DNA of 64,000 nt, from the IMG/VR virus record IMGVR_UViG_3300029969_000013, positions 1-64,000 of that record. The stretch is one strand, 5' to 3'. Below are positions 1 through 64,000 of this stretch, one piece after another. The position numbers and the translations under genes were made by a program. Origin of the DNA: a virus. Its lineage: Duplodnaviria > Caudoviricetes. How positions within the stretch are numbered: position 1 is the stretch's first letter; the number at the start of each line of letters is the position of its first letter. The notes beneath the pieces were generated by a model that saw only the letters and a program-made list of their open reading frames with translations, was not told where the DNA came from and did not search any database.

Positions 1-3
1 TCA

Positions 4-279
4 TTGAGCGGACTTGCAGGTGAGTTGAAGGGTACTTTGAATGCTAGAAACACTACTGCAGGTGTGAATCGTGTATCTGTAAAGTCTAACGAAATTTGGA
101 TACATTATAATGATGATATCAATTTAAACAATGTGATGACAGCTGTAATTGATACATTAAATTCAGCTAACTACCACATCTTAATATTTAATCGACTTGC
201 ACGTACAGATAATGCAATTGTATTTACTGTAAATGGTAATGATACTGCAAATGCAATGGAGCCGATGTCAAATGAATAA
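4..279 (+). CDS. 3' end of a hypothetical protein (ACT-like alpha/beta segment), probably truncated by the window start
   Basis: ORF is open from the window edge and overlaps the next start (ATGAATAA). Confidence 0.5.
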   Translation: MSGLAGELKGTLNARNTTAGVNRVSVKSNEIWIHYNDDINLNNVMTAVIDTLNSANYHILIFNRLARTDNAIVFTVNGNDTANAMEPMSNE

Positions 280-598
280 AAAGCTTCCGATAACAGAGGA
301 ATTAGATTTTCATTATCTTTTGAACTTAATGCCGCTTCTACACAATGAACCAGAATATTCATGGTTACCAGAATTATTTTCTACTATTGATTATGGAAAT
401 CTCATAAAATTATGTAACTATGCAGGTGGTGAAGTGATTAAGATTCCTACATTAAATCAACTATCTACTAGTATAGATTCACTTCAGTGGTTCTATGATA
501 CAGAGATTTCTCATAAGAAGGATGCTGATGAAATACCATTGCAGTATAAAGATCTTGTGTTGAAAATAAAGGAGATATACAATGCTAGAAACTGTTAA
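272..598 (+). CDS. Putative Mor/C-type transcription activator family protein
   Basis: NLIKLCNYAGGEVIKIP resembles the Mor-family L..lC..fGG..iyIP motif; GGAG Shine-Dalgarno (SD) before ATG 272. Confidence 0.45.
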   Translation: MNKKLPITEELDFHYLLNLMPLLHNEPEYSWLPELFSTIDYGNLIKLCNYAGGEVIKIPTLNQLSTSIDSLQWFYDTEISHKKDADEIPLQYKDLVLKIKEIYNARNC

Positions 599-779
599 AG
601 CTTGTATTGAAGATGCTCCTAAGACATCATTTTCTGAATTTTTTCAAGAGTATGTATTAAGTGTACAAGATTCAAACATTGACAGAGAGTTCAAATATCT
701 AGTGAATCGAAACATTCTAGGTGTTACTAATATGTCAGCTCTAATTCAAAATACAATAGAAAGGTTGAAATTGATATGA
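582..779 (+). CDS. Hypothetical protein
   Basis: ORF with AAGGAG SD, coupled to its neighbours. Confidence 0.6.
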   Translation: MLETVKACIEDAPKTSFSEFFQEYVLSVQDSNIDREFKYLVNRNILGVTNMSALIQNTIERLKLI

Positions 780-1084
780 TTACAGCTACAAATTTGCAAT
801 GTGCATATAATGATCTGTACAAAGAAGTGCGTAGATATATATGGGACTTTGAAACTGTAAGTGCGCTTGCAGATTTAGAAGTTGCTACATATCAAACATT
901 TCCAGATATAGATCAACTTAAGATAGCTTTCGGTACGTTCAAACGATATGTAGATAGTACCGGGTTGTTACGTGATGATGAAGATCTAAAACGTGCATTC
1001 GATGCATTTGATGAAATTTTATCGGATGATGATCTTGAGTTATATGCAAATATTAAATCATTCCAGGAGGTACCTGTATTATGA
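776..1084 (+). CDS. Hypothetical protein
   Basis: ATGA overlap with both neighbours. Confidence 0.7.
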   Translation: MITATNLQCAYNDLYKEVRRYIWDFETVSALADLEVATYQTFPDIDQLKIAFGTFKRYVDSTGLLRDDEDLKRAFDAFDEILSDDDLELYANIKSFQEVPVL

Positions 1085-1272
1085 GTAAAAAGATACGAAT
1101 TATGAAATCAAAGGTAACTGCAAATTCTGAGCCAGCACCTACAGCATATTCAGAAGCAGTAGATCATATTCAATCAGCTATTCAAGCATTGAGTGAGGCT
1201 GCTAAGAATGGAGATGTAATTGCAAAAGAGTCTATTGCAAATCTCGGTGTTGTAATGCTTGACTTAAAATAA
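1081..1272 (+). CDS. Small hypothetical protein with basic leader (KVTANS)
   Basis: GGAGG SD; basic N-terminus followed by a helical body. Confidence 0.7.
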   Translation: MSKKIRIMKSKVTANSEPAPTAYSEAVDHIQSAIQALSEAAKNGDVIAKESIANLGVVMLDLK

Positions 1273-1286
1273 TCCGGAGGTGTTCT

Positions 1287-1802
1287 ATGGATGACATCAA
1301 AACTGTTGATAGTTCAGAAGTAGTTTACGACCCTGTATACCAACGACAAAAAGAGGGCGTGGCGAAAATGCGTACGTCCTTATTGGCGTGTACAGACGAA
1401 AACGGAATAACGATTCGTGGTACAATTGAATCTATCACAGCAATGCGAATATATCATCAAATGATGAGAATTATCAAATATACAGAATTAATGGACAAAA
1501 TAGAGGATAAGTTATACAAGTCTATTGATAATTTGATTGATACTGCTCCTAATGACACTCAAACATTAATTCAGCTTCTTACTATTCAAGAGCGACTACA
1601 AAAGAGCATGATTGAATCTCATAAGCTATTACAACCATATTTGGACATTAAAGAATTTTCTGTAGTAGATCTTGTACCTCAAGAATCTACAGCTTCCTCT
1701 GGTTCTCAGTTGAATATGAATTCTGAAGATCGTGATAGACTTCGTTCTAATGCTCAACAAGTTCTTCTTCAATTGAAAGAAGGTGGGATGATTGCAGGTT
1801 GA
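1287..1802 (+). CDS. Hypothetical protein, candidate terminase small subunit
   Basis: Helical 171 aa ORF immediately upstream of and overlapping terL; assignment is positional only. Confidence 0.45.
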   Translation: MDDIKTVDSSEVVYDPVYQRQKEGVAKMRTSLLACTDENGITIRGTIESITAMRIYHQMMRIIKYTELMDKIEDKLYKSIDNLIDTAPNDTQTLIQLLTIQERLQKSMIESHKLLQPYLDIKEFSVVDLVPQESTASSGSQLNMNSEDRDRLRSNAQQVLLQLKEGGMIAG

Positions 1803-3741
1803 TGAAACATATGCTTCGTTGCCGGAGAGAATTCAGAAAATATTTGCCAACTGTAATGAGGTTGAACAGCAATATTTGTTACAGATTCTAGAAGAGCTTA
1901 GTGAATCTGATTGTGGATATTCTAAAACATATGAGGATATTTGGTTATCTGATTACAAAGAAATACCAGTAGATATTGACACATTCTTGGAGTCTGAAGC
2001 ATATCTTGGAAAAACAAATAGGTGCGGAGATGCTGTATATCCATTTTGGCGTAATGAGCTTAGAAACTTTTTCGGTGCTGGTAATCAGTATCATGAATGG
2101 ATTCTTACAGGTGCTACTCGTATCGGTAAATCATCTACAGGTATTTCAGGAACAGCTTACATGCTATATAGATTGATGTGTTTGCGAGATCCTCAAAAAT
2201 ACTTCAACAAGAAAGACGTTTCTAAGTTCTCTATATTGTTCTTCAATATCACAAAAGATTTAGCAAAAGGTGTAGCGTTTCGTGAGTTTAATGATACGCT
2301 CAAGGCAAGCCCTTGGTTCAATGCACATGGTACATTTTCTACTAGTGAGCGCGATTTCTATTATATTCCAGAGGGTGGAAAAATAATTATTGACTATGGT
2401 TCAGATGCTTCGCATGGTTTAGGACAGCAAGTATTTGTAGGATTCATGGATGAGTGTAACTTTAGTAAAGCTGGTATCAAAGATGTAAACAAAGCTAAAG
2501 CACACATGAAAGATACATACAATACAATTTCAGCCCGTGTTAAAGGTACATTCAAACACGGTGGTGAAGTATTTGGTAAAATATTCGCAGTTAGTTCTAA
2601 ACGTAGTGATAGTGACTTCATGGAAGCATATGTACAAGAACAACTTAGTGCAGGTGCTGGTGATCACATGTATATATCAGATGCACCACAATGGGAAGTG
2701 CTTCCAAAAGACACATTTGCTAAAGAAACATTTTATATTGCAGTAGGTGATAGACATCACAAAGGCTTTGTTGTTCCTGATAATCAATGCTTCCCTGAAG
2801 CTTTAGAAGATTTAAGAAAACAAGGTTACAGATTGCTACAGCCTCCAATAGATATGAAATCCGATTTCATTGCAGATTTTAACATTGCACTTCGAGATCT
2901 TGCTGGTATAGCTGTTACTGGTACAATGTCATTCATTACTCAGGACGCAATCACACAATGTACCAATACAGATCGTAGAAATCCATTTTATTCTGATATA
3001 TTAGAAATTGGTACAAAAGATAATTTCACTATTGAAGAATTTTTCCATATGAAAGAAGTTCCTCCAGAGTTGAAACGAACTCCTATATTTATACATCTTG
3101 ACTTATCATTAAATATTGACCGAACTGGTATATCTGGTGGAGGTATAACAGGTCATAAAGACATTACAAATAAAGAAGGTGCAAAAGTATCATTACCATT
3201 TTTATCACATCTATTTTCAGTAGCTATTCAAGCTCCTAGAGGTGACAAGATAGCATATGGTAAAATTGTTGCATTTATATGTTGGTTACGTAAATCAGGA
3301 TTTCGTATTGAACGAATAAGTCGAGACCAGTTCCAAAGTGAATATCTTGGACAAGTTTTAGAACAAGAAGGGTTCACGGTTGATAAGCTATCACTTGATA
3401 GAACAGCTGATGGTTATACAGCACTTCGTTCCGTTTTACTTGAAGAGCGTATTGATCAGTTGGACAATAAATTGTTACAAGATGAACTTGTTCATCTTCA
3501 ACGTGACAGTATAACAGGTAAAGTAGATCACCCAGCTGGTGGTAGTAAGGACGTTGCAGATAGTCATGCAGGTTGGGTATGGAATGCTATCAAAAATAAT
3601 CCAGGTGTTATAATACCTGCTAAAAAAGTTGTATCTGCTATTGCAGCTGTTAATAATTCACGTCAACGTGGGGCAACATTACCTAGTATGTTCCCTAATT
3701 TGAATATAGTCAGCACATCTAAAAACAAATTTAAACGATGA
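1792..3741 (+). CDS. terL: Terminase large subunit
   Basis: Walker A TGATRIGKS, Walker B VGFMDE, RNase H-like nuclease IHLDLS...DHPAGGSKDVADS. Confidence 0.93.
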   Translation: MQVDETYASLPERIQKIFANCNEVEQQYLLQILEELSESDCGYSKTYEDIWLSDYKEIPVDIDTFLESEAYLGKTNRCGDAVYPFWRNELRNFFGAGNQYHEWILTGATRIGKSSTGISGTAYMLYRLMCLRDPQKYFNKKDVSKFSILFFNITKDLAKGVAFREFNDTLKASPWFNAHGTFSTSERDFYYIPEGGKIIIDYGSDASHGLGQQVFVGFMDECNFSKAGIKDVNKAKAHMKDTYNTISARVKGTFKHGGEVFGKIFAVSSKRSDSDFMEAYVQEQLSAGAGDHMYISDAPQWEVLPKDTFAKETFYIAVGDRHHKGFVVPDNQCFPEALEDLRKQGYRLLQPPIDMKSDFIADFNIALRDLAGIAVTGTMSFITQDAITQCTNTDRRNPFYSDILEIGTKDNFTIEEFFHMKEVPPELKRTPIFIHLDLSLNIDRTGISGGGITGHKDITNKEGAKVSLPFLSHLFSVAIQAPRGDKIAYGKIVAFICWLRKSGFRIERISRDQFQSEYLGQVLEQEGFTVDKLSLDRTADGYTALRSVLLEERIDQLDNKLLQDELVHLQRDSITGKVDHPAGGSKDVADSHAGWVWNAIKNNPGVIIPAKKVVSAIAAVNNSRQRGATLPSMFPNLNIVSTSKNKFKR

Positions 3742-5318
3742 AAGGTTGGATTAATATGACAATGAGAAACCTTCTCAAACCCGGAGATTTTGTATCCCTA
3801 GTACCTGTAGGTGTACATCTTACACTTCAGTATAATTCTGATGGTAATATCGAAAAAGTATATACTGGATTCAAAGAATCTAGAGTAGATCATTCTAATG
3901 AATTAAGATCGTCATTAGTTCAAAATCATATTGTACCTGGTAAAGTTCATATCAAACATGGGACAAGCTGGGTAATGGGTGTATTATACACAAATGAGCT
4001 TTTCAATGATACAGGACATTTACCTGAGTGTGTACAAGCTTCATTGTTGAGTGCGTATATCAAACATCCTGAGCATTTTAACTTCTTCGCATTTGACTTT
4101 GAAAGTACAATGACTGAATTCAAAGGAGCTACTCCGATTAGACAAGCATTGGCGATGTCAAGATTCAATATTCTTCCAGGATGGCTTGTACCTAGCAGTT
4201 TTACTGACAATACAGTAAATACTTGGATAAATAGCCCTCAGTACACATTCAATCATATAATCACAAATTATATTGTATATCATAAAGGTACCGTAAATTA
4301 CATTTCAGCAAATACATCACAGTTTGTAGCAAATAAGGTTGTCAAGTATACAGACATGAATGGATATGTCAAAGGTAAAATATATGAAAATTCAGAAGTA
4401 CATATGTGTGTGGATTATTCAGATGTTGTACGTTTGAATATTCAGCCGAATACTCTATTGATTGTAGATAATACAAATCAGCTGATATTCGCAAAGCCGA
4501 CAGATAATAAGAAACGTGATAAGCGTCCTAGCTCTATAGTATGTAAATGCTGTGGTAAAACATACCAAGTACCTTATACAGGAGTTGTACAGTGTCCTGA
4601 TACACATTGTGTTTCCAAACTTCTACCTAATGTGATTCAATTTTTCAATACGTTAGGTATTGTAGCTCCTGCTTCTGAAACTATTACAGATTGGTTAAGT
4701 TCTCAAAAGATATTATGTATTCCTGACATCTTGTCACTTAAAGATTATCAGGAATTAGAAGTTGATGTGACAGTTTCAAAGCTGTTGAGAGCTATTGTCC
4801 CTGTTTCTGTAATTCCAAGAGATGATATATTCATCTTATTTGCAAATGCTTGTAACAACAATGTAAAATCTGTTCGTTACTATGTTAACAATCCAGCGCT
4901 GATTACAGCTGATTTAGGACTTACCCATGCGGATCTTCCTAAACTTTTGAATTGGCTGAATGATGATTGTAATGCTACAGATATACAGTCTCTACTAGAT
5001 GCTCCTCAGCTTAAATTTAAGAATTTGGATAAGCGTTTTGATGGACCGCCAATATTCCGAAATAAATTAATCTATATAACAGGTGAATTTATACGTGGTA
5101 ATTCGGCAGAAATTGCTGCTATACTGCAAAGTTATTCAGCACGAGTTACTTTACAATTCTCTGAAGATGTACATTGTGTATTAGTAGGTGGTCGCAATGA
5201 AAATATAGATGGACGTTCTATCACATCGGCACACAATCTAGGTATATCTGTAATGGATGAGGAATCGTTTTTTAATTATTATCAGATTGATGAAGATCTG
5301 AAAGCGAACCTTGTATAA
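3738..5318 (+). CDS. NAD-dependent DNA ligase-like protein, apparently catalytically inactive, with Zn finger, HhH and BRCT
   Basis: LigA-like domain order: LVPVGVHLTLQY (aligns to EPKxDG, no Lys), FFAFD, OB-fold YSDVVRLNIQPN, CKCC..CPDTHC, C-terminal BRCT IFRNKLIYITGEF..GISVMDEESF. Confidence 0.75.
   Translation: MKGWINMTMRNLLKPGDFVSLVPVGVHLTLQYNSDGNIEKVYTGFKESRVDHSNELRSSLVQNHIVPGKVHIKHGTSWVMGVLYTNELFNDTGHLPECVQASLLSAYIKHPEHFNFFAFDFESTMTEFKGATPIRQALAMSRFNILPGWLVPSSFTDNTVNTWINSPQYTFNHIITNYIVYHKGTVNYISANTSQFVANKVVKYTDMNGYVKGKIYENSEVHMCVDYSDVVRLNIQPNTLLIVDNTNQLIFAKPTDNKKRDKRPSSIVCKCCGKTYQVPYTGVVQCPDTHCVSKLLPNVIQFFNTLGIVAPASETITDWLSSQKILCIPDILSLKDYQELEVDVTVSKLLRAIVPVSVIPRDDIFILFANACNNNVKSVRYYVNNPALITADLGLTHADLPKLLNWLNDDCNATDIQSLLDAPQLKFKNLDKRFDGPPIFRNKLIYITGEFIRGNSAEIAAILQSYSARVTLQFSEDVHCVLVGGRNENIDGRSITSAHNLGISVMDEESFFNYYQIDEDLKANLV
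5307..5317 (+). promoter_or_regulatory. Class A motif AACCTTNTATA (representative copy, before portal)
   Basis: Recurs at 5307, 9167, 14018, 18743, 33779, 37733, 38116, 38133, 52610, 62777, mostly in front of structural genes. Confidence 0.65.
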
Positions 5319-5339
5319 ATATAATAGAGGTGAATAATT

Positions 5340-6833
5340 ATGTCTAGAATCATAAATAAGTTGTTGAAACGTGGACACAAATATGAACATAAGAAGTCTT
5401 GGCTTCGTAATGTTGTATCAGGTTCGTTTTTGAAAATGTCTGATCTTAGAGGTAGCACAGATATTGATGATATAAAAACTAAGATTGATACTATGCGTGC
5501 TCTCGCTAATGACTCTCAAATCAGCACAGCACTTTCATATTATGCAACTGATGCTACAACTGCAAATACTAAAGGCCAGATAATTTGGGCGACTTCTGAT
5601 AACAAAGAGTGTGCTAGAATTATAAATGGCCTATTCAAACGCTGGAATATTAATTTGTATGTACGAGATCATATATTGGAATTAGCTACTATTGGAAACT
5701 TCTATATGCCCACTACATGGATGTATAATGATTATTCTAAATCATCTATACATATGGGTGTAGGTCTTGATAATAATACAATTCCTGATGATAAGTATGA
5801 TATGGTACCAGCATATATGATACCACCTGAGGATATAATCCACATATGGCATGAAGGTCAGCCCCAAGGTTATATCTATCAGCCTGAAGACGGCATACAG
5901 GATTATGTTTCATATCCAGAAGATTCTGTAATTCATTTTTCATTAGGTGGATTGCTAGGAAAATATACAATTGATACACGTAATCCAGATGGTACAGAGG
6001 ATACTTACGACATTCAGTTTGCTGAGCCTCTCATGAGTAATGCAGTATCTCCTACACAGACATTAAGTCTATTAGAGGACTCATTGTTATTATCTTCATT
6101 AAGCCGTATCATAAAATTTATAAATGTAGATTGTCAAGATGCTGAAGAGGAAGAGGTTCAAAATATCTTACAACAGATGAAGGATACTATTGAGCAGCAA
6201 TTGTCTTTGAATACTGCAACAGGCGATGCTCAAAGTTTCGTAAATCCTCAAAGTCCCAATAATCTGATTTATTTAGCACAAGTAAATGGTAAAGATGCTG
6301 TTTCTATTACAGATTTGAATATGGCAGAAGCTACTGAAGCAGATAATAGCTTGCTTGATTATTATCAAAACAAAAAGTTATCTGTATTAGGTGTTCCTAA
6401 AGAAGCAATGAATTTCTCTTCTGCAGAGGGGTTAGGAAATGCTGGTACTGTAATGTCACAACGTTCAGCATTGTATGCAAACATTCTAGAACGATTAATG
6501 AATGCATACAAAGAAGGATGGAGAACTGCTATAAATGCATATTTTAGGATAAACGGATATAGTGGATATGTAGATAAGTTTGATCTGCATATGAATCCAA
6601 TCATTACTACACAATCAACTGTTCAATTTGAGAAACGTGATGCAGCGCTTAACCAAGCTACTACTCTTATAGAACTGCTTAAGAACATAGGTATTCAAGA
6701 TGCAGATAATTATCGTGATTCGCTTGTAGAAATTCTTTCTGAAGTGTTCCCACAGATTGGTGCAGACATTCCAGGATGGGATATTCATACTGACGGAGCT
6801 GATCTGGGAGGAGGCGATGGTGATGTTCTCTAA
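5340..6833 (+). CDS. Portal protein (T4 gp20-like)
   Basis: About 500 aa after terminase; RDHILELATIGNFY, LEDSLLLSSLSR, ALGVPK-type motif VLGVPKEAM. Confidence 0.8.
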   Translation: MSRIINKLLKRGHKYEHKKSWLRNVVSGSFLKMSDLRGSTDIDDIKTKIDTMRALANDSQISTALSYYATDATTANTKGQIIWATSDNKECARIINGLFKRWNINLYVRDHILELATIGNFYMPTTWMYNDYSKSSIHMGVGLDNNTIPDDKYDMVPAYMIPPEDIIHIWHEGQPQGYIYQPEDGIQDYVSYPEDSVIHFSLGGLLGKYTIDTRNPDGTEDTYDIQFAEPLMSNAVSPTQTLSLLEDSLLLSSLSRIIKFINVDCQDAEEEEVQNILQQMKDTIEQQLSLNTATGDAQSFVNPQSPNNLIYLAQVNGKDAVSITDLNMAEATEADNSLLDYYQNKKLSVLGVPKEAMNFSSAEGLGNAGTVMSQRSALYANILERLMNAYKEGWRTAINAYFRINGYSGYVDKFDLHMNPIITTQSTVQFEKRDAALNQATTLIELLKNIGIQDADNYRDSLVEILSEVFPQIGADIPGWDIHTDGADLGGGDGDVL

Positions 6834-7176
6834 GTCATTATCAAACACATTTTTCCGAGAGTTAAAGCAGTATAACAGTACAAATTTTAAATCTCTTCAT
6901 AATGCAGAACTTAATGATGACAATCCTGAAATCATGAAAGCATTCAGTAGTGTGATAACTAGATACTTTATATTCTGTGAGAAACATCCGGAACTGTCTG
7001 AAACTGAAAAGCGAATGCTATACTTCCAGTTAAAGATTGATATGGTAGCTCGTTTCTTCTCTAACTATCCTAACACTAATACAGATGATTTAATAGCGTT
7101 CCAAACTGAATTACGTTATTATATCAAAGAGTCAGAAAGTGGTGATGAATATGTCGAGTCAACCATTGCGATATAA
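6823..7176 (+). CDS. Hypothetical protein
   Basis: GGAGG SD before ATG 6823. Confidence 0.7.
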   Translation: MFSKSLSNTFFRELKQYNSTNFKSLHNAELNDDNPEIMKAFSSVITRYFIFCEKHPELSETEKRMLYFQLKIDMVARFFSNYPNTNTDDLIAFQTELRYYIKESESGDEYVESTIAI

Positions 7177-7762
7177 TATATCAGATTGGCATCAATTATC
7201 TGATACAAAGTCGAATAACAGTAGAGATCTTCACATATCTGTTACAGATATCATACAAGATGCTCGACTTACTGGACTAAGAATACAACTGCATCATAAA
7301 TCTTTTGGTGTGTTATTTGCATGTGTATTGAATGCTCAAGGCAGTATGGTAACTGAATTCAATGATAATCTTGTTGTAGAATTCACAGCAGAACAAATTC
7401 TTGCTGAATTGAAGAAATATGGATATTTGATTACATTTGAACCTCGTGCACATTTACCTGGTAATCAGTTGCAATATCTCATGACACTTAGAGAACTGGG
7501 ATATGATAAACTCAGAGTAATGCAGGTATATACATATGACATCACTGGAACTAGACAATTCCAATGGTATGTTATTGCATTCAATATTCATGATGAAAAC
7601 TGGTTAAATAACGGATATTCAATACCTGAAAAGGAATTTCTTGATGCACTTAAAGCTGGTAAATGTGTGAACATATCGGCTATCAGTAAGACACAGAGAT
7701 GGTCATGGAGTTGGCTTGATTATGTAGCTAATATTGATGATATATTGGAGGACAATGCATGA
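7151..7762 (+). CDS. Hypothetical protein
   Basis: Coupled ORF, GGTGA SD. Confidence 0.7.
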   Translation: MSSQPLRYNISDWHQLSDTKSNNSRDLHISVTDIIQDARLTGLRIQLHHKSFGVLFACVLNAQGSMVTEFNDNLVVEFTAEQILAELKKYGYLITFEPRAHLPGNQLQYLMTLRELGYDKLRVMQVYTYDITGTRQFQWYVIAFNIHDENWLNNGYSIPEKEFLDALKAGKCVNISAISKTQRWSWSWLDYVANIDDILEDNA

Positions 7763-7998
7763 GGAATAAATTTGATCCAAAACATATAAGGAGTATATGT
7801 AAGGATGTTGATCCTGATACAGTTCCATCAATGGACGCACAAACAGCTCTTGACGAATTGTGTAGATACTTCTTAGGTTCTGATTGGTATGATGAATCGG
7901 GACTTATACATCCAGAACAAATAAATGTAAACATTGTATGTGCAATTGAAAAGCAATACAAAGGTGCAAAGTTAAAACGCAAAGTAATATATGAATGA
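7759..7998 (+). CDS. Hypothetical protein
   Basis: GGAGG SD, ATGA overlap. Confidence 0.65.
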   Translation: MRNKFDPKHIRSICKDVDPDTVPSMDAQTALDELCRYFLGSDWYDESGLIHPEQINVNIVCAIEKQYKGAKLKRKVIYE

Positions 7999-8008
7999 GA
8001 GGTGATAA

Positions 8009-8548
8009 ATGATGTCTGTTATGCTTATAGGTGAAGATATTAAGCTTATGAGAGCAAGATATGACGAAGCCCTTGAGATGCAAGGAATACCTTGTAAGTA
8101 TCAGTTTCCTAATATGGCTACTACAAATGAACAAGGTGAGCCACTTGTTGATAGCTATTCTGATATGATTGAAACTCATATATTCTTCGAAGGTACACCA
8201 AAAGTAAAAACATTCAAACGTTTAGGTTGGGTGGTTGAAAATGATAAAGATTTACCTTTCTTATTACATTGTAGTTTTAATTTACCAAATCTACAGAAAG
8301 ATAGCTTATTTCATCTTTCAGGACAGTACACAGGTATGCCTGATAGAGTATTCAGAGTTACAGAATTGACCTGTGATATGCAAGCTCCTGACCATATGAT
8401 TGCACAAGTAGTACCTGTATATGATAAACAGACTGTCGGTAAGACGAAGAAAGAAAGACAGAATACATTCAACACAAGCAATCACTTCTTATCTGAACCT
8501 ACAGATTATAGAGGTCAATATATATCAGAACAAGAAGGTGAACAGTAA
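8009..8548 (+). CDS. Putative head-closure/neck protein
   Basis: Position before terminator-like protein and sheath; beta-rich. Confidence 0.45.
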   Translation: MMSVMLIGEDIKLMRARYDEALEMQGIPCKYQFPNMATTNEQGEPLVDSYSDMIETHIFFEGTPKVKTFKRLGWVVENDKDLPFLLHCSFNLPNLQKDSLFHLSGQYTGMPDRVFRVTELTCDMQAPDHMIAQVVPVYDKQTVGKTKKERQNTFNTSNHFLSEPTDYRGQYISEQEGEQ

Positions 8549-9168
8549 TGTTATATCTGTACGATGAAGCAATTGTAAATGATTTGAAACGATCATTCAA
8601 TCCAAACGCTGTAGAAAATCCTGTTGTAAGTGTTGTTTCACCAGATAGAATTGTAGATATAGCTGCACAATTGCAGAATGATGAAATATCATTTCCTATT
8701 GTAGCACTTACTCGAAATGATGATACATCAATTGATACAAATCTTACTAATTTTACTCGTATGCATAAAGGTGTAGCTACTGTTATTGATCCAAAAACAA
8801 ACAACTTGTATTATGAACAGTCTATTCCTTTGAAGCTTGAGTATGCATTAACTGTACTTGCAACAAATACAGCTGATATGGATGAGCTTGTACGTGAATT
8901 GATATTTAAGTATACAAGAATGTATTTTTTGACTATTACATTACCATACGAAGGTCAACGAAAAGTGAGATTTGGTGTAACTGTAGATTCAGATTCTGGT
9001 ATAGAACGATCTTCAGGTATAGTTGAATACTTAGAGTCTGGGCAGCTGTACCAGTCTATAATCCATCTTAGATGTGAAGGTTGTGTATATGTCAAATATA
9101 CTCCTATGCATTTGAAGCGTACACAGCATGAAATTGTACCTACAGCTGTAAATCCTTCAAAACAGTAA
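8548..9168 (+). CDS. Putative tail terminator/completion protein (T4 gp15-like)
   Basis: YLYDEAIV...FPIVALTR...KLEYALTVLATNTADMDEL pattern, directly upstream of sheath. Confidence 0.55.
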   Translation: MLYLYDEAIVNDLKRSFNPNAVENPVVSVVSPDRIVDIAAQLQNDEISFPIVALTRNDDTSIDTNLTNFTRMHKGVATVIDPKTNNLYYEQSIPLKLEYALTVLATNTADMDELVRELIFKYTRMYFLTITLPYEGQRKVRFGVTVDSDSGIERSSGIVEYLESGQLYQSIIHLRCEGCVYVKYTPMHLKRTQHEIVPTAVNPSKQ

Positions 9169-9204
9169 CCTTATATATTTACATAACAATGTGAGGTGAG
9201 AAGT

Positions 9205-9438
9205 ATGATTTATAAAAATATGTCACGCACCACAAAAACTTTTTATGGTGTGCAATTCAAACCTGGCGAAGAGCATGAAGTGCCTGGGTACATCAACCAT
9301 CCTAAGTTTTTGAGACTTTCGGCCTTCTCTCCTAAGCTGGATGAATCATCTAATGTTGTAGAAACAACTAAGAAGACGTCGACGTCAAAGACTACTAAGA
9401 AGGAGGTAACCGCTAATGGCACAGATAACAATAAATGA
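9205..9438 (+). CDS. Small hypothetical protein with K/T/S-rich tail
   Basis: GAGGTGA SD; typical small gene before sheath. Confidence 0.6.
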   Translation: MIYKNMSRTTKTFYGVQFKPGEEHEVPGYINHPKFLRLSAFSPKLDESSNVVETTKKTSTSKTTKKEVTANGTDNNK

Positions 9439-11506
9439 AATCAGCCAAAATTATACATATAATATTGGTACAACTTCATTTGCAACTGTAGCTTTGCCTA
9501 TAACTGCTATGTGGGGTCCTGCATATATGGATCCAAAGACTGTCGGTGTATCTCAAGATGAAATGCTTGAGATGATCAATTGGCAGCATTTCCCTGCTAC
9601 ACAATCTGGTCTTGAGTCTTTTGTAGCAACTTACCGAGGTCCTGAATCTAATTTCCGTATGTATAATGATTATTCATACCAGATGGCTATGACATTGCTT
9701 ACAGCTGGTTATGATGTACTTGTATGTCGTGTATGTCCTGGTACAGCTGCAACTAATACTATGTCAATCGCCAACATGTATTATTTAACTATATCGGCTA
9801 AGTATCCAGGTACTTTTGGTAATCAGCTGAAAGTAACTCTGAAGAAGATAACAAAGAAGGTATATGATACAAAGACTTCAACATATGTAGAAGTTCCATA
9901 CTATTGGAACGCTGTTGTCTATGTTGTAGATAATTCTGGCATTCAAACAGCTGTTGAAAATCTTATATTTGTATTTGATGTCTTAAATTCTACAGATACA
10001 ATTCCTCATATAAGTGAAGTTGAATCAAAGTTCATAACATTTGTTTATGAAAACACTGTATTGAATGACGATATGGCTATGACAGGTGAGCAAGTTGTAT
10101 ATCTTTCAGGCGGTACAGATGTTGATAATAACATATCAAAAGTACCATCTACTGCTGTTCGTGGTAGGAATATGAGTGATATAAGCTGGTTCAATCCGCT
10201 GGCAACTAAACCAACTGGTTGGGACACAACATATTCTAATTATTATACGTATGGTGGTGTCGGTGGTGTAGATAATTTACCAGCTTTTCTAGCAGTTTCA
10301 TCATCTGGCGGTGGAGCTATACCTACATTTACACCAGGACGCTACTATGAAAAGCTGGATATAACTGATAACAGTGCAACTATGTTGACTGATTTAGCTA
10401 AAATTCGCTATACTGCTGCTGGAATTTCAAATTCTAATTATGTGACTGCATTAGGTAATGTAGCAGCGACTATTATAGACGCTAATACAATATCTGCATT
10501 TGCACATATGGAGTGGATATACAATGCAGCTTATGTTGTGTATGATCTTTTGAAAGATAAGCTTAACTATAACCCACAGCGTATCATAAGCCCTGGTTGG
10601 GATGACCAAGATTATATGAAATTAACAGGAGAATATGGTACAATATTTGACATTTCACCATTACATTCTAAGATCTTAGAAGTTGCATATTACAGTAGAT
10701 GTGCTACTGGTTTGATTGACATTCCTCGTTCTTGTCCAAGAAGTCTTGTATGGAATGATGATCTTGAAAATCCTGGATATGCACAGATGCTATCACGTGC
10801 TGATTCGGCTGCAAGTAGTACTGATGTAAATGCTATTCTGTTCAATACACATTGTGCTCTATTTGCACCTTGGGGTCAGTATAGATATGTAGGTATGGGC
10901 AAGCAATGTATTGCTCCTCCATCATTCTTAGCATTGATGATAAACAGGGCTATGATTTTGAATCAGTCTTTACAGTATGAATGGGCACTTCCTACAAATA
11001 GAAAGCATACCCTTAAGATCGGCAAGATGGATTATAAGGTTCCAAAGAAGATTTTGGATATATGGCAAACCCTTGAAGGTGTCGGTGTAAATGTAATAAC
11101 AGAGATTCCTGAACTAGGTCTCAGCCTTTGGGGCAACTCTACATTGTATGAAGTACCACCGGCAACATATCAAGCACTTGCAAATCTGTCTACTCGTTAT
11201 CTTGTAAATGCTGTAGAAGATGTCGCATATAAATGCGGTCTTGCTATTACATTCCAATATAACAATGAGCAAGCTTACAATCAGTTCTATGCAGGAGTAA
11301 CACCTACACTTGATACCATGAAGAATGTCGGCGCTATTGACGACTACTATGTAAAGATGGCTGCTGATATTAATGGCCTTGACCAAGTTAATGCCAATAC
11401 CGTTATTGGTAAGATTTACCTTGTCATCAACGGCGTTATTAATGATATCATCATTGACCTCATTGCTCTGCCGCCTGGATCTGATTTGAACCAGTATAAG
11501 TCTTAA
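9416..11506 (+). CDS. Tail sheath protein
   Basis: 696 aa; MWGP N-terminal motif; C-terminal sheath domain GVNVITEIP..SLWGNSTL..NLSTRYLVNAVE. Confidence 0.9.
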   Translation: MAQITINEISQNYTYNIGTTSFATVALPITAMWGPAYMDPKTVGVSQDEMLEMINWQHFPATQSGLESFVATYRGPESNFRMYNDYSYQMAMTLLTAGYDVLVCRVCPGTAATNTMSIANMYYLTISAKYPGTFGNQLKVTLKKITKKVYDTKTSTYVEVPYYWNAVVYVVDNSGIQTAVENLIFVFDVLNSTDTIPHISEVESKFITFVYENTVLNDDMAMTGEQVVYLSGGTDVDNNISKVPSTAVRGRNMSDISWFNPLATKPTGWDTTYSNYYTYGGVGGVDNLPAFLAVSSSGGGAIPTFTPGRYYEKLDITDNSATMLTDLAKIRYTAAGISNSNYVTALGNVAATIIDANTISAFAHMEWIYNAAYVVYDLLKDKLNYNPQRIISPGWDDQDYMKLTGEYGTIFDISPLHSKILEVAYYSRCATGLIDIPRSCPRSLVWNDDLENPGYAQMLSRADSAASSTDVNAILFNTHCALFAPWGQYRYVGMGKQCIAPPSFLALMINRAMILNQSLQYEWALPTNRKHTLKIGKMDYKVPKKILDIWQTLEGVGVNVITEIPELGLSLWGNSTLYEVPPATYQALANLSTRYLVNAVEDVAYKCGLAITFQYNNEQAYNQFYAGVTPTLDTMKNVGAIDDYYVKMAADINGLDQVNANTVIGKIYLVINGVINDIIIDLIALPPGSDLNQYKS

Positions 11507-11576
11507 TCCTAATATACATGCATTTCTGTACATTATAGAGATGCATGTATCATCTTATACAGAAAGGAATGATATT

Positions 11577-12122
11577 ATGTTTACACCTTTACAGATGGGT
11601 ACAAACCACATGTTAGGTATCGACAATTATGTACCACTTACTACAAATAACTTTGAAGTAAGAATATATAACATGGATGGTTCAGCGCCTACAGAGTTTT
11701 CTGATATATTGACACTTTCAACTGATGAAGTCGGATCTATTTCAGAATCTCAGGATATTATCACTGTACATTATGGCAACGGTGTTATCAAGTTCCCAAG
11801 TAAGGTTGACTTCGCTGAAACTGATTGGACTCTCAACTGCTTCTGCGAACCGAACGTTATCGAAAATCTTCGTGCTTGGAGACGTCTTGTATATGATCCA
11901 GATACTCAGAAGATGGGTCTACCGTCTCAGTATATGAAGCAAGTGTACTTCATCAAATATGACGGTCAGGGCAATGTGCGTGACGTAATTAAATGTCCAG
12001 GTACATGGATTGGTGCATTGGATAATGGTGCACATAGTCAAACTGGTGGTGAAGTTGTTAAGATCAAAGTACCATTCATCATCTCAAGAGCGATTTATCT
12101 CAAACCAGAAGATTTAAGATAA
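11577..12122 (+). CDS. Tail tube protein (T4 gp19-like)
   Basis: Follows sheath; NNFEVRI, LRAWRRLVYDPDT, KYDGQG pattern; AAAGGA SD. Confidence 0.85.
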   Translation: MFTPLQMGTNHMLGIDNYVPLTTNNFEVRIYNMDGSAPTEFSDILTLSTDEVGSISESQDIITVHYGNGVIKFPSKVDFAETDWTLNCFCEPNVIENLRAWRRLVYDPDTQKMGLPSQYMKQVYFIKYDGQGNVRDVIKCPGTWIGALDNGAHSQTGGEVVKIKVPFIISRAIYLKPEDLR

Positions 12123-12124
12123 TG

Positions 12125-12134
12125 AATCGTTATA
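12125..12134 (+). promoter_or_regulatory. Class B motif AWTCGTTATW (representative copy)
   Basis: Recurs at 12125, 41218, 42813, 45513, 46644, 50811, 51493, 51602, 55609, 59463, 62099, 62794, 63349, nearly all intergenic. Confidence 0.7.
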
Positions 12135-12158
12135 ATATATGGACATATTAAATGTGGA

Positions 12159-12578
12159 GTGAGCTATCATTATGAAAAAAAAATTAAAGCTGTTCCTGGA
12201 AAAGGTATTGTTGCAAGCGTAAACCCTTCTACTCGTAATTATGTTAAGGCTTCTACATCTGGTGCTAGTATACCAGCGCCGTTTAATAAGTACTACGATG
12301 TAGCCACCAGACAAGATTTTCAAGACATGGGTCTTGATACAGATTATTACATGGTTCCGTCTGATGCTTATGAAAATTACAGAGAATTGGAATTAATAGG
12401 CCATGCAGTTGCTAAGCCTGAGTATGAAGAGGCGCTAGGAGAATATTCATGTGTAGATATTGTTCGTGACAGCAGTTACAACAATTCTATAATGCTGGTA
12501 TTACCTGTAGGTGATCGTATATACGATGTTTCAATCAATGAAATTGAGGATCTTATAGATAATGCCAGTGATATCTAA
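12159..12578 (+). CDS. Leader-bearing acidic protein; likely true ATG (12172) is out of frame across an A9 tract
   Basis: Shares KAVPGKGIVAS leader with the next gene; the GTG start at 12159 lies inside the SD. Confidence 0.6.
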   Translation: MSYHYEKKIKAVPGKGIVASVNPSTRNYVKASTSGASIPAPFNKYYDVATRQDFQDMGLDTDYYMVPSDAYENYRELELIGHAVAKPEYEEALGEYSCVDIVRDSSYNNSIMLVLPVGDRIYDVSINEIEDLIDNASDI

Positions 12579-12650
12579 TTAACTATATTATCAAGAGGTG
12601 TTATTATGAGAAAATTTAAAGCTGTTCCTGGAAAAGGTATTGTTGCAAGC
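12184..12650 (+). repeat. Exact 35-bp direct repeat (12184-12218 and 12616-12650) encoding the KAVPGKGIVAS leader
   Basis: TTAAAGCTGTTCCTGGAAAAGGTATTGTTGCAAGC occurs twice. Confidence 0.9.
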
Positions 12651-13049
12651 ACTAATACAAACAAGAAACGTCGTCCTATAACTGCTTCTTCTACATCAGA
12701 TGAACAGATGTTCCAGAAGTATCACAATGAACTCATCAATGAGTATGAAAACGGTGATGCTGTTTCAGATGAATTAGATCTATGGATTGAAGAAACACTT
12801 ATGTCTGCAGTTCTGACAGCAGCTGAAAATGCATATGGTGCTGACGGCATTGAATTCTTTGCAGAGCCATCCGGCCAAGGGGGCAGAGGCGAAGATTTTG
12901 TAACACTCACATATCCAGATGGTTCAACTGAGGACTTTACAATTGATTTACAAGATGAGTATCAAATGGCAGCAGATTGTATACGTGACGCAAACAGCTT
13001 CAAAGAATGTGTCAATATGCTCGCAGACGCTCTCTATCTTGATAGATAA
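12606..13049 (+). CDS. Leader-bearing acidic protein (putative internal head protein)
   Basis: MRKFKAVPGKGIVAS..KKRRPITASS leader followed by a D/E-rich domain. Confidence 0.7.
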   Translation: MRKFKAVPGKGIVASTNTNKKRRPITASSTSDEQMFQKYHNELINEYENGDAVSDELDLWIEETLMSAVLTAAENAYGADGIEFFAEPSGQGGRGEDFVTLTYPDGSTEDFTIDLQDEYQMAADCIRDANSFKECVNMLADALYLDR

Positions 13050-13051
13050 GT

Positions 13052-13570
13052 ATGAAACGATTTATATCATGTTCTACACATAATGACATTCAATACGTAG
13101 AGGAAGATCACAAGTTATTATCTTCTATAGGATATGATGCTGTATATCAAATACGATCTAGTGTTGAACCTTTTGTAACTAAATGTTGCAATGCTATATG
13201 GGATTCATTACCTGAAGTAGGACCTATGGAGTACTATATAGATAAAGAGTTTGACACCCGGAGTAGATTATATACTAAGGGCATTGGTCTGAAAGGTATC
13301 ATCGCATACATGCCTACGCATGAAGAAGATACAAAAGGAGATCCAATCATACCTGAAGATTGCATATCTGGTAGATTATATTCAGTGATTATTCGTCCAC
13401 AAGATAAATCATTATCTACTGGAATTCCTGTCGATTGTGAGGTAGATGGATATATCATTACTTTTGAAAATTCGTATGCTGTCGGAATGTGTGATAATGA
13501 TGACATTAATCTGAAAGATGCTGTAAATAAGTTTATACTTAGATACAATGCTCATTTCAGACGTAAATAA
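13052..13570 (+). CDS. Hypothetical protein with MKRFISCS leader
   Basis: Coupled ORF. Confidence 0.7.
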   Translation: MKRFISCSTHNDIQYVEEDHKLLSSIGYDAVYQIRSSVEPFVTKCCNAIWDSLPEVGPMEYYIDKEFDTRSRLYTKGIGLKGIIAYMPTHEEDTKGDPIIPEDCISGRLYSVIIRPQDKSLSTGIPVDCEVDGYIITFENSYAVGMCDNDDINLKDAVNKFILRYNAHFRRK

Positions 13571-13590
13571 ACATTAAACAATATACATCT

Positions 13591-13636
13591 AAAGGCCTCA
13601 ATTGTTATCTCTAAGAGTTATACATTTGAGGCTTTT
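13591..13636 (+). terminator. Rho-independent terminator
   Basis: AAAGGCCTCAA...TTGAGGCTTTT inverted repeat followed by a T-run. Confidence 0.7.
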
Positions 13637-13666
13637 GTTATACATTGGAGAATAAGGAGTGATATT

Positions 13667-14014
13667 ATGAAACGAAAAATCTTAGCAGCTAGGGGATTCA
13701 AACGAGCAGCTGAAAAATATGCTGATAGTTTAAATGATAGTATTTTTGAAAATAGTAATATGTATTATGCAACTGTTGATACTAAAAGAAAACTTGTAGT
13801 AATATGTGATAAGCATACTGATAATGTTGTGACTGAAATTCGACTTAAGACTGTCCCTATTGACGTTACAAATTCTGAATATCGTCTTGCAACACCTAAA
13901 GAAATTTCAAAAGGTATTGGTTTATATGTACGAGATAAGCACAGCTCTAGTACAGAGAAATATATTCCAGAAGCCGAAGAAACAACTTCAATTGCAAATA
14001 GATACAGAAGATAA
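13667..14014 (+). CDS. Hypothetical protein with MKRKILAA leader
   Basis: AAGGAG SD. Confidence 0.7.
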   Translation: MKRKILAARGFKRAAEKYADSLNDSIFENSNMYYATVDTKRKLVVICDKHTDNVVTEIRLKTVPIDVTNSEYRLATPKEISKGIGLYVRDKHSSSTEKYIPEAEETTSIANRYRR

Positions 14015-14075
14015 CAGAACCTTATATATAAATGTAATTGAACTCACCTAAAACTTTTAAGGAGTGTGTAAATTT

Positions 14076-14891
14076 ATGATTTCAGAAAAAATCGAACTGT
14101 TAGGTAAAGGCTTGTACTCTGATATACCAGATGTACTTACACTTACAAATATTCCTACTGCATCTGAACTTGACTGCGTTGGCGGAGAAGATTTTGACAA
14201 AGTAATGTTAGATACAATCTTGCCAGAAGCTGTTGAAGAAAAAATCAATTTTTATGACTTGTTAGAGATTGATTATCAGTGGGTATGTAGATGTTTACGT
14301 CTGCTTAACTTTGGACCGTATTATACTACAAATGCAATATTCTGTAGCAAATGCGGAAAAACTTCATACGGAGAGTATCAAGTTAATTTGAATACTATTG
14401 CATGTAATCCAATTCCAGATGGATTTGTAAATGATATCATAATTACAAAGGATGAATTTTTAGATTTCAATGGTGATATCACACTTAAGCTTCCAACAAT
14501 TCGTACTATTAATACTGCCTACAAGGATAAAGCATTCCAGCTTGCAAACGGCAGCACAAATAGAGAGCTTGCAAGAATTTGCTATATGATCAAATCCATC
14601 AAAGGTAAGTCTAATCTTACTCCTATTGATATAAAGCTGATGATTCAGCAGCAGTTATCAGCAGCGGATTATATTATCCTCAAGAATAAAGTAACTGAAA
14701 TGACTGATTTTGGTCTGCGAGCTGGTGGTGTAGCACAGTGTCCTTCATGTGGACATGATCACGCTGCATTCATTGCACTTCCAGATGATCGTTTCTTTCG
14801 TCCGACCATGGGAAATCTCAAACAGTGGCAGCTCGATAAACGTTCAGGGAAAAATGAAGACGTTTCAAGAAATACGTCAACAAATGTATGA
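14076..14891 (+). CDS. Baseplate hub/tail assembly chaperone (T4 gp26-like, Zn ribbons)
   Basis: CSKC and CPSC pairs, LLEIDYQWV..LRLLNFG pattern, upstream of tape measure. Confidence 0.6.
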   Translation: MISEKIELLGKGLYSDIPDVLTLTNIPTASELDCVGGEDFDKVMLDTILPEAVEEKINFYDLLEIDYQWVCRCLRLLNFGPYYTTNAIFCSKCGKTSYGEYQVNLNTIACNPIPDGFVNDIIITKDEFLDFNGDITLKLPTIRTINTAYKDKAFQLANGSTNRELARICYMIKSIKGKSNLTPIDIKLMIQQQLSAADYIILKNKVTEMTDFGLRAGGVAQCPSCGHDHAAFIALPDDRFFRPTMGNLKQWQLDKRSGKNEDVSRNTSTNV

Positions 14892-15060
14892 GAACATAAT
14901 CGATGAAACTTTATTCATTGCACGAGCTTCTGAGGGTGCAGTTTCTGCTGAATGGATAATGGAACAGCCAATATTCATACGAAAGAAATATGTTGATTCA
15001 TTTACTAAAGAGTTAAAAGAACGTGAACGTGCATTGAAAAATAATGGTAAGAAGCGTTAA
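14854..15060 (+). CDS. Small tail/baseplate assembly protein (T4 gp51-like)
   Basis: SAEWIMEQPIFIRKKY pattern, just before tape measure. Confidence 0.5.
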   Translation: MKTFQEIRQQMYENIIDETLFIARASEGAVSAEWIMEQPIFIRKKYVDSFTKELKERERALKNNGKKR

Positions 15061-15066
15061 GCATCA

Positions 15067-15102
15067 ATGAGGGATGGGATTGAATAGTCCCATCCTCATT
15101 TT
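15067..15102 (+). terminator. Rho-independent terminator
   Basis: GAGGGATGGGATT-GAAT-AGTCCCATCCTC hairpin followed by T-run. Confidence 0.75.
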
Positions 15103-15136
15103 AATATGTTGTGTGTAAAATGGAGGTGTATGCAAT

Positions 15137-18100
15137 ATGCCAGATAACAACAATGGAAACAATCCTTCAAATGCAGGCTCTGGTAGCAACCCTGATATAT
15201 TATCTTCTTTACAAGGATATATCAATAATACTAATACTAGTAGAAATAATGCTATAGCATTGTTGAAGTCTATTGACCAAACTACTAAACAAATATTGCA
15301 GTCTGGTGGTGGAATGTCTGCATCTAATGCACAGAACATGATGCCAGGCGCACGTGGTAGCAATACTTATTTTCAAAGTCGTACAAACTACAGTAGTCGT
15401 GGATTAGGTGGAGGGGGTTCTTTCAGACAGTTTACAGATAATCTGCAAAAAACTATGATGGAAGAACTCATCGGAAATGAATTCAAAAACAGCTTACGTG
15501 ATATACGAGATAAGTTAGCTCGAGATTTAGGTGTAAATGTAGAACAAGTTCCTGCTGAGCTTGGAAAAATGCTTGGTGGTAAATTAGCAGGTGCTATCAA
15601 AAATTTAAAGCCTGTAGATGAAGCAATTGGATCATTTAAGGATATTGTATCCGGTAAATTCAATGACATTAAGAATGCTTATGTACGAGGTCGTAATAAT
15701 AATTATGCAAGCACACATGATGGTGCTGCATATAATCCACAACGGTCAAGTGCAGCTACTATACGTGATGCTATTAGAACACCTTCAGGAACATCTATGT
15801 TCGGAGGAGGATCTACACCTGGTAGTAATAATAGAGCTGCTTATAATATACAAGCTCAAACCGTTATTATACGTGCGAACAGTATAATACAAGAGTCTGA
15901 AAGACCTGAAGGGTTACAAGGTAATTTATCGGATGATGCACTCTCTAGCATATTAGATTTGCTAGGAGGTGGTAGCAGTGTTGATGACATGGTAAATGGT
16001 ATTTCATCAATACTGAAAGGTAGTGCATCTTCAGCCGGTGCTGCTGGTGCTGGAGCCGCAGGTGCTGGAGCTGCAGGTGCTGGAGCTGCAGGTGCTGGAG
16101 CTGGAGCTGCCGGAGCTGCCGGTGCTGGAGCAGGAGCTGTCGGTGCGGGTATTACTGAAGCATTAGGTGCATTATCTGCAGTTGCTCCTGAAATATTACT
16201 TATCATAGGTGCAGTAGTTGCTGCTACTATGGTCTTTGACGCATTAGTAGATGCAGTCAAGCCAATGATAGAAGGTTCTAAGAAGCTGTTTAAATCGTTG
16301 TCAGATGCTGCAAATCGTTATGAAAAGAGTAGAGAAGAAGGCTTAAAAGCAGCAGAGGCTCGAATGAAAGCTGATTTTGAGACAGTAATTCGTGAGCCAT
16401 TCAAGATACTAGAAGACGCAGCTCAAAATTTATATGATGCATGGGATCAAAATGTAAGAATTATTAATGGTACACAAGGTTATAATAAAGATCAGCTATA
16501 TGACTTGATAGGAGGTTTTGCTGATCGTTTAAGAGCAGAGGGTCTTGAACGTGTTGTTAGTACTGATACAGTTACTACTAATCTTGCAAAAGTATTAGAA
16601 TCTGGATTAAGTGGTTCAGTTGCAGAAGAATTTGCATATTTAGCTACAAAACTGAATGCCGCTATTCCTACTGAAGACTTTTTCAACTATGCTAGTACAT
16701 ACAGTTCTATTGCTGCTAATGCAATTCAACAAGGTAAGTCTCAATCCGAAGCTATTTCATATGCTAATAGTCAACTGGAGTCATTTGCAAGTAACTTGTT
16801 ATATGCAAGCCGAGAAATATCAGGTGGCTTTACAACTGGTCTTAAAGATGCAAATACATTGTTCCAACAGTCTGTTCAGATTGCACAAGCAAGTAAGACT
16901 AATAATGCTACTCAGATTTCAGGTGTAATGACTGCAGTATCTGCAATAGTCGGTGCAGTTGCTCCAGATCTTGCAACGTCTATGACAGATGCTATCTATA
17001 AAGCTGCAACAGGTGGTAACAGTTCTGAAATTGTAGCGTTACGTTCGCTTGCAGGTATCAATGCATCTAATACTGAATTCTTGAAAAAGCTTTCTGAAGA
17101 CCCACAAGGCGTGTTTACTAATTTATTTGATAACTTGGGCAATATGCAGAAAATGTCCCAAGATTCATATATGGAAGTTGCAGAAGGTTTATCTAGTGTA
17201 TTTGGTGTATCTATGGATGCATTTGCTCGTGTGGATTTCAATTATCTAGCACAAGCAATATCTTCTATGAATACTTCTAATGGTTTATTAGAAGAGAATT
17301 TAGAATTACTTGCATCAGGTGAAACTACTACTAATGCTGAGCAACTTAGAATGCAGCAAATAAATGAGTACATGTGGAATGAAGGTCTTGCATATGTAAT
17401 GGATAACGCTGCTGCTAGAGAGATTCAAAAGCATATGTGGGACGAGCAAATTGCTCGTGAGCTTATGGAGTCCGAATATAGTGTAAACATTAAAGGTGCT
17501 GCACTTGAATTTTTAGAAGGTATCAGAAAAACCATTGATAACATTCTTGGTTTTTTGAATCCTTTCAAAATGTTCAGCAAACTTTCTAATTTAGTAGGTA
17601 GTATAGAAGAAGCTGGAGCACAAGATGTAGATGTTAAGCAACTACTTGAATTAGGTAAACTGGGCGGTGGCAATGCTACAGCATTATATCAGCTTACTAC
17701 TAGAAACGCAGATCTAAATCTAACTGAGAATTTAGTAAATATGATGGGTGGTGTATCTGCATACAACATTGCATCTACTAAACGAAAAGTTACTAGCGAT
17801 TTATTGTATACTGGTTGGAACAACTTATTTGATGCTACATATGGTGGACAAGGTATGAATGCATTATATGCATTAGTGTCTACTGGAGCTGGTAAAGCTG
17901 GTCAAGGTATTTCATCATTGTTCAATGGTAAGTCTGCATACAGCTGGGGAACTATAGGTAAGAGTACAGCAAGTGCATTATCATCAACTGCTAGTTTATC
18001 TGCATCTTCTACATCAACAGGGTTAGCTGCAATTTCATCTGAACAAAAGGAAGCATCAGCAACTGCACAAGCTCAAAAAGTAGCAACACAGAATTTAACC

Positions 18101-18739
18101 AATATGTTGAATTCTATGCAAACTTATGTAGATGAGGCAACTGCTAAAGGTGAGACTGCTGATTATGATGAATGGGTAAAATCGGCATCATCTGCAAATA
18201 GCATAGATGATTTTGCTGCTGCTTTGCAAGAAGCAGGTATGACAGAAGAAGCTGTTAAATCTCAATTTGATTCAGCTACTACTCAAGCAGCACAAACAGC
18301 TGAAAAAGAGCGTAAGCTTAGAGAAGAAAAATTCTGGACAGATACCGTAGATTTATTGACAGTTAACAATACAATGCTTCAATCTATATTTGATAAACAA
18401 ACAGAGTTCTTCCAAGCGATCGTAGATTACTTCATAGATCACTTAGTATATTCATCTTCTTATAGTCATACAGATGTATCTACAGTGCAAAAGAAGGAGA
18501 AAAACAAATCAGAAACTGCTATATATGAATTAGCACGAGCACTTACTCAAAATACAACCGATCTATTAGATCCAACAGTACAGACAAATGCAATACTTGC
18601 ACAGATATTAAAATTAGTCAATGTGTTGGTACAACAAGGTACATTGAATACAGAATCTGGAGCTATGTCTAACATACTTGCAAATATGGCAACAGGTAAC
18701 TGGGAGTTAAAGGTACCTACATCGTCATCATCTGAATAA
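15137..18739 (+). CDS. Tail tape measure protein
   Basis: 1200 aa, Ala-rich and helical, with a hydrophobic segment; follows the chaperones. Confidence 0.85.
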   Translation: MPDNNNGNNPSNAGSGSNPDILSSLQGYINNTNTSRNNAIALLKSIDQTTKQILQSGGGMSASNAQNMMPGARGSNTYFQSRTNYSSRGLGGGGSFRQFTDNLQKTMMEELIGNEFKNSLRDIRDKLARDLGVNVEQVPAELGKMLGGKLAGAIKNLKPVDEAIGSFKDIVSGKFNDIKNAYVRGRNNNYASTHDGAAYNPQRSSAATIRDAIRTPSGTSMFGGGSTPGSNNRAAYNIQAQTVIIRANSIIQESERPEGLQGNLSDDALSSILDLLGGGSSVDDMVNGISSILKGSASSAGAAGAGAAGAGAAGAGAAGAGAGAAGAAGAGAGAVGAGITEALGALSAVAPEILLIIGAVVAATMVFDALVDAVKPMIEGSKKLFKSLSDAANRYEKSREEGLKAAEARMKADFETVIREPFKILEDAAQNLYDAWDQNVRIINGTQGYNKDQLYDLIGGFADRLRAEGLERVVSTDTVTTNLAKVLESGLSGSVAEEFAYLATKLNAAIPTEDFFNYASTYSSIAANAIQQGKSQSEAISYANSQLESFASNLLYASREISGGFTTGLKDANTLFQQSVQIAQASKTNNATQISGVMTAVSAIVGAVAPDLATSMTDAIYKAATGGNSSEIVALRSLAGINASNTEFLKKLSEDPQGVFTNLFDNLGNMQKMSQDSYMEVAEGLSSVFGVSMDAFARVDFNYLAQAISSMNTSNGLLEENLELLASGETTTNAEQLRMQQINEYMWNEGLAYVMDNAAAREIQKHMWDEQIARELMESEYSVNIKGAALEFLEGIRKTIDNILGFLNPFKMFSKLSNLVGSIEEAGAQDVDVKQLLELGKLGGGNATALYQLTTRNADLNLTENLVNMMGGVSAYNIASTKRKVTSDLLYTGWNNLFDATYGGQGMNALYALVSTGAGKAGQGISSLFNGKSAYSWGTIGKSTASALSSTASLSASSTSTGLAAISSEQKEASATAQAQKVATQNLTNMLNSMQTYVDEATAKGETADYDEWVKSASSANSIDDFAAALQEAGMTEEAVKSQFDSATTQAAQTAEKERKLREEKFWTDTVDLLTVNNTMLQSIFDKQTEFFQAIVDYFIDHLVYSSSYSHTDVSTVQKKEKNKSETAIYELARALTQNTTDLLDPTVQTNAILAQILKLVNVLVQQGTLNTESGAMSNILANMATGNWELKVPTSSSSE
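16034..16149 (+). repeat. Imperfect 15-bp tandem repeat (GGTGCTGGAGCYGCA) encoding a Gly-Ala tract
   Basis: Visible repeats; translates to GAAGAGAAGAGAAGAG... Confidence 0.9.
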
Positions 18740-18792
18740 TATAACCTTCTATATTTATACACATCTAAATATAGAGAATTGGAGGTAAATAT

Positions 18793-21615
18793 ATGAATTT
18801 TGTCAAGTTTCCAGTAAACGCTACAAATATATTTCCTATTGCTAATACTAAGAAGGGTGGACAGTTAGTAACTGAATTCAATCTTAGAACTATAGATAGC
18901 GTAAGTACTGATGAATCTATTCAATATATGACTGGGCCTTCTTATGTACATGCTTCAACTGATTTTGAAGTTAAAAGCCAAGGTTCAAATGATGCATTCT
19001 TTGCAGATCAAGATATATCTGGATCAAGTTCAGTATTAACTATCATGCCAGGTAGAGGTGTTATCAATGGTCACTTTGTAGAGTTACTTTCACCTATTGA
19101 AATTGATATGACAGAGGCATATGCATTAGCTACTAAAGCAGGTGAAACTTTAAATGGTGCATTAGCTATTGGACTTAAAGCAATGTACAGTAGTGAAACT
19201 ACTATGGCAGGTGCATTGTTACCTGAGTCTGTATCAGAGATTAATGTAGAAAATCCTGAAGATAGCATAAGCTCGTTGTATGAGGGTATTCAAATTGTAA
19301 TTTTACCTGTAGAAGAATTTATATTACCTATAGATTCACCTACAGATGCATCATTAGTAACTGCTCATATAAAGCTGGCTCAATTTACTTATATAAATGG
19401 TGCAATCAAAGGGTTAACTAACAACTATCCTGATAAGTGTATAATGTTACCAGCAAGTAGAGTAGGTACTATGGGTGGAAATGGCAATAGTAGTGGTGCG
19501 TCTAGTGAATTTATCAGCAAAAAAGGTCTAGATCCTAAGAAGCTATATACATACGCAGGATACAGTACTAAGAAAACACCTGAGGGTGAAACTGTAGTAG
19601 CTGATACTTGGTGCGATTCTATGGATGCACTGATGGTGTGGGATGCAGATCCACAACTGATACCTGCTAGTTCTGAAGATGCAATTCAACCTTATAGTGA
19701 AGCTACATTTGCAGTGCATGGAAATGAAGTTCGTCTGTATCTTCCTCACAAACAGCCTGATATTAATGGTAAAGAATTCATAACTGACCAAACAGGTGCA
19801 CCTCAACGTTATAAAGCTAAATCATATCCATTACCTGTTGCAAGCTTTGTAAATGGTACACCTGGAACAGTTGATGCTGCTTATACAAATAATGTCAAGA
19901 AGATTAAAAACATGATAAACAACATATATCAACTTATGTTGGCTAAAGGCACTCAACGAGGTTATATTGATATATTATCTTTCAACGATGACGGTGGTAA
20001 AGATCTACCTGATATCAATACAAACTGGGCAGTAGGGGATTACATACTTGTAGGTACAGATAATACAGTAAATGAAACCACCGAAACTGTTACTACATGG
20101 ATAAGAAATCCATCTACTTTATATGTAGTGTTACCTGGTGTTGTTAATACTATTTCTAGTCCAGCAAAACCAGCAAGGCCTGATGGAATGGAACTTGCAT
20201 CTGTTACATTGTCTGGTGAGCAGATGGAAGAATTAGGTATAAACAGTGGTGGTATGTTAGTTCTAGATACTGATAAATTCAATAAAATAATTGATTTGAA
20301 GGCTACTGAATATAGAGGTATACCAAATCATGATTATTTTACCATAACTTACGATACTGGAGCATTAACACAGAATACAATTTATTATACTGTAGCAAGC
20401 ATTTTACCAGGTTCTAGAATATATACTGACCCTCCTATAATGCTTACTGGTCAAATTCCGCTTGCAAGTACAGAACAAATTGGTGGATTTATAGATGTAG
20501 AAGAGACTGCACTTGACCAGGGTTTTGTTCATCTAGATAGCAACGGTAATCTTGTTTTACTTGATTATGCATTACTAAGATCAGGTGTACTTGCTTATCA
20601 GTTAGGAGAAGATTTTACAACACCTGCAGGTTCAAGTTATGAAGAAATACAATCCTTGCTCAATGAGTATGTAAACGAACGTGTTGCATTTCCAAATGCA
20701 TCTCATCTAGAAACATCTGAACATCCACATGTTATCTATATCAATTTGAATTTAAGTGCAGCTGAATCACCTACAGTTTTAAATATTGGTGACATTGATT
20801 CTAGATTTGGAACTTCTATATGTTTAAACATATTCGGAGAGATTGATTCAAATACTATAATAAATATCAGTAACTGCGAGAAGATACGAATCGGAAATAT
20901 ACCAATCTCTACAAATGGTGGTCCACAGATTAATCTATATAGATGTAATTTGTATTATGATGCGGGTGTACTCAACTGGGTAAGAAATATTGACAATTTG
21001 CAACTATGGTATGAGAAGTATGCTGTAAATGGTGAAGATCTTTCGACTTTACCAGATCTAATGGTAGATGGGCTTACTGTTACAGAAGTAGGATATCCAC
21101 CAGCTGGACAAGATATAGGATACTGGACAGAGGATACTCCTAATGATAATCATTTTAGATATGCACTGAAAAGTGTAACACTCGACACGCATGGTATGGT
21201 AACAGGTTGTGCTGTATTAGTTAAAAATGAAAGTACTGCAAACGTAGAAACTGGTAAGTTAATCATTTCTGGTAAATGTGATTTCCCTTCTGGTAATGGC
21301 CTAGATATGCCACTTGCTAGAATTGATAAGCCTGTTAAGATTACAGGAGAATTCATAGTAGCTTATTCAACTACGTACGACAATACATCAAAACGCATGT
21401 TAGTACAAGATACTAAATTCACAATGATTACTCCTTACTATGATGGTCTTGATATTACAAATAATAAGGCTGGAACATTAGTACCTGGAAAGATACACTT
21501 CTTATGCGATGTATTCTATGTATCTCGAACAGAGGGATTAGATCCACCTCCGCAGTCATTAGATGGATGGGACACATCAACATATCATATGTTTGAAGGC
21601 TACACGCTTTCATAA
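18793..21615 (+). CDS. Large virion structural protein (tail/baseplate associated)
   Basis: 940 aa, beta-rich, in the tail module after a late-type promoter motif. Confidence 0.55.
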   Translation: MNFVKFPVNATNIFPIANTKKGGQLVTEFNLRTIDSVSTDESIQYMTGPSYVHASTDFEVKSQGSNDAFFADQDISGSSSVLTIMPGRGVINGHFVELLSPIEIDMTEAYALATKAGETLNGALAIGLKAMYSSETTMAGALLPESVSEINVENPEDSISSLYEGIQIVILPVEEFILPIDSPTDASLVTAHIKLAQFTYINGAIKGLTNNYPDKCIMLPASRVGTMGGNGNSSGASSEFISKKGLDPKKLYTYAGYSTKKTPEGETVVADTWCDSMDALMVWDADPQLIPASSEDAIQPYSEATFAVHGNEVRLYLPHKQPDINGKEFITDQTGAPQRYKAKSYPLPVASFVNGTPGTVDAAYTNNVKKIKNMINNIYQLMLAKGTQRGYIDILSFNDDGGKDLPDINTNWAVGDYILVGTDNTVNETTETVTTWIRNPSTLYVVLPGVVNTISSPAKPARPDGMELASVTLSGEQMEELGINSGGMLVLDTDKFNKIIDLKATEYRGIPNHDYFTITYDTGALTQNTIYYTVASILPGSRIYTDPPIMLTGQIPLASTEQIGGFIDVEETALDQGFVHLDSNGNLVLLDYALLRSGVLAYQLGEDFTTPAGSSYEEIQSLLNEYVNERVAFPNASHLETSEHPHVIYINLNLSAAESPTVLNIGDIDSRFGTSICLNIFGEIDSNTIINISNCEKIRIGNIPISTNGGPQINLYRCNLYYDAGVLNWVRNIDNLQLWYEKYAVNGEDLSTLPDLMVDGLTVTEVGYPPAGQDIGYWTEDTPNDNHFRYALKSVTLDTHGMVTGCAVLVKNESTANVETGKLIISGKCDFPSGNGLDMPLARIDKPVKITGEFIVAYSTTYDNTSKRMLVQDTKFTMITPYYDGLDITNNKAGTLVPGKIHFLCDVFYVSRTEGLDPPPQSLDGWDTSTYHMFEGYTLS

Positions 21616-21632
21616 TTGGGGGTGCTTATATC

Positions 21633-22268
21633 GTGTTTATACATGATCTTATCAAGATACATTTAGTTAGGGAGGGTTACCTTCCTAACTATCCATATCA
21701 TCTAATATCTGATGTTGAAATGTGCGATGCATTTTTCAACAAAGATGATGAATCTAAAAGCTACTTCCATGTAACATATCCAAGAAGTGTTGCTGAAAAT
21801 GTAGGACCTGCTTATACATTAAGAGACTGCAAAGGTGAACCTATATTAGATGAAAACGGAAATGAAATAATTGAAACTCCATATGAGGGTCTTGAACGTG
21901 TAATCGGATATTATATGAACAAACTGAAAACTACACATGACGACACATGTGTACTTCCAGATTGGGTGTATTCTTATATGTTAGGTGAAGTCATAAGTGT
22001 GCATAGTGAAATAATAGATATACACGATCTGATAAAACCTTTAGGTGTAGATAACATAGATGATATATTTACTCCTGTAGCTGCAAAAGCTTGCTACGAT
22101 ACTAGTAGAAAGTGGATAAAACAACATTTGATAGATGTATGGGGGCATAATGAGTCTGGATTAGATTCTACAGAATGTCCAGGGTGTCAAAATGTAAGAC
22201 CTCCTACAATGTTTGGTGAGCCGCATGTAATAAAAAGCATTCGACTTGATAGTGTATCTCCTATATAA
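21633..22268 (+). CDS. Hypothetical protein in the baseplate module
   Basis: GGGGTG SD, GTG start. Confidence 0.65.
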   Translation: MFIHDLIKIHLVREGYLPNYPYHLISDVEMCDAFFNKDDESKSYFHVTYPRSVAENVGPAYTLRDCKGEPILDENGNEIIETPYEGLERVIGYYMNKLKTTHDDTCVLPDWVYSYMLGEVISVHSEIIDIHDLIKPLGVDNIDDIFTPVAAKACYDTSRKWIKQHLIDVWGHNESGLDSTECPGCQNVRPPTMFGEPHVIKSIRLDSVSPI

Positions 22269-22282
22269 GGTGGTGATAATAA

Positions 22283-23278
22283 ATGCAATTCTTAAAGATA
22301 ACACCTTCAACTACATTGTCTGATTTATCTTCACAGGTAGGTGTACGCAATGTAGATGCTATATTGTCATTAAACATGATAGATCGTGTTCCTAATATTG
22401 GTCAAGCTTATCAAAATAACTACGAGAAGGCTCAATCGCGTGATGCAGTACAAGCTCAGACTAAAATAACACGCTTGAATACAATGACATCTGATTCAGA
22501 TGTATTTGAAACAGCCGCATTATTAAATGAGCTAGATTGGAGATATCTAGAAACATATGGTAGTTTGCCTAATGCATTACACATACCAGAGACTATTACA
22601 TTACCAAGTTCTGTATCTATTGTAGGAAACGGTGAACCTGTATCTAGAACAATATATGATAACGTTATAGCCCAGCTGAATAAGTCATATACTATAGACC
22701 CGTCAGTATTCAGTGAATATAGTACTAGAAAAGGATCAACAATTTCAGATACCTCATCGTCTGAGGGCGTTATGCAATGGTTCAAACTTCCATGGGGTTT
22801 AATTACATTACATTCGTCTCTAAGTGGAAATTCTGTAGACTTCCCGGTGTATCCTGAGGATTTTGATGATAGTATTTCAGCTAACTATGAACAAATGCCT
22901 GAAACACTGTATCAGTATGAACCTTGGCAAGTGTATAAGAGCTCTGGACCCCGAACTAACACATATACATTCAAGATGCATCGTGATATGTGGACAGGGG
23001 ATCATAGAGATGGTAAATGTGCAGAACTTGTTAGATTTTGTCAAGCAAACTGTTATCCATTGTTTAAAGGAGCTGCTGTTCAAACTTCAATAGTTACATT
23101 ATACATTGCAGGCAAACCTCTCATTTCAGGTATAATGACCAATGTCAAAACTAAATTTGAAGGTCCTATTGGTCTTGATGATTTTCCGTTAGTATGTACA
23201 TTAGACATAACTATCACAGAAGTATCACAAGAAGCACTCAACTATACTAAAGTATCTGAGAAAGGGTTGATTGGATAA
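22283..23278 (+). CDS. Putative tail tube initiator (gp48/gp54-like) with N-terminal LysM-like segment
   Basis: KITPSTTLSDLS..AILSLN (LysM-like); YKSSGPRTNTYTFKMHRD (tube-initiator-like). Confidence 0.55.
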   Translation: MQFLKITPSTTLSDLSSQVGVRNVDAILSLNMIDRVPNIGQAYQNNYEKAQSRDAVQAQTKITRLNTMTSDSDVFETAALLNELDWRYLETYGSLPNALHIPETITLPSSVSIVGNGEPVSRTIYDNVIAQLNKSYTIDPSVFSEYSTRKGSTISDTSSSEGVMQWFKLPWGLITLHSSLSGNSVDFPVYPEDFDDSISANYEQMPETLYQYEPWQVYKSSGPRTNTYTFKMHRDMWTGDHRDGKCAELVRFCQANCYPLFKGAAVQTSIVTLYIAGKPLISGIMTNVKTKFEGPIGLDDFPLVCTLDITITEVSQEALNYTKVSEKGLIG

Positions 23279-23784
23279 TGCGAACAAGTTCAGATTTAAT
23301 ATATGATGAGGGCAAAGCATTAGAACAATATTTAGAGAAGAAAGATATACCATTCTATAAGCCTATATATTATGACACGCTTGTACCTTATCAGGTGTTA
23401 GAACACAAAGGTATACAATATAATGTATGTTATGATTATAATCATATAAGTCGATACAAAGGATTAAGACAGCTTACTCATAGTCCTGCTGAATCTGATA
23501 GATTCATAACATTGGAAACTCCTAATCCTATATTGAGTAATGCTAATTTCATATATTATGATGTACCATTGACAGAAGAAAACAGATTAGATCTGATAGC
23601 TAATAGATTTTATGGTTCAGCTCAGTATAGCTGGATAATTGCATATTTCAATGGCATTGAAGATGGATTTACAGTAAGTGAAGGTCAGAGATTACGTATT
23701 CTTGAAAACTTTACAGATCTATTCAGCAATGGTGAATTGCTTGCTCCAATTCCAGCATTGCAGTTGAATTTAGGTTCAGAATGA
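23278..23784 (+). CDS. Baseplate wedge protein gp53/tail X-like (LysM fold)
   Basis: ENRLDLIANRFYGSAQYSWIIAYFNGI..EGQRLRI. Confidence 0.75.
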   Translation: MRTSSDLIYDEGKALEQYLEKKDIPFYKPIYYDTLVPYQVLEHKGIQYNVCYDYNHISRYKGLRQLTHSPAESDRFITLETPNPILSNANFIYYDVPLTEENRLDLIANRFYGSAQYSWIIAYFNGIEDGFTVSEGQRLRILENFTDLFSNGELLAPIPALQLNLGSE

Positions 23785-23808
23785 TAATTTATGAAATGAG
23801 GTGGTACA

Positions 23809-25266
23809 GTGAAAAAACAACCATTTGTAAACTTTACATTAGCAGGCGTTAATCTTACTGAATTTGGAATGACTATTCCAAGTCCTGTATCTTCTCTAGA
23901 GATCGCAAATAGTGAAATAGCTAGTATGACATCATGGACACTTACATGCGTAGTAGGGGGAGATTCAAATAAGAAAATGAATGTAGCTGCATTTGAAGCT
24001 CTACTATATAGTGCTGCACAATCAGCAAGTCAATATGCTAATTCGAGTGGTATACCTGTAGCATTTATATTTGGTTGGCTTGATGATGCTGGTAATGTAG
24101 CTGAATATACATCTTATCAAGGATTCACACTTAAATTTACTGTATCAACAAATGGTCTGTATATGCAATATAAATTAACTGGGTATGCTACATTATCTAT
24201 GCAAAGTAGTATGCCGGTTCTCAGGATACCTGCTATATCTGGTATAGTACAACCATCTGCTATTGTAACAGCTTTAGCAAAATCTGTCAAAGCTACTTCT
24301 TATTATGAGTTAGATATTGATAGAAATGATGCTCCTACTCTAGTAAACCATGGTCCATTGACTACTAGCTTTAACAAGTATGTAAGAGGGGAATTTACAG
24401 GTGATGATGATTACGACGATTTTCCTGGATTACTTCCCCTATCTAAATCATATAGTGCATCTAGAGATTCTGCAGGTATAAAGTATCCATATAAAAAGTT
24501 AAGTCAGATACTAAATAATGTGTCAGTCTCGCCTATAGGTGATTTTCTTAAAACTAGTAATGTAGATACTACACCACAATGTTCGTCGTTCAGCTATTGG
24601 GTAGACGAACCTACTATGACACGACCTGGTGTCATACATTATAAGAGTAATGCCGGTTTGACATCAGCACAGAATAAAGATATACTTGAATTTGGTACAT
24701 CTAATACAAATGTATTAGCATTAACTGGTACATATGATGGTGTAGCTTATAATATGTCAAATATGAATTTCACACAACTTGGATTTTCAGTAGACGGTAG
24801 TGGTAATACAATTATGCAAGGTGCAGAAGTTGTAAATAGCTGGAGCAGCTCATTGGGACAGGTATTTCAAACTGCTAATATCATCAATGACATAAATGCG
24901 CTTGCTACACAGTTTAGCGGAGACTTTTCTGTTACTATTGCAGGTAGTGTAAAGCAATATTCATTAGCACAGCCGGTATCATTATTAGTTATGATGGGTG
25001 GTACTTTGTCTCCTATATCTGGTATATACAACATAACATCCGTTAGTCATGTATTGAGTACTACATTTTTAACTACATTGAAACTACAACGACTTGTAAT
25101 GAGTAGTGCAAATCAAGTTGCTACAACACAAGGAATATTTATTGGTGGCAGTGGTAAATATGGATCATCTTCATATACAACTACAAATAATATAATTACA
25201 CCATATAAAGTAGAATTAGGGGACATGTATCCTAATTTTGAACACATGTCTTCTAATATACTTTGA
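23809..25266 (+). CDS. Baseplate hub protein (gp27/gpD-like)
   Basis: Position; GIYNITSVSHVL..TTLKLQR C-terminal motif. Confidence 0.6.
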   Translation: MKKQPFVNFTLAGVNLTEFGMTIPSPVSSLEIANSEIASMTSWTLTCVVGGDSNKKMNVAAFEALLYSAAQSASQYANSSGIPVAFIFGWLDDAGNVAEYTSYQGFTLKFTVSTNGLYMQYKLTGYATLSMQSSMPVLRIPAISGIVQPSAIVTALAKSVKATSYYELDIDRNDAPTLVNHGPLTTSFNKYVRGEFTGDDDYDDFPGLLPLSKSYSASRDSAGIKYPYKKLSQILNNVSVSPIGDFLKTSNVDTTPQCSSFSYWVDEPTMTRPGVIHYKSNAGLTSAQNKDILEFGTSNTNVLALTGTYDGVAYNMSNMNFTQLGFSVDGSGNTIMQGAEVVNSWSSSLGQVFQTANIINDINALATQFSGDFSVTIAGSVKQYSLAQPVSLLVMMGGTLSPISGIYNITSVSHVLSTTFLTTLKLQRLVMSSANQVATTQGIFIGGSGKYGSSSYTTTNNIITPYKVELGDMYPNFEHMSSNIL

Positions 25267-25844
25267 TGCATGGAGGTGCAATGTCAATGGCAGCTGTGTA
25301 TAAGAAACTTTCTAATTCACCGCTTACAAAATCAGATACTAATATACTAGTACCATATATAGATAGTCAATCTCATAGTTGGTATAAGAAATATGGCGGA
25401 TATCATACTGGTGTAGATGTTGAAGGTTCAGAAATATATGCATATCAATCAGGTGTTGTGATTCAGATTGGGGATTTAGATGACGGCCTAAAAGCAGTCG
25501 TTATACAATATACAGCCAATATATCTTTACGATATGCAAATATGTCAAGTTTACTTATAAAGATGGGCGATGTTATTAAACCTGGTGAATTATTAGGAAT
25601 AGCCAAGAAATTCGTACATTTTGAATATTTATCTAAAACTAAAGAAGATTCAATATGGCCTGTTCGTGTCGGTACTATGACATACTTCAAACATAATCCT
25701 GAATTGATATTTGACGGTGTTGTAAAGCTAAATGCTAATGATTGGTCACAAATAAAGACAGCTGATACTACAAGTCGACCTTATGTATTGAGAGAATCTC
25801 AATATTCTGAATTTGATACAGATGGTAGCGGAGGTGATAGATAG
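25263..25844 (+). CDS. M23 peptidase-family protein, likely degenerate
   Basis: YHTGVD (HxxxD) present; HxH reduced to FVHFE and YAH replaced by YAN. Confidence 0.7.
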   Translation: MMHGGAMSMAAVYKKLSNSPLTKSDTNILVPYIDSQSHSWYKKYGGYHTGVDVEGSEIYAYQSGVVIQIGDLDDGLKAVVIQYTANISLRYANMSSLLIKMGDVIKPGELLGIAKKFVHFEYLSKTKEDSIWPVRVGTMTYFKHNPELIFDGVVKLNANDWSQIKTADTTSRPYVLRESQYSEFDTDGSGGDR

Positions 25845-27559
25845 TGTCAAATTCTAACCTTGTAAGTTATATAGATTCTGGTTCTAAAAATTATAATGCA
25901 CGTACTGGGTCTATCACAAAGATAACTGTACATCATGCAGCTGGAAAATGTACATTATCCCAATTTACAAACATAATGCATTCTGGGCGTGAAGTTAGTT
26001 GGAATTATGCAATTGCATATGATGGCTCTATTGGATTATATATACCTGAAAAGTATAGAGCATGGACTACAGCTAATAGAGAAAATGACAATGTTGCAAT
26101 TACAATTGAAGTATCTAATTCATCAAATGGAGAGCCATGGCCTATATCAGATGCAGCTTATAAATCATTGTTGAATTTATGTGAAGATATATGTAGAAGA
26201 AATAATATACAAGCTATACAATATACAGGTAATAAGTCAGGAAACTTAACAATGCATAAATGGTTTGCATCTACAGGATGTCCAGGACCTACATTATCAA
26301 CTAAATTCTCAGACATAATGCAGAAAGTCAATACACGATTAGGTCAACCAAGTACATTACCATATATAACAGATCCTACTACTGGTGAAGTTACAGCTGC
26401 TGGTTTAGTATATAATGCAGTTACTATAGATATTGCATCTTTAGTTGATTATTCACAATTTACTCCATATGTAGCAACTATTGATAGAACTGTTAAGTCT
26501 ATAGATTTCAAAAAACTAAAAGAACATAGTGTATCAGCTGTTATGATTGAAGCTGGTGGTCTATATAATCGTTCACATTCTGTAGTAGAAAACTATGCTA
26601 ATCCATTACTAGATGAGCAAGTAAGAGGTGCAGGTGAAGCTTCTATTGATTATGGATTGATTGCAGATGTACGTTCTAGAAATGTAGAAGAAGCTAATGC
26701 TGAATTGAAAGAGCTTACAAGAATAATACAGAAGTATACACCACCATACGGCGTTTGGTTGAATTTGAATTTATCCGCTGATAAATCTACCAACAATAAG
26801 ATAATAGATAGATATGAATTTGTATTACAAGCTTTAGGTTTGAAAGATAAAATAGGATTCTATGCTACTAGAGAACAGATGTCAAAAATTGATTGGAATG
26901 AAGATCGTCAAAACATTTGGTATCTATGGCTCAATAACCATGTAAAAGAAGAAGAGCATTTAGCACAGCTGCTGTCTCCTGAATTTTTCATGTTTGATAA
27001 AGATAAAGCAAGCGATGTACCTGTTATCAATACTACAATTTATACTGGATATAGTGATACTGGAATAGAATCTGGAATACTTACAGAATACAGCGATTGG
27101 GTGTTTGTAGGTGATTCTAGGACTGTAGGCATGGGCAATAGTGTTTCAGGTATAACAACTATGGCGAAGGTTGGCGGAAATTATAAGTACTTCTCGTCTT
27201 TGATATCTAATATCAAGAAGCTTCATAATAAGAATATTGTACTTTGGTTTGGTGTCAATGATTTGAATAATGTAAGTAAATATGTGATGGCCTATAACGA
27301 TTTATGTTTCACCATGACAGATTGTAAAATAATTGTAGCAACTGTAGGTCCTACAAGAGGTTCATATGCTAAATTGATGCCAGACATACAAGATTTCAAC
27401 GCTGCATTGAAAGATAGATTGAATCATAATATTACAATTGTCGATGTATGTTCTAAAATGATAAGTGGTACGTATACATCACCTGATGGGTTGCATTATA
27501 ATTCAAAAACTTATAAATGTGTATATAACTACATTACAAATGGAGTATATACAGAATAG
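25844..27559 (+). CDS. Virion-associated hydrolase: Amidase_2 + degenerate GH25-like + SGNH/GDSL esterase
   Basis: ITVHHAAG..AWT..ITIEV..HKWFASTGCPG; IDFKKLK..VMIEAG; GDSRT/GVND/DGLHY. Confidence 0.8.
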   Translation: MSNSNLVSYIDSGSKNYNARTGSITKITVHHAAGKCTLSQFTNIMHSGREVSWNYAIAYDGSIGLYIPEKYRAWTTANRENDNVAITIEVSNSSNGEPWPISDAAYKSLLNLCEDICRRNNIQAIQYTGNKSGNLTMHKWFASTGCPGPTLSTKFSDIMQKVNTRLGQPSTLPYITDPTTGEVTAAGLVYNAVTIDIASLVDYSQFTPYVATIDRTVKSIDFKKLKEHSVSAVMIEAGGLYNRSHSVVENYANPLLDEQVRGAGEASIDYGLIADVRSRNVEEANAELKELTRIIQKYTPPYGVWLNLNLSADKSTNNKIIDRYEFVLQALGLKDKIGFYATREQMSKIDWNEDRQNIWYLWLNNHVKEEEHLAQLLSPEFFMFDKDKASDVPVINTTIYTGYSDTGIESGILTEYSDWVFVGDSRTVGMGNSVSGITTMAKVGGNYKYFSSLISNIKKLHNKNIVLWFGVNDLNNVSKYVMAYNDLCFTMTDCKIIVATVGPTRGSYAKLMPDIQDFNAALKDRLNHNITIVDVCSKMISGTYTSPDGLHYNSKTYKCVYNYITNGVYTE

Positions 27560-27574
27560 TAAAGGTGTGGTAAT

Positions 27575-29737
27575 ATGAGTTTTGTTCCTAGATTAGAAGC
27601 TCCTTCAAGCTCTAGTCCGTATTGGAGGACTACCGGCTCAGGTGGCTATAACAAATGTATAAATATATCAGGTGGTTCTACTATACCGAACTGTGTAGGA
27701 TATGCTTATGGTAGATTCATGGAAATAATGCAAGCTACATCATGTAACTTGTCAACAAACAATGCAGGAAAGTGGTATGGTAACACAAGTGATGGATATG
27801 CTCGTAGCGATAAACCACAATTAGGTGCTGTAATTTGTTGGGACCACCCTGGGCAAGCTGGACATGTAGCTATTGTAGAAAAAATAAATTCTGATGGTTC
27901 AATAGTTACATCAAATAGTGCATACAATGGTAAACTATTCTATACGCAAACACTTAATCCACCTAATTATACATGGAGTAGTAACTATAAGCTGCAAGGA
28001 TTCATATGTAACCCTTCAGTATCTGGAAACAATACAATTGGACAAGCAAGTAAGTTATCATTATTTTTACAAACTGCTAAATCACAAATAGGAAAGAAGC
28101 AGGATTGGGTCAGATCTGTCATAAATTGTGGTGATATTGAATGGTGTGCTGCATTTGTATGTGCATGTGCAAAAATTGCAGGTGTGTTAGATGTCATAAT
28201 TCCTAATAGTTATGGCTGCGGAACATTATTGAGTACTGGAGTAAGCAAAGGATGGGGCACATTTCTTAAAGGACCTTGGTTCAACTGTAATGTAATACCG
28301 CAGGCTGGTGATTTAATAACATTTAGACGCAATCGTGGTTATACAGATGAATACTCTTGTAGTCATATAGGAATAGTTACAGGGTGTGACGGATCTACTG
28401 TATATACTGTAGAGGGTAATACTGTTACATATGATAGACATACAAGTTCTATAAAGGATAAAAGTTATGGTGTATCTTATGAATGTATTCATGGATATTA
28501 TAGACCTAATTGGTCTGTAGTAGGTGCAAGTGCTGGAGATTGGATGCTTGGCGGTGGTGCAGCATTTTCGTTATACAATACACAGAATACCCGTGAAGAT
28601 GCTATGATACGTGAAATTGGATACTTAGATAACGATTATAAACCTTCTATATCTACATCCAAGATAAAATTGTCCGTTATTAATTATACATCGAAACTGG
28701 CTGAAGTATTTTCTCAAATAACTGTTGCGTATGGTGGATTTGGTGATGTAATGGTAGATGGTATAGATGATCCAAACGCTCGCACAATCATAGCTTATTT
28801 AGTTGGGAAAGGTCTGAATGCAGCAGCTGCTTGTGGAGTATGCGGAAATGTGAAACATGAGTCTGGATATAAAACAGATGCAGTTGGTGACTATGGCACA
28901 TCATTTGGAATATGTCAATGGCATAATGAACGTGGTACTAACATGAAGAGCTTTGTAGGTAGTGATTGGGCAACTAATCTAACAGGTCAACTTGATTTCT
29001 TATGGAATGATCTGACATCATTGTTACCATCGACTCTTAAGAAATTACAAGCAGTTCCGAATACTGTAGAAGGCGCTAAACGTGCTGCTGATGTATTTGT
29101 TCGTGAGTTTGAACGTCCTGCACAAGTAGATACACAGTCGGCGTTACGTCAAGCAACTGCTGCTGGGTTATTCAGTAGTTGTGTTATACAACAATCAACT
29201 GCTGCTGGTGGAGGTGTAGCGAGTCAGGTAACTACACAATCTGGGGGTACACCGTCTAATCCTAAGACAATAACAATACCTGCAAATGTCAATCAGTCTG
29301 GTATTACAGCAAATTATACTAACTACACATATTTTTATACTAGATGGGCTAGAAGTTCTATACAGCGAAAACTTGCAGATATATGGAATCAACAAGGTAG
29401 GCCTAGTGATAGGAACATTGCTACTATAAACGGATATTATTTATGTGCTGTAACTTTGACTATAGGAACAACTGGGGATCTAATAACTGTTGTATTGCAA
29501 GACGGTACTTCATTCAATTGTATAATAGCTGATTCTAAAGGTGCAAATCCTGGATTGACTGGAGAATCGGGCAATCAATTTGGACATTCATTCGGAAATG
29601 GAACTATTGATGTCATTGAATGGGAGAAGAAAGGATCGGCAGCTTCTGGGACTGACAATCATACACAGATTGACTTAAAAGGGTGGAAAGGTAAGAAAGT
29701 AGCCAAAATTCTTAATTATGGAACATTTCTTAAGTAA
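27575..29737 (+). CDS. Virion-associated hydrolase: two CHAP-like domains + phage tail lysozyme + C-terminal beta domain
   Basis: NCVGYAYGR/GHVAIVE; WCAAFV/SHIGIV; GNVKHESG..GICQW..FERP. Confidence 0.85.
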   Translation: MSFVPRLEAPSSSSPYWRTTGSGGYNKCINISGGSTIPNCVGYAYGRFMEIMQATSCNLSTNNAGKWYGNTSDGYARSDKPQLGAVICWDHPGQAGHVAIVEKINSDGSIVTSNSAYNGKLFYTQTLNPPNYTWSSNYKLQGFICNPSVSGNNTIGQASKLSLFLQTAKSQIGKKQDWVRSVINCGDIEWCAAFVCACAKIAGVLDVIIPNSYGCGTLLSTGVSKGWGTFLKGPWFNCNVIPQAGDLITFRRNRGYTDEYSCSHIGIVTGCDGSTVYTVEGNTVTYDRHTSSIKDKSYGVSYECIHGYYRPNWSVVGASAGDWMLGGGAAFSLYNTQNTREDAMIREIGYLDNDYKPSISTSKIKLSVINYTSKLAEVFSQITVAYGGFGDVMVDGIDDPNARTIIAYLVGKGLNAAAACGVCGNVKHESGYKTDAVGDYGTSFGICQWHNERGTNMKSFVGSDWATNLTGQLDFLWNDLTSLLPSTLKKLQAVPNTVEGAKRAADVFVREFERPAQVDTQSALRQATAAGLFSSCVIQQSTAAGGGVASQVTTQSGGTPSNPKTITIPANVNQSGITANYTNYTYFYTRWARSSIQRKLADIWNQQGRPSDRNIATINGYYLCAVTLTIGTTGDLITVVLQDGTSFNCIIADSKGANPGLTGESGNQFGHSFGNGTIDVIEWEKKGSAASGTDNHTQIDLKGWKGKKVAKILNYGTFLK

Positions 29738-29746
29738 GGTGATATC

Positions 29747-30046
29747 ATGATTACATATGGATTTGCAAAAGGATATAAGTATGCAGGTGACGGTACACTT
29801 TTGATACGTGTGCGAATTCCGTCAGTTCATGGGCCATATATGCAGTCTGACTCTAATGGTAAGAAACTTAGAAATTATGTTATGGATAATGATCTACCTT
29901 GGTACACATCAGTATTGTTACCACATATGCCGCATGAAGGTGAAGTAGTAGCTGTATCATCACTTAACAAAGGGAATAGTGATTTTATCGTCATTGGTCT
30001 AACAGGTGGTAGTTATAGTGCTGGTGCTACAAATTTAGGAGGGTGA
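29747..30046 (+). CDS. Baseplate spike OB-fold protein (gp5/gpV N-terminal-like)
   Basis: IRVRIPSVHG and MPHEGEVVAV motifs. Confidence 0.65.
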   Translation: MITYGFAKGYKYAGDGTLLIRVRIPSVHGPYMQSDSNGKKLRNYVMDNDLPWYTSVLLPHMPHEGEVVAVSSLNKGNSDFIVIGLTGGSYSAGATNLGG

Positions 30047-30051
30047 TATCA

Positions 30052-30501
30052 ATGACAAATTCATTATCGTTTCCAAATATGTTTGATGTAGCTCGTAATA
30101 AGGTAGGTGTTATATCAGATAATGAATCTATTGTAAACAGATCTAGATTACTGATACTTACAGAGCCAACAGAGTTATATCATAATCCAGATTTTGGTGT
30201 AGGTTTAAAACGACATCTATGGCATTACAACACTGAAAATGAAAAAGCTATAATGAAAGATCGTATAGTTGATCAGCTACGATTGCATGAACCTTGCTGT
30301 GTTCCTGATAAAACATCTTTTGCAGATGGTCTATTATTCACAGGTGTAGAAGATGACAATACATATCAGAAATATAATCGTATTACTATGACAGTAGGTA
30401 TAAAGACTATATTTGGTGATGATGTAACAGTAGAGCTTCAAGATTTACAGTCTATAATAGATGCCGGTCAGCTTCGGTACAAGGATATGCTATCCGATTA
30501 A
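30052..30501 (+). CDS. Baseplate wedge protein gp25-like
   Basis: ILTEPTELYHNPDFGVGLKRHLW..LRLHEP. Confidence 0.8.
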   Translation: MTNSLSFPNMFDVARNKVGVISDNESIVNRSRLLILTEPTELYHNPDFGVGLKRHLWHYNTENEKAIMKDRIVDQLRLHEPCCVPDKTSFADGLLFTGVEDDNTYQKYNRITMTVGIKTIFGDDVTVELQDLQSIIDAGQLRYKDMLSD

Positions 30502-30521
30502 GAAAGGAAGGTCGATTTTGA

Positions 30522-32504
30522 ATGTCAGATAGATCTAAAGGGCTAATAAAATACACAAGCCGAGATTATAATTCTATTGTTGAAGAGTTTTGGAATTTAG
30601 TACCTAAACTCACTGAATTATGGAAACCTGAAGCTGATGCTGATCCTGGTGTAGTACTTGGAAAATATCTTGCAAGTATTGCAGATATGCTCGGTGTAAA
30701 CCTAGATTGGCTTGCAAATGAAATATTTGGTCCATCTGTTACTCAAAGGAAAAATGCAGAAAAGATATTTGGATTAGTAGGTTATACTCTTGGTTGGTAT
30801 ACAGCTGCAAGAACAGAGGTTACGTTTGTGAATAATCTTGAAAATCCAATAACCCTTGATTTTGGATTCAATGGAGAAAATTTCTGCACATTGAATGCTT
30901 ATACAGATATAACACAGCAACCACGTGTTATAACATATAACATTCTACCTCGTACAAGTGAATATGGTGCACAAGAGACACGTAGTAAGCGTGAGATAAT
31001 TGCATCAGCTGTCGATACTTTTGAAGAGTATGATCAGGTTACATTGCAACCTGGCGAAAAAGTAACACGTGTAGCGATAGAGGGTGAGCTTAGACAAGTA
31101 TCTTATAAAGTATCAGAAGTTAAAGATAACAATTACATCATAAAATTACCTTCTCAGCACATAGACACTACAGCTGTTTGGATGAAAGCTCGAACTTCAT
31201 TGAATTTTTCTGATGGCTATGAACGTACTAACTGGAAGCAAGTAGCGTCTGCATCTGAATTTGTAACACCTGAACCAAGATTCGCTGTTACATATGATAA
31301 CTACAGCAATGCTCAAATACAAGTATCTAACTATTTAAATCAGCTTGAAAATTACAATGACAATTACTTAACAGTATATTGGATTGAGTGTTCAGGTGCA
31401 ATTGGTTCTGTAAGTGAAAATGTACTTGGTAACTTTCAACCAGCTAAACCCGCTGGATATGGTGGAAGTGAAAATCCTACAAGTATGGATGGCATCTTAA
31501 TATCTAATCTATCAAATACTACAGAAATACCACATACACATACAGTAACAGGTAAGAGCCCTGAAACTGCTAAGGAAGCTTATGTGAATAGTAGAAACTA
31601 TGTAAACACTTGGGATAGTTTAATTACTATTCCAGATTATAATAGATTCATAAAACGTGAGCCTGGAATTGACTGCGGTACAGTTATAGATTGTCAGAAA
31701 GCATTGGAAATTAATCTTGCTATATATAAGAACAAGTCTTTGACTGATGCACAAAAATCTAAAATGTACATCACATATCATGACTTTCCTGAGAATGAAA
31801 CTGATATGTTTGATTGGGAGAATATCCTTAAGTTAGGATTTGACCCAGAAGACCCTAATAAGTTTGTATTTTCGACAAATTTCAAAACATATACTGCAAT
31901 GTGTTTTGCAATTTATAATGATTTTGAATCAGTATCATATGGACAAAATACTATTGCAACTATCAATAAACCTAATCCAACTTGGGAGACACCTGTAACA
32001 GAGTCTGCACTATTTAAACGATATAAGTTACCAGGTGAGGTTATAACTGGAATCTTACGTGATTATGCTCCTATAGGTGCAATGTCAGTTGAATTGCAAT
32101 TTGGATATGCTAGAATATTCCCTTGGTATATAGTTGGAGAAATTTATCCAAAGAATCCAGTTTCATCAGATGTGGCATCTAATATTATCGCTCGAGTAAA
32201 GGAAGCATTAGCATTGTATTTTTCACCTGCTAATCGTGAATTTGGTCAGAAGCCTACAATCATGGAAGTAGTAGATGTTATTGAAAACGCAGATAGCAGA
32301 ATCAAGTACTTTGATGCAGGTAGTTTAAATAATCCAGTAATTGTATACAAAGAATTTGTTAAGAATCAATATGGAAATACTATGCATATCGCATATGATA
32401 TTGAATATTTCAATCCTATTTCATTCGCACAGTATAAAGATCCAGGAGCATTAGCAACTAATCCTAACTTACGAATTGCACCTGATTGGGTACTTTCTAA
32501 ATAA
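30522..32504 (+). CDS. Baseplate wedge protein (T4 gp6/baseplate J-like)
   Basis: YTSRDYNSI..DPGVVL..SVTQRKN..LITIPDY. Confidence 0.8.
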   Translation: MSDRSKGLIKYTSRDYNSIVEEFWNLVPKLTELWKPEADADPGVVLGKYLASIADMLGVNLDWLANEIFGPSVTQRKNAEKIFGLVGYTLGWYTAARTEVTFVNNLENPITLDFGFNGENFCTLNAYTDITQQPRVITYNILPRTSEYGAQETRSKREIIASAVDTFEEYDQVTLQPGEKVTRVAIEGELRQVSYKVSEVKDNNYIIKLPSQHIDTTAVWMKARTSLNFSDGYERTNWKQVASASEFVTPEPRFAVTYDNYSNAQIQVSNYLNQLENYNDNYLTVYWIECSGAIGSVSENVLGNFQPAKPAGYGGSENPTSMDGILISNLSNTTEIPHTHTVTGKSPETAKEAYVNSRNYVNTWDSLITIPDYNRFIKREPGIDCGTVIDCQKALEINLAIYKNKSLTDAQKSKMYITYHDFPENETDMFDWENILKLGFDPEDPNKFVFSTNFKTYTAMCFAIYNDFESVSYGQNTIATINKPNPTWETPVTESALFKRYKLPGEVITGILRDYAPIGAMSVELQFGYARIFPWYIVGEIYPKNPVSSDVASNIIARVKEALALYFSPANREFGQKPTIMEVVDVIENADSRIKYFDAGSLNNPVIVYKEFVKNQYGNTMHIAYDIEYFNPISFAQYKDPGALATNPNLRIAPDWVLSK

Positions 32505-32515
32505 GGAGGCTAACA

Positions 32516-33775
32516 ATGGATATCAAAAATATATCATTACCTGAGATATATAAAGAGAGTGAAGATTTCAGATTTTTCTGTAAATGGTTTAGAACAGCTC
32601 TTGATAAAATAAAATATGACACAGAAAATTTTTTCGACTTATATGACCCATTACGTTGCCCAGAGGAGTTACTCTGGGCTCTTGCTGATACAATGGGGTA
32701 CAAATATGATGATCGTCTTCCAACATCTTTCAATCGATTAGTGTTACTATATTTTATGTCTATGATACGAAATCGTGGAAGTAAAGATGGTGTAACTCTT
32801 GCAGCTGAAACTAATTTAGCTCAATTTACTATATTGATGAGAGCTCAGGGTTATACAGACGAGTATGGAGATAAACATGACGGTAAAGAGATTCTATATA
32901 ATCGACTTGAGGATACATCTATACCTGTAAATTCTGTATATGTAACACCGCATACAGAGGCTGGGTATATTGATGTAGTTTACTTTTCTACAAAAGTTCC
33001 TTTAGACGCTTGTATTGAATATGTTAGGCCTTTAGGAATGTTCTTGTTCCAGACAGCTGGTGTTCGTTTTGATGCACGTACTAAGATCACAGTAGATGCT
33101 CGACTTACGCATACAGCAGAGCTTGGAATCTCTATTGGTCCTACACACGTTGGACATTATCGTAGAGAAGATTATGCACGTTTACAGAAGACTATAGACA
33201 ATGCTCCTAATATGCCTGTAAATGATAAATCACATGTTAGAAAACCTGTATGGTATAGAAATAGTGATTATGAAGATACTAAATTTGGAGATGCTTCATA
33301 TGGTAGTGGTGCTGGTAAGTATCCTGATGGAGATGGTCCTGGTTGTGATCCTGGATATCGTTCTTTATTCTCACTACAGATGTCTAATAATGAAGAAATT
33401 GTAAAATCCTTGATTGATCCAATTTTCAGCTTAGGATATGAACCTCAGTCTATATCTACACAAATTCCTCTAGATTATCTGAATCCTCCATATAGAAATA
33501 CTGATAGGCCTAGAGTTAATCTACGTTATGATAAACACATGGACGAGCTGTCTACACCTGGTATTAAGTTGGGTGAATATGATGTTGTAACTGTTGATAA
33601 TACACGTAGTAAGAATGTATTGAATCCAAGACCAGCAGTTAATCCAGTTATGTCATCATTAGGAGATTCTATAGCTATAAATGATACAAACACTAAGTAT
33701 ACAAAAGCAGATTCCGATGGTAATATAACTACTGAGAGTGTATTAGATGGTGATCTTGTTCCTGATAATTCTTGA
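32516..33775 (+). CDS. Baseplate protein (gpI/gp7-like)
   Basis: YDPLRCPEELLWALADTMGY..RNRGSKDGV. Confidence 0.7.
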   Translation: MDIKNISLPEIYKESEDFRFFCKWFRTALDKIKYDTENFFDLYDPLRCPEELLWALADTMGYKYDDRLPTSFNRLVLLYFMSMIRNRGSKDGVTLAAETNLAQFTILMRAQGYTDEYGDKHDGKEILYNRLEDTSIPVNSVYVTPHTEAGYIDVVYFSTKVPLDACIEYVRPLGMFLFQTAGVRFDARTKITVDARLTHTAELGISIGPTHVGHYRREDYARLQKTIDNAPNMPVNDKSHVRKPVWYRNSDYEDTKFGDASYGSGAGKYPDGDGPGCDPGYRSLFSLQMSNNEEIVKSLIDPIFSLGYEPQSISTQIPLDYLNPPYRNTDRPRVNLRYDKHMDELSTPGIKLGEYDVVTVDNTRSKNVLNPRPAVNPVMSSLGDSIAINDTNTKYTKADSDGNITTESVLDGDLVPDNS

Positions 33776-33808
33776 TATAACCTTTAATAATTGTATAGAG
33801 GTGATAAT

Positions 33809-34078
33809 ATGCCTACAGCTATATTCAAAGAAAAATTTCCAAAAGTAGGACAAGGTCCAGCTATTAAGGTGAGTGAAGATTCTAATGTAGTAGATGCTAA
33901 AGCAAAGGCAAAAGATGATGTAGGATTTACACATCCAAACTTGCATCGAAGAATAAATACACCACCAGACGGCACGTTACATCATAAATATGAATTAGGT
34001 ATTCAGAGTGTTGATTCGTTTAGGACTACAGAAACTATAACGCATGATGAAGAATCGACTACATCTGAAATACCTTGA
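33809..34078 (+). CDS. Hypothetical protein
   Basis: GAGGTGA SD, preceded by the class A promoter motif. Confidence 0.6.
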   Translation: MPTAIFKEKFPKVGQGPAIKVSEDSNVVDAKAKAKDDVGFTHPNLHRRINTPPDGTLHHKYELGIQSVDSFRTTETITHDEESTTSEIP

Positions 34079-34096
34079 TATGAAAGTAGGTGATTA

Positions 34097-36421
34097 TTGT
34101 TGAAACTTGATGCTGTTCAATGTTCGAAAAATCTAGGAGTTAAATACAACGTAACATTTAGAATATTAGATGAAGCAACAGGTCAGTTAGTTTCTGAACA
34201 TATCGGTCATAATCAAGCTACAAATTCAATGTTAACTGGTATTGCACATTATCTTAAAGGTGATGGTGTTCTCAATCAAGCAAAATATATGTTATCTAGA
34301 CATATTCCTAGATACATATCTCTTGGTACTATGGGGCTATTCTCTCAAGATGAGGAAGTTGTTGCTGTGCCTACCGATCAGGGTAAAATTGAATATGTAA
34401 ACACTGGACTACCTGCAGGTATAGGTGACAAGTTATATGAAGATGATGGTGTTACAGTACGAAGTGAAGTAGATCGATTCAAATCATATATAGCTACTAT
34501 GCCAGGATATGGTGCAGATGGTTATGATAGCAATCGCAATAACAATAGAAAGTATATGGGATTAGGTCCTGTATTTGCAAACAGAGCTTCTGCAAATACT
34601 GAGAATCCTAAAACTGTAGATTGTGAATTAATATCTGATACGTTTCCAAGAGCTGCTATTTCATATAGAGAAATTGTACCTGAAACCCATTCTGAAATTT
34701 CAGAAACTATTGATATTATATATAGTGCTATGATATCAACTGGTGCACTTGCACAATTCAGAGAGCCTGATAAGGATTATGTATTCATAACAGAATCAGG
34801 TTTATGGTCTTCTGATGTATGGACAAGTGGTGCAAGTAACGGCTTATTAGCTGGATATAGAATTGTTCCGCCTGATGAGAAAAATTGGGATATGACTAAG
34901 GAAGCTAATCGTGAGCTTCTCAAACGTAATATCTTGAAAGTTCGTAAGAATCAAGTTGTTCAAGTAATATGGAAAATTCAGTTAGGTTCACATCGTCAGC
35001 TGATTGGTAAAGATATGCATTGTGATTGTACATGTCCATCTCCTGATTGTCCTTGTCATGGTGGTCAAGATCCAAAGCCTGAATATCCAAAGATCTCTTT
35101 GAATATTGTACAAACTAATGTTATGTTGAATCCTGGTGAATCTGCTACATTAGATTTAGATATAACTACTACTGCTGCTGAAGGAAGCACACCTATTACA
35201 GAACGTTGGACACCTACATCTTTTACTAAAGTTATATGGTCTTCAAGTAATCCTTCAATTATATCAGTTGATACTGCTGGTAAAGTTACAGCATTAGCAT
35301 CTGGTGAAGTTTCAATTGTAGCTAAACTTTCATCTGATAATGCTATATACGATACGTGTACTGCAATAAGTAAAGTTGATTTGCCGATTGATGAGGAATC
35401 TATTGCATATGCTATGTTTTCTACTGGTAGTATGTATTTAGGTGCTCGTGTTCAAGTTACAGCTAATCAGCTTGCAGTTAAAGAGCAGCTCATATGGGAA
35501 GCATCTGGTAATCCTGATGGCGTTATAACTGGAGTTGGATCAAATGCTGGTATGTATCTATTATGTGATAATACATCAGAGTCTAGGCCATCAGTAGTGT
35601 CTAATGGTTGGAACTATTTTGATATAAATGTATTTGCACCTGATACTATAACATATTCTTTGTCTAATTATACAACACCTGATGGTATATATCGTGGAGG
35701 TTCATTACATAAGCTTCCTAATGATTATGTTATGCCTTCTATTCGACTCATAAATGTTGCATATAACTTACAAACGTTAGAACATATTGATGCTACACTT
35801 GGATATACAGTTGTTATAACTGAAGAGCTTGCAACAATTTTATCCCCTACACAGCCAAGTAGCTCTAGCATATTCACGCAAGTGTCATTGTCAGACGGAA
35901 GGAAGATTTCAGGCTATTTAGTAGGTACAATTAATTCCACAAATGTAACTGCTACTTACACAGAAAATGGATCTACAGCTTCTAAAATATTACATGGCTA
36001 CGGATCTATACACATGAATTCATCTGAAAATTCACAAGTTCATATATACATAGAACCTGGAAACTACGCGATATATCAACTTCTGCATAGTGGAAATTTT
36101 GGATATTTTGAGTTTGTAAGTGCTACACCTACTACTCCAGTTCTCTTATATGTACAAGAACGTGTTCAATTATCAGATGATGGATACATTATAAATAACG
36201 GAAATAGTCGGTCAGGGTTGATATATTGTAATGGTGGAAATCTTATAGAGTCGGATGGTAATTCATATCCATCATTTATTTGTGGTACACATAGTGATAT
36301 CAGATTGTATGTAGAGGCACCTAATGGAACAATTAACATACGTAATGATTCAGTTGTTAGAGGATGCTTGTATGCTGATAACATTGTATTAGGTAACGAT
36401 GTACAAGTTATCATTGAATAG
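34097..36421 (+). CDS. Tail fibre/receptor-binding protein with Ig-like (BIG2) domain
   Basis: N-terminal baseplate-attachment-like region; VIWSSSNPSIISVDTAGKVTALASGEVSIVA; beta-helix-like C-terminus. Confidence 0.7.
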   Translation: MLKLDAVQCSKNLGVKYNVTFRILDEATGQLVSEHIGHNQATNSMLTGIAHYLKGDGVLNQAKYMLSRHIPRYISLGTMGLFSQDEEVVAVPTDQGKIEYVNTGLPAGIGDKLYEDDGVTVRSEVDRFKSYIATMPGYGADGYDSNRNNNRKYMGLGPVFANRASANTENPKTVDCELISDTFPRAAISYREIVPETHSEISETIDIIYSAMISTGALAQFREPDKDYVFITESGLWSSDVWTSGASNGLLAGYRIVPPDEKNWDMTKEANRELLKRNILKVRKNQVVQVIWKIQLGSHRQLIGKDMHCDCTCPSPDCPCHGGQDPKPEYPKISLNIVQTNVMLNPGESATLDLDITTTAAEGSTPITERWTPTSFTKVIWSSSNPSIISVDTAGKVTALASGEVSIVAKLSSDNAIYDTCTAISKVDLPIDEESIAYAMFSTGSMYLGARVQVTANQLAVKEQLIWEASGNPDGVITGVGSNAGMYLLCDNTSESRPSVVSNGWNYFDINVFAPDTITYSLSNYTTPDGIYRGGSLHKLPNDYVMPSIRLINVAYNLQTLEHIDATLGYTVVITEELATILSPTQPSSSSIFTQVSLSDGRKISGYLVGTINSTNVTATYTENGSTASKILHGYGSIHMNSSENSQVHIYIEPGNYAIYQLLHSGNFGYFEFVSATPTTPVLLYVQERVQLSDDGYIINNGNSRSGLIYCNGGNLIESDGNSYPSFICGTHSDIRLYVEAPNGTINIRNDSVVRGCLYADNIVLGNDVQVIIE

Positions 36422-36432
36422 AGGTGAGATAT

Positions 36433-36771
36433 ATGGATGAAATTATGTTTACACCTGCAGCTGTATTGGATCTTCTGACCCAAATTGAAGAGTTACGTGG
36501 GTATGATATTGGTATAGATGATTCTTCTAATATGCTACGAGTTACAATTGGAGATTCAATTTACAACATAAATACTCGTAATACAACTGACATATCTGTA
36601 GATGAATCTGTCGTAGATGATGTTGAACTTGTAAATCAATCAGCTTATGATAATTTATCAGATTCTGGTGAAGTTGAACTTGAGCCAATTAATTCTGGGT
36701 TGATAAAACAAGTAGCAAAAACTCTATTAGTTGGCGGTCTTGTCAGACTAACTGCAAAGCTTTTGAAGTAA
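36433..36771 (+). CDS. Acidic hypothetical protein in the head module
   Basis: GAGGTGA SD. Confidence 0.65.
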   Translation: MDEIMFTPAAVLDLLTQIEELRGYDIGIDDSSNMLRVTIGDSIYNINTRNTTDISVDESVVDDVELVNQSAYDNLSDSGEVELEPINSGLIKQVAKTLLVGGLVRLTAKLLK

Positions 36772-36784
36772 GGAGTGATTTTAT

Positions 36785-38125
36785 ATGAGGGCACGTGTAA
36801 AAGATAAGCCTATAATTGATGCATCAGATACACCCATATTAGGTACATATGAAGGTGAAGCATTAGATACTAATATTACAAACAACAATGGTTTGGATAT
36901 TACTGCAGAGGTAATTAAACAAGTTTTAGCATCTGACGAATATGCACAAGGTCTTGAAAACGGTTGGTTCATCGGATTCCTAGGTCATCCAGAAGATCCA
37001 AACTGTATGGATTTTAAAGATGGATGTATTGTATTAACTGATATGTCAATAGATGATAACGGCAAAGTTTATGCTAAATTTAATCTTATTGATACACCAG
37101 TAGGTAGAATTGTAAAGACTCTTCAAGATGCTGGAGTAGTATTTGGAATTTCTATAAGAGGGGCTGGAGATATTGTAGGTAACTCTGTAGACCCAGATAC
37201 TTTTGTATTTAGGGGATATGACCTTGTTTCATTTCCAGCATATCCAGACTCTATTCCTACATTTACAGCAATTGCAGCTTCTACTAATCTAGAAGACAGA
37301 AAGAAGTATCAAGCTGTATGTGCAGCTGTTAAAAATAATCTGTCTACTATAACAAGTGCATCTACTATAGATGTATTGAAATCTCAATTTGCACCTCAGT
37401 CAAATGAATATAAGTTGCTAGAATCTAGACAGACTGAGCTAGATGTTGACATTGTAGATGATGTAAATGCACAGAAGATAGAAGCAATGACTCAGCTGTA
37501 TTTAGATGCAATGCAAAATGTAACTTCGTTGGCGAAACAGCTTGAATCTGAAAAGAGACAAAATGCTTCTATATCATCTGCAACTCGTCGTAAATTAGCA
37601 GCTGTTGAAAGAATAACTGCAAGTCAGCTGCACGATGCTCTTTCTGAATTAGATTCTATAAAGGCATCTTATAGGGATATGAAGCATAAGAATGCTATAT
37701 TAGGTGCTAAATTATCTGAAGTAAAAAAGACTAACCTTATATATAAACAGAAGGTAGAATCAAGTACATCCGAACTCAGAAAGAAGAGTAGAATTATTGC
37801 AAGTCTTCAAAGGGAGCTTAGTGAAACCGTCACAGCAAGTTCTAAGATCAAGGCAAGCGCATCTAACCTAGGTGTAAGTAATGAACGTCTTCAAGATGAG
37901 GTGAACATTTATAAAAATCAGCTTGATTCTTATCAACAAGCTTATGCAAGTATGTATGCTGCTGCAGTTGGTGTAGATCCAGGACATCTTCCTATCACAT
38001 CTTCTACGTCTATAGAAGATTTACAAGATATGATTGAAAATGCAACAAATACAGCAGGAATGTCTTCGATGATAGAACCTGTATATATCGAAGATGAAGA
38101 TGATACAGATATTGCAACCTTGTAA
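36785..38125 (+). CDS. Prohead maturation protease fused to a coiled-coil scaffold domain
   Basis: GFLGHPEDP (His), GISIRGAG (Ser), YDLVSFPAY as in T4 gp21/HK97-clan proteases; long coiled-coil C-terminus. Confidence 0.85.
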   Translation: MRARVKDKPIIDASDTPILGTYEGEALDTNITNNNGLDITAEVIKQVLASDEYAQGLENGWFIGFLGHPEDPNCMDFKDGCIVLTDMSIDDNGKVYAKFNLIDTPVGRIVKTLQDAGVVFGISIRGAGDIVGNSVDPDTFVFRGYDLVSFPAYPDSIPTFTAIAASTNLEDRKKYQAVCAAVKNNLSTITSASTIDVLKSQFAPQSNEYKLLESRQTELDVDIVDDVNAQKIEAMTQLYLDAMQNVTSLAKQLESEKRQNASISSATRRKLAAVERITASQLHDALSELDSIKASYRDMKHKNAILGAKLSEVKKTNLIYKQKVESSTSELRKKSRIIASLQRELSETVTASSKIKASASNLGVSNERLQDEVNIYKNQLDSYQQAYASMYAAAVGVDPGHLPITSSTSIEDLQDMIENATNTAGMSSMIEPVYIEDEDDTDIATL

Positions 38126-38173
38126 TAACTATAACCTTATATGTAATTAAATAAATATTAGGAGTGATTCTAT

Positions 38174-39649
38174 ATGGCAATTAAGAGATCGTCTCGTAGA
38201 CCTATTGCGTCTAGCGTAAATAGACGTAGACCTATTACAGCTGGTACAAGCATTACTTCTGGTGCTAGAAGTAAGAAAGCTCCAAATTCTAAGATAATGG
38301 CAAGCTTCAATGCATTGAATCCAGCACAGAGAGCATTTGTTCGTCAGCTGCAGTCAACATGTCGTAAGCATTCATCTATCATGGGTGCAACTAATACATC
38401 TAATATTGCTGCAAGACCTGAATTCATGGAACTCCTTCCATTATTCGTTCAGAAGCTGCTTATTCTTGATGTATTCGGATCTGTTGCAATGAAGTCCAGA
38501 CAGCAGATGATTCCGTATTTCAAGTTTATAGCTGAAAACACTAAAGGTGAAACTGCTAAGGGTACAATCTTGTCAAGCCCAATGGTTCAGAGACAGGGTC
38601 TTGATCCAAACTTCACAGGACGTGTTGTTAAGAATGAAGTTATCGGTTCGGGTGTGCTTACAGCAGCTGCTGATACAGTTATTGCATCGTTTGCATATCT
38701 TCCTGTACTTCCTGGTTCTGTTACAATCGAAACAAATAAGAGCGGTACTACTACATCTTATGTAGATAATGGCCTTGGTGAAATTCTTGACAGCACACAG
38801 ACTACAATTGCTAATATCAACTACAGCACAGGCGAAATTACACCTGTTACAGCTGGTGTTACACCTCTTACACTCGCAAGCGGCGATACAATGAAGGCTA
38901 CATATCAGTATGACAATGAGACTGTAGGCCCAAATGCCGAAGGTAATTACGGTGCTCAGATGGGTAAGGGTTATCTACAGCTTGATGAATTCAATCTTAT
39001 TGCTGAAGCACATCAGCTTGCTTGCTACTGGTCAATCTATTCTGCATTTGCAGCTCAGACAGAATACGGCAGCAACATTGCAGATGTTGCCAAGGAAGCA
39101 GCATTCTCTGAACTTACAGCTGAGATTAACACAAAAGGCTTCCAGGAACTTGAAAAGGCTGCAAGCTTCAAGCCGCAGTATAACTGGGATGCATCTCCAG
39201 TTCTTACAGGTTCTGTTGTGCCTTCTGATTATCTCAACATGTTCAAGCTCAAGCTGAACCAGGCATCTTCTGCTATTTATCAGGCAACTAATCTGTCACG
39301 TGGTAACAGACTTGTAGTCGGTTCTAACGTAGCTGCTTATGTTGCAATGATTGATAACTTCGTTGCAGACAGCACAGAAGATACAGTAGGTCCATATAAG
39401 CTTGGTCGTCTTGATCAGTTTGAAATTTATGTAGATCCTGCTTACGATCCTAATAAGTGGGTAATGTGCTGCAAGTCTAACGACATTAGACGTAACTCTG
39501 CACTGTTTGGTGAGTACATGCCATTCACAGATACACAGGCAATTGGTCTTGCTAACTCTAGCGTTCAGCAGGGCTACGCTACAATGTATGCTATGAAGGT
39601 TGTAAACCCAGCAACAGTTGTCAGTGGTAAGATTACAGGCGTATTTTAA
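38174..39649 (+). CDS. Major capsid protein (T4 gp23-like) with basic propeptide
   Basis: EAHQLACYWSIYSAF, ELTAEIN, GYATMYAM motifs; directly after the protease; optimised codons. Confidence 0.88.
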   Translation: MAIKRSSRRPIASSVNRRRPITAGTSITSGARSKKAPNSKIMASFNALNPAQRAFVRQLQSTCRKHSSIMGATNTSNIAARPEFMELLPLFVQKLLILDVFGSVAMKSRQQMIPYFKFIAENTKGETAKGTILSSPMVQRQGLDPNFTGRVVKNEVIGSGVLTAAADTVIASFAYLPVLPGSVTIETNKSGTTTSYVDNGLGEILDSTQTTIANINYSTGEITPVTAGVTPLTLASGDTMKATYQYDNETVGPNAEGNYGAQMGKGYLQLDEFNLIAEAHQLACYWSIYSAFAAQTEYGSNIADVAKEAAFSELTAEINTKGFQELEKAASFKPQYNWDASPVLTGSVVPSDYLNMFKLKLNQASSAIYQATNLSRGNRLVVGSNVAAYVAMIDNFVADSTEDTVGPYKLGRLDQFEIYVDPAYDPNKWVMCCKSNDIRRNSALFGEYMPFTDTQAIGLANSSVQQGYATMYAMKVVNPATVVSGKITGVF

Positions 39650-39694
39650 TTAATACGCCTACCAATACAATTATAATGACGGAGGTTATGCAAT

Positions 39695-40102
39695 ATGGCA
39701 ACTTATAAGATTAAGATCACCTATAATGGTCCTGCAAAGCCTGAAAGTATTCGCTTTGTAGCTCCAATTTGTCCTATTTACTGCCCTTGCAATAGTTATA
39801 CAGATACCGCAGGATATGACGGCACTGTATATGATACTAATGTTAAAGGCTTCGGCGAAATTGATGTTATGGAGCCTTATGCTTCTACATCATTCCCATT
39901 CCCAGTACCGCTTGCACAGTTCAAGGTAGCTGTTATTGGTACACCTGTTACTGCATCTGATCCGGACGGTCCTAAGTATGTTGAATTTGATGTTGACACA
40001 TACATGGAAGCATTCTGGTACAAGCAGGCCGGCGTTGCTCTTGCCGATCAAGGCTTCGTAGTAGAAGTTACAGAAAATAAACCGGCAGCTGGTAATTCCT
40101 AA
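39695..40102 (+). CDS. Putative capsid decoration/structural protein
   Basis: Directly after the capsid gene, strong SD, optimised codons. Confidence 0.45.
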   Translation: MATYKIKITYNGPAKPESIRFVAPICPIYCPCNSYTDTAGYDGTVYDTNVKGFGEIDVMEPYASTSFPFPVPLAQFKVAVIGTPVTASDPDGPKYVEFDVDTYMEAFWYKQAGVALADQGFVVEVTENKPAAGNS

Positions 40103-40136
40103 TCAATTCAATCTTGTTTGTAAGGAGGTCTAACAT

Positions 40137-40847
40137 ATGACAATGAATGAAATCGTTGAACAGGTAGCATTTATGTTAGGCCTACCTGCAAACGAAAATG
40201 TAGAAGGTATGCAAATCGAACAAGCTGTTAACATTGCATTCAGAGAGCTGAAGCGATACATGAAAACTCCTGTAGATAAAACAGTACCATATGCTCCTAG
40301 ATTAGATCTAGTGAAATTAGGTATCAACACCAAAAGAGTTTTATACGTACAAGCAGCTCATCCGAAGCTAGGTCTTACCTTAGGTTCTATTGAAAGCGGT
40401 AATGTCTTTCAAGTAGCAGCGTCTGTAAATACATCAAGTACAGGTAATTCCGGTACATCGATAAATATAGACCCTATAATGAATGAATTAGCATTATCGC
40501 AAGTTCGTAATTGTCTTGCAACAGATTTTCAATGGAAACATGATACACTTAACAATGTAGTCTATTGTGCGCACAGAGCTCCTGTACCCGCCGCAGTTAC
40601 AATTCGTTATGTACCTATATACAACGATGTATCTGAAATAGTAGGAGACACCTGGATAGATTACTTAATACGAATGAGTGAAGCCAACATGAAAAAGTCA
40701 TTAGGCAGATCACGTTCTAAATATAAAATCGACGGGTCTAATGTTTCACTTGACGGGGATACACTTTTATCTGAAGCTAATGCGGAGCTGGAAGCTATTC
40801 GCAATGAGCTGAAAGAAAAAGGCAGTAAACTTGTTATTCTTAATTAA
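40137..40847 (+). CDS. Head-tail adaptor/neck protein (T4 gp13-like)
   Basis: LGRSRSKYK..VSLDGDTLLSEANAELE C-terminal motif. Confidence 0.65.
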   Translation: MTMNEIVEQVAFMLGLPANENVEGMQIEQAVNIAFRELKRYMKTPVDKTVPYAPRLDLVKLGINTKRVLYVQAAHPKLGLTLGSIESGNVFQVAASVNTSSTGNSGTSINIDPIMNELALSQVRNCLATDFQWKHDTLNNVVYCAHRAPVPAAVTIRYVPIYNDVSEIVGDTWIDYLIRMSEANMKKSLGRSRSKYKIDGSNVSLDGDTLLSEANAELEAIRNELKEKGSKLVILN

Positions 40848-40883
40848 TAAAAATTCAATGTACAATACAAGGAGGAATTGCAT

Positions 40884-41219
40884 ATGTTCATTCAGAAGAA
40901 AGGCATTAGAAGAAGAGTTATGGCGGAGACTGATGTAGCACCTGATGCTGCAGAGCTGTTATTCCAGGCTGAAGATGTTGCTGAGCTTGTTGCTGAGGTT
41001 ACCGGTGAAGTTGTTGAAGTTGAAGCTGACGACGCAGGTGAGTCTGTTACATTCAATGTCGGCGAAGAGGCATTTACAGTTGAAGCTGAAGGTACAGAAG
41101 AGACTGTTGAATCTTCTACACGTCTTGCTCGTTCTAAGAGACCTGTATCTGCATCTACTAAGCGTGGTACTGTTGGAAGAAATAGCAGAACTGTACGTAA
41201 GGCACCTCGCAGAAGATAA
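40884..41219 (+). CDS. Acidic protein with basic C-terminal tail (RPVSAS), putative internal head protein
   Basis: AAGGAGG SD; E/A/V-rich body. Confidence 0.65.
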   Translation: MFIQKKGIRRRVMAETDVAPDAAELLFQAEDVAELVAEVTGEVVEVEADDAGESVTFNVGEEAFTVEAEGTEETVESSTRLARSKRPVSASTKRGTVGRNSRTVRKAPRRR

Positions 41220-41247
41220 TCGTTATATAATATGTAAATACGACATA

Positions 41248-41283
41248 AGGCTTCTAAGTAATATCGCTTGGGAGCCTTATTTA
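41248..41283 (+). terminator. Rho-independent terminator
   Basis: AAGGCTTCTAAG...CTTGGGAGCCTT followed by a T-rich tail. Confidence 0.6.
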
Positions 41284-41303
41284 CTACATTTGAGGTGATA
41301 ATT

Positions 41304-42311
41304 ATGAATGTTAAACGTACTAAGAGACAACCTGTATTAGCAGGAGAAACATTGAAGAAGCTTACAAGTTTCTTAAAAGGTGTATCTGAGAAGCTGTTTA
41401 ATCTATTTGATACGTTAGGTGATGAAGGCTTGAAGATTATAGATCAGAAAGATACGCAAGACGGTGGTCAATGGTTAAAGTTAGAATATAACGGTAATAA
41501 TGCTGAAATAACAATTACACCTGCAGACGATAAAGGTGTATTCAATATTATCTTGAAATCTCCAATGGGTGGTACAACTAAGTTTGACAAGATAAGCGAA
41601 GCGGATATTGATACTAAAGTTAAGTCAGCGTTGAAAGATATATTCAGTAGCACACAGCTGAGTTTTTCTAATCCTAATAAGCTTAAAGTTACATTACAGA
41701 GTGTAACATCGGCAACAGGTGTAGACATTAATTTAACTGCAATCAAAGCTAATTATGATACATCGGCAGCTATTCAAGATTTGGAAGCTATACTAGGTGA
41801 CGATGATTTTGTATCGCAAGTTACAGCTGAACCTATTTCATTTGAAATCACAGATAATGGTGAATGCTTTGATATTGAAGAAACATGCAGCTTTGACACT
41901 TCGGATACAATTGTACAGCTTATTCAAGCAGCAATGCAGTTATGGGCTAACTTAAAAGTTATCCATTGGGCTGCTAGAGGCTTAAATAGTTTTGAGCTGC
42001 ATTCAAAATCAGATAACTTAGCATTCTGGGTGATGAATGATGTAGACTGCTTTGGAGAGTATCTTGTTGAATTTAAATGCCCTGCAGTTAATCCATTACT
42101 AAATCAATGTAATTTATCGTTGATATCAGACCAGCAAGGATTTAATGCCGAAGAAGGATATTGTATAATGAAGTCAGAAATTTCTAAATATGTAAACATA
42201 TTAGAAACATTATATGTTAACTTTCCGCATGATTTCCAAAGTGTTCTTGATAACATGATAAGAACTTGGAAGAAAGAATCTGAATATTTCCTCACAAGAG
42301 CTACAATGTAG
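41304..42311 (+). CDS. Leader-bearing protein with C-terminal Dps/ferritin-like domain
   Basis: IHWAARGLNSFELH...VDCFGE matches the Dps HWxxxGxxFxxLH..D..E pattern. Confidence 0.65.
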   Translation: MNVKRTKRQPVLAGETLKKLTSFLKGVSEKLFNLFDTLGDEGLKIIDQKDTQDGGQWLKLEYNGNNAEITITPADDKGVFNIILKSPMGGTTKFDKISEADIDTKVKSALKDIFSSTQLSFSNPNKLKVTLQSVTSATGVDINLTAIKANYDTSAAIQDLEAILGDDDFVSQVTAEPISFEITDNGECFDIEETCSFDTSDTIVQLIQAAMQLWANLKVIHWAARGLNSFELHSKSDNLAFWVMNDVDCFGEYLVEFKCPAVNPLLNQCNLSLISDQQGFNAEEGYCIMKSEISKYVNILETLYVNFPHDFQSVLDNMIRTWKKESEYFLTRATM

Positions 42312-42321
42312 GAGTGTCTAT

Positions 42322-42807
42322 ATGCTTAAACGTGTACGCAATATAGTATATGCACACTGTTCTAATTTTGATGAATGGTATAATCATTGTATTCAAATAA
42401 GTTCAAAATCTGAAGTTGATGAATTGTATGAATCTGCATATGTTCAATATATGGATATGATTGGTGAATCACATTATGTGCTCAAATATAATGAAGTCAA
42501 AAATATGGTTTCTATCATAAGTAGCCCAGACTGGGACACTCGTCAAGAGCCTACAGTAGGAGATAGTATATGTGCTTCTTATGATGAGTATGGTGAAGTA
42601 AAGTGCAAGCTAATCAAATCTACAGGACAAATATATCATAATAAATGGATGTTTGTTCAACCATCATATACAGGATTCAACATTACAGCTTCCAAGTTAC
42701 GAACAGTGTTATGGAATCGTATTCTTAACATCAAAGAGCTTAAATGTAAAATATCATATCGCAAGTATTGGAATCAATTATTGAAAGAAAACGGATTGTC
42801 TCTATAA
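42322..42807 (+). CDS. Protein resembling the non-catalytic domain of phosphorothioation-associated methyltransferases
   Basis: KRV..VYAH, SIISSPDWDT..EP, IYHNKWMFV..Y.GF motifs (recalled family pattern, not searched). Confidence 0.45.
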   Translation: MLKRVRNIVYAHCSNFDEWYNHCIQISSKSEVDELYESAYVQYMDMIGESHYVLKYNEVKNMVSIISSPDWDTRQEPTVGDSICASYDEYGEVKCKLIKSTGQIYHNKWMFVQPSYTGFNITASKLRTVLWNRILNIKELKCKISYRKYWNQLLKENGLSL

Positions 42808-42863
42808 TGTAGATTCGTTATATACATTACAGTCTGCTACATACTATGTAGAGGAGGATAGTA

Positions 42864-43262
42864 ATGTCACTAGAAAAAGATTCCAAATTCAGACGACATC
42901 TAGAACATTGTGATAATATATATGTAGAAGTAAGAAATGTGATGAAATCTGCTAGAAGATTATCAGAACATTATAACAATCAACTGCTGCATTCTAATGC
43001 AATATCTCATGTTGTACGAGGTGATGAATTGGAAACACATCCAAGTTTAGCTGATAGTAAGAATGAATATGAAGCACGTCATATAAGAAATCTATTTTGC
43101 ACAATTGATGATAAAGAAGTATGTGATGCTGTGTATGATTCGTTTTATGATAGTAAATCTGCTAATCACCTTATATATGTGTATAACAATGTCGAAGATG
43201 AACCTCGTAAGGCTCGTGTACGTGTTCTGACTCGCATGTTATGGCATACATTGATTAAGTGA
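42864..43262 (+). CDS. Hypothetical protein
   Basis: GGAGGA SD, class B promoter motif upstream. Confidence 0.7.
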   Translation: MSLEKDSKFRRHLEHCDNIYVEVRNVMKSARRLSEHYNNQLLHSNAISHVVRGDELETHPSLADSKNEYEARHIRNLFCTIDDKEVCDAVYDSFYDSKSANHLIYVYNNVEDEPRKARVRVLTRMLWHTLIK

Positions 43263-43276
43263 ATGGAGGATTAATT

Positions 43277-43756
43277 ATGAGTGAAAATAAAAATACTGTA
43301 GAGGATATCTTAACTCCACCAACAGATTCGGATGTAGATGTTAAAAAGGAATCGGCTGATAAGAAAACAACTGATACAAAATCTACTGCAAAGAAAACAG
43401 AATCTGCGAAAAAGACAGAAACTGCAAAGAAATCTGATTCTGAGAAAACTGCATCTAAAGAAGATACAAAAGTTACAGAGAAACAAGTTGAAACTTCAAC
43501 AGGTACAGAGTTAGTAACAGACAAATCAAATAAGTTGACAGCTGGTACAGAATTTACAGCGAATCGCTTAGTACGAATCTACCCTACATCTAATATGTAT
43601 ATGTATACAAATACACGTTCAGGCAAGATGTATATATATGCAGATGGTGTAGTAAACGGCCGTATTCGTCTAACTGATGATATAGAAAAAGTTGGTCAGC
43701 CCTTCGGTTGTATCGGCTGGGCATCTGTAGATGCTGTAATGCTATGTATTGAATAA
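43277..43756 (+). CDS. K/T/S/E-rich protein with C-terminal SH3b-like domain
   Basis: Low-complexity N-half; NGRIRLT..VG..IGW motif. Confidence 0.55.
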   Translation: MSENKNTVEDILTPPTDSDVDVKKESADKKTTDTKSTAKKTESAKKTETAKKSDSEKTASKEDTKVTEKQVETSTGTELVTDKSNKLTAGTEFTANRLVRIYPTSNMYMYTNTRSGKMYIYADGVVNGRIRLTDDIEKVGQPFGCIGWASVDAVMLCIE

Positions 43757-43768
43757 GGAGGTATTCAT

Positions 43769-43897
43769 ATGAGTGATGTAAAGAAGCTTACTACTGATAA
43801 TGGTTTGATCGAATCTATCGAATGTGACCTCACATACGAAGATTTACCCGAAGATATGAAAGCAGAGTTTGCTGATGGTAAAGGAGGCGAAGACTAA
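43769..43897 (+). CDS. 42-aa acidic peptide coupled to the endolysin (absent from ORF track)
   Basis: AAGGAGG SD; MSDVKKLTTDNGLIES...DGKGGED; TAATG overlap with the endolysin start. Confidence 0.65.
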   Translation: MSDVKKLTTDNGLIESIECDLTYEDLPEDMKAEFADGKGGED

Positions 43898-44949
43898 TGG
43901 CTTATACAAACAGTCCGTTAGTTACTAAAACACAAAGATCTTCTAAACATAATGACAGAAGATATCCAATCACTAAAATTACTATACATCATGCTGCCGG
44001 CGTTATGAGTTTCGACACACTTCTGAATTATGTTGCAACTTGTCCTAGAGATATGTCTGCTAACTATGTACTGCGTCAGGGCAAGCTTGGACTTGTTGTC
44101 GATGAAAAATACAGAGCTTGGACATCTTCTAATGCAGAAAATGATCATAGAGCTGTAACCATTGAAGTCGGCAACTCATCTTCAGGTGGACAGTGGCCTA
44201 TTGCAGATGTCGATCTTGAATTGCTTATCAAATGGTGTGCAGACGTATGTAAGAGAAACAATATTCCGAAGTTGTATTATGATGGAACTCCTAATGGATC
44301 TCTTACACTCCATGAGATGTTCGCTGCAACTGGCTGCCCTGGACCTTATATCAAGTCGAAAATCAATTATATTTGCACAGAAGTAAACAAGCTTATTAAT
44401 TCTACCAGCACTGGTAATACAACGTCATCTGCGCCAAATGCGACTGGTAATTCAACCTATAAAGTTGTGACAAACGTGTACGGTTATATGACAGCAGCTG
44501 ATGCTGTAGCTGACAAAAACCGCAGGCGTACAGTTACTCCTGGTACTTATTATATATATAATGAGACATCTACAGCGGTGAATGTGACATTGAATAAAGC
44601 TGTTCCAGGTGCTTGGATTTGTAAAGCTAAAAACATCACAGCGTCTACATCTACTCCATCTACTAAGAAGTCTGTGGAAGCTATTGCCAAAGAAGTTATT
44701 GCTGGTAAATGGGGCAACGGTTCAGATAGAGTAAATAAACTTACAGCAGCTGGTTACAATGCTACAGAAGTACAGTCTAAAGTAAATGAATTGTTATCCG
44801 GCAAGAAATCTACAAAGAAGTCTGTTACAGAAGTTGCTAAAGAAGTAATTCTAGGTCAATGGGGCAACGGTTCAGAACGTAAGAAGAAGCTTGAAGCTGC
44901 TGGGTACAATTATGCTGAAGTACAAGCTGCTGTAAATAAATTACTGTAA
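43897..44949 (+). CDS. Endolysin: Amidase_2 + two Cpl-7 (CW_7) cell-wall-binding repeats
   Basis: ITIHHAAG..AWTS..HEMFAATGCPG; two copies of KSV..IAKEVI.GKWGNG..R..KL.AAGYN..EVQ..VN.LL. Confidence 0.92.
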   Translation: MAYTNSPLVTKTQRSSKHNDRRYPITKITIHHAAGVMSFDTLLNYVATCPRDMSANYVLRQGKLGLVVDEKYRAWTSSNAENDHRAVTIEVGNSSSGGQWPIADVDLELLIKWCADVCKRNNIPKLYYDGTPNGSLTLHEMFAATGCPGPYIKSKINYICTEVNKLINSTSTGNTTSSAPNATGNSTYKVVTNVYGYMTAADAVADKNRRRTVTPGTYYIYNETSTAVNVTLNKAVPGAWICKAKNITASTSTPSTKKSVEAIAKEVIAGKWGNGSDRVNKLTAAGYNATEVQSKVNELLSGKKSTKKSVTEVAKEVILGQWGNGSERKKKLEAAGYNYAEVQAAVNKLL

Positions 44950-44962
44950 TCTAGGTGGTAAT

Positions 44963-45469
44963 ATGAATCTTAGAATAGCAGGAACTGTCAACGATTCAAT
45001 CGTTGATGGTCCTGGTATACGTTTTACTATCTTCACTCAAGGATGTCCTCATCGCTGTAAAGGGTGTCACAATCCACAAACTCATGATCTATATGGTGGT
45101 AAGATAGTTACTATAGACAGCTTGATATTACAGATACAATCTAACCCATTATTAGACGGAGTAACATTCAGTGGAGGAGAACCTTTTCTACAAGCTGAAT
45201 CATTAGCTGAATTAGGTAAATATATTCATGCTCATACATCTCTCAACATAGTGACATATACAGGCTATACATTTGAAGAACTGCTTTCAGCATCAAATGT
45301 TGATAAAGCTTGTATGAGGTTACTTGAAGAAAGTGATATCTTGATTGATGGGTTATTTATAGAGTCTGAGAAAAGTTATGAACTCCGATTCAAAGGTAGC
45401 TCTAATCAAAGATGTATAAATGTTAAAGATAGCCTATTGCAGAACAAAATAGTATTAGCTAACATATAA
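44963..45469 (+). CDS. nrdG: Anaerobic ribonucleotide reductase activating protein (radical SAM)
   Basis: DSIVDGPGIR, GCPHRCKGCHNPQT, GVTFSGGEP, FKGSSNQR. Confidence 0.92.
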   Translation: MNLRIAGTVNDSIVDGPGIRFTIFTQGCPHRCKGCHNPQTHDLYGGKIVTIDSLILQIQSNPLLDGVTFSGGEPFLQAESLAELGKYIHAHTSLNIVTYTGYTFEELLSASNVDKACMRLLEESDILIDGLFIESEKSYELRFKGSSNQRCINVKDSLLQNKIVLANI

Positions 45470-45470
45470 G

Positions 45471-45509
45471 ATAGGAGTGCAGGTCACATAGATCTGCACT
45501 TCTTATTTT
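45471..45509 (+). terminator. Rho-independent terminator
   Basis: GGAGTGCAG...CTGCACTTC hairpin followed by T-run. Confidence 0.65.
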
Positions 45510-45585
45510 ATGAATCGTTATGTATTGTATAGTAAATAAAAATATAATTTACTATATGAACAAAACGTAAAAATACTAAGGAGTT

Positions 45586-46266
45586 ATGACAATGGACAAA
45601 TTTACAAGAAGACGTGCAATTGCAACTTGTGCGTTATTAGCAGTTGTAGGTGTAAGCGGTTTTGGTATTGTTAAAAACAAATGCGAATCTCAGTGTAGTG
45701 CAATTCCTACTACATATGAATATACAGATGAAGTAACAACAATGCCTTATATGGTTACAAATACATCTACAAAAATTGAAACAACAACTGAAGCTGCTAC
45801 AACATCTGTTACTACTACAACTACAACGACAGAAGCAGCACATCTATATACAACAGTATGCGAAACTTGTGGAAGTAATATTACTGGTGTATATCTTACA
45901 GATACAGAAGTACAGATCTTAGGTACACTTGTATATCTTGAAGGTGGGGTAGAATCTTATGACTGCCAGAAAGCGATTGCAAGTACTGTTATAAATAGAA
46001 TGATTACCTCTGGAGATACACTTATTGAAACTATCTATGCAGATAATCAATATTCAGTAGCATGTATGCTCGATGATTCATCACCTTCAGATGAATCGTT
46101 AAATGCGGTGATGGAAGTATTAAACAACGGAACTACAGTACCGGAATACGTTACATTCTTCAGATCTGGTTACTATCATGATTGGGGAGATCAAGTACCA
46201 TATTGCAGGATTGACGATACATATTTTACATATAGTCAATCGTTGTTAGACGCTTATGAAAATTAA
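45586..46266 (+). CDS. SleB/CwlJ-family cell wall hydrolase (Hydrolase_2) with N-terminal membrane anchor and Thr-rich linker
   Basis: LVYLEGG..KAIASTVINR..IYADNQYS..YFR-like FFRSG. Confidence 0.75.
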   Translation: MTMDKFTRRRAIATCALLAVVGVSGFGIVKNKCESQCSAIPTTYEYTDEVTTMPYMVTNTSTKIETTTEAATTSVTTTTTTTEAAHLYTTVCETCGSNITGVYLTDTEVQILGTLVYLEGGVESYDCQKAIASTVINRMITSGDTLIETIYADNQYSVACMLDDSSPSDESLNAVMEVLNNGTTVPEYVTFFRSGYYHDWGDQVPYCRIDDTYFTYSQSLLDAYEN

Positions 46267-46285
46267 ACTATAAAGGAGTAATAAC

Positions 46286-46645
46286 ATGAAATTTGAAGTA
46301 ATCAATAGTGACGGACAAGTTGTTATGCAGACTACATCAAATGAATGTGTACCTACTCTTGATGAATTAGAATCAATGTCTTCCGCAGGCTATCGTTACA
46401 AGGTAGATGGTAAGATAATTGGTAAAACACGTGTTATGAAAGCAGTAGGCGGAAGCAAGCTTACTGCTTCTTCTATTAACACAGCATCAAAGAAGTCAGG
46501 TAAACAGGTTAGATGTATAGAAACTGGTGACATATATTCAAGTAAAGTAGAAGCTGGTAAGGCTTTTGGAATTTCAGATTCTTCTGTATATGATTCAATT
46601 AGACTCAATAAGAAAGTTAAAGGTTACAGCTTTGAATTAGTATAA
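46286..46645 (+). CDS. NUMOD1-type HTH DNA-binding domain protein
   Basis: KQVRCIETGDIYSSKVEAGKAFGIS..GYSF. Confidence 0.7.
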   Translation: MKFEVINSDGQVVMQTTSNECVPTLDELESMSSAGYRYKVDGKIIGKTRVMKAVGGSKLTASSINTASKKSGKQVRCIETGDIYSSKVEAGKAFGISDSSVYDSIRLNKKVKGYSFELV

Positions 46646-46714
46646 TCGTTATTGTACATGTAAATATGTTATGAACATGTATTTGACTATTTTATTAATT
46701 CATAGGAGGTAAAC

Positions 46715-48535
46715 ATGATACATGTAATTCAAAACAATGATGTATATGAACTTACATTTAAATATGATGAGCTGCTTATATCATATGTAAAAAATGTACC
46801 AGGTCGTACTTGGTTACCAGATAAAAAGAAATGGACTATTCCAAAGGAGCATCTAGGATGGTTCCTCAATGAGATAAAGGGCACAGTATATGAAAATTGT
46901 GTTAATATCATATCAGATGAACACTTGAATGAAAATGCTACGCTTGATTCAACATCTGAATCCCAAATTCCTAATATAGATATTTCTGATATAGATCAAT
47001 ATGTTATGGAAGGAGGTTCATTATATAAACATCAGATTGATTTCTTGAAATATGCTAAATCTAGAAATTCAGCAGGGTTCATACTTGCAGATGAAATGGG
47101 ATTAGGTAAAACTTTGGAAGTAATAAACTATGCACTTTATCAAAAGAAAGTACATGGATACAAACATTGTTTAATCATATGCTGTGTGAATTCTGCAAAA
47201 TATAGTTGGAAAGAAGATATAGAGAAGCACACTAAAGGTGCAGAGTCGGCATATATTTTAGGAACACGAAAGAAACGTAATGGTGGTATTAGATATGGTA
47301 CATCTGGAGCTGATAAAACTCAAGATTTGATATCTGGGCATATGTATAGTGATCCAAGTGAACCTGAACTTCCATTCTTTCTTATTACTAACATTGAATC
47401 ATTGAGGACAAGATCTGGTAAACAATATACACTAGTTGCTGAAATTGTCAAGATGACCTGGAAGAAAGAAATGCCATTGATAGCTTTAGACGAAATACAC
47501 AAGAATATGTCACCTAAATCTACTCAAGGTAAGATGGTTCTTAAAATCAAACAAATGACTGGAAGTGCTATAGAGTGGATTCCAATGACAGGTACTCCAA
47601 TTGTAAATAAGCCTACTGATGTATTTACACCATTGAAATTGATAGGTGTGCATAGTGTCAAAAGTTACTGGGAATGGTGTAAATTGTTTGTTATATATGG
47701 AGGATATGGTGACCATGAAATAATGGGATATAAAAATATACCTCAGCTGAAACAGATGTTACAAAATAATATGCTTCGTAGATTGAAGAAAGATGTACTA
47801 GATTTACCAGATAAAATACATCATAATATATATGTGGAAAACACACCTACACAAGCACAGTTGTATGCATCATTACAAACTGAAATATATGAAAATAAAG
47901 AATCTATATTAGGATCTATGAATCCATTAGCATCATTCCTTCGTTTACGACAGGTCAATGGAAGTCCAGAACTTGTTGATAAATCTATTGTAGTAGATGA
48001 TAAGTATTTATCAAAGAATGCTAAGCTGGCTGAACTTATGAGGTTGCTTGAAGATATAATTGAACGAGATGAAAAAGTAGTAATATTTTCAAACTGGGTA
48101 GAACCGCTCAAAACCTTATATAGATTTGTAGCAGCAAAATATAAAACTACATGTTTTACTGGTACAATGTCTGAAGAAGATCGACAGAAGCATAAACGTG
48201 TATTCTTGAATAATCCTGACTATAAGATTATGCTTGGCACTATTGGCGCACTTGGTGTTAATCATACTCTTACTGTTGCAACAAATGTTATTTTCTATGA
48301 TGAACCTTGGACACCTGGTGATAAGATTCAAGCTGAAGATCGTTGTCATCGTATTGGTTCTAAATATCCGCTTAATATTTACACATTGTTGACAGTTAAT
48401 ACTGTTGATGATACTGTCCACAAAATAATAGGTGATAAAGCGGATATCTCAGGATACATTGTAGATGGTAAGCTGGATTTGAGAAATAATCCAGAATTGT
48501 TTGAAAAGCTTCTAGGAGATGTACATCGAATTTAA
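46715..48535 (+). CDS. SNF2-family helicase/translocase
   Basis: LADEMGLGKT, LDEIH, MTGTPIVN, MLRRLK, QAEDRCHRIG. Confidence 0.93.
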   Translation: MIHVIQNNDVYELTFKYDELLISYVKNVPGRTWLPDKKKWTIPKEHLGWFLNEIKGTVYENCVNIISDEHLNENATLDSTSESQIPNIDISDIDQYVMEGGSLYKHQIDFLKYAKSRNSAGFILADEMGLGKTLEVINYALYQKKVHGYKHCLIICCVNSAKYSWKEDIEKHTKGAESAYILGTRKKRNGGIRYGTSGADKTQDLISGHMYSDPSEPELPFFLITNIESLRTRSGKQYTLVAEIVKMTWKKEMPLIALDEIHKNMSPKSTQGKMVLKIKQMTGSAIEWIPMTGTPIVNKPTDVFTPLKLIGVHSVKSYWEWCKLFVIYGGYGDHEIMGYKNIPQLKQMLQNNMLRRLKKDVLDLPDKIHHNIYVENTPTQAQLYASLQTEIYENKESILGSMNPLASFLRLRQVNGSPELVDKSIVVDDKYLSKNAKLAELMRLLEDIIERDEKVVIFSNWVEPLKTLYRFVAAKYKTTCFTGTMSEEDRQKHKRVFLNNPDYKIMLGTIGALGVNHTLTVATNVIFYDEPWTPGDKIQAEDRCHRIGSKYPLNIYTLLTVNTVDDTVHKIIGDKADISGYIVDGKLDLRNNPELFEKLLGDVHRI

Positions 48536-48549
48536 ACGGAGGTGTATAA

Positions 48550-48780
48550 ATGAAACGCAGAGTAATATCAGCTCAAGCTATAACAGCTGCTGAAAATGAT
48601 TCAGCATTTGATGATATCATTGGTAATATCAAAGCTGATTTTGAATATATTATAGACGGACTTGAAACTCTTAATCGTAGAGGTGCAGATTCTGTAAAGC
48701 AAGCGATGTCTATTGCTACTAGCATAAGTGCTGACCTTGAACAGCACATTGCTGCAGTAGCTGATTCTATTACAAAGTAA
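48550..48780 (+). CDS. Leader-bearing small protein (MKRRVISAQAITAAE)
   Basis: GGAGGTG SD; basic leader and acidic helical body. Confidence 0.7.
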   Translation: MKRRVISAQAITAAENDSAFDDIIGNIKADFEYIIDGLETLNRRGADSVKQAMSIATSISADLEQHIAAVADSITK

Positions 48781-48795
48781 TTGAGGTGTATTTAT

Positions 48796-49779
48796 ATGAA
48801 AAAGTTTAAGAAGTATCCATCAAGTATTAAAGCATCGACAGGAGGTCGTAATAGGAAGAAATATGTTCAAGCTGCAGAAAGCGATTACATCAAAATCGGT
48901 AACATGATGATTCCAAAGAATGCTGCGTCTTATGGATATGATAGCTACGAAAATATTGCACGAGATGCAAAGCAGCGTTTGGACATTGAAAGAGAAACTA
49001 AACGTAAGGCAGACGAAGCTGCTGCAAAGGCTGCAAAAGCTAATGATATAAAAGCCAAAGGTGCAGCGTTGTATCAAGAATGTAAAGAAGCTATATCTGA
49101 TGCATCTTCTGATAAAGATAAGGTAAATGCTTTGTTCGATATCTTAGTACCAGATTCTGGAAAATCTGATACGCTTGCAGGTGAGATCATAAGAGCTGTT
49201 ACTCGAATCGGTTATAGATGGTACAATGACGGAGATTATTTCTATACAGGATATGGTCTTGAAACATGCGGCTCAGATGCTGCATTCCTTGCAGATATTA
49301 TCGGTGGTGATACGTTCGATTTAATTGTAGATGCTACAGATAATATGGGAGATGAACAAAGATATGATATGTTCATAGAAGATCTTACACACGATGTATT
49401 AGATTATGTTATGGACAATCCCGATATATTTGGAGTTGAATCTACGTATGACTCTCGTAACTATACAAGTAATACTTTAGACGAAATAAAAGAAAATTCT
49501 AAAAATATGGAATTTGAGCCTGATGTATATGGTTTTGCAGAGTTTGTAGATAGCGGTATTATATCCTGGAGCGATGTTGAATATTGGTTACAAGAACTAA
49601 CTAGTTACTATGGTGGTACTGTTAATGCGTGGGCAAGAGATGGATTCACTATAGTTGATATAGATATGGATCAATATGACGAATGGGAAAATATGTACGA
49701 AAAAGAGTTGGATTCTTACATGTCTGAGCTTGAATCTGAGCTTGAAAACGACGAAAATTACGATGAAGATGAGGAGTAA
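48796..49779 (+). CDS. Leader-bearing acidic protein (SIKAS, VQAA)
   Basis: GAGGTG SD; very D/E-rich body. Confidence 0.75.
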   Translation: MKKFKKYPSSIKASTGGRNRKKYVQAAESDYIKIGNMMIPKNAASYGYDSYENIARDAKQRLDIERETKRKADEAAAKAAKANDIKAKGAALYQECKEAISDASSDKDKVNALFDILVPDSGKSDTLAGEIIRAVTRIGYRWYNDGDYFYTGYGLETCGSDAAFLADIIGGDTFDLIVDATDNMGDEQRYDMFIEDLTHDVLDYVMDNPDIFGVESTYDSRNYTSNTLDEIKENSKNMEFEPDVYGFAEFVDSGIISWSDVEYWLQELTSYYGGTVNAWARDGFTIVDIDMDQYDEWENMYEKELDSYMSELESELENDENYDEDEE

Positions 49780-49785
49780 TGTTAT

Positions 49786-50049
49786 ATGAAGAGAATTTAT
49801 TCAGCTCTTAATAAATATACAGAATACAGCATTTCTGATGTAGAAAGGGAGCTTCTCAATCGTATTGGATCTAGAGTCGGGGCTGAGTCTGCTATTATCG
49901 TGAATCTCGGTACAGGTGAAGCGGGTGTAATCTCTGAAACTGCTGATGGTGATATTGTACTTGATAACTTAGATACTGGAAAGCGTACATGGGATGCACA
50001 AAATGTAATTGAAGAGGTGCTAACATCATGGGACAAATCTATTAAGTGA
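49786..50049 (+). CDS. Leader-bearing small protein (MKRIYSA)
   Basis: GAGGAG SD. Confidence 0.7.
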   Translation: MKRIYSALNKYTEYSISDVERELLNRIGSRVGAESAIIVNLGTGEAGVISETADGDIVLDNLDTGKRTWDAQNVIEEVLTSWDKSIK

Positions 50050-50057
50050 GGTGCTGT

Positions 50058-50297
50058 ATGAAACGATTTATCAAATGCTCTGCTAATACGTGTAAAGCTA
50101 CAGGTCGTACTTGGTCTGAATTTATCCGAAATATAAAATCTGCTTTAGGATATGAAGTAGATTCTGCATATCGTAGATCACCTGATCAGTTCATATTGAT
50201 GTATTTAGATGGTGCAGAATATGAAGGTGAAGTAACTAGATATTCAGACGGCACATATGAATTGGTATGTGATAACATATATCCAGCTAGGATGTAA
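50058..50297 (+). CDS. Leader-bearing small protein (MKRFIKCSA)
   Basis: GAGGTG SD. Confidence 0.7.
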   Translation: MKRFIKCSANTCKATGRTWSEFIRNIKSALGYEVDSAYRRSPDQFILMYLDGAEYEGEVTRYSDGTYELVCDNIYPARM

Positions 50298-50312
50298 CTA
50301 AAGGAGATAGGC

Positions 50313-50804
50313 ATGAAGTTCAATGTTGATACTAGTATAGGTAAGAAAGCAGAGGCTAAAATAAAGGAATGGTTAGATAAGCCTGAAGAAGGATATTGCT
50401 TCGACAGAATACCTGACCAGATGACTGGATTTTATGGTTCTAAAAACATATGTGATTTCACATTATTCAAGTCACCTAACATGTACTACATTGAATCTAA
50501 AGCTACATGGGAAGATAGATTCGACTTCTCTATGCTAACGCCTACTCAACATGATGGGTTGCTAAAGAAGTCGAAAATTCCTAATGTATATGGAGTAGTG
50601 ATTGTGTTATTTGCACATCATCAACGTGCATTTATAATTGATATAAATGAAATCAAGCGTCTTGAAGATTCAGGGAATAAGTCTATCAATATCAAGAAGA
50701 TTGACAATTGGGGCATTACATATACAGAGGTTCAGACAATACCAAATAGTCGTAAAACATTTCTTGATTATACTGGAGAGTTTGCTGTAAAACCAAGTCC
50801 TTAA
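50313..50804 (+). CDS. recU: RecU-like Holliday junction resolvase
   Basis: PD-(D/E)XK motif CDF..YYIESKAT, FDFSMLTPTQ. Confidence 0.75.
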   Translation: MKFNVDTSIGKKAEAKIKEWLDKPEEGYCFDRIPDQMTGFYGSKNICDFTLFKSPNMYYIESKATWEDRFDFSMLTPTQHDGLLKKSKIPNVYGVVIVLFAHHQRAFIIDINEIKRLEDSGNKSINIKKIDNWGITYTEVQTIPNSRKTFLDYTGEFAVKPSP

Positions 50805-50873
50805 ATTGCGAATCGTTATATAATGTAACATCATAACAATCAAATATATGTTATGAAGACTGGAGGTTACATT

Positions 50874-51479
50874 ATGAAAGAGAACAAATTACACTATGCA
50901 GCATTTGGAGAGCTTGAGAATGCATTCTACAATGAGCACTATAATCTTGAAATAAGCGAAAATGGTGATCTTGAAGCAACAGCTTTTGAAGATGCAGATA
51001 TGATGCCTAAAATCGCTATTCATAAATCTGAAGTTGATGGTAATTATTACTACTCAGCTGCACTATCGTTTCCTTTACTCGATAGCACAGAAATGGAATT
51101 CTATGACAGTATTGCGTACTGGATGAAGCGTTGGAGTGATATTGGTCATATCATAACTATGCTGGATCAGTTTGTATATAATCCATCTTTGTATGAAGAC
51201 GAAGAAGAAAATGCAGAAGATTCGGCAGATGATTGTGGTATTCAATCTGTAATAGAGTTTATCAATTCTGATAACTTTGACATTGGTTGGTTCGTATGTG
51301 ATATGTACAATGGTAATGCTAGCTCAACTGGAGATGCATTTAGACAGCTTATAGTAGAATCGGCTATCAAATATCTCAATGATGCTTGCAGCGGAAATAA
51401 TGGACTATGTCATGATGCTATAAATAGTACAGAAGTTCATAAGACGCTTTGGGACATGACCGAAGGTTATAAAGTATAA
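50874..51479 (+). CDS. Acidic hypothetical protein
   Basis: GGAGGT SD, class B promoter motif upstream. Confidence 0.7.
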   Translation: MKENKLHYAAFGELENAFYNEHYNLEISENGDLEATAFEDADMMPKIAIHKSEVDGNYYYSAALSFPLLDSTEMEFYDSIAYWMKRWSDIGHIITMLDQFVYNPSLYEDEEENAEDSADDCGIQSVIEFINSDNFDIGWFVCDMYNGNASSTGDAFRQLIVESAIKYLNDACSGNNGLCHDAINSTEVHKTLWDMTEGYKV

Positions 51480-51503
51480 ATTTTATACAAACAATCGTTA
51501 AAT

Positions 51504-51540
51504 AGTATGCACGTCTATCTGATGTGCATACTTTATTTTT
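51504..51540 (+). terminator. Rho-independent terminator
   Basis: AGTATGCAC...GTGCATACT followed by T-run. Confidence 0.7.
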
Positions 51541-51645
51541 AAGAGGTTTGATGCTATGAAGAACTATATAGTTGGTGCAGTTGTAGCGACTGTAAAATGT
51601 GATTCGTTATATAATATGTAACAAATTACAACGGAGGTATTTAAT

Positions 51646-52551
51646 ATGTATAATCTTGATGTTATATCAAAAGGAGAATTTCGTTTCTGGTTCAAGCGAA
51701 GAGGTATATCCTGCGTATGGGATGTTTTTGAAATGACTAAAAATATCAATGATGCAGATGCTGTACCGCTTACAACATACTATGAAGAGAGTGATCTAAT
51801 TGATCTAATTGATGATTTTGAAACTGAAGATTCTAACATCTTTGATGAAATTCGTAAAGAGTTCAATATGTTCCGAGAACAGAGACCTGAATATGGTGTC
51901 GGCATTCCTATTGATGTTCGTCTTATTTCTGATTGCGAATGTTCTGATGAGCTGCTTGAAGAACGACAGTATGTTTTTGAAAAGTTGCTTACTGCGGTAA
52001 TTGCTATGCAAGAAACAGGCGACCGTGGTATTGATTATGCACGTAGATGTATTAATTGGCTGAGAAATGGAGATTTTTATACAGCTCCTGCGTCTACAAG
52101 ATTCCATGAAGCTGAACCTGGCGGTCTTCTTAAACATACACTTAAAGTTGTAAATGCTATTTATCAGATCAGCGTTGTAGACTCTTTCAGCGAAGTGAAG
52201 TTACATGAAGCAGTACTGGTAGCTCTTGCACATGATTGGTGTAAGATTGGAACATACGAAATGTACATGAGAAATGTTAAAGATGATGCTACTGGAGTGT
52301 GGAACAAAGTCCCTTCATACAGGAAAGTTGAGTCCCCTATTCCATTTGGTCATGGTACATCATCTATGTATACTGTACAGAAATTCGTTCATCTGACCAT
52401 GGAACAAGCGTTAGCAATCAGATGGCATATGGGTAGGTGGTATGTATCTGATTCTGAAATTAATGAACTTCAGCATTCAAATGAAATCTATCCACTTGTC
52501 CATATGATTCAGTTTGCCGATCAGCTTGCAATCACATCTTATTTTCACTAA
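51646..52551 (+). CDS. HD-domain phosphohydrolase with N-terminal extension
   Basis: APASTRFH..GGLLKHT, LAHDWCK, IRWHMG, QFADQ. Confidence 0.85.
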   Translation: MYNLDVISKGEFRFWFKRRGISCVWDVFEMTKNINDADAVPLTTYYEESDLIDLIDDFETEDSNIFDEIRKEFNMFREQRPEYGVGIPIDVRLISDCECSDELLEERQYVFEKLLTAVIAMQETGDRGIDYARRCINWLRNGDFYTAPASTRFHEAEPGGLLKHTLKVVNAIYQISVVDSFSEVKLHEAVLVALAHDWCKIGTYEMYMRNVKDDATGVWNKVPSYRKVESPIPFGHGTSSMYTVQKFVHLTMEQALAIRWHMGRWYVSDSEINELQHSNEIYPLVHMIQFADQLAITSYFH

Positions 52552-52576
52552 AATATTAAACATATTATGATAATAC

Positions 52577-52605
52577 AGTAGGCGTTCAAACTGGACGCCT
52601 ATTTT
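52577..52605 (+). terminator. Rho-independent terminator
   Basis: TAGGCGTTC...GGACGCCTA followed by T-run. Confidence 0.7.
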
Positions 52606-52648
52606 GTATAACCTTTAATATCATAGAACATATATTAGGAGGTATACT

Positions 52649-53302
52649 ATGGGTTACATTCCGACTACTATAAAACAGTATGCAAACGAAGACATAAATG
52701 CTGCACTGAAAGCAGTATCAAACAACATGAAGTTATCATCAATGTCATTTGATAAGGACGGCGTAGATAAAAATAGCGATGAATATACTGTGTATGCAAC
52801 AGCTATTATTGCATGTCCAGATCTCAAATTACAATTTGAGTTCATAATGGAATATGTAGTAACATCAGACGGTTCTGTATATGCAAGTGGTACAGTTGAT
52901 GAGTTTGCTGATTCACTTGAAGATAGATATGCTGCTTGCGAATCTGGTGAAGATGGTGAACCTATCACCGCATCTACTAGAGTCAAGCGACAACCTATCA
53001 TGGCAGCAGAAGACGAAGATGAATTCATAGACACTGTAGATGATCTTTCAGATAGTGTAGATGATATACAAGATACGCTTGATGAGATTGACGGAACAGA
53101 AATCGAAGAAGATGAAGTTGATATTGAGGTTGATAACAATATCGCCAATCATTACATTGCAGAATGTGATACGTGTCATGGGCTTTTCATTTCAGCGTTG
53201 ATTGAATCAGATCAAGAAGTTGAAAAGGTATCTGGTGTCTGCCCACTCTGTAATAAAGATACAGATCAATATCTAAAATTTATCGTGCGTCCTATTGAGT
53301 AG
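52649..53302 (+). CDS. Two-module protein: internal PITAS/RQPIMAA motif, acidic linker, C-terminal Zn ribbon
   Basis: CDTC and CPLC pairs; preceded by the class A promoter motif. Confidence 0.7.
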   Translation: MGYIPTTIKQYANEDINAALKAVSNNMKLSSMSFDKDGVDKNSDEYTVYATAIIACPDLKLQFEFIMEYVVTSDGSVYASGTVDEFADSLEDRYAACESGEDGEPITASTRVKRQPIMAAEDEDEFIDTVDDLSDSVDDIQDTLDEIDGTEIEEDEVDIEVDNNIANHYIAECDTCHGLFISALIESDQEVEKVSGVCPLCNKDTDQYLKFIVRPIE

Positions 53303-53317
53303 AGGGAGGTGTGGTAA

Positions 53318-53785
53318 ATGGATTGGAGTTCTATATTTGTTGCGAGTTTACCAGTAATATCGGCTGTGCTCGTAGCAGTTCTAAATAATTGGGAAAAGAT
53401 CAACCCAAGTAAACGTAAAATAAATGAAATGTATAAACTTGTATCCGATCTTAAATCGGAATTACAGTCGAACAGTCAACAGTTTGATGAGTTATCTAAA
53501 CAAGTAAGATCTGTATCGTCTGCACAACGTATAAGTTTGCAAACTAGAATCCTTGAATACTGTAAAAAGATTCAAAATTCTATAGATGACGGAGAGATAG
53601 ATTACCGTGAAGATTTGAAGCAGCTTATCATATTATATAGGGAATATTATCTATGTGGGTACAACAGCCAAGGTAGATTATACTTCAATGATACTATTCA
53701 AAAAGCAACAGACGATAACAATACGCTTGTTCATGAGCTTATGACTACATATTTTTCAGAATACGACCCAGATGCACATATTTAA
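53318..53785 (+). CDS. Membrane-anchored coiled-coil protein (holin-associated type)
   Basis: N-terminal hydrophobic helix followed by a coiled coil; adjacent to the holin candidate. Confidence 0.5.
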   Translation: MDWSSIFVASLPVISAVLVAVLNNWEKINPSKRKINEMYKLVSDLKSELQSNSQQFDELSKQVRSVSSAQRISLQTRILEYCKKIQNSIDDGEIDYREDLKQLIILYREYYLCGYNSQGRLYFNDTIQKATDDNNTLVHELMTTYFSEYDPDAHI

Positions 53786-53797
53786 GGAGGAGTAATT

Positions 53798-54181
53798 ATG
53801 TGGAATCAAATATTATCAGCAGTGTTAGGTATCGCAATAACAGCACTTGGTACAGTAATTACTACAGTGTTGTTACCGGCATCATGTAATTGGCTGAAAG
53901 CTAAAACACATAGCCAGCATTTACAATCCGTTATTGATGATATAACATTTACAGTTCAGTCTAGTGTAGATATGCTGGAACAGACAGTTGTAAAGCAGCT
54001 TAAGGAAGAAAAATCCTGGAATGCAACATCTCAAGCACAAGTTCTAGAAACAGCTGTAACTGAAATAGTGACGAATTTATCAAATCAGACATTTGACATA
54101 TTGAAAGCAGAAGGTTATAATATTGAAACTTTGGTAAAGCGTCACATTGAAGCATATATTCAATCTAAGAAAATAATTTAG
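53798..54181 (+). CDS. Putative holin (LL-H-like)
   Basis: Single N-terminal TM helix; EQTVVKQLK..AQVLETAV pattern. Confidence 0.6.
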   Translation: MWNQILSAVLGIAITALGTVITTVLLPASCNWLKAKTHSQHLQSVIDDITFTVQSSVDMLEQTVVKQLKEEKSWNATSQAQVLETAVTEIVTNLSNQTFDILKAEGYNIETLVKRHIEAYIQSKKII

Positions 54182-54191
54182 AGGTGATTTC

Positions 54192-55589
54192 ATGCGAATA
54201 ATCAGATCGAATCGCAATATTAATGCTGCATCTATGCCGCCTACTCCTTATGATATTGGACCTGAAGATCCTAAGGAGTATAGCAAGCTCGATGAGTTTG
54301 ATTCTGAATTAGAGCTGTACTTTGATGAGCCTATAACTATTGATGAGGATGGTTATGTTGAGCTTACAGGTACAGAGTATATGCTCAATCCTGCACCAGA
54401 CCGAATGGGCATGTATCTTGACTATGATTACAATGTTGAGATAGCAGATGCCGATGACATATATGATCGACTTGGCGATGAATTAAATGCTATAGGCATA
54501 GGTTCTAAATATGCACCTGGAACATACAAAGTGACTGGTATTATCAATCTAGTTTCTTCTGTTAGCGGCATAGAATATGATGACGAATATTCTGGTGTTG
54601 ATGAAGACGGTGATCCAATTGTAGATAGGTCTTATTATAAAGATGATTCAGACTACACTATCAAATCATTTATAGTATCTGATGTAAAAGTATCTGGTGC
54701 TACTATAAACAGCTCTACAACTGTAGTAGGATACGATGGCATTGATGAAGATAGCTGGAAGTATCTCCGTAGTAAGCAGGTAATAGACTCAGACGGTATG
54801 CTGACTGATTACACATTGTACAAAAATGCAGATGGTACACAGTTTATATGCATGTTTGGTGATAATGATTTGTATGAACCTGATCCTGATTATGCAGACT
54901 GGGAAGGTAGCTCCGAGGAGGAAGCTATTGAATGGTTTGACAATTACAGCAGCGGTTATGATGAATACGATGATATCTATGGTGCAGAGTCTGCAGATGA
55001 ATCTGATGCATATGATGAAATCAAAGAAATAGGCCAGGAGTTTACATCTGAAAATACATCCATTAACAGCGGTAGACTTCCAGCAGTGTTCAACATGGTA
55101 AATTTTGAACCTAGTACAGTCAACCTCGACTACGGCGGTGGTAAGTTTGACAATGTTGCAGAGTATCTTACACAGTATGATGTTATCAATCTTGTATATG
55201 ATCCGTACAACAGAACTGCAGAGCATAACAAAGAAGTCATTGGACTTATTCGTGAACATGGTGGAGCAGATACAGCTACATGTTCTAATGTGCTGAATGT
55301 TATCAAAGAACCGGAAGTTCGTTTGAATGTTCTTCAGAATATCAAGAAGCTTGTAAGACCTGGTGGTACTGTTTACATTACAGTATATGAGGGTAAAGGT
55401 AATGCAGCTGAAGGTCCTACAAAGTCTGGCTATCAACTTAACAGAAAGACAGCCGATTACATGGAAGAAATCCAGCAAGTATTTCCTGATGCAAGACGTA
55501 AGGGTAAACTTATCATTGCTACTAACAGTGGTGCTGTTACAAGCTCTACAGATTATGAGGATGATGACATCGAACTTATCACGCTGTAA
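54192..55589 (+). CDS. Leader-bearing multidomain acidic protein with C-terminal class I SAM methyltransferase domain
   Basis: NLDYGGGKFD (motif I), YDPYN, CSNVLNVI, VRPGGTVYITVYEG. Confidence 0.8.
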   Translation: MRIIRSNRNINAASMPPTPYDIGPEDPKEYSKLDEFDSELELYFDEPITIDEDGYVELTGTEYMLNPAPDRMGMYLDYDYNVEIADADDIYDRLGDELNAIGIGSKYAPGTYKVTGIINLVSSVSGIEYDDEYSGVDEDGDPIVDRSYYKDDSDYTIKSFIVSDVKVSGATINSSTTVVGYDGIDEDSWKYLRSKQVIDSDGMLTDYTLYKNADGTQFICMFGDNDLYEPDPDYADWEGSSEEEAIEWFDNYSSGYDEYDDIYGAESADESDAYDEIKEIGQEFTSENTSINSGRLPAVFNMVNFEPSTVNLDYGGGKFDNVAEYLTQYDVINLVYDPYNRTAEHNKEVIGLIREHGGADTATCSNVLNVIKEPEVRLNVLQNIKKLVRPGGTVYITVYEGKGNAAEGPTKSGYQLNRKTADYMEEIQQVFPDARRKGKLIIATNSGAVTSSTDYEDDDIELITL

Positions 55590-55615
55590 CATCGGTTGAT
55601 AATTTATGAATCGTT

Positions 55616-55658
55616 ATAGACTACATAGTCAAACATACTTGGCTATGTAGTCTATTTT
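55616..55658 (+). terminator. Rho-independent terminator overlapping a class B promoter motif
   Basis: ATAGACTACATAGTCAA...TTGGCTATGTAGTCTAT followed by T-run. Confidence 0.7.
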
Positions 55659-55690
55659 ATTATTCAAGTTAAATATTGGAGGTTATGATA

Positions 55691-55888
55691 ATGGCAAAGA
55701 ATCCTGCTCAAGAGAGAATCACACATAATTTCATATCAGATGGTAGCCCTTATGATAAGTGCAAGAAATGTATACATTTCACAAGAGAGGGAGGTTATCA
55801 GCATTGTAAAAAGTTCGACAGATTTGTTCCGACAATTGGGTTCACGTGTTATAAGTTCAACCCTAATCAGACAGGAGGAGATATTTAA
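55691..55888 (+). CDS. Small Cys-containing protein
   Basis: CKKC..HC..TC; GGAGG SD. Confidence 0.6.
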   Translation: MAKNPAQERITHNFISDGSPYDKCKKCIHFTREGGYQHCKKFDRFVPTIGFTCYKFNPNQTGGDI

Positions 55889-57516
55889 TGGCACTTAATC
55901 CGGAACAGCAACTGGCAGTGGATTCTAATGCTAATAAAATATTAGTATTAGCTGGCGCAGGTACAGGTAAGACACATACTATGATTGCTAGAATATCTAG
56001 ATTAGTTGAAGATGGTGTAGATGTATCTAATATATTAGTGTTGACATTTACCAATGCAGCTGCACGAGAAATGAAAGAGCGTTATACAAAATTACACCCA
56101 GGTGAGATATCTCCTAAGTTTTGCACATTCCATGCATTTTGCTATTCTCTTATAGTAAGAGATACTATAGTTAGATCTATGATTGGATACACAACTGTTC
56201 CAAGTATTCCATCTGATTCTGATATCCGTAGATTAGAAACTATGTGCAAGAAACAATGCGGCGTAAAGCTTTCAGATGATAAACTTAAAGGGAAATGCCC
56301 ACTCACTAAAAATGAGAAATTTGTATACGATATATACTGGAAGCAATATAATAAGTTGATGAAGATGGAAGGGTACATAACATTTGACATTATGTGCGAG
56401 AGTATTTGTAAGCTGTTTTATGATAATGCACCTTGTATACAGCTGTATAAACATTTATACAAATATATCTTTGTTGATGAGTTTCAAGATACTGACCCTC
56501 GTCAGTGGAAATTTGTAAAATCGTTCACAGATTCTAATCTGTTTGTAGTAGGTGATGCTAAACAAGCTATATATTCGTTCAGAGGTGCTGATAGCGAAAT
56601 AATTAAATCACTTGCTGAAGACGATGACTGGAATACAATTAGGTTATCTCACAATTATAGGTCTGCTAAGTGTATATGTGATTATGCTAATACTATTCAC
56701 AGAAGCTGGCAAGGTGCTGCATATAACTTGCAAATAGAATCGGATAAACAAGATGGTGATGTGTCGATTGTAGGTGAATTTTGCTTTACAGGTAAGGATG
56801 CAGTTTCGCAGATATTCTCTATTCTTGAAAATCAGAATGCTACAGACACATATGCAATACTCTGTAGATCTAACAATGAAGTTTCACAAGTTAAAGAATT
56901 GCTGAAAAGTATAAATATGCCGTTTCGCACTAACAAACGCGAAAAAGATGCAGAAGGTATACTGAAATGTGCAGCAGATAGTGCATATATGGTTAGCTGG
57001 TTAGCTGATAAGTTATCTTCTACTGAATACAATAACTATATTCGCTTATGTGCAGTTGATCCTTATTATGAAACAGAGGAAGGTTTCTTATCTGAATATG
57101 AATCACGTGTAGCTAAATATACATCTGATATATTTACAGTAAGAGCTATGTTACTTTCAGATGTATTAGCTCAACAGAAATGTATAGACATCGGTAAAGT
57201 ATTACATGTGCCTATGGCGGTTGTAAATCTTAGAGATGATTCAAATGAAGCTGTAATTGAATACTTATTAGCTGCTATTGAATCGTCTAAGGTTGAAACA
57301 AACTTATACGTAGGTACTATCCATTCTGTAAAAGGTTTGGAGTTTGATATTGTACACCTCTTAGGTGTTAATGGAAGATGGTTTCCTGTGAATAAAAATG
57401 ATGAACAGCGAAATGTATACTATGTAGGATGCACACGTGCAAAAAGCAAGTTAGTAATCTGGGAATCTGAACCGGCATTCGATGACAGCTATTCATATGA
57501 AACGGAGGGCTTCTAA
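55888..57516 (+). CDS. UvrD/PcrA/Rep-family SF1 helicase
   Basis: LAGAGTGKT, LTFTNAAA, VDEFQD, VGDAKQAIYSFRGA, NYRS, TIHSVKGLEF, YVGCTRAK. Confidence 0.95.
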   Translation: MALNPEQQLAVDSNANKILVLAGAGTGKTHTMIARISRLVEDGVDVSNILVLTFTNAAAREMKERYTKLHPGEISPKFCTFHAFCYSLIVRDTIVRSMIGYTTVPSIPSDSDIRRLETMCKKQCGVKLSDDKLKGKCPLTKNEKFVYDIYWKQYNKLMKMEGYITFDIMCESICKLFYDNAPCIQLYKHLYKYIFVDEFQDTDPRQWKFVKSFTDSNLFVVGDAKQAIYSFRGADSEIIKSLAEDDDWNTIRLSHNYRSAKCICDYANTIHRSWQGAAYNLQIESDKQDGDVSIVGEFCFTGKDAVSQIFSILENQNATDTYAILCRSNNEVSQVKELLKSINMPFRTNKREKDAEGILKCAADSAYMVSWLADKLSSTEYNNYIRLCAVDPYYETEEGFLSEYESRVAKYTSDIFTVRAMLLSDVLAQQKCIDIGKVLHVPMAVVNLRDDSNEAVIEYLLAAIESSKVETNLYVGTIHSVKGLEFDIVHLLGVNGRWFPVNKNDEQRNVYYVGCTRAKSKLVIWESEPAFDDSYSYETEGF

Positions 57517-57517
57517 G

Positions 57518-57877
57518 ATGTTGTTTGACGTGCCTAATTGTTCAGCTGCTATGATAAATAATACAGAACAGTTGTTGAAATCTATAGCATGGCATTTATC
57601 AGCTAAACGCGGTTGTAGAGGAAAAGTCTACACTGTTATCATTGATGACGATAAAGTCATATTCAACATTGATATTGAATTACAATCACATTCATCTAAG
57701 GTTCAAAAAACACCTGTAATACAGCATATATTCTTATATCATTTTCCGTTGATAATGGCGTATACACAGGACATTAACAATACCTGTAATATTAAACCAG
57801 ACGTTTTAATACCTGGTAAATACGAATATAGACCCTTTGCATCTGGTAAGTATCGTAGATGGTTTAGAATTAATTAG
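57518..57877 (+). CDS. Hypothetical protein
   Basis: GGAGG SD. Confidence 0.6.
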   Translation: MLFDVPNCSAAMINNTEQLLKSIAWHLSAKRGCRGKVYTVIIDDDKVIFNIDIELQSHSSKVQKTPVIQHIFLYHFPLIMAYTQDINNTCNIKPDVLIPGKYEYRPFASGKYRRWFRIN

Positions 57878-57891
57878 ATAAGGAGATCAAT

Positions 57892-58212
57892 ATGATATTA
57901 ATTGGTACTGTTAAATGCTTGTCAGATGATGCAATCATGTGGTTCCGTTATTCACCTAAATGTGATGATACTTCGGAATACTTTTCAGCGATAGTTTATC
58001 CTAAACTATATCCAACATACGAATCAGCTGTTAGCGGTAATGAAGATTACTTGTATGGATTCAACACATGTAAACATAATTTAGAGGATGTAGTGTTATA
58101 TCCATGCTGCACACCTGAACTTCAAGCATATGAATTTATTCCTACATCTAGAGATGTCAAAGCTTGCAGATGTCCTGAATGTATGATGATACAGCTTGGA
58201 TATTACTCATAA
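57892..58212 (+). CDS. Hypothetical protein
   Basis: AAGGAG SD. Confidence 0.6.
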   Translation: MILIGTVKCLSDDAIMWFRYSPKCDDTSEYFSAIVYPKLYPTYESAVSGNEDYLYGFNTCKHNLEDVVLYPCCTPELQAYEFIPTSRDVKACRCPECMMIQLGYYS

Positions 58213-58224
58213 GGAGGTAACATA

Positions 58225-58887
58225 ATGAGCAAAGTAAAAGTAGGAGGCATCTATAAACATTTCAAAGGAAATTTTTATAGAGTGCTGTCAATTGCAAAAC
58301 ATTCTGAAACAGGAGAAGACGTTGTAGTATATAAGCCATTACTTGGTTATGTAACTTATGTGCGACCTTTGAGTATGTTTATGTCTAACGTAGATTCGTC
58401 TAAATATCCTGAAGCTATACAAAGATCACGATTTCAATATTGCCGTTGTTCTTATGAAGATTATATGGATATACTGTATGATTCGCTTTCTGAATCTGAC
58501 CTCAATAAGTATAAGATAGGTGAGCAGATAAATTATAAATATGTAGAATGCGATGAGCCTGTGTGCGACTTAAAATACAAATACAGTATAGATGATAAAG
58601 AATTTATTGAATTTGCAATGTTCTATAGTGAATATAATTATTCATGGTTGTGCACATCACACAATCCGCTAAGTTTATATCAAGTTCCACTGTCTATTCG
58701 CGTAATTGATTGTCTTAAACGCCGAAATATCAATACACTTCATGATTTGTTAGATGCTGGGTTAGATAAGATAGCTGGATTGAAAGGTGTAGGTATTTCA
58801 ACACTTCGAGAAATAAAACAAGTTATAGAATTGTGTGGAGATAATGCAAATATAATATTGGAAAGGAAGCTACACAATAAAGAATGA
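58225..58887 (+). CDS. DUF1653 domain fused to an RNA polymerase alpha-CTD-like domain
   Basis: GGIYKHFKGNFY..AKHSET..YVRPLSMF; LSIRVIDCLKRRNINTLHDL..LKGVGISTLREIK. Confidence 0.75.
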   Translation: MSKVKVGGIYKHFKGNFYRVLSIAKHSETGEDVVVYKPLLGYVTYVRPLSMFMSNVDSSKYPEAIQRSRFQYCRCSYEDYMDILYDSLSESDLNKYKIGEQINYKYVECDEPVCDLKYKYSIDDKEFIEFAMFYSEYNYSWLCTSHNPLSLYQVPLSIRVIDCLKRRNINTLHDLLDAGLDKIAGLKGVGISTLREIKQVIELCGDNANIILERKLHNKE

Positions 58888-59453
58888 GCAAACAGAGTTG
58901 TAAAATAGATGGTATGCTTCTTGCTACATTGCTCACAACATTGTTCTACTCTGCTACATATCCATATATTCATAAAGAGATAGTATCAAATGTATCTGAT
59001 TCTATCATAGCACTTAATCAAATAATCAATTGCATCTCTATTATAGTATATGGGCGTGTATGGAACAAAAAATCGGATAGATTATTCAAATTCTATCCGA
59101 TGTTTTGCATACTCGAAACTATACTTAGTATAGGATCAGCAATATGGGCAATAATGTCAGGTGATATTGTAGCATATTACATTGTAGATACATTGATATT
59201 CGCTATTGTTACTCGTAACATATGTTGTGGAGGGGTTAAGTTAAGAGCAATTCGTTATAGAACAGAGAAGGAAAGAGAGCATTTTGATAACAATAATAAT
59301 TCAATGTCTGCTATAGCTACTATCATAGGTTCGTTCATAGCAATGATACTTGAATTAGATTTCAATATGATGCTCATCCTAGCAACTATTGGAAACTCAA
59401 TAGATAATATATTTTACATATGTATATTCTATAATCAGAAGAAATGGAGCTAG
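58884..59453 (+). CDS. Multi-pass membrane protein
   Basis: About 5-6 hydrophobic segments. Confidence 0.6.
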   Translation: MSKQSCKIDGMLLATLLTTLFYSATYPYIHKEIVSNVSDSIIALNQIINCISIIVYGRVWNKKSDRLFKFYPMFCILETILSIGSAIWAIMSGDIVAYYIVDTLIFAIVTRNICCGGVKLRAIRYRTEKEREHFDNNNNSMSAIATIIGSFIAMILELDFNMMLILATIGNSIDNIFYICIFYNQKKWS

Positions 59454-59515
59454 TAATACATGAATCGTTATTATATACATACATCAATAAGTATAAATAA
59501 TATCAGGAGGTATAC

Positions 59516-61333
59516 ATGATGAAACTTTCATCTATCCACATTCAAGGTATGCATAACGTTGAAGACAAAACCTACTCCCTTAGTAATATGAATTACTTTG
59601 TAGGTCCTAACGGTGCAGGAAAATCAACAGCTATGCAGGCAATTCAGCTTGCACTTCTCGGATACATTCCAGGTACAGACAAGAAGAAATCAGCTATCTT
59701 CCAACATTCAAATGGACAATTCATGTCAGTATCTTTGGTACTCGAAGATGGTAACAAGCAAATAACTATCAACCGTACTTGGAATCGTAAAGGTAAGGAT
59801 GTTGTAGCAGCTGTTAACACAGTACCAGATGATATAGATGTCGAATCTATCATTGGAGAAATCTCGCTCCCAATCCTTAACTTCAATGAATTCATCTCGA
59901 TGACATCTAACAAGTTGAAGGACTGGTTTATCAACTTCCTTCCAAACAGTGATTCTTCTATTGATTGGGACAAGAAGCTTCGCCAGGAGATTGCTGATTA
60001 TGGTAAATTACTCAGTCCAGAGTATGTAACTGAAATAATTACTTATGTTACTAATCTCAAGAGTAAAGGTCTCGATCAGATAAGAGAATTCAATGCGTTT
60101 TTAAAACAGCAGCAGTCTTTCAAGAAAACTGAACTTACAAGAGTACAAGGCACCATTCAGAGTCTCATTTTCTATGATGACTGTGACAATTCAGTAGATG
60201 TATGTACTCTCAAGGAACAGAATCGAGTAGATTCACTTATCAAAGATAACATCAATCATCAGCTTTTAAGGATTTCTAACAATAAGAAGATTGATGCTCA
60301 ACTTAGTTTGCTTACAGAAGTAGTAAGTGATTCACTTGAATCTGATAATAGATATCAGGAAAATCTCAGCAACATTGCAGCTGCTGATAAAGTAATTGCC
60401 GAATGTAATAATACAATTAGTGATTATTCAAATTCACTTGCAGCTCTCAAACAGAAGCGTGCAGATAAAGTTGAAGTAATCAACGGTGCAGGTGTATGTC
60501 CTTACAGCGGATCAGTTTGTGAATCCATTCGTAAATTATTAGATGTGTTCAAATCCGATGTTGAAAATATTGACGCTGATATTATCAGATTCAATGACGA
60601 ACGTTCAGCTAAAGAAAAAGAACGAGTTGCTGCAGATACTCAGAAGCGTATGTGTGAAAATCATAACGCTAAGATAACAACACAGTACAGCCAGTATGCA
60701 TCTCTTAAGAAGCAGTATGACTTTAGTGTTGTTGATCTTGAAGAGTCTATGCTCCAGAAAAATCTAAAGAAAACAACATCTGATATAGAAGCTAGAAATG
60801 ATCTTATTATTAAACTAGAAGCTAATAAGCAATACAACGAGCTTACACATACATTGACTGCTCAGAAGTTTCAGATTGAACAGGAGCTTGAGATTCTGAA
60901 AGCTTGGATAAAGCTTACAGATGTAAATGGTATGCAGTCTACAATCATGGAAGCTCCGTTCAATAATCTTGCTGGTAAAATGTCTGAGTATTTGAACAAA
61001 TTCTTCAACAGAGATGATCTGACAGCTGCATTTCATCTTACACAAGAAGCTAATAGTTTCAGTTTTGGAATCCGTAAAACTGATAACACATATCTGGAAT
61101 TCGACTTACTGTCTAGTGGTGAAAAATGTTTGTACACATTGTCGCTTATGCTTGGTCTGATTGAAACATCTGCTACACAGCTGCCAATTATTCTCATTGA
61201 TGACTTGCTTGACCATCTTGACCAGGAACGAATTGCATCTTGCTTTGAAACCTTGTATGATATTGATAATGTACAGGTACTTCTTGCAGGTGTACAAAAC
61301 TCACCTATCGCTGAAGGTATTATTGAGGTGTAA
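59516..61333 (+). CDS. SbcC/Rad50/SMC-like ATPase (gp46-like)
   Basis: GPNGAGKST, central coiled coil with CPYSGSVC, LSSGEK, ILIDDLLDHLD. Confidence 0.9.
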   Translation: MMKLSSIHIQGMHNVEDKTYSLSNMNYFVGPNGAGKSTAMQAIQLALLGYIPGTDKKKSAIFQHSNGQFMSVSLVLEDGNKQITINRTWNRKGKDVVAAVNTVPDDIDVESIIGEISLPILNFNEFISMTSNKLKDWFINFLPNSDSSIDWDKKLRQEIADYGKLLSPEYVTEIITYVTNLKSKGLDQIREFNAFLKQQQSFKKTELTRVQGTIQSLIFYDDCDNSVDVCTLKEQNRVDSLIKDNINHQLLRISNNKKIDAQLSLLTEVVSDSLESDNRYQENLSNIAAADKVIAECNNTISDYSNSLAALKQKRADKVEVINGAGVCPYSGSVCESIRKLLDVFKSDVENIDADIIRFNDERSAKEKERVAADTQKRMCENHNAKITTQYSQYASLKKQYDFSVVDLEESMLQKNLKKTTSDIEARNDLIIKLEANKQYNELTHTLTAQKFQIEQELEILKAWIKLTDVNGMQSTIMEAPFNNLAGKMSEYLNKFFNRDDLTAAFHLTQEANSFSFGIRKTDNTYLEFDLLSSGEKCLYTLSLMLGLIETSATQLPIILIDDLLDHLDQERIASCFETLYDIDNVQVLLAGVQNSPIAEGIIEV

Positions 61334-61336
61334 ATT

Positions 61337-61864
61337 ATGAAAGATGTTTACAGCAAAATTGTATATGACACATTTGATATCGCAGATGCGATATCTGAAC
61401 TTAATGACACAATTAACAATACTGTCAACTTCAATGAAAAACACCCGCCTGTTTATATTTGCATAATGGATGGCGCAGTGCAATTCTTTGCAGATATAAC
61501 ACGTAAATTACCTTCTGGACAATGCGTATATGTGAAGGCAAGTAGCTATGGACATACTCAACAATCTGGAGAACTTACAGTTTCTGAGATACCTAGTGAT
61601 TTGAATTCTAATCAAATCTTCATATTTGACGATATATGCGATACAGGTTCTACACTAAAAGCTGTTAGTGACATTGTACAGCTCAAATATCCAAATGCTG
61701 ATGTATATACTGTAGCTCTTGTTGACCGTGCAAGCGATGGAAAAGGAGTACCTTACTGGTCTGCTATCACTACATCTAAATCTACATTCTTTGCAGGATA
61801 TGGTATGGATGATAAGGGGCAAGGCAGAAATTTACCATTTATCTACGATTGTACGGAGGAATAA
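61337..61864 (+). CDS. Hypoxanthine/guanine phosphoribosyltransferase-like protein
   Basis: CIMDGAVQFFADI, FIFDDICDTGSTL (PRPP loop), FFAGYGMD. Confidence 0.8.
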   Translation: MKDVYSKIVYDTFDIADAISELNDTINNTVNFNEKHPPVYICIMDGAVQFFADITRKLPSGQCVYVKASSYGHTQQSGELTVSEIPSDLNSNQIFIFDDICDTGSTLKAVSDIVQLKYPNADVYTVALVDRASDGKGVPYWSAITTSKSTFFAGYGMDDKGQGRNLPFIYDCTEE

Positions 61865-61866
61865 GT

Positions 61867-62262
61867 ATGAAAATTCAAGAGGGTCAAATGTATGAAATCA
61901 CTGTAGTTAAGATTCTGCCTAAGGGAATAATTGTGCAGATTAAAGGAACATCTGACACAGAGTTTATACATATATCCAAACTGTCTACAAAATTTGTATC
62001 AGACATATCTAAATTGGTACAAGTAGGTGACTGTTTTGAAGCTATATGTGTGAAAGGTTCTACTAGATTAGAATTATCTTTGAAGCACCTAAATTTAGAA
62101 TCGTTATATAAAAATGTAGATCGCAAGTGTCTTGAGAAACACAATCAGCCAAAATCTTCATTAGACGAGATGATTGCATCGGCTGAGGCTATTTTCAAAG
62201 ACAAAAGGCGAGATGCAGATGCTAGATTGAAACGTAGACGTAAGTCAGGTTTCAAAAGATGA
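61867..62262 (+). CDS. S1 RNA-binding domain protein (YugI/GSP13-like)
   Basis: EGQMYEITVVKILPKG..FIHISKLS..VQVGD..LSLK, basic tail. Confidence 0.8.
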   Translation: MKIQEGQMYEITVVKILPKGIIVQIKGTSDTEFIHISKLSTKFVSDISKLVQVGDCFEAICVKGSTRLELSLKHLNLESLYKNVDRKCLEKHNQPKSSLDEMIASAEAIFKDKRRDADARLKRRRKSGFKR

Positions 62263-62281
62263 ATAATACGGAGGATAAATT

Positions 62282-62755
62282 ATGATTAAAGAAGTTAAAA
62301 AATGTATGTATCATTCTACATTACTCAATGAGGATTTCGATACACTATTCCATGCAAAGGATGCAGAGCTCAATATACGTATACATATTCGTAAGAATAT
62401 TGAATCGTTGATAAACATAATCGACTACTACAATGAATTATGTGATGAATATAAGTCTGCAGTACATCAGGGTGATTCTGAAAGTGTCGAAAAATATGAA
62501 CAACTGCTCGACGAGACATTCAATAAGTTCTATGAATTAGGTGTCCATAAATTGCTGTTCCCTGAGAATGAAGATTCAGCAGAGGTAGAATTTGAAAAGG
62601 CAATGCGTGCATATTGTGGTGAATCAGATACCGATGATACAGCTGAATGTATGGAAGATGTTGATGTAGAACGTGCACCGTCCAGTGGCATTTTAGTTAA
62701 AGTGCATAAGGTAAGAAGGTCACATTGCGGCAATTGTAACAGATGCAAACAGTAA
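62282..62755 (+). CDS. Acidic hypothetical protein
   Basis: GGAGGA SD. Confidence 0.7.
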   Translation: MIKEVKKCMYHSTLLNEDFDTLFHAKDAELNIRIHIRKNIESLINIIDYYNELCDEYKSAVHQGDSESVEKYEQLLDETFNKFYELGVHKLLFPENEDSAEVEFEKAMRAYCGESDTDDTAECMEDVDVERAPSSGILVKVHKVRRSHCGNCNRCKQ

Positions 62756-62810
62756 ATGATTCAACATTATACATTTAACCTTGTATAATTAGCGATCGTT
62801 ATTATAAGTG

Positions 62811-62880
62811 GCCAAGATGATGCTTGGCAGGGAATCTGCAATGAGCAGAGTACTACCGTCTGTGGGTTGACGGTAGACCA
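62811..62880 (+). ncRNA. Candidate structured RNA: three hairpins ending in an 8-bp stem + ACCA
   Basis: GCCAAG/CTTGGC, TCTGC/GCAGA, CTACCGTC/GACGGTAG then ACCA; starts right after two promoter motifs. Confidence 0.45.
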
Positions 62881-62881
62881 A

Positions 62882-62971
62882 GCCGGAGTAGCCCAAAATC
62901 AGTCAGAGGTACTTGTCAGTCCTAGGCAACGTCAAGAAACAGTGTTGGTTCAAATCCAGCCTCCGGTACCA
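62882..62971 (+). ncRNA. tRNA-like RNA with extended anticodon arm centred on TAG (Leu-like)
   Basis: Acceptor GCCGGAG/CTCCGGT, GTTGG-TTCAAAT-CCAGC T arm, A-CCA end; 15-nt region in place of the 7-nt anticodon loop. Confidence 0.7.
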
Positions 62972-63096
62972 GACTCGCTTTCTTAAGATAGCTTCTTGTT
63001 CCGAGTCTGAAATAGAAAGAAGCTATAGTGTAGTAATATGCAACTATATAGCATATACGTCTTTGACAGTTGAACGGATATAATCAACTGTAATGA

Positions 63097-63173
63097 GGGC
63101 CTTTAGCTTAGTCGGTTAGAGCAGCTGACTCATAATCAGCAGGTCGCCAGTTCGAGACTGGCAAGGCTCACCA
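63097..63173 (+). tRNA. tRNA with CAT anticodon, most likely Ile2 (lysidine type)
   Basis: Full cloverleaf GGGCCTT/AAGGCTC, GCTGA-CTCATAA-TCAGC, encoded CCA; acceptor and D arm resemble Bacillota tRNA-Ile2. Confidence 0.9.
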
Positions 63174-63267
63174 GCCCGAAAGGGCAAAATTTCAATTGTT
63201 GTCATAAAGTTACTTGTTTTTAGTTCATTTTGTCTTAGAAACTTATCATGTATCTAAGACATTTTCT

Positions 63268-63334
63268 CCTTCAATAGCTTAATTAGTAAAGCAAATGTTT
63301 ATTGATGCTGGTGCAAATCCAACTTGAAGGTCCA
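63268..63334 (+). ncRNA. tRNA-like RNA with truncated anticodon arm
   Basis: Perfect acceptor CCTTCAA/TTGAAGG, D arm GCTT/AAGC, T arm GCTGG-TGCAAAT-CCAAC, T-CCA; only 14 nt between D and T arms. Confidence 0.7.
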
Positions 63335-63383
63335 GTCCTAAATAGGACAATCGTTATTAATAACAGAAAGCAACATAAAATGT

Positions 63384-63459
63384 TGGGGTATAGCCAAGTG
63401 GTAAGGCAACAGACTTTGACTCTGTCATCTCGCTGGTTCGAATCCAGCTACTCCAACCA
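63384..63459 (+). tRNA. tRNA-Gln (TTG)
   Basis: TGGGGTA/TACTCCA acceptor, ACAGA-CTTTGAC-TCTGT anticodon arm, TTCGAAT loop, CCA. Confidence 0.95.
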
Positions 63460-63559
63460 GCAGTACGAGTTGCTGCCAATGTAGGTTTTAGAGCAAATGT
63501 TGTTCCTACATAAAAATAAAACAGGTATGTGCGGCGAGACGGACCTAAACGCCGACCAT

Positions 63560-63661
63560 GTAGTGTCAGCGTAGCGAGATGATATGCATTCAACCATATG
63601 GGAATAGGTGGTTTACTCATATGGTAACCACCAGCAGGGGCAGGACCTGCACACTGCACCA
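63560..63661 (+). ncRNA. tRNA-like RNA with enlarged/duplicated central arms and non-consensus T loop
   Basis: Acceptor GTAGTGT/ACACTGC, D stem GCGT/ATGC, GCAGG-7nt-CCTGC arm, A-CCA end. Confidence 0.5.
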
Positions 63662-63702
63662 GCGTCAAAAGACGCACTTTCATAATTCTTTTCTTTTAGG
63701 CG

Positions 63703-63807
63703 AGCAGATGACCTCCAAATCAAATATCTGCAAAGTAGCTCCTTAACTGATGGCCTGAAATTCAGGCCTTAACAAGAACAAGAGGTAACGACTTATGTTC
63801 TTGACCA
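63703..63807 (+). ncRNA. Candidate structured RNA: three hairpins ending in an 8-bp stem + ACCA
   Basis: GCAGAT/ATCTGC, GGCCTGA/TCAGGCC, CAAGAACA/TGTTCTTG then ACCA. Confidence 0.4.
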
Positions 63808-63969
63808 GTCGGTTTGTCTTTTCTATTTCTTCGTTCCGACAACAAAAACCAGTAAATAGAACGTTTAGTACATACGGTAGGATATCTCATGTATTTGATA
63901 GTATTTAAAGAGGTGCACATTTTTAAATACGTCGGTACAATTAGATAGAATGAAAATGTACTTACATAT

Positions 63970-64000
63970 CTAGATGTAGCTCAGTTTGGTAGAGTGCTTG
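63970..64000 (+). tRNA. 5' part of a tRNA cut by the window end (Pro-like)
   Basis: CTAGATG-TAGCTCAGTTTGGTAGAGT: canonical D arm; C1 and the following bases resemble tRNA-Pro. Confidence 0.7.

Follow-up and report, generated by a model that had tools for sequence, protein, structure and literature searches.

A short sequence motif, (Y)-[IV]-x-[A/S/C/G]↓[S/A/G] (arrow, predicted cut), probably serves this uncultured gut or rumen phage and its clade both as the cleavage site of their own gp21-type head protease and as the leader that loads proteins into the head. The window analysed is a 64,000-nucleotide stretch of a Caudoviricetes genome (IMG/VR record IMGVR_UViG_3300029969_000013), in which we name genes by their start positions (Table 1). 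The head protease here seems to follow the herpesvirus rule V/I-x-A↓S instead of the T4 rule. We infer from sequence comparison and predicted structures that the motif is cut, that this protease is the cutter and that tagged proteins enter the head; their injection into the host would be a further and weaker step.

Enrichment of the motif at N termini

The motif was tested as [IV].[ASCG][ASG] within the first 30 residues of each protein, with the expectation taken from internal windows. It is found in 25 of the 91 proteins of this genome against 14.5 expected (binomial p=0.004), a count that 0 of 1000 shuffles reached, and 18/91 N termini combine it with a K or R no more than three residues upstream (5.5 expected; p=7e-6). 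The control Bacillus phage HSE3 is not enriched (9/111 N termini, ratio 0.81), and the basic form is absent from all 111 of its N termini. Across 1260 non-redundant N termini, motif density peaks at residues 5–8. The motif logo has Y at position −1 (21%), I/V at position 1, A/S/C/G at position 3 and S at position 4 (64%). Proteins with the motif are more basic in their first 20 residues (p=0.0015) and have more acidic bodies than other proteins (median −0.099 versus −0.030 charge per residue; p=4e-4). These counts bear out the original prediction of an N-terminal motif family with mostly very acidic bodies; the strings it quoted are all present in the genes to which it assigned them, and the bodies are unrelated as it stated, with no mutual BLAST matches among the 14 proteins listed. 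Most of these roughly 14 proteins do bear a leader, but 40884 and 52649 do not (the motif being C-terminal and mid-protein, respectively).

The bare 4-mer carries little information and some of its matches are chance; IRGA at the putative catalytic Ser of the protease and nine matches in the mature capsid body (2.4 expected) cannot all be cleavage sites. That the whole pattern reflects chance or composition (that is, a loose 4-mer, Lys-rich N termini and an AT-rich genome) is a reading that can point to the roughly 16% of 30-residue windows matching by chance, to false positives in the Walker A of helicase 55888 and in membrane proteins 53318 and 53798, and to 13667 and 49786, the weak cases in the list. 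We nevertheless consider it highly improbable: it is largely refuted by the shuffles and the control genome, by control patterns with other residue classes, and by family conservation, with the position of the motif kept across orthologs at 20–60% identity.

Conservation of position among relatives

The comparison set comprised 70+ related IMG/VR loci, with the sheath, SNF2 helicase and portal genes as synteny anchors. The nearest isolates by protein are only ~25% identical, megablast with the head genes as queries matched none of 50,697 phage records, and single-protein scans for relatives of 12606 and 52649 retrieved the same phage only. Across the related loci the position of the motif is fixed while the flanking sequence diverges. 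The motif is kept at the N terminus in 15/15 distinct orthologs of 48550 (one or two copies, followed by E/D), in 21/25 of 41304 (at 20–35% identity) and in 12/17 distinct members of the 54192 family; tail, baseplate and replication families have motif-conservation scores of 0–0.2. For 48796, whose search in Atlas gave no match, the motif directly precedes [DE][SD]DYI[KR]IGN in three of four distinct orthologs. The C-terminal part of 41304 may be ferritin/Dps-like, although the leads are weak.

An 8-residue leader, MK[RKIQ]x[IV]x[SAC][SAG], opens 42 distinct N termini from 28 unrelated families, most typically as MK[RK][YVF][IV][KR][SAC][SA] (consensus MKRYIK[SA]S), and control patterns with other residue classes recover 0–1 N termini. 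Its codons vary freely at synonymous positions; selection therefore acts on the peptide, and a conserved nucleotide element is ruled out as its explanation. Unrelated proteins therefore share a short leader that ends in the motif of the head protease, and this same motif is found in the capsid propeptide and scaffold. The tagged open reading frames are mostly singletons or hypervariable and lie in variable islands distant from the head genes, several of them among replication genes. Searches of Pfam, PHROGs, NCBIfam and PADLOC found no function for most of the tagged proteins.

Conserved leaders on hypervariable bodies are seen in these singletons and in the island downstream of the tail tube gene, where relatives L051 and L052 have other leader-bearing genes in its place and where 12606 aligns with its L052 counterpart in the leader alone. 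The leader common to 12159 and 12606 is encoded by a 40-nt repeat, which flanks a cassette absent from a near-identical contig. The GTG start of 12159 falls within the Shine-Dalgarno sequence, and an ATG with an A9 run near this start is one base out of frame.

Comparison of relatives shows that modules are shuffled at the motif. In 52649, the twin sites occupy a linker that is followed by an acidic stretch and a zinc-ribbon module, and they are kept in the two-module orthologs; relatives in L059, L060 and L069 are without the N-terminal module and carry the motif as an N-terminal leader, and the L072 relative has no motif match. The methyltransferase domain of 54192 (match to Pfam Methyltransf_23 slightly under the curated cut-off) bears the leader directly in L064, and in L062 it stands alone as a leaderless gene.

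Table 1 Positions of the motif-bearing genes and predicted sites in the window (↓, predicted cut)
Feature	Position	Strand	Details
T4-like portal	5340..6833	+	Pfam Portal_T4; [IV]-x-[SG]-[GSA] conserved near the N terminus (residues 25–29)
Four-gene island of leader-bearing small genes, 3' of tail tube	12159..14014	+	12159; 12606, KAVPGKGIVA↓S, RRPITA↓S; 13052, MKRFISC↓S; 13667, MKRKILA↓A
Prohead protease-scaffold fusion	36785..38125	+	446 aa; gp21-like protease 12–162, coiled-coil scaffold 169–395, acidic C-terminal tail; Pfam PF03420, AF2 and Foldseek
Predicted release (R-like) site IAAS	37271..37282	+	Residues 163–166, end of protease domain
Further scaffold sites	37316..37858	+	VCAA178, ITAS277, IKAS292, IIAS337, VTAS349, IKAS355
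Predicted maturation (M-like) site ITSS	37994..38005	+	Residues 404–407, ~40 residues before the C terminus
Major capsid protein, T4 gp23-like	38174..39649	+	491 aa; Pfam PF07068, E 2e-18; 47 related loci
Capsid propeptide	38174..38386	+	Residues 1–71, basic, without Glu; predicted sites PIAS↓S 11–14, PITA↓G 21–24, ITS↓G 27–30, KIMA↓S 41–44, IMG↓A 69–72
Small protein, acidic core and basic tails	40884..41219	+	Candidate site RPVSA↓S, residues 88–91 of 111
Conserved head-module protein	41304..42311	+	13-residue leader MNVKRTKRQPVLA↓G
Acidic protein, 76 aa	48550..48780	+	Leader MKRRVIS↓AQAITA↓A
Very acidic protein, 327 aa	48796..49779	+	Net charge −37; leader SIKA↓S and YVQA↓A, then ESDYIKIGN
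Protein of 87 aa	49786..50049	+	Start MKRIYS↓A; L054 ortholog MKKIVA↓A; support weaker than for others
Protein of 79 aa	50058..50297	+	Stereotyped leader MKRFIKC↓S (8-residue class); L054 ortholog MKRYVKCS
Two-module protein	52649..53302	+	Twin candidate sites EPITA↓S and QPIMA↓A, residues 106–120 of 217
Very acidic protein, 465 aa	54192..55589	+	Net charge −60; leader MRIIRSNRNINA↓A; C-terminal methyltransferase domain

The capsid propeptide and other head proteins

The final propeptide site, [IV]-x-[GA]↓ATNT, is kept in 35/35 distinct orthologous propeptides, each with two to five copies of the motif, and the mature capsid is predicted to begin at A72. This best-conserved capsid site (SSIMG↓ATNT, residues 69–72) had been overlooked in the original prediction. 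The aligned position reads [LIMV]-x-E↓[AST]T[QN] in outgroup capsids and [IV]-x-[GA]↓ATN in the clade; the two sites are homologous, so that a small residue has replaced the T4-type P1 Glu. Glu makes up only 16 of 2384 residues of the clade's propeptides, and a Glu-specific cut therefore could not remove them. In the AF2 model of the propeptide, residues 1–44 are disordered and 50–64 form a helix, and motif sites lie in linkers predicted to be disordered. The capsid protein had no match among PDB sequences, whether searched by phmmer or with a profile. A cleavage code common to the leaders and the capsid propeptide, as first proposed from the sequence, is thus well supported by comparison (that is, positional conservation, homology to the Glu site and disordered linkers).

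The portal motif, which is kept in 6/6 distinct orthologs seen, may mark a propeptide, and a structural role is equally possible. The C-terminal site of 40884 is kept in nearly all of 28 distinct orthologs, and relatives in L068 and L038 have four to seven copies of the motif. An alternative open reading frame overlapping this gene (40945–41298) was rejected as spurious, being low-complexity and Leu-rich with a conserved family in the other frame. The 36433 and 40884 families are located in the head module.

A gp21-like protease fused to its scaffold

Both Pfam and the predicted fold identify the protease as T4 gp21-like. PF03420 (MEROPS S77) is matched by 25/27 orthologs at E<0.01 (best 1.2e-8), with 26.0 bits for the protease of this window (cut-off, 27), and the best Foldseek match of the AF2 domain (12–162) is T4 gp21 (5JBL; E 9e-7, TM 0.68–0.70, rmsd 2.0, 136 columns). 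H68 (GHP) and S123 (GISxRG) are invariant in the 27 orthologs and are probably catalytic. Herpesvirus proteases are the next fold matches (E 1e-3 to 1e-2, TM about 0.4); with such weak matches ranking below gp21, the protease does not group with the assemblins by sequence or fold. Sequence searches against the PDB returned coiled coils only and no protease.

In residues 161–446 of the fusion, 12 motifs are present where 1.6 would be expected (p=1.5e-7), and the conserved sites coincide with low-confidence linkers at domain boundaries. The motif at the IAAS position is present in 31/35 orthologs and falls within a linker of pLDDT<50 (165–168); HSE3 has LTE↓S in the equivalent protease-scaffold linker. 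At the ITSS position, in an unstructured loop (396–409) followed by the acidic tail and a conserved C-terminal D[IL]VT[LM], it is present in 27/35. VCAA is retained in 27/35 orthologs and VTAS349 in 21/35, and only about one-third of the orthologs have an N-terminal leader. Every gp21-type protease characterised so far cleaves on the C-terminal side of Glu (PMC5694885). Judged from its substrates (that is, the Glu content of the propeptides and the [IV]-x-[GA]↓ATN site), this protease would not be specific for Glu at P1 in the pattern [LI]-x-E or [ASG]-x-E, which points to a change of specificity.

Comparison with known systems

The system most resembles that of T4, in which diverse internal proteins have only the capsid targeting sequence in common (PMC3012670): in both, a short leader (on IPI–III and Alt in T4, removed by gp21) is borne by unrelated, fast-evolving proteins and ends in the motif that the head protease uses in capsid and scaffold (PMC3012670, PMC5694885), and protease, capsid and portal are gp21-, gp23- and gp20-like. 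The analogy to T4 internal proteins drawn in the original prediction thus fits, with a conserved leader on hypervariable bodies. However, the T4 motif has Glu where a small residue (A/S/C/G) stands here, its leader resembles MKTYQEFIAE rather than the basic MKRYIK[SA]S, and in the present clade the bodies are mostly acidic, the tagged families far more numerous (28+ in the sampled loci) and the protease fused to the scaffold.

That fusion recalls herpesvirus assemblin, with the protease N-terminal to a scaffold that has a C-terminal tail, a predicted release site ending the protease domain and a predicted maturation site near the C terminus. The motifs are also alike (Y-[IV]-[KR]-[AS]↓S here; YLQA↓T and VQA↓S in PrV, and V-V-N-A↓S-S in HCMV; PMC4498786, bioRxiv 10.1101/2025.10.17.683123, PMC8537868), and our logo agrees with the assemblin consensus (V/L/I)-x-A↓S with P4 Tyr in R sites, in a register set by homology to the Glu site and with the cut predicted. 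Unlike in herpesviruses, the protease is much closer to T4 gp21 (by the TM scores above), the capsid protein itself has a predicted cleaved propeptide, and there are many additional tagged proteins. The giant phages phiKZ and SPN3US (proteases gp175 and gp245) likewise have propeptides on many head proteins, multiple sites within propeptides, ejection proteins and a protease that cleaves itself C-terminally (PMC5694885, PMC10052503); their cuts, by contrast, follow Glu (A/S/G-x-E), their propeptides often exceed 100 residues and they are without a stereotyped 8-residue leader. Extra sites within propeptides have been proposed to aid clearance (PMC5694885).

Proposed model for head maturation and protein loading

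We suggest that the clade's head-maturation protease, a serine protease of the T4 gp21 type joined to its scaffold, acts inside the assembled prohead. A cut at IAA↓S would first set it free of the scaffold; it would then chop the coiled-coil scaffold and detach the capsid-binding tail of the latter at ITS↓S, and finally remove and fragment the basic 71-residue capsid propeptide, with a last cut at IMG↓A72. The tag would be a basic N-terminal leader of 7–25 residues, carried by a methyltransferase and by many small proteins that are unrelated, evolve fast and are mostly acidic. On the model of the T4 capsid targeting sequence, it may bring these proteins to the prohead's scaffold core and then be cut off.

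Two features leave room for other fates: the strong acidity of the tagged proteins, which is awkward for co-packaging with DNA, and the location of some of their genes among replication genes. Although the motif may be cut by the prohead protease, the tagged proteins could be assembly helpers (components of core or scaffold, like T4 gp67, gp68 and gp22) that are degraded and expelled at DNA entry rather than carried in the virion or delivered to the host. Scaffolds are strongly acidic too, the 40884 family with its acidic core and many-site tails looks made for degradation, and this family and that of 36433 belong to the head module. Yet most tagged proteins, as singletons or hypervariable proteins in islands off the head genes, are unlike essential assembly factors, one has a methyltransferase domain, and the leaders are short and single-site and leave the body intact; we regard such a role for the tagged set as unlikely.

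More doubtful still, to our minds, is that the leader is real and selected but has another role, being cut by a host protease or acting uncut as a localisation, turnover or partner-binding signal, with only partial overlap to the capsid and scaffold motif. Small residues at −3/−1 are the general pattern of signal peptidase I, with which the motif is compatible, and tagged genes do lie outside the head module. However, the leaders (7–25 residues, basic and polar) have no hydrophobic core, so that export is unlikely and a reading as signal peptides or Sec substrates was rejected. Staphylococcal phages use a host protease of the Prp/L27 type, whose recognition sequence differs from this one. The motif is found again in the capsid propeptide, which is cytoplasmic, at the position homologous to the Glu site, and in scaffold linkers.

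Head loading by the phage's own protease site is thus the reading that we favour. In a bolder and tentative form, which we consider possible but doubtful, a gp21-type lineage switched its P1 from Glu to a small residue, reaching (or keeping) the assemblin rule Y-[VIL]-x-A↓S within a herpes-like layout of protease, R site, scaffold and M site, and, by means of an 8-residue tag, loads the capsid with a methyltransferase and dozens of interchangeable effectors, most of them acidic, for delivery with the DNA. The acidic effectors could possibly be DNA mimics or anti-defence proteins.

Confirmation of the cuts would make this the first member of the gp21 family shown to dispense with Glu at P1. It would share its rule with the proteases of herpesviruses, a point with a bearing on the divergence of the phage and herpesvirus maturation machineries. 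If the model is true, the 8-residue tag would offer a computational handle with which to list virion-delivered proteins, prime candidates for anti-defence functions, in a large group of uncultured gut and rumen Firmicutes phages, and could be used to package foreign proteins into such phages, as has been done with the T4 capsid targeting sequence.

The phage and its relatives

The window spans 64 kb out of a contig of 77 kb. It belongs to a myophage of low GC content (about 35%) whose genes all lie on the same strand. No close isolated phage was found (best capsid identity about 25%); the capsid led to 47 related loci in IMG/VR, and additional loci were collected via other anchor genes. One contig is near-identical (L003, L050 and L053), and the remaining loci have capsid identities of 55–90%. 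The position of the BRCT/ligase-like gene between terminase and portal is unusual for such a gene, and the gene-poor end of the window continues to about 66300 of the contig.

Features of the window and motif frequency (first 30 residues) in families of distinct orthologs
Feature	Position	Basis or description	Orthologs with motif
Large terminase	1792	weak match	
BRCT/ligase-like protein	3756-5318	520 aa; BRCT domain and match to C-terminal part of NAD-dependent DNA ligase	
T4-like portal	5340	annotation	
Tail sheath	9416	annotation	
Tail tube	11577	annotation	
Start region of gene 12159	12155-12222	GTG start within Shine-Dalgarno GGAGTGA	
Direct repeat (40 nt)	12179-12218; 12611-12650	98% identical, spacing 432 nt	
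Small acidic protein	36433-36771	immediately upstream of protease	
gp21-like protease	36785	annotation	
gp23-like capsid protein	38174	annotation	30/34
Head-tail adaptor-like protein	40137	annotation	
Overlapping ORF	40945-41298	117 aa, Leu-rich	
Head-module protein 41304	41304-42311	ferritin/Dps-like leads	21/25
Endolysin	43897	annotation	
SNF2 helicase	46715	annotation	
48550 family	48550		15/15
48796 family	48796		3/4
Methyltransferase-domain protein	54192-55589	annotation	12/17
Gene-poor region	62800-64000	tRNA and tRNA-like genes	

A leader conserved across relatives

The motif [IV].[ASCG][ASG] occurs within the first 30 residues of 25 of the 91 window proteins against 14.5 expected (p=0.004), a number reached by 0 of 1000 shuffles, and together with a nearby upstream K/R it occurs in 18 of 91 against 5.5 expected (p=7e-6). 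In the single control genome, Bacillus phage HSE3, a distant relative whose capsid site is of the Glu type, the motif is not enriched (ratio 0.81) and the basic form is found in 0 of 111 proteins. The original prediction had proposed that some 14 proteins share this motif on unrelated, mostly acidic bodies; all of its quoted strings are present in the window, the candidate bodies are indeed more acidic than other window proteins, and no body similarity was found among the 14. The candidates' first 20 residues are also more basic than those of other window proteins. The bare four-residue motif is low in information, as it also matches the IRGA of the protease catalytic-Ser motif, the Walker A of the helicase encoded at 55888, and membrane proteins; the mature capsid body holds 9 matches against 2.4 expected.

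The comparative evidence is our main result. The share of distinct orthologs bearing the motif in their first 30 residues is bimodal among families, with tail, baseplate and replication families at only 0–0.2. Among orthologs, the motif keeps its position while the flanks diverge, and body conservation starts directly after it; across 1260 non-redundant N-termini, motif density is maximal at residues 5–8, at three times background. A stereotyped leader, M-K-[RK]-[YVF]-[IV]-[KR]-[SAC]-[SA], is present at 42 distinct N-termini from 28 unrelated families, mostly small acidic singletons, and the same search using other residue classes gave 0–1 hits. Given that the Arg, Ile and Ser codons of the leader vary freely among 41 DNA versions, the constraint acts at the peptide level.

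Of the protease orthologs, only roughly one in three carries the protease's own N-terminal leader. In the window, the small acidic protein whose gene directly precedes that of the protease lacks a leader, and members of its family in the IMG/VR loci L015-L018 and L021 (for example, L015:8180-8557) begin with MKK[VI]I[HN]AA|EEE (where | marks the predicted cut), so the leader is optional within this family.

Capsid propeptide and protease-scaffold

All 35 distinct capsid propeptides are basic and nearly Glu-free (16 Glu versus 457 K+R in 2384 residues). Each contains the motif 2–5 times and closes with [IV]-x-[GA]-A-T-N-T, which is invariant. This final site, which the original prediction overlooked, is IMGA in the window (residues 69–72); the predicted cut product starts at A72 (ATNTSNIAARPEF...). 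In the AF2 model of the capsid, residues 1–44 are disordered, residues 50–64 form a helix and the fold begins near residue 93. More distant capsids, retrieved with a profile from 1.84 billion representative proteins and then aligned, carry [LIMV]-x-E-[AST]-T-[QN] in the corresponding position (for example, ILE-ATNSSNI aligned with IMG-ATNTSNI of the window), the same as the T4-type cleavage rule [LI]-x-E| (PMC5694885). These aligned Glu-type sites fix the register, with I/V at P3, a small residue replacing Glu at P1 and A/S at P1', and argue that the final propeptide site is the probable maturation cut. Two more distant lineages (P0005 and P0032) have Ser rather than Glu at the aligned P1 (IRS|ATN and IPS|ATQ), and in the former several [IV]-x-S-[SG] motifs also precede this site. 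Loss of Glu may extend beyond the window's clade, or may represent more than one event.

Pfam S77 is matched by 25 of 27 protease orthologs. The AF2 model of the protease has a compact domain (residues 12–162) whose best PDB match is T4 gp21 (5JBL, TM 0.68–0.70), followed in the fold search by herpesvirus proteases (TM about 0.4), and beyond this domain lie a coiled coil and an acidic tail whose hydrophobic end is conserved. In this scaffold part the motif occurs 12 times, where 1.6 occurrences were expected (p=1.5e-7). Conservation is highest at two of these putative sites: IAAS163, kept in 31/35 orthologs and located in a linker (pLDDT<50) directly after the protease domain, and ITSS404, kept in 27/35 and located in a loop about 40 residues before the C-terminus. 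In HSE3, too, protease and scaffold are fused, and the equivalent linker contains LTE|S. The layout and the motif of the window protein both have a parallel in the precursor of herpesvirus proteases and its R and M sites: the layout in the overall architecture (PMC8537868), the motif in the PrV sites YLQA|T and VQA|S (PMC4498786) and the HCMV substrate V-V-N-A|S-S (bioRxiv 10.1101/2025.10.17.683123).

Variable islands and module shuffling

The regions that follow the tail tube and the SNF2 gene, and the one that precedes the protease, are variable islands whose motif-tagged genes differ from relative to relative. The 40-nt direct repeat codes for the leader common to 12159 and 12606, two unrelated genes, and the absence of the 12159 cassette from the near-identical contig L050 fits cassette gain or loss through recombination at the leader. 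An ATG at 12172, followed by nine A, misses the frame of the 12159 leader KAVPGKGIVAS by a single base; with one more A the product would read MKKKIKAVPGKG..., resembling that of the neighbouring gene. Phase variation, slippage and an assembly error are all possible explanations of this arrangement.

Two of the proposed leaders proved to lie elsewhere in their proteins. The site of 40884 is in a C-terminal basic tail, and its relatives have 4–7 motif copies in both tails, flanking a conserved acidic core; the twin sites of 52649 lie in a linker, and three relatives that lack the N-module begin with the motif. The Leu-rich ORF overlapping 40884 in another frame is probably no gene, the conserved family being in the 40884 frame. 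The methyltransferase module, fused behind two acidic modules in 54192, is a separate, leaderless gene in one relative (L062:17743-19131) and carries a direct leader, MKILKITAS, in another (L064:17064-18470). These arrangements represent apparent module shuffling at or near motif sites.

Proposed role of the tagged proteins

Function searches on the tagged proteins gave little beyond the methyltransferase domain of 54192 and, in the conserved, leader-bearing 41304 protein, three weak independent leads to a ferritin/Dps-like C-terminal domain (residues 200–335): NCBIfam Dps (E 0.007), ferritin clusters of the Atlas (0.82), and PHROG 3636 ('DNA binding protein'). The acidity of the tagged proteins could reflect DNA-mimic or anti-defence roles and could equally reflect a scaffold-like fate. 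T4 internal proteins, which are diverse and have the targeting sequence as their only common part (PMC3012670), provide a precedent. On balance, we lean towards reading the motif as a code for protease cleavage and head loading, of the same type as T4 capsid targeting but with a small residue at P1, as herpesviruses have. The bonds would presumably be cut, the phage protease would be the enzyme responsible and the tagged proteins would enter the head; more tentatively still, they may be injected.

Follow-up and report, generated by a model that had tools for sequence, protein, structure and literature searches.

The window analysed here, a 64,000-nucleotide stretch of viral DNA, encodes as two separate genes what are probably the two parts of one conserved module, namely a class I SAM-dependent methyltransferase, which forms the C-terminal part of a 465-residue protein (ORF465), and an accessory domain of about 150 residues, which stands alone as a 161-residue protein (ORF161). 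Many phage proteins contain both parts as a fusion; the pair also lies inside giant phage polyvalent proteins and makes up the bacterial proteins of the TIGR04096 family, arranged as domain-methyltransferase-domain. In the unfused form, ORF161 would bind the methyltransferase in trans and supply or alter its substrate recognition. Two further elements of this proposal are more speculative: the enzyme's target could be a host or phage molecule other than a DNA base (RNA, a nucleotide, a protein or the backbone), and the enzyme might act at an early stage of infection, once it has been delivered from the capsid.

All genes in the window are on the plus strand, and its GC content is approximately 35%. 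No phage with DNA-level similarity to the record was found in the INPHARED set, and the capsid protein is approximately 25% identical to capsid proteins of large Streptococcus, Listeria and Bacillus phages. Upstream of ORF161 lie, in order, the genes for a head maturation protease, the major capsid protein, an adaptor-like protein and a protein of 335-347 residues with a Dps-like C-terminus; downstream are those for an endolysin, NrdG and a helicase. The Dps-like protein scores far under the cut-off of the NCBIfam Dps model (E 0.0077) and matches phrog_3636, 'DNA binding protein', at E 4e-7; its gene adjoins the adaptor gene in relatives too. The endolysin has an N-terminal amidase part followed by two near-identical C-terminal repeats (…AKEVI.G.WGNGS.R..KL.AAGYN..EVQ..VN.LL), an architecture compatible with a Gram-positive host. 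The coordinates of these and the other features discussed are collected in the table below.

Table. Coordinates of the features discussed. Positions are those of the window unless preceded by a locus handle (L).
Feature	Position	Strand	Remarks
Window	1-64,000		Part of a 77-kb IMG/VR virus record; record ~51% complete
Small protein	12159-12578		Basic motif within first 35 residues
Small protein	12606-13049		Basic motif within first 35 residues
Small protein	13667-14014		Basic motif within first 35 residues
Capsid protein	38174-39649		Basic motif within first 35 residues
Dps-like protein	41304-42311		C-terminal ~110 aa resemble Dps/ferritin-like DNA-binding proteins; basic motif within first 35 residues
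Shine-Dalgarno AGGAG of ORF161	42310..42314	+	7 nt 5' of the ORF161 start; overlaps the preceding gene's stop codon; read from the sequence
ORF161	42322..42807	+	161 aa; accessory (non-catalytic) domain, shared with TIGR04096-type proteins and phage methyltransferase fusions, standing alone
Endolysin	43897-44949		
Small protein	48793-49779		Basic motif within first 35 residues
GAGGTG ribosome-binding site of ORF465	54181-54186		
ORF465	54192..55589	+	465 aa: ~280-aa acidic N-terminal extension and C-terminal methyltransferase; basic motif within first 35 residues
N-terminal extension of ORF465	54192..55028	+	280 aa, very acidic; starts with MRIIRSNRNINAAS
Class I SAM-dependent methyltransferase domain	55029..55586	+	ORF465 aa 280-465 (186 aa)
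Protein with weak DndD-model matches	59516-61333		605 aa
326-aa protein of Vibrio T4-like phages	L001:2806-3786		
DUF6011 proteins in the slot of ORF161	L143:4301-4789; L144:6176-6643	+; -	C-terminal zinc-ribbon motif, E 7.5e-8
True TIGR04096 proteins	L164:931-2817; L165:952-3207		Methyltransferase flanked on both sides by an accessory domain

ORF161 is a real, conserved gene. A search of 1.8 billion proteins at E<=1e-3 placed 573 clusters (50% identity) in its family, and ten near-full-length relatives are 36-98% identical to it. The strings quoted in the initial annotation, KRVRNIVYAH, VLKY..VSIISSPDWDTRQEP and IYHNKWMFV, are all present, and they sit on the most conserved columns of the family (Y10, H12, E76, P77, Y105, H106, K108, F111 and V112). 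The near-invariant residues of the family are K3, Y10, H12, E76, P77, Y105, H106, K108, F111, V112, Y116, G118, F119, R127, G145 and W150; ORF161 retains every one of them but G145, which is replaced by serine (G145S), and both it and ORF465 have good ribosome-binding sites, two facts that count in favour of the module. By hhalign, H12, H106 and K108 are also retained in the TIGR04096 copy of the domain. This conservation suggests a ligand pocket, probably formed by the conserved histidine, lysine, glutamate, arginine and aromatic residues of ORF161.

When ORF161 was scanned against Pfam and PADLOC with hmmscan, nothing usable was returned, and no LPD or other polyvalent-protein domain model of Pfam was matched. 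Its matches in PHROGs are to families of unknown function only, and sequence searches of the PDB with ORF161, the ORF161 family profile, the methyltransferase and the methyltransferase profile gave none below E 0.01. The family profile, run on the 77-kb record at E<=1, finds a single copy of the domain, which is ORF161 itself; the idea of a second copy hidden in the N-terminal half of ORF465 was rejected on that ground. A homologue is found in Vibrio T4-like phages (KVP40/nt-1 group), where a 326-residue protein has the ORF161-type domain at about residues 66-168 and an unrelated C-terminal part. The gene for this protein sits among genes annotated 'prohead protease inhibitor'.

The initial annotation had likened ORF161 to the non-catalytic repeat of TIGR04096-type proteins, and the methyltransferase at 55038 to their catalytic part. 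TIGR04096 (dnd_rel_methyl, 'DNA phosphorothioation-associated putative methyltransferase') is an NCBIfam family with a curated cut-off of 150 bits for the whole-protein score. Taken as single sequences, ORF161 fails this comparison and ORF465 nearly does: ORF161 alone has no match in NCBIfam even at E<=10, the methyltransferase part of ORF465 alone reaches only E 0.091 and 11.5 bits against TIGR04096, and the TIGR04096 model has no match in any of the six frames of the record. By the curated score, neither ORF161 nor ORF465 is a member of the family. This failure is overturned by family-level profiles and hhalign. When 84 standalone members of the ORF161 family were scanned singly, 63 matched TIGR04096 (best E 1.2e-10), and no other family was matched by more than two of them; the fused relatives of ORF161 map to positions 316-460 of the 478 in the TIGR04096 profile. 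True TIGR04096 proteins for the alignments, scoring 537 and 502 bits, were drawn from sampled Gammaproteobacteria. Against the 537-bit protein, the ORF161 family aligns over 147 columns (hhalign probability 97.3%, E 1.9e-11), within the first 167 residues of that protein, whose GKQLPDAVYIHKS, ITFLNYPRFEEYAYPEL, ILHRKETFV and NIGFKKNW pair with the motifs of ORF161.

The methyltransferase behaves in the same way. TIGR04096 is matched by 33 of 60 members of its family (best E 8.6e-10), the next-best NCBIfam family being matched by 11 of the 60 with a best E of 0.016. Aligned to a true TIGR04096 protein by hhalign (96.4%, E 1.2e-9), the methyltransferase family pairs NTSIN..KLP with KTAIDRNKLS, DYGCGK with DYGCGK, and a Q-R-N region with FQRY. 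Both proposed likenesses are thus borne out by the families, that of ORF161 at the family level only and on the very motifs that had been named. By these comparisons, ORF161 is homologous over its entire length to the accessory domain, at TIGR04096 profile positions of about 315-470, and the methyltransferase core to positions of about 10-250.

ORF465 carries the methyltransferase motifs TSENTSIN..LPA, LDYGGGK, VYDPYN, SNVLNVI and YEGKG..G.T..GYQLN, and its SAM-binding motifs are intact. Pfam groups the enzyme with Methyltransf_23/11/12, the C-terminus of ORF465 scoring E 6.8e-6 and 26.3 bits against Methyltransf_23, just below the gathering score of 27. With the methyltransferase family profile, a single copy is found in the record, at 55032-55526 (E 9e-49). 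Full-length homologues of ORF465 that share its N-terminus are present in the closest relatives.

ORF161 and ORF465 lie 12 kb apart, in different modules, and this separation counts against the proposed pairing. What argues for it is that natural fusions, adjacency and co-occurrence all indicate that the two parts belong together; on this comparative evidence, the ORF161 domain and the ORF465 methyltransferase are functionally linked. A natural fusion of 468 residues, P0148, aligns both to residues 282-431 of ORF465 (38% identity, E 3e-28) and to residues 48-152 of ORF161; a search of the genome contigs with P0148 gave no match. At least 31 of the 46 ORF161 homologues of 250 residues or longer carry this methyltransferase by local HMMs, in both orders, with linkers of approximately 5-15 residues in those that have the domain first, and three further long homologues carry Methyltransf_23 by Pfam. 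Small two-domain fusions of 310-390 residues, which hold only these two parts, are numerous and also come in both orders. The AF2 model of one small fusion, P0024, has both parts well folded (pLDDT 92.4, pTM 0.79).

Where the two parts are separate genes, they are adjacent in four records (G004, G006, G025 and G030) and, in the three closest relatives, separated by 12-15 kb; in two others (G009 and G014) both parts lie within open frames of approximately 4000 residues. Moreover, the methyltransferase is present in 22 of the 35 IMG/VR records (63%) that hold an ORF161-like domain, most of these records being fragments; in a pattern-limited search of 2.9 million viral contigs, 196 loci of this methyltransferase were confirmed. 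Homology, fusions, adjacency and co-occurrence thus uphold the earlier claim that this phage encodes homologues of both TIGR04096 parts as separate genes 12 kb apart.

The giant fusion carriers contain Kinase-PolyVal and GNAT domains, and since Kinase-PolyVal is a mark of polyvalent proteins, we regard these carriers as such. Polyvalent proteins string unrelated activities together (Iyer, Burroughs, Anand, de Souza, Aravind 2017; PMC5512222), and those of phages and conjugative elements have been argued to be delivered early in infection (PMC5512222). The presence of the pair inside polyvalent proteins points to an early conflict with the host, and possibly to delivery with the DNA.

The link between the two parts is one-sided. 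Among 50 viral records chosen for the closest methyltransferases, only four hold an ORF161-like domain, which counts against the module, and the domain gene is found in one of 11 near-complete methyltransferase records. G036 and G039, both complete and closely related, have a DUF6011 zinc-ribbon protein of 155-162 residues where ORF161 would lie, between the Dps-like gene and the homologue of ORF132; hence, the position of ORF161 is a variable accessory-gene slot. Given that complete relatives carry the DUF6011 gene instead, and that 46 of the 50 records are without the domain, the methyltransferase does not need the domain. In the opposite direction, two complete domain-bearing records (G012 and G031) show no methyltransferase at E<=1e-3. 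The Vibrio homologue, too, is without the methyltransferase part, and its joining of an ORF161-type domain to an unrelated C-terminal part also speaks against the module.

These observations could be read as a sign that the two genes are independent, ORF161 being a free-standing accessory gene with its own function in a variable slot, ORF465 being self-sufficient, and the fusions being an expression of the polyvalent habit. The absence of the domain from those 46 records, the DUF6011 gene in its slot and the non-methyltransferase tail in the Vibrio phages would all fit; so would the joining of unrelated activities in polyvalent proteins (PMC5512222), the occurrence of the domain with NlpC/P60 and other partners, and the strongly conserved histidine, lysine and glutamate residues of ORF161, which could themselves be catalytic. 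We nevertheless consider independence unlikely, because the 310-390-residue fusions join just these two parts, in both orders and in large numbers, because the same pairing is kept in the bacterial TIGR04096 proteins, and because the methyltransferase accompanies 63% of the domain-bearing records and yet has few loci in the whole collection.

Under the two-part module that we prefer, ORF161 is the dependent partner, since the domain is rarely found without the enzyme and the enzyme is commonly found without the domain. The accessory domain therefore looks like an optional, dependent partner of the methyltransferase, and the one-sided pattern fits an accessory subunit for specificity or regulation more readily than it fits one half of a split enzyme whose parts are obligate. 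Of the term 'split homologue', used in the initial annotation, the part that stands is that both parts are encoded, and encoded apart; 'split' itself overstates their dependence, as so many methyltransferase records are without the domain.

The AF2 model of ORF161 (pLDDT 98, pTM 0.91) consists of a six-stranded sheet with two long helices, followed by a helical tail. Foldseek against the PDB gave no match at E<=1e-3, and VIA-align against 48,161 chains gave a best Z of 4.3, with no nuclease, PUA/SRA-like or sulfur-binding domain among the matches. Against BFVD, one unnamed homologous segment was the only match; scores against the ESM Atlas are at most 0.84 and uninformative, the Atlas's own model being poor. 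Fold searches with the model of the fusion P0024 matched only residues 152-312, as a plateau of class I methyltransferases at Z 10.6-12.4. The structural neighbours of the methyltransferase are small-molecule, peptide and tRNA methyltransferases; no DNA methyltransferase is among the best 50 rows of either search, in a flat class I list that still allows a DNA substrate. Because this plateau is flat, the fold neighbours give no substrate for the enzyme. Its conserved columns contain neither (D/N/S)PP(Y/F/W) nor the cytosine-5 motifs PC/ENV, and have NVLNVI after strand 4.

The structural results bear directly on the proposal that the pair protects the phage's own DNA by a new modification, ORF161 being the part that recognises DNA. 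We find this highly improbable: as far as the best 50 neighbours reach, no DNA methyltransferase is among them, the conserved columns lack the DNA methyltransferase motifs just named, the enzyme belongs with Methyltransf_23/11/12 by Pfam, and fold searches with the accessory domain returned no known DNA-binding fold. These points are set against a family name that ties the relatives to DNA modification, the common use of phage methyltransferases in protecting DNA, and an accessory domain that flanks the catalytic core as target-recognition domains do.

It had also been proposed that the pair counters or mimics phosphorothioate-based (Dnd/Ssp) defence, for example by methylating the phosphorothioate sulfur or a Dnd/Ssp component. 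The name of the nearest catalogued family, 'DNA phosphorothioation-associated', invites this idea, and some neighbours in the flat fold list are thiol, halide or tellurite methyltransferases. The genomic evidence lends it no support. A search of the record, which is approximately 51% complete, for dndC and dndD found no dndC, and the only dndD-like signal stands at 39 bits versus a cut-off of 245, so that the association with dnd genes expected of TIGR04096 is not seen there; the PADLOC models gave no match either. Among four sampled genomes that carry TIGR04096-type genes, a small set, the search detected no dndC and a single dndD, which lies on another contig; no dnd gene was seen next to the true TIGR04096 genes. 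Furthermore, JSS1_004, a phage protein known to act against Dnd, combines kinase and shutoff functions and is not a methyltransferase (PMC12345140), the enzyme does not have the look of a DNA base methyltransferase, and its nearest folds are the small-molecule, peptide and tRNA enzymes mentioned above. A literature search for TIGR04096 found no functional study and one incidental genome paper only. The link of the pair to Dnd/Ssp is therefore unsupported, and we hold it to be highly improbable.

The dndD-like signal comes from a 605-residue protein, which has two weak matches to the DndD model (39 and 25 bits). The same model finds matches in 11 of 14 control genomes, and for this reason we take the protein to be an SMC/Rad50-type ATPase of a generic kind, which probably serves as a subunit of a recombination nuclease. 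As a separate observation, one of the true TIGR04096 genes has a convergent Ser/Thr protein kinase gene as its neighbour.

No Pfam model matches the N-terminal extension of ORF465, which only the closest relatives share; in more distant ones, other extensions of 190-250 residues take its place. A match to the AcrID1 family at residues 38-81 (E 0.0054, 17 bits versus a cut-off of 30) is probably due to chance. The start of the extension, MRIIRSNRNINAAS, is kept in the closest homologues and resembles RRPITAG and RRPIASS at the N-terminus of the capsid protein and RQPVLAG in the Dps-like protein. Written as a pattern, [KRQN][KRQN]x[IV]xA[ASG], this basic motif (RRPITAG, RQPVLAG, NRNINAA and similar) has 10 occurrences in 61 proteins, seven of them within 35 residues of the N-terminus. 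Since this pattern was drawn up with the data already in view, the motif evidence is only suggestive. The motif may be a prohead-protease or capsid-targeting signal; processing and packaging of ORF465, with a putative cleavage point at MRIIRSNRNINAA/S, may follow as a lead only. ORF161 is without such a leader, its N-terminus being the first strand of its fold.

The most far-reaching version of the two-part module would make ORF161 a new fold, serving as the substrate-selecting subunit of a capsid-delivered phage methyltransferase that acts not on a DNA base but, for instance, on a phosphorothioate sulfur of the backbone, an RNA or a nucleotide-type immune signal. We rate this version as distinctly unlikely. 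If true, it would reveal a new class of counter-defence or takeover enzyme, common to the bacterial TIGR04096 proteins.

Taken together, ORF161 and ORF465 represent, in a phage and in unfused form, a module that is catalogued but uncharacterised. The 573 clusters of the accessory domain attest to its wide distribution, yet it has no Pfam model, solved structure, confident structural neighbour or literature. In phages, in giant polyvalent proteins and in bacterial TIGR04096 proteins alike, it is tightly associated with a single methyltransferase family. The unfused pair is a convenient experimental handle, given that each part can be separately expressed, deleted and assayed. Such work could show what the target of TIGR04096-type enzymes is, and whether the label 'phosphorothioation-associated' means anything.

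In comparison with known systems, the ORF161 family has in common with TIGR04096 the motifs GK..YxH, S(F/I)(I/L)..P.(W/F)(D/E), (Y/L)H.K..FV and IG....W, and the phage methyltransferase shares with it an N-terminal T(A/S)I..(K)L(S/P), DYGCGK, DP, NVI and a Q-R past the last strands. True members of TIGR04096 differ in being one polypeptide of 628 to more than 750 residues with the domain-methyltransferase-domain arrangement, whereas the window has two genes and a single copy of the domain; they also lack the unrelated 280-residue acidic N-terminal extension of ORF465, and their context is a bacterial chromosome instead of a phage. Polyvalent proteins (PMC5512222) provide a second comparison, as the methyltransferase-domain pair of the window's families is embedded in phage proteins of 2500-4000 residues. 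These are giant proteins, whereas the window's own are small and separate (161 and 465 residues), and the methyltransferase that PMC5512222 describes, fused to a helicase, is a DNA adenine enzyme of the DarB type and of a different family from that of ORF465. The closest relatives of both window genes are the phage and metagenomic fusions (P0024, P0081, P0093, P0148 and others), together with standalone phage methyltransferases of approximately 172 residues. ORF161 is 34-41% identical to the domain part of the fusions, and the ORF465 methyltransferase matches this group down to E 4e-38. In those relatives the two parts are fused, in either order, or adjacent, as in the four records named above; in the lineage of the window they are unlinked.

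Follow-up and report, generated by a model that had tools for sequence, protein, structure and literature searches.

In encapsulins, a short C-terminal peptide addresses unrelated enzymes into a shell of the HK97 fold, with no DNA, protease or ejection involved. The internal proteins IPI-III and Alt of phage T4, products of hypervariable cargo genes, bear a short capsid-targeting sequence at the N terminus, which closes with a protease-type site and is removed by the gp21 prohead protease; phiKZ, 201phi2-1 and SPN3US have many head ejection proteins with propeptides, which are processed by a gp21-like protease, are cut several times each and share identical N-terminal leaders among paralogues (PMC5694885). 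The sites are L/I-x-E for T4 gp21 and S/A/G-x-E for phiKZ and SPN3US, and the cut follows the Glu in each case (PMC5694885). The herpesvirus UL26/UL26.5 proteins present a protease-scaffold fusion that is cut at YLQA|T and VQA|S, and cleavage at the M-site takes off the herpesvirus C-terminal tail, the part that attaches to the capsid protein (PMC4498786). In the polyvalent proteins, a class for which delivery together with the DNA has been proposed, a single chain combines disparate modules, and domains are shuffled to an extreme degree (Iyer et al. 2017, PMC5512222).

We analysed the ORF at 54192-55589 in a window of 64,000 nt, the stretch of a virus record (IMGVR_UViG_3300029969_000013) on which all positions are given, and its sequence suggests a T4/phiKZ-type head cargo in altered form. 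Our main reading, which we put at roughly even odds (a probability of about 0.5), is that the product would be a head-targeted cargo polyprotein of a gut phage, loaded and cut into pieces. As in T4, the same phage encodes a gp21-like protease together with a gp23-like capsid protein, but the junction motif here is [IV]-x-[ASG]-[SAG] instead of L/I-x-E, and the T4 cargo is single-domain, whereas the target, as read from its sequence, strings several modules into one chain, with putative sites between them and a tail at the C terminus. The internal proteins of T4 are basic, in contrast to the strongly acidic modules A and B of the target. The phiKZ group differs in its (S/A/G)-x-E motif and in propeptides that often exceed 100 aa, and neither a shared C-terminal scaffold-type tail nor domain-separating sites are reported there. 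The layout and the motif type of herpesvirus UL26/UL26.5 recur in ORF 36785, in a comparison by pattern only, in which the protease here scores as S77, not S21, and the herpesvirus tail is found on the scaffold only and not on unrelated enzymes. Unlike the polyvalent proteins, whose described adenine methylase is EcoKI/TaqI-like and has an NPP(Y/F) motif and whose processing is ascribed to in-built zincin peptidases, the target is small (465 aa), contains a methyltransferase of another class, and would be processed by the prohead protease at a linker code. The features of the locus are collected in the table.

Positions of the target ORF, its segments and the related features in the window
Feature	Position	Strand	Remarks
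Promoter-like motif AACCTTNWATA	52610..52620	+	29 nt before ORF 52649
Whole target ORF	54192..55589	+	465 aa, 52 kDa, pI ~4; order leader-A-B-methyltransferase-tail
Basic N-terminal leader (residues 1-14), last residues INAA	54192..54233	+	kept in orthologues; pLDDT <50
Module A (residues 15-169), acidic, beta-rich, single long helix	54234..54698	+	AF2 pLDDT ~85
Linker 1 (residues 170-187), bears INSS	54699..54752	+	pLDDT <50; motif in 9/9 orthologues
Module B (residues 188-256), small acidic domain DSDG..TDY..ICMFGD..YADWE..EWF	54753..54959	+	AF2 and family
Linker 2 (residues 257-275), acidic, conserved DDIYGAE (IYGA motif)	54960..55016	+	pLDDT <50
Class I SAM-dependent methyltransferase module (residues 276-447)	55017..55532	+	Pfam, AF2, Foldseek, VIA
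C-terminal VTSS, then acidic peptide with LITL end (residues 448-465)	55533..55586	+	pLDDT <50
Terminator-like hairpin, 17-bp stem and T run	55616..55655	+	directly 3' of the ORF
Prohead protease (gp21/S77-like) fused to coiled-coil scaffold part	36785..38125	+	15 motif copies; tail end DDTDIATL
Major capsid protein (Gp23 family)	38174..39649	+	five motif copies within first 72 residues

A preliminary description of this DNA had proposed a chain of leader, two acidic domains, a methyltransferase and a C-terminal peptide. The ORF is real, with a ribosome-binding site (AGAGGTGA) 6 nt 5' of its start, and the described anatomy stands in agreement with the AF2 segments: pLDDT falls below 50 at residues 1-14, 170-187, 257-275 and 450-465, corresponding to the leader, the two linkers and the C-terminal piece, and the folded parts of the models span about residues 30-168 (A), 189-251 (B) and 299-447 (methyltransferase). 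Since homologues carry the same three modules in other orders (B-MT-A, MT-B-A, A-MT and MT alone), the module boundaries are independently backed. A Pfam domain search found no peptidase domain in the 465-aa protein. The net charge is -29 over 161 residues for module A (-0.18 per residue) and -20 over 90 residues for module B (-0.22 per residue). Sequence searches of the PDB gave no match to the whole protein, module A had no PDB match, the best Foldseek hit to A and B in the PDB had an E-value of 0.08, and the two folds were found in BFVD in family members only and had no usable match in the ESM Atlas. We rejected a likeness of A/B to an ATP-grasp subdomain, as the best hit of the wide VIA search (Z 5.8) was under the noise level stated for the tool, and took a match to AcrID1 (E 0.005, 17 bits against a cut-off of 30) as noise.

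The class I methyltransferase that had been recognised from the sequence was borne out by structure prediction. The AF2 model (pLDDT 84, pTM 0.82) has a Rossmann-like alpha/beta fold, Foldseek matched it at a probability of 1.0 to more than 500 class I methyltransferase chains with E<1e-3, and the VIA matches reached a Z score of 12.7 over 151 residues. All three motifs named at the outset occur (LDYGGG, YDPY and SNVLNVI), and a comparison of 57 diverse sequences showed no variation at their D, G, D and NVLNV positions: LDYGGG is SAM-binding motif I and VYDPY supplies the acidic residue that closes strand 2, with Asp313, Gly317 and Asp337 invariant and Gly315 kept in at least 90% of the sequences. 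The top 50 VIA matches (Z 12.7 to 10.9, 14-17% identity) form a flat list in which no family stands out, including the heterocyclic toxin methyltransferase of M. tuberculosis (7bgg; Z 12.7, rmsd 3.3, 151 aligned residues) and Trm9 and METTL6 (Z 12.1). In Pfam, the module scored just below the cut-off for Methyltransf_23 (E 6.8e-6, 26.3 bits against 27) and at 18.5 bits for Methyltransf_12 (cut-off 30), and a profile search of the PDB gave only an O-methyltransferase at E 0.009. The SNVLNVI motif after strand 4 is of the Methyltransf_11/23 type; the module differs from these families in its own conserved N-terminal segment QEFTS..TSINS..LP and in its score below the Pfam cut-off.

Protection of DNA, which had been offered as an example of its function, turned out to be the less likely option. 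Neither (D/N/S)PP(Y/F/W) nor PCQ plus ENV occurs in the sequence or in the 57-sequence consensus, the module of about 170 aa (158-200 aa in stand-alone forms) appears to lack a target-recognition domain, and the top 50 VIA matches are all enzymes for small molecules or tRNA, none of them a DNA methyltransferase. TIGR04096, the Dnd-associated putative methyltransferase, did not match the target and was not found in the genome, and two distant stand-alone relatives scored 13.8 and 18.2 bits against its cut-off of 150. Judged by sequence and model, the enzyme would most likely act on RNA, protein or a small molecule, and less likely on DNA.

The claim that one motif falls at each domain boundary is confirmed by its presence in 4/4 disordered segments, as INAA (residues 10-13), INSS (172-175), IYGA (262-265) and VTSS (449-452), and by its conservation. 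Shuffling residues within the segments gives 4/4 in about 0.1% of trials (p ~0.001), and the folded part of 372 residues holds one copy. The motif is kept at the junctions in nine collinear orthologues (67-96% identity), in which the adjoining residues vary. Over the whole target, the excess is marginal (six copies against 2.6 expected from shuffles of its own sequence, p 0.05). The tetrapeptide alone is short, degenerate and of low information, and its weight comes from placement and conservation. Among 236 non-redundant family proteins with shuffled domain orders, the motif occurs 15.0 times per 1000 aa at boundaries (within 15 aa) versus 2.6 elsewhere, an approximately 5-fold difference that persists when the methyltransferase flanks are left out (14.0 versus 2.8); permuted motifs, used as the control, were enriched 1.2-2.4-fold at boundaries. 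The same tetrapeptide occurs in the interdomain linker of the endolysin of this phage, so it may partly reflect a general habit of linkers. At three of the four places (leader, linker 1 and C-terminal site) no Glu-directed site (L/I-x-E or S/A/G-x-E) occurs; only linker 2 (IYGAE) would fit.

Measured against shuffles of each individual ORF, motif enrichment among the 89 ORFs was highest in two, the protease-scaffold with 15 copies (3.5 expected) and the capsid protein with 14 (4.2 expected), both of them classic substrates of prohead proteases. The capsid sites within the first 72 residues are kept across six phages of 63-90% identity; the S77 match of the protease is weak (26 bits against a cut-off of 27). 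Both ends of the target resemble these proteins. Its leader is similar to the N terminus of the capsid protein (MAIKRSSRRPIASS), and leaders of this type are found at 46% of family N termini versus 6.8% of other ORFs from the same loci. Its tail ends in DDDIELITL, 14 aa after VTSS, and a tail of the same type is found on the protease-scaffold proteins of this and seven related phages; endings of protease-scaffold tails are DDTDIATL, NDDLATL, DDDIVTI, DDDIVAL, NLVTL and SFTTL. Of 1545 non-redundant six-frame ORFs, nine matched the tail pattern, namely five protease-scaffold proteins, three proteins of the methyltransferase family and one spurious ORF. By pattern, the target thus carries both a (V/L/I)-x-A|S-type site and, following it, a protease-scaffold-like C-terminal tail, which differs in sequence from the encapsulin peptide. 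The tail would not be the sole address, because in many family members module A is the C-terminal part and no tail follows. A complex prediction for the capsid protein with the last 40 residues of the target scored 0.00, which weighs neither way.

The target gene belongs to the unit 52649-53318-53798-54192, which begins with ORF 52649 and is preceded by a copy of AACCTTNWATA that is kept in related phages. This promoter-like motif occurs ten times against 0.63 expected, always on the plus strand; copies lie ahead of the genes for portal and sheath and of several genes in the tail region (baseplate/fibre), and one sits within the protease-scaffold ORF, about 430 nt 5' of the capsid gene. A perfect sigma-70 promoter, TTGACA-17-TATAAT (54093-54121), 71 nt upstream of the target, has three mismatches in a 96%-identical relative, and near-consensus sites are equally frequent on the gene-free strand; we therefore dropped the site as evidence and with it the argument for early expression. 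Computation upholds the earlier interpretation in part, above all the view of a modular, precursor-like chain. Five independent observations connect the junction motif with head maturation: its peak in the protease-scaffold and capsid proteins, its enrichment at module boundaries across the family, the shared tail, the morphogenesis-type promoter-like motif of the operon, and the recurrence of four other leader-bearing ORFs as modules of relatives' polyproteins.

From these sequence features we infer that the motif is a protease site and that the protein is packaged, cut and ejected. In the proposed course of events, the target would be made alongside the morphogenesis genes and drawn into the prohead during assembly by the basic leader resembling the capsid N terminus, a role to which the acidic tail with the hydrophobic-x-T-L end common to the protease-scaffold may add or which it may replace. 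Inside the prohead, the gp21-like serine protease would cut at [IV]-x-[ASG]|[SAG] in the leader, in the two linkers and before the tail, releasing module A (~18 kDa), module B (~10 kDa) and the methyltransferase (~21 kDa). Such a specificity would be new for the gp21 family, the known members of which cut after Glu. The released pieces would remain in the head and then enter the host with the DNA, where the methyltransferase would bind SAM and methylate its substrate; modules A and B, both very acidic, are candidates for a binding or mimicking role.

The target belongs to a large family: for the methyltransferase module alone, we found over 3000 relatives. Among 331 family proteins there are at least eight architectures; module A is present in 193 of them, at the extreme C terminus in 154 and directly after the leader in 27, and module B in 157 as well as in separate ORFs of other phages. 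Within this phage, matches to family proteins are limited to four further ORFs (12159, 48781, 50046 and 52649), all of them leader-bearing, and in other phages they are motif-bounded modules of methyltransferase polyproteins. Elsewhere, the methyltransferase module is fused to ART-PolyVal and DUF7178 (L067) or to a Sno-type helicase and LPD38 (L050), and it also occurs with LPD11, ArdA and PhageMin_Tail (a tape-measure fusion), none of which is in the target. Two traits of polyvalent proteins are thus present, namely unrelated modules in one chain that are recombined elsewhere and, among relatives, linkage to hallmark domains.

A rival view is that the target is an intact cytoplasmic polyvalent-type protein that is never packaged, in which the Ser/Ala/Thr-rich junctions are just flexible linkers, the methyltransferase and the acidic domains act together during infection, and the two ends have another purpose, such as efficient translation, turnover or contact with a partner in the replication/recombination module. 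The gene lies about 16 kb from the head genes, between genes for an HD hydrolase, a UvrD-like helicase and an SbcC-like protein, in a locus whose synteny is kept in about 35 phages while its content is hypervariable. Linker composition by itself accounts for the modest boundary enrichment of the permuted motifs, the endolysin linker and the missing peptidase domain fit as well, and polyvalent proteins often work without processing, as N4 vRNAP and ArdC do (PMC5512222). We nevertheless consider this view doubtful, since it leaves unexplained why the ordered motif, and not its permuted versions, is 5-fold enriched at boundaries and peaks in the protease-scaffold and capsid proteins, why the tail is common only to protease-scaffold proteins, why the operon carries the promoter-like motif of morphogenesis genes, and why the modules exist elsewhere as separate leader-tagged genes.

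The likeness of leader and tail to the capsid N terminus and the protease-scaffold tail would also be expected if the protein were packaged and merely trimmed at one or both ends, and ejected as one three-domain chain with its internal motifs unused or inaccessible. The capsid-targeting propeptides of T4 and the removal of the herpesvirus tail at the M-site are precedents (PMC5694885, PMC4498786), and the modest motif excess of the target itself points the same way. We judge end-trimming alone quite unlikely, as the internal linkers are predicted to be disordered and keep the motif across orthologues, the motif marks boundaries throughout the family, and separate tagged genes in other phages fit separable products better than an obligate fusion. 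Least credible, with a very slim chance, is a DNA methyltransferase that shields the incoming phage DNA from restriction like DarB of P1, with the acidic modules as DNA mimics. The charge densities of A and B and a module-ArdA fusion in one relative would suit it, and DarB-type enzymes are the common methylases of polyvalent proteins (PMC5512222), yet the motifs, the small size with an apparent lack of a target-recognition domain, the structural matches and the lack of a TIGR04096 match all speak against action on DNA.

If the cargo polyprotein reading is true, it would supply a sequence rule by which proteins packaged in the head and injected into the host could be spotted across a large clade of uncultured phages, head cargo would be encodable as polyproteins cut at linkers, and a gp21-family protease would have a herpesvirus-like instead of a Glu-directed specificity. 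The tags would form a short set for loading foreign proteins into capsids, like the T4 targeting sequence, and the widespread, highly conserved non-DNA methyltransferase would be a probable early-acting effector. More tentatively, and with less confidence than in the cargo polyprotein itself, we suppose that a large clade of animal-gut myophages may use a simple, portable address-and-cut code of basic leader, [IV]-x-[ASG]|[SAG] separators and hydrophobic-x-T-L tail, by which freely shuffled effectors would be brought into the capsid as tagged single genes or as polyproteins; the separators would be read by an assemblin-like specificity of the gp21-type protease, and the acidic tail would be borrowed from the scaffold. 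Such a code would be the tailed-phage counterpart of viral polyproteins and encapsulin cargo peptides, and thousands of uncharacterised modules, the methyltransferase included, would become candidate injected effectors.

Among the neighbours of 22 stand-alone methyltransferase genes, no partner family was recurrent (at most 4/97), and phage GenBank records gave no DNA match and two weak protein matches. In-frame stops in three relatives had raised a suspicion of recoding, which we rejected, two being natural stops and one a single CGA-to-TGA change. The available contigs come from animal-gut and wastewater DNA runs, with no RNA run among them.

The ORF at 54192-55589, which has a good ribosome-binding site, encodes a 465-aa protein with two modules, A and B, and a methyltransferase (MT) module. 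In the AF2 models, built from 57- and 43-sequence alignments, the low-confidence segments coincide with the leader, linkers and terminal piece that the preliminary description had delineated (table). The module boundaries were confirmed by homologues carrying the same modules in other orders (B-MT-A, MT-A, MT-B-A and A-MT) or MT alone; module A is mostly terminal in the family, occupying the extreme C-terminus in 154 cases and directly following the leader in 27. The proposed cleavage site, the tetrapeptide [IV]-x-[ASG]-[SAG], occurs as INAA, INSS, IYGA and VTSS, all inside disordered segments; one copy falls within the 372 folded residues. Composition-preserving shuffles within segments placed the motif in all four segments in about 0.1% of trials. 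Nine collinear orthologues keep the motif at each place while the neighbouring residues vary, in agreement with the earlier claim of a motif at every boundary.

Coordinates of the features (nucleotides in the window, or residues of the named protein)
Feature	Position	Strand	Remarks
Module A, folded	about res 30-168		beta-rich, AF2 pLDDT about 85
Module B, folded	res 189-251		AF2
MT module, folded	about res 299-447		AF2; conserved N-terminal segment from 276
Low-confidence segments of the 465-aa protein	res 1-14, 170-187, 257-275, 450-465		AF2
Portal protein	5340-6833	+
571-aa amidase-type protein	25844-27559	+	inside tail/baseplate block
Protease-scaffold ORF	36785-38125	+
Tetrapeptide in protease-scaffold	res 163		AIAAS, after protease domain
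Tetrapeptide in protease-scaffold	between res 263 and 355		eight copies, coiled-coil part
Tetrapeptide in protease-scaffold	42 aa before C-terminus
Capsid protein	38174-39649	+	Gp23 family
350-aa endolysin	43897-44949	+
Leader-bearing, family-matching ORFs	12159-12578, 48781-49779, 50046-50297, 52649-53302	+
AACCTTNWATA	5307, 9167, 14018, 18743, 33779, 62777	+
AACCTTNWATA	28641	+	inside ORF 27575-29737
AACCTTNWATA	37733	+	inside protease-scaffold ORF, about 430 nt upstream of capsid gene
AACCTTNWATA	48112	+	outside structural block, upstream of run of leader-bearing ORFs
AACCTTNWATA	52610	+	29 nt upstream of ORF 52649

The window takes in the initial 64 kb of an IMG/VR virus record that is 77 kb long and estimated to be about half complete, complete relatives measuring 145-166 kb; every gene is on the + strand. 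Among the proteins encoded by the record are a portal, a tail sheath, baseplate parts, helicases, two amidase lysins, an SbcC-like protein, an HD hydrolase and a gp21/S77-like prohead protease joined to a scaffold-like part. Its capsid protein, of the Gp23 family, shares about 25% identity with the capsid proteins of SPO1-like (Herelleviridae) phages of Bacillota. Near-identical DNA is present in sheep-gut, rat-gut and wastewater runs.

The tie between the tetrapeptide and head maturation was tested independently of the MT protein by ranking 89 ORFs, each against its own shuffles. The protease-scaffold ORF ranked first (15 copies vs 3.5 expected, p<0.0005) and the capsid protein second (14 vs 4.2, p 0.0005). 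Five copies fall within the first 72 capsid-protein residues, N-terminal to the region alignable with other capsid proteins, and the capsid sites are kept in six phages. Judged from the sequences, this distribution is the one expected of a prohead protease site. In form the motif matches YLQA|T and VQA|S, the sites of herpesvirus assemblin (PMC4498786). However, characterised gp21-type proteases cleave after Glu (PMC5694885), which does not fit the tetrapeptide and is a real reservation. The S77 match of the protease, which is fused to the coiled-coil scaffold part, is weak, and the layout of this ORF with its internal promoter-like motif is reminiscent of the nested herpesvirus genes UL26/UL26.5. 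The portal protein has a basic leader (MSRIINKLLKR...) with VVSG at residues 26-29 and, by analogy with the portals of phiKZ-like phages, may be processed too.

Module boundaries in 236 non-redundant relatives were inferred by all-against-all BLAST. Within 15 aa of them, the ordered motif is 5.7-fold enriched, and still 5-fold when the MT flanks are left out; permuted motifs of the same composition reach 1.2-2.4-fold. Of the family proteins, 46% begin with a basic leader that terminates in the motif, vs 6.8% among other ORFs of their loci. The C-terminus of the 465-aa protein is an acidic run followed by LITL, and relatives end in IVCL, IVYI, LVIL or LTTL. In this phage the protease-scaffold protein terminates in DDTDIATL; its counterparts in seven related phages terminate in LATL, IVTI, IVAL, VATV, LVTL or FTTL after acidic runs. 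When 1545 non-redundant ORFs, taken from all the loci analysed, were scanned with a tail pattern, nine matched, namely five protease-scaffolds, three MT-family proteins and one spurious frame. The scaffold tail of herpesviruses attaches to the capsid protein and is removed at the M-site (PMC4498786); VTSS lies 14 aa from the end of the MT protein.

Only four other ORFs of this phage match family proteins, all of them leader-bearing (table). Their homologues in other phages (loci and metagenome proteins L057, P0244, P0093/P0039 and P0194) are motif-bounded modules of MT polyproteins, so one unit can be either a tagged single gene or a polyprotein segment. Such interchange is a prediction of a model in which the chain is cut at its linkers.

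These patterns suggest that proheads take up the protein and that processing follows at the motif sites, a reading to which we assign a probability of about 0.5. Against it count the degeneracy of the motif, its marginal excess in the protein itself, its presence in an endolysin linker, and modules A and B, which are very acidic and gave no recognisable fold in structure searches. In about 35 phages the gene keeps its place among replication and recombination genes, which also counts against head cargo; an intact cytoplasmic protein is a less likely alternative. Packaging with trimming at the ends only could account for the leader and tail, and we regard it as rather improbable in view of the boundary enrichment.

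A DNA methyltransferase protecting phage DNA, which the preliminary description had offered as an example, is very improbable. The MT model adopts the class I Rossmann fold (Foldseek prob 1.0), as that description had proposed, with both SAM-binding Asp residues and one motif-I Gly invariant and the other Gly nearly so; its Pfam Methyltransf_23 score is slightly below the cut-off. The best VIA match is 7bgg, with 151 residues aligned at rmsd 3.3 (Z 12.7), and the rest of the list, flat to Z 10.9, is made up of methyltransferases acting on small molecules or tRNA; none from Z 12.7 to 10.9 is a DNA methyltransferase. The module has no (D/N/S)PP(Y/F) or PCQ motif and gave no hit to TIGR04096, a Dnd-associated family. 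It is highly abundant, with 2729 cluster representatives at E<=0.001 and 3355 short forms, either stand-alone (158-200 aa) or within proteins reaching more than 4151 aa. Its partner domains (ART-PolyVal, DUF7178, LPD11, ArdA, YafQ, a tape-measure domain and a Strawberry-notch-type helicase with LPD38) group it with the polyvalent proteins of Iyer et al. (PMC5512222), although their methylase is of the EcoKI/TaqI-like adenine type, unlike this one. The 2468-aa metagenome protein P0216 carries MT (residues 618-793) and a PhageMin_Tail (tape-measure) domain (residues 2326-2460) in one chain, so that by its sequence MT is fused directly to a virion protein. In locus L013 (IMGVR_UViG_3300045988_102969, 6037-6576), MT is interrupted by a single CGA-to-TGA change and is intact in the near-identical sister contig L006; recoding was rejected in favour of a nonsense mutation or sequencing error.

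The ingredients are each known: T4 targeting propeptides, processed ejection proteins of phiKZ/SPN3US, assemblin sites, scaffold tails and polyvalent proteins. Their combination in a large gut-phage clade, where protease-type sites separate domains, an enzyme bears a scaffold-type tail and tagged modules swap between single gene and polyprotein, was not found described in the literature searched. The tail match, boundary statistics, unbiased ORF ranking and fusion/fission evidence come from this analysis.

The window contains ten copies of AACCTTNWATA vs 0.63 expected, on the + strand only. Most lie 18-39 nt upstream of morphogenesis-gene start codons; the element precedes the portal gene, the sheath region, the tRNA cluster and three further morphogenesis genes (14064, 18793, 33791). 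It is likely a promoter element of late type, recognised without a -35 box. Its copy upstream of the four-gene unit starting at 52649 is kept in relatives. Because no terminator-like site was found between 52649 and the MT gene, and a 17-bp hairpin lies directly 3' of the latter, we place that gene last of four under this element. A perfect TTGACA-17-TATAAT at 54093-54121, within the end of ORF 53798 and 71 nt upstream of the MT gene start, is not kept in a 96%-identical relative and is thus probably chance or strain-specific.

Two amidase-type lysin domains (phrog_7698) are encoded; the 571-aa protein is likely a virion-associated lysin, and the 350-aa endolysin has NITAST in its interdomain linker. 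Among the three genes presumably co-transcribed with the MT gene (52649-54181), ORF 52649 combines internal PITAS and PIMAAE sites with an acidic middle part and a zinc ribbon at the C-terminus, and ORFs 53318 and 53798 each start with a predicted membrane helix.

Follow-up and report, generated by a model that had tools for sequence, protein, structure and literature searches.

Canonical tRNAs and conserved structured RNAs interleaved in a proposed stable-RNA operon of a large Ruminococcus-type gut phage

The window analysed here (a stretch of 64,000 nucleotides, positions 1 to 64,000 of IMG/VR record IMGVR_UViG_3300029969_000013) comes from a large Ruminococcus-type gut phage and ends inside a cluster of small-RNA genes. 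Its last part, 62,790-64,000, is the promoter-proximal portion of a non-coding operon of about 5.8 kb and contains tRNA-Met, tRNA-Gln and the start of tRNA-Pro together with odd units ending in CCA, which confirmed the mixed cluster described in the initial annotation (Table 1). We read the region as a phage stable-RNA operon in which two of the odd units (A and C) would be old and under selection, the phage copy of unit C would imitate a bacterial RNA linked to a defence gene, and unit B and the additional hairpins would be young derivatives of tRNAs; to this reading as a whole we assign a probability of about 0.6.

Table 1. Features identified in the promoter-proximal part of the RNA operon.
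Feature	Position	Strand	Evidence or remark
Promoter-like motif AATCGTTATTATAAGTG	62794..62810	+	Head of the RNA operon
5' leader, three hairpins (62811-62828, 62835-62849, 62853-62876)	62807..62881	+	Contains the first 'stem+ACCA'
Unit A, 90-nt tRNA-like RNA	62882..62971	+	Rfam tRNA 29.6 bits; covariation
Hairpin GACUCG...CGAGUC directly 3' of the unit A CCA	62972..63007	+	
tRNA-Met (CAT), canonical	63097..63173	+	ARAGORN; Rfam 67.5 bits
Unit B, 67-nt tRNA-like RNA	63268..63334	+	Rfam tRNA 37.4 bits (63268-63331)
Second promoter-like copy, degenerate, AATCGTTATTAATAAC	63349..63364	+	Precedes tRNA-Gln
tRNA-Gln (TTG), canonical	63384..63459	+	ARAGORN; Rfam 65.2 bits
Unit C, 102 nt, putative member of a new structured-RNA family	63560..63661	+	Covariation; no Rfam family
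Hairpin GCAGAU...AUCUGC, no CCA	63704..63731	+	Likely tRNA-Gly remnant
Hairpin + ACCA	63773..63807	+	Sequence; close group only
tRNA-Pro (TGG), 5' part	63970..64000	+	Whole gene 63970-64046; ARAGORN on L009; Rfam 68.6 bits

No ORF was found across 62756-64122, and the RNA cluster extends 4.6 kb past the window end. ARAGORN and the Rfam covariance models, run on the region as had been suggested, called tRNA-Met, tRNA-Gln and tRNA-Pro, in agreement with the two complete canonical tRNAs (CAT and Gln-TTG) already noticed and identifying the third, at the window edge, as tRNA-Pro(TGG). Both of the promoter motifs claimed for the cluster were found and are kept in relatives, which were drawn from Logan and ENA contigs and are designated here by L numbers: the upstream motif is identical or nearly identical 5' of the leader in L011, L022, L023, L025, L148 and L161, and the L011 equivalent of the degenerate copy, in the same place, is AATCGTTATTGTAAGTG. 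Motifs resembling AATCGTTATTATAAGTG occur at four further sites in the window. In our reading of the region as the start of a phage stable-RNA operon, the conserved promoter would drive a long transcript with the three-hairpin leader at its head, in which further small structured RNAs lie among the canonical tRNAs.

We scanned the 6-kb RNA region for a geometry of our own definition, a 7-bp closing stem with an adjacent 5-bp/7-nt hairpin followed by NCCA, and obtained 12 matches versus 0.55 in shuffled sequences (maximum 4). The matches included units A, B and C, so that all three odd units credited with acceptor and T-arm geometry were recovered. The lack of the D-loop GG, also ascribed to them, held for all three in the source phage but not for the unit A relatives in L022, L148 and L161, which have GG. 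The non-tRNA cargo would thus be framed by tRNA-like ends (the 7-bp closing stem stacked on the 5-bp/7-nt hairpin, N73 and usually CCA), a geometry from which the host's tRNA-maturation enzymes, RNase P and those acting at the 3' end, would be predicted to cut out each RNA. Since neither the CCA of unit C nor the 'ACCA' of the leader is conserved, tRNA-type 3' processing would not be universal for the family. The 77-kb record (about 51% complete) yielded no gene for a CCA-adding enzyme, an RNA ligase or RtcB, and the window yielded neither tmRNA nor Y RNA (YrlA), with no Rfam match, no ARAGORN tmRNA call and no tag ORF. In four wastewater RNA-library runs, two metatranscriptome contigs matched 63677-63836 and 63100-63249; as they carry no ends and could derive from DNA carry-over, they give no verdict on transcription.

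The covariation analysis across relatives that had likewise been proposed revealed compensatory helix changes in the leader, unit A and unit C. Promoter motif and leader are kept, with covariation, in nine relatives. Hairpins 2 and 3 of the leader had 99.1% of cells paired and five pairs changed on both sides, a covariation score matched by none of 500 shuffles, and hairpin 1, different in sequence among relatives, forms a hairpin in every one; the MFE z-score of the leader was -3.66. Of the three stem+ACCA units listed initially, those at 62853-62880 and 63773-63807 were found, and the third belongs to unit C. The first is the third hairpin of the conserved leader and, because five of the nine relatives have ACGA or ACAA where it has 'ACCA', it does not represent a CCA-ended unit. 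A second leader-like element, of about 105 nt, recurs directly 5' of different tRNAs in several phages.

Unit A combines the end structure of a canonical tRNA with an anomalous anticodon arm. It has a 7-bp acceptor stem (GCCGGAG/CUCCGGU, with G1-U72), A73-CCA and a canonical T arm (GUUGG-UUCAAAU-CCAGC, with a loop that fits UUCRANY), but a 6-bp 'anticodon' stem closes a 13-nt loop, AGUCCUAGGCAAC, and all relatives have stems of 6-8 bp and loops of 11-13 nt instead of the canonical 5 bp and 7 nt. Its score against RF00005 (over 62882-62968) lies at the 29-bit threshold, and ARAGORN with default settings made no call. In the alignment, 97% of cells were paired and six pairs had changed on both sides, with compensatory changes in the acceptor, D, anticodon-like and T stems. 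Model R2 of unit A scored 55-115 bits in 11 loci versus less than 39 bits for real tRNAs, the closest of which were tRNA-Leu, and the unit could be traced as far as relatives whose flanking SMC-like protein is 47% identical. Sequence comparison therefore supports unit A as a conserved structured RNA with selection on its helices, not a decaying pseudogene; the shorter forms (61-71 nt) in its place in the L011 clade could reflect decay. It probably represents an old tRNA-Leu-like body whose long-stemmed anticodon arm would be unable to decode, while its acceptor end (A73, CCA) could still be bound by tRNA-binding enzymes. A decoding role for unit A, as a functional tRNA whose anticodon loop is merely unusual (for instance a suppressor or frameshifting tRNA), seems highly improbable to us: ARAGORN labels some relatives tRNA-Thr(AGU) or tRNA-Tyr(AUA) and CUA stands at the loop centre in the source phage, but the loops measure 11-13 nt, their cores (CCUAGG, UUAUAA, ACUGGU, CUAUAG) present no triplet in a fixed place, and the phage ORFs are open under the standard code.

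A kissing dimer of unit A was considered, the loop core of every variant being a self-complementary hexamer (CCUAGG, UUAUAA, CUAUAG, ACUGGU); shuffled loops reach the same palindrome length (p 0.14-0.48 each), so the idea is not significant and is retained as no more than a lead. A search with the unit A acceptor pattern gave one match, by chance, in a coding region. The hairpin that follows the unit A CCA is present with altered sequence in L022, L146 and L161, and similar G-initiated hairpins lie directly 3' of the CCA of tRNA-Met, unit B, tRNA-Gln and unit C.

The remaining pieces have a narrower distribution, and the earlier claim of mimics rather than decaying pseudogenes, which fitted units A and C, could not be extended to unit B and the 63773-63807 hairpin, found in close relatives only, or to pieces that appear to be tRNA-Gly remnants. 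In unit B the anticodon arm is replaced by a 3-bp/4-nt mini-hairpin, with the D and T arms 14 nt apart (the Rfam tRNA alignment places 7 nt in a stretch that should hold 15), the T loop is UGCAAAU (G55) and the end is U73-CCA. None of its six variable sites breaks a pair, and the comparison with L011 gave a clean 67-nt presence/absence. The acceptor strands of the GCAGAU hairpin are those of tRNA-Gly 65058-65132 and of a microhelix at 65232-65256, and L011 and L041 also contain GCAGAUG units in truncated form. The late hairpin with ACCA had an MFE z-score of -1.5 and no comparative support. Unit B, this late hairpin and the Gly-type hairpins are probably young, lineage-specific derivatives of tRNA genes with a putative function.

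Unit C has a different nature. Its fold consists of the closing stem P1, P2 with the loop GCGAGAUGA, the crossing helices S1 and S2, and P4 with the loop GGCAGGA, which makes five helices with about 50 invariant nucleotides. The tRNA model (RF00005) gave no match over the unit at E up to 10, and no Rfam family was found for it, the best being emrB-Lactobacillus with 20.3 bits versus a threshold of 60.8; to judge from these searches, unit C is not a tRNA derivative and its family is absent from Rfam. Model R1 scored the source copy at 122.3 bits, with the helices and loops of R1 present. Alignment A2 had 98.9% paired and 19 pairs changed on both sides, and in alignment A7 (13 sequences) 98.5% were paired, 27 of 35 pairs had changed on both sides and all helices covaried. 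These alignments support a conserved structured RNA under helix selection, not a decaying pseudogene. In most members the 3' strands of S1 (10 bp) and S2 (7 bp) directly abut, and the two helices may form a strained pseudoknot or two alternative states. The family was found in large phages, one small SPP1-like unrelated phage and four bacterial genomes, and in the bacteria and the small phage unit C is a stand-alone gene with its own terminator. The copy of the source phage ends in ACCA, other members in ACUA, AAGG or a U-run. As a separate mobile family whose bacterial copies lack CCA, unit C does not fit the single set of anticodon-remodelled tRNA mimics initially envisaged.

The four bacterial copies (L151, L152, L153 and L166) lie tail-to-tail with an ORF encoding a metallophosphatase and a STAND/NACHT domain, a neighbour that phage copies do not have. 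Among 121 genomes of one genus, RNA and ORF were both present in the same two, and next to an ORF 29% identical in another genome the RNA occupies the same tail-to-tail position; the evidence for the link comes from four bacterial genomes, of which three are close relatives. The ORF matched NCBIfam DS8_antiphage (NF053861) with an E value of 8.5e-80 and 268.7 bits, below the curated cut-off of 790, and PADLOC PDC-S60 with 4e-12, and has the Pfam Metallophos + nSTAND architecture of DS-8, so that by these profile matches we class it as a DS-8 homologue, not an equivalog. The defence activity of DS-8 has been validated experimentally, and the system was reported to consist of a single protein without an RNA partner (PMC13092281).

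The initial annotation had proposed synthetases, T-box riboswitches, RelA and the stringent response, or anticodon nucleases as targets; the sole evidence related to a target, the link to the DS-8-like NACHT-metallophosphatase gene, points elsewhere. In Ruminococcus-type bacteria this mobile family always adjoins the anti-phage gene and appears coupled to it, so the phage might use its own copy as a decoy against the defence; most likely that copy imitates the bacterial RNA and would thereby blunt or mislead the defence. More specifically, and only tentatively, unit C could be the phage copy of an undescribed RNA partner of DS-8 (perhaps a regulator, an antidote or a sensor bait), placed in a tRNA-style operon and excised by tRNA enzymes to switch off or mislead the defence; unit A would then be another decoy, of tRNA-Leu origin, aimed at a host factor that binds tRNA. 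We give very little credit to the alternative that unit C owes its retention to recombination or attachment, as a site common to phages and islands, and not to its role as an RNA. A 25-nt block is identical between phages and bacteria and one of the bacterial copies has an integrase 1.3 kb away, but the compensatory changes in all helices imply selection on RNA structure, the RNA is missing where the linked ORF is missing, and the copy in the Ruminococcus callidus ATCC 27760 prophage, which also carries ROOL and 14 tRNAs, lies inside that element at a distance of 5 kb from the SMC-like gene.

How far the units are conserved depends on the relatives considered. Within the close group the spacers are about as conserved as the units, so conservation there says little by itself, and the divergence between the source phage and L015 (odd units 0-12%, tRNAs 2-14%, spacers 3-17%, third codon positions 10-32%) is too flat to tell the classes apart. 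Leader, unit A and unit C persist at 47-53% identity of the flanking protein, and L161 has all three side by side in 17.8 kb that contain no canonical tRNA. Against INPHARED phages, DNA searches for close and for remote similarity gave generic tRNA similarity only, and the 157-aa and 269-aa flanking proteins used as queries had almost no IMG/VR relatives. The leader pattern, run over JGI metagenomes, returned 117 stretches, all but two by chance; the IMG/VR loci L026 and L028 were likewise dismissed as chance matches, and L027 is a true leader, on the L150 contig.

Two further explanations concern the odd units as a whole. They might be decaying tRNA pseudogenes or deletion remnants without a function of their own in an array with fast turnover, and such turnover is evident: whole-cassette indels separate the arrays of 98%-identical phages, a tRNA-Ser intact in L011 is broken in L012, the truncated GCAGAU(G)-type units form a series of 82, 58, 28 and 26 nt, and units B, D, E and the late hairpin are limited to the close group. 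We nevertheless hold this explanation to be unlikely, as the helices of the leader, A and C have been kept through many compensatory changes and at the flanking-protein distances given above, A and C exist without a tRNA array in L161, and unit C has relatives that were never part of an array.

It also appears rather improbable that the units act in cis, as elements for pre-tRNA processing or stability (RNase P/E entry sites, 5' stabilisers, 3' exonuclease blocks), and not as trans-acting RNAs. A 5'-terminal hairpin opening the leader in every relative, hairpins directly 3' of most CCA ends that are kept with changed sequence in relatives, and the recurrence of the leader-like element 5' of different tRNAs would all suit this role. 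Punctuation, however, needs no fold as elaborate as that of unit C, whose stand-alone genes in bacteria and the small phage would be left unexplained, and L161 has no tRNAs to process. A stable-RNA operon with two old, selected RNAs remains our preferred reading.

Phage tRNA operons were first seen to harbour non-tRNA RNAs with T4 RNAC/RNAD, and again with ROOL/GOLLD, none of which is known to have a function; the two described here are defined by strong covariation, and for unit C there is a concrete, testable lead. DS-8 was validated in 2026 and described as a single protein. If the coupling is functional, DS-8-like systems of Oscillospirales would gain an RNA component, and phages would counter such defence with an RNA mimic delivered through tRNA processing. 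The prophage of R. callidus ATCC 27760, a related one with unit C, offers a cultured handle.

Several known systems share parts of this arrangement. YrlA (Y RNA-like) and the tRNA-like domain of tmRNA also join an acceptor/T-arm mimic to a non-tRNA module, but here there is no Rfam Y RNA or tmRNA match and no tag ORF. Non-proteinogenic tRNAs such as the staphylococcal cell-wall tRNA-Gly offer a possible model for unit A, as tRNA bodies with a non-decoding role, although they keep a normal 7-nt anticodon loop and unit A does not. Phage pseudo-ToxI and RNA anti-CRISPRs are phage copies of a defence system's own RNA, and by analogy the same look-alike logic would apply in the favoured reading of unit C; here, however, there is no repeat array, and the partner is a DS-8-like NACHT-metallophosphatase and not ToxN or Cas. 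ROOL and GOLLD are structured non-coding RNAs in phage tRNA islands (PMC5737381; 10.1101/2024.12.08.627333). ROOL lies within the homologous arrays of relatives L148 and L150/L154 (RF03087 scores of 280-285 bits) and had no match in the 77-kb record of the source phage; units A and C differ from these RNAs in having 90-102 nt, not about 580-800 nt, and tRNA-like closing ends. T4 RNAC and RNAD have tRNA-like ends and undergo RNase P maturation. Also named species 1 and 2, these small stable RNAs are not tRNAs but are transcribed along with those of the phage (PMC3014915). The units described here resemble them as non-tRNA RNAs within a phage tRNA region, but no relation in sequence was apparent, the hosts belong to different phyla, the present folds are shown to be conserved by covariation, and one of them has bacterial relatives beside a defence gene.

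ARAGORN and Rfam located three canonical tRNAs between the final ORF before the RNA region and the next credible one, which starts only at 64123, and the Rfam tRNA model also matched 63268-63331 (37.4 bits) and 62882-62968 (29.6 bits). The DNA analysed comprised bases 1-64,000 of a 77,110-nt IMG/VR virus record judged to be ~51% complete. A custom scan for tRNA-like ends (7-bp closing stem, adjacent hairpin of 5 bp and 7 nt, and NCCA) returned 12 matches across the 6 kb of the RNA region, compared with 0.55 for shuffled sequences, indicating that the mixture of tRNAs and odd CCA-ending units described near the window end by the initial annotation is real. The RNA region extends to ~68.6 kb and contains tRNA-Gly, two tRNA-Leu and more odd units. 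A T loop with G at position 55 (UGCAAAU, UGCAAUU or UGCAAGU) recurs across several odd units and was never found in canonical tRNAs of this phage clade.

Features of the RNA region and related loci (record numbering unless another locus is named; positions beyond 64,000 lie past the window)
Feature	Position	Description
SMC-like ATPase	59516-61333	
157-aa cysteine-rich ORF	62282-62755	final ORF before the RNA region
Leader	62807-62881	three hairpins
Unit A	62882-62971	
tRNA-Met(CAT)	63097-63173	ARAGORN and Rfam
Unit B	63268-63334	G55 T loop
tRNA-Gln(TTG)	63384-63459	ARAGORN and Rfam
Unit C	63560-63661	closing stem P1; P2 with invariant loop GCGAGAUGA; crossing helices S1 and S2; P4 with invariant loop GGCAGGA
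Gly-type hairpin	63704-63731	
Hairpin plus ACCA	63773-63807	
tRNA-Pro(TGG)	63970-64046	spans window edge; ARAGORN / Rfam
269-aa ORF	64123-64932	between tRNA-Pro and tRNA-Gly
~105-nt element	64953-65057 (4953-5057 of L009, the record part past the window)	starts GGTATAGTTGAAAGTACC; two hairpins
Gly microhelix	65232-65256	
148-nt odd unit	65471-65618	acceptor GUCAGAA/UUCUGAC; T loop UGCAAUU (G55); ends ACCA
73-nt odd unit	65869-65941	no D arm; 9-nt anticodon loop; T loop UUUGAUU; ends ACCA
G55 T-loop units in relatives	L011 13421-13481; L012 14715-14801	
Selfish-element sites in relatives	L022 3723-4898; L148 4833-7286 and 18462-18971	
~670-nt ORF-free stretch	L148 13296-13965	tRNA-Lys to tRNA-Gln

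The region is flanked by genes for an SMC-like ATPase, a phosphoribosyltransferase, an S1-domain protein, a dNMP kinase, a sigma factor, NrdD and an NAD-dependent ligase. No close relative of the phage was found in INPHARED, and relatives were collected via the flanking proteins. They comprised a close group (loci L010 and L015-L020, 89-97% DNA identity), distant relatives (L022, L011/L012/L041, L023, L146, L025, L148 and L161) with SMC-like proteins 74% to 47% identical, and a still more distant one (SMC 41% identical) with 14 tRNAs and one ROOL RNA, whose sequence across this region is the same as that of a 126-kb IMG/VR contig. Because this last relative sits in the chromosome of Ruminococcus callidus ATCC 27760, the evidence points to hosts of Ruminococcus type; the DNA was present in sequencing runs from wastewater and from the guts of sheep, mice and rats. 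The SMC-like ATPase hits the models for LmuB (Lamassu) and DndD/PbeC in PADLOC (E 1e-23 to 1e-12). Its conservation extends over a very large number of contigs from gut phages, with 494 proteins reaching E 1e-20 or better. The phage clade is rich in selfish elements: in relatives, an IS605-type TnpB is present, the UvrD-like helicase contains an intein, and nrdD is interrupted by a homing-endonuclease ORF of the NUMOD4 type. The cysteine-rich ORF immediately upstream of the operon falls to 60-62% identity in phages in which the neighbouring DNA is ~95% identical; divergence or recombination is locally concentrated at this hot spot.

In all relatives, three hairpins follow a conserved promoter-like motif, AATCGTTATTATAAGTG or a close variant of it. 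The sequence of hairpin 1 is wholly different among relatives, its hairpin form being always kept. In hairpins 2 and 3, pairing holds in 99.1% of cells, and five pairs have both partners changed. The ~105-nt element, directly upstream of tRNA-Gly in this phage, also precedes tRNA-Gln in L148 and, in the R. callidus prophage, each of two different tRNAs (76-83% identity). It probably represents a second class of promoter-leader serving tRNA units.

Unit A adjoins the leader directly and combines a G1-U72 acceptor (A1-C72 in L148), A73-CCA and a canonical T arm with a 3-bp D stem and a 6-8 bp stem carrying an 11-13 nt loop. Across eight well-aligned sequences, pairing holds in 97% of cells and six pairs have changed on both sides; the stems of L023, L148 and L161 are wholly different (CUUCAUCA/UGAUGAAG, UAUGUA/UACAUA and UAUGUG/CACAUA, respectively). 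A covariance model of the family (R2) scored its members at 55-115 bits and real tRNAs below 39 bits, the best of these being tRNA-Leu, and gave no strong match among 151 genomes of the host family. Every unit A variant has a self-complementary loop core, which was not significant against shuffles. In the L011/L125/R. callidus clade the position is occupied by shorter units of 61-71 nt with one arm reduced. In the R. callidus prophage (L154/L027) and in L125, the leader and a 71-nt mini-tRNA-like unit, with a 4-bp stem and 3-nt loop replacing the anticodon arm, lie directly before a sigma-factor-like ORF, outside the tRNA array.

Unit C contains an invariant 25-nt block, and searching public collections with it recovered one unrelated small phage contig (L149), three Ruminococcus MAGs and R. 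callidus. Ten ungapped sequences showed 98.9% pairing with 19 pairs changed on both sides; with three more, model-aligned members this rose to 27 of the 35 pairs, and all helices covary. P4 lies directly against P1, as a T arm does against an acceptor stem, and no Rfam family fits the RNA. Its 3' tail differs among members: this phage has ACCA, others have ACUA or AAGG, and the bacterial copies end in a U-run terminator. The family is sporadic (1/151 and 2/121 sampled genomes), and in L149 the RNA is a gene of its own, with head-morphogenesis genes on either side. In the three MAGs, its tail-to-tail neighbour is an ORF of 945 aa with a metallophosphatase at the N terminus and a STAND NTPase domain, exactly the architecture of DS-8, a validated single-protein anti-phage system (PMC13092281). 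This ORF hits NCBIfam DS8_antiphage at E 8.5e-80, with a score under the curated cut-off, as well as PADLOC PDC-S60. In a genus sample of 121 genomes, RNA and ORF occurred together in the same 2 and neither was present in the other 119. Only one further ORF homologue, 29% identical, was found in 401 genomes of the order, and it too had the RNA at its 3' end (67.2 bits), with new compensatory changes in all helices. These observations are a small but consistent sign that RNA and ORF form a two-part module in bacteria.

Could the odd units simply be debris of a rapidly changing array? The array is indeed shaped by cassette-like insertions and deletions: phages 98% identical differ by whole cassettes. 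Compared with L011, unit B is cleanly present or absent as a block of 67 nt. Only the close group was found to have unit B, units D and E, the hairpin preceding ACCA and most spacers, and the same holds for the 148-nt and 73-nt units. The hairpins at 63704-63731 and 65232-65256 share tRNA-Gly acceptor strands and, together with truncated relatives in L011 and L041, look like deletion remnants. The six variable sites of unit B break no pair (p estimated at roughly 0.03-0.04), which is only suggestive of constraint. For units A and C the answer is different: L161 has the order promoter, leader, unit A, unit C, ORF, with no canonical tRNA in 17.8 kb, and therefore neither is a by-product of array decay. 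The earlier proposal of conserved mimics rather than pseudogenes thus stands for A and C, on their covarying folds and the tRNA-free L161, and falls for leader hairpin 3, taken as the first stem with ACCA, since its flank is ACGA or ACAA in 5 of 9 relatives and so is not a CCA end.

Two further stretches of the arrays deserve mention. The 269-aa ORF belongs to no known family; in a phage of 98% identity (L010 1-282), tRNA-Arg(CCT) stands in place of its first ~210 codons, and one more tRNA-Gly cassette is present in that phage at 66196. The ORF-free stretch of L148 has conserved blocks in common with contig 65133-65470, after tRNA-Gly, including one 80-nt block 81% identical; it is not ROOL, as the L148 ROOL lies separately at 15306-15870, and may be another large structured RNA.

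Most likely, one long transcript would cross the RNA region, and RNase P and the 3' tRNA-maturation enzymes would excise the RNAs, the hairpins directly after CCA ends possibly serving as processing or stability elements. Unit A may then act as a non-decoding tRNA-Leu-like decoy, and unit C could mimic the DS-8-linked RNA.

The closest precedents are T4 RNAC and RNAD (PMC3014915), together with ROOL and GOLLD, which reside in tRNA islands of phages (PMC5737381; 10.1101/2024.12.08.627333). Relatives have ROOL itself in their homologous arrays, but it was not found in the 77,110-nt record of this phage. Here, a phage tRNA operon contains small, tRNA-ended RNAs supported by covariation, and one of them is a member of a new, defence-gene-linked family.
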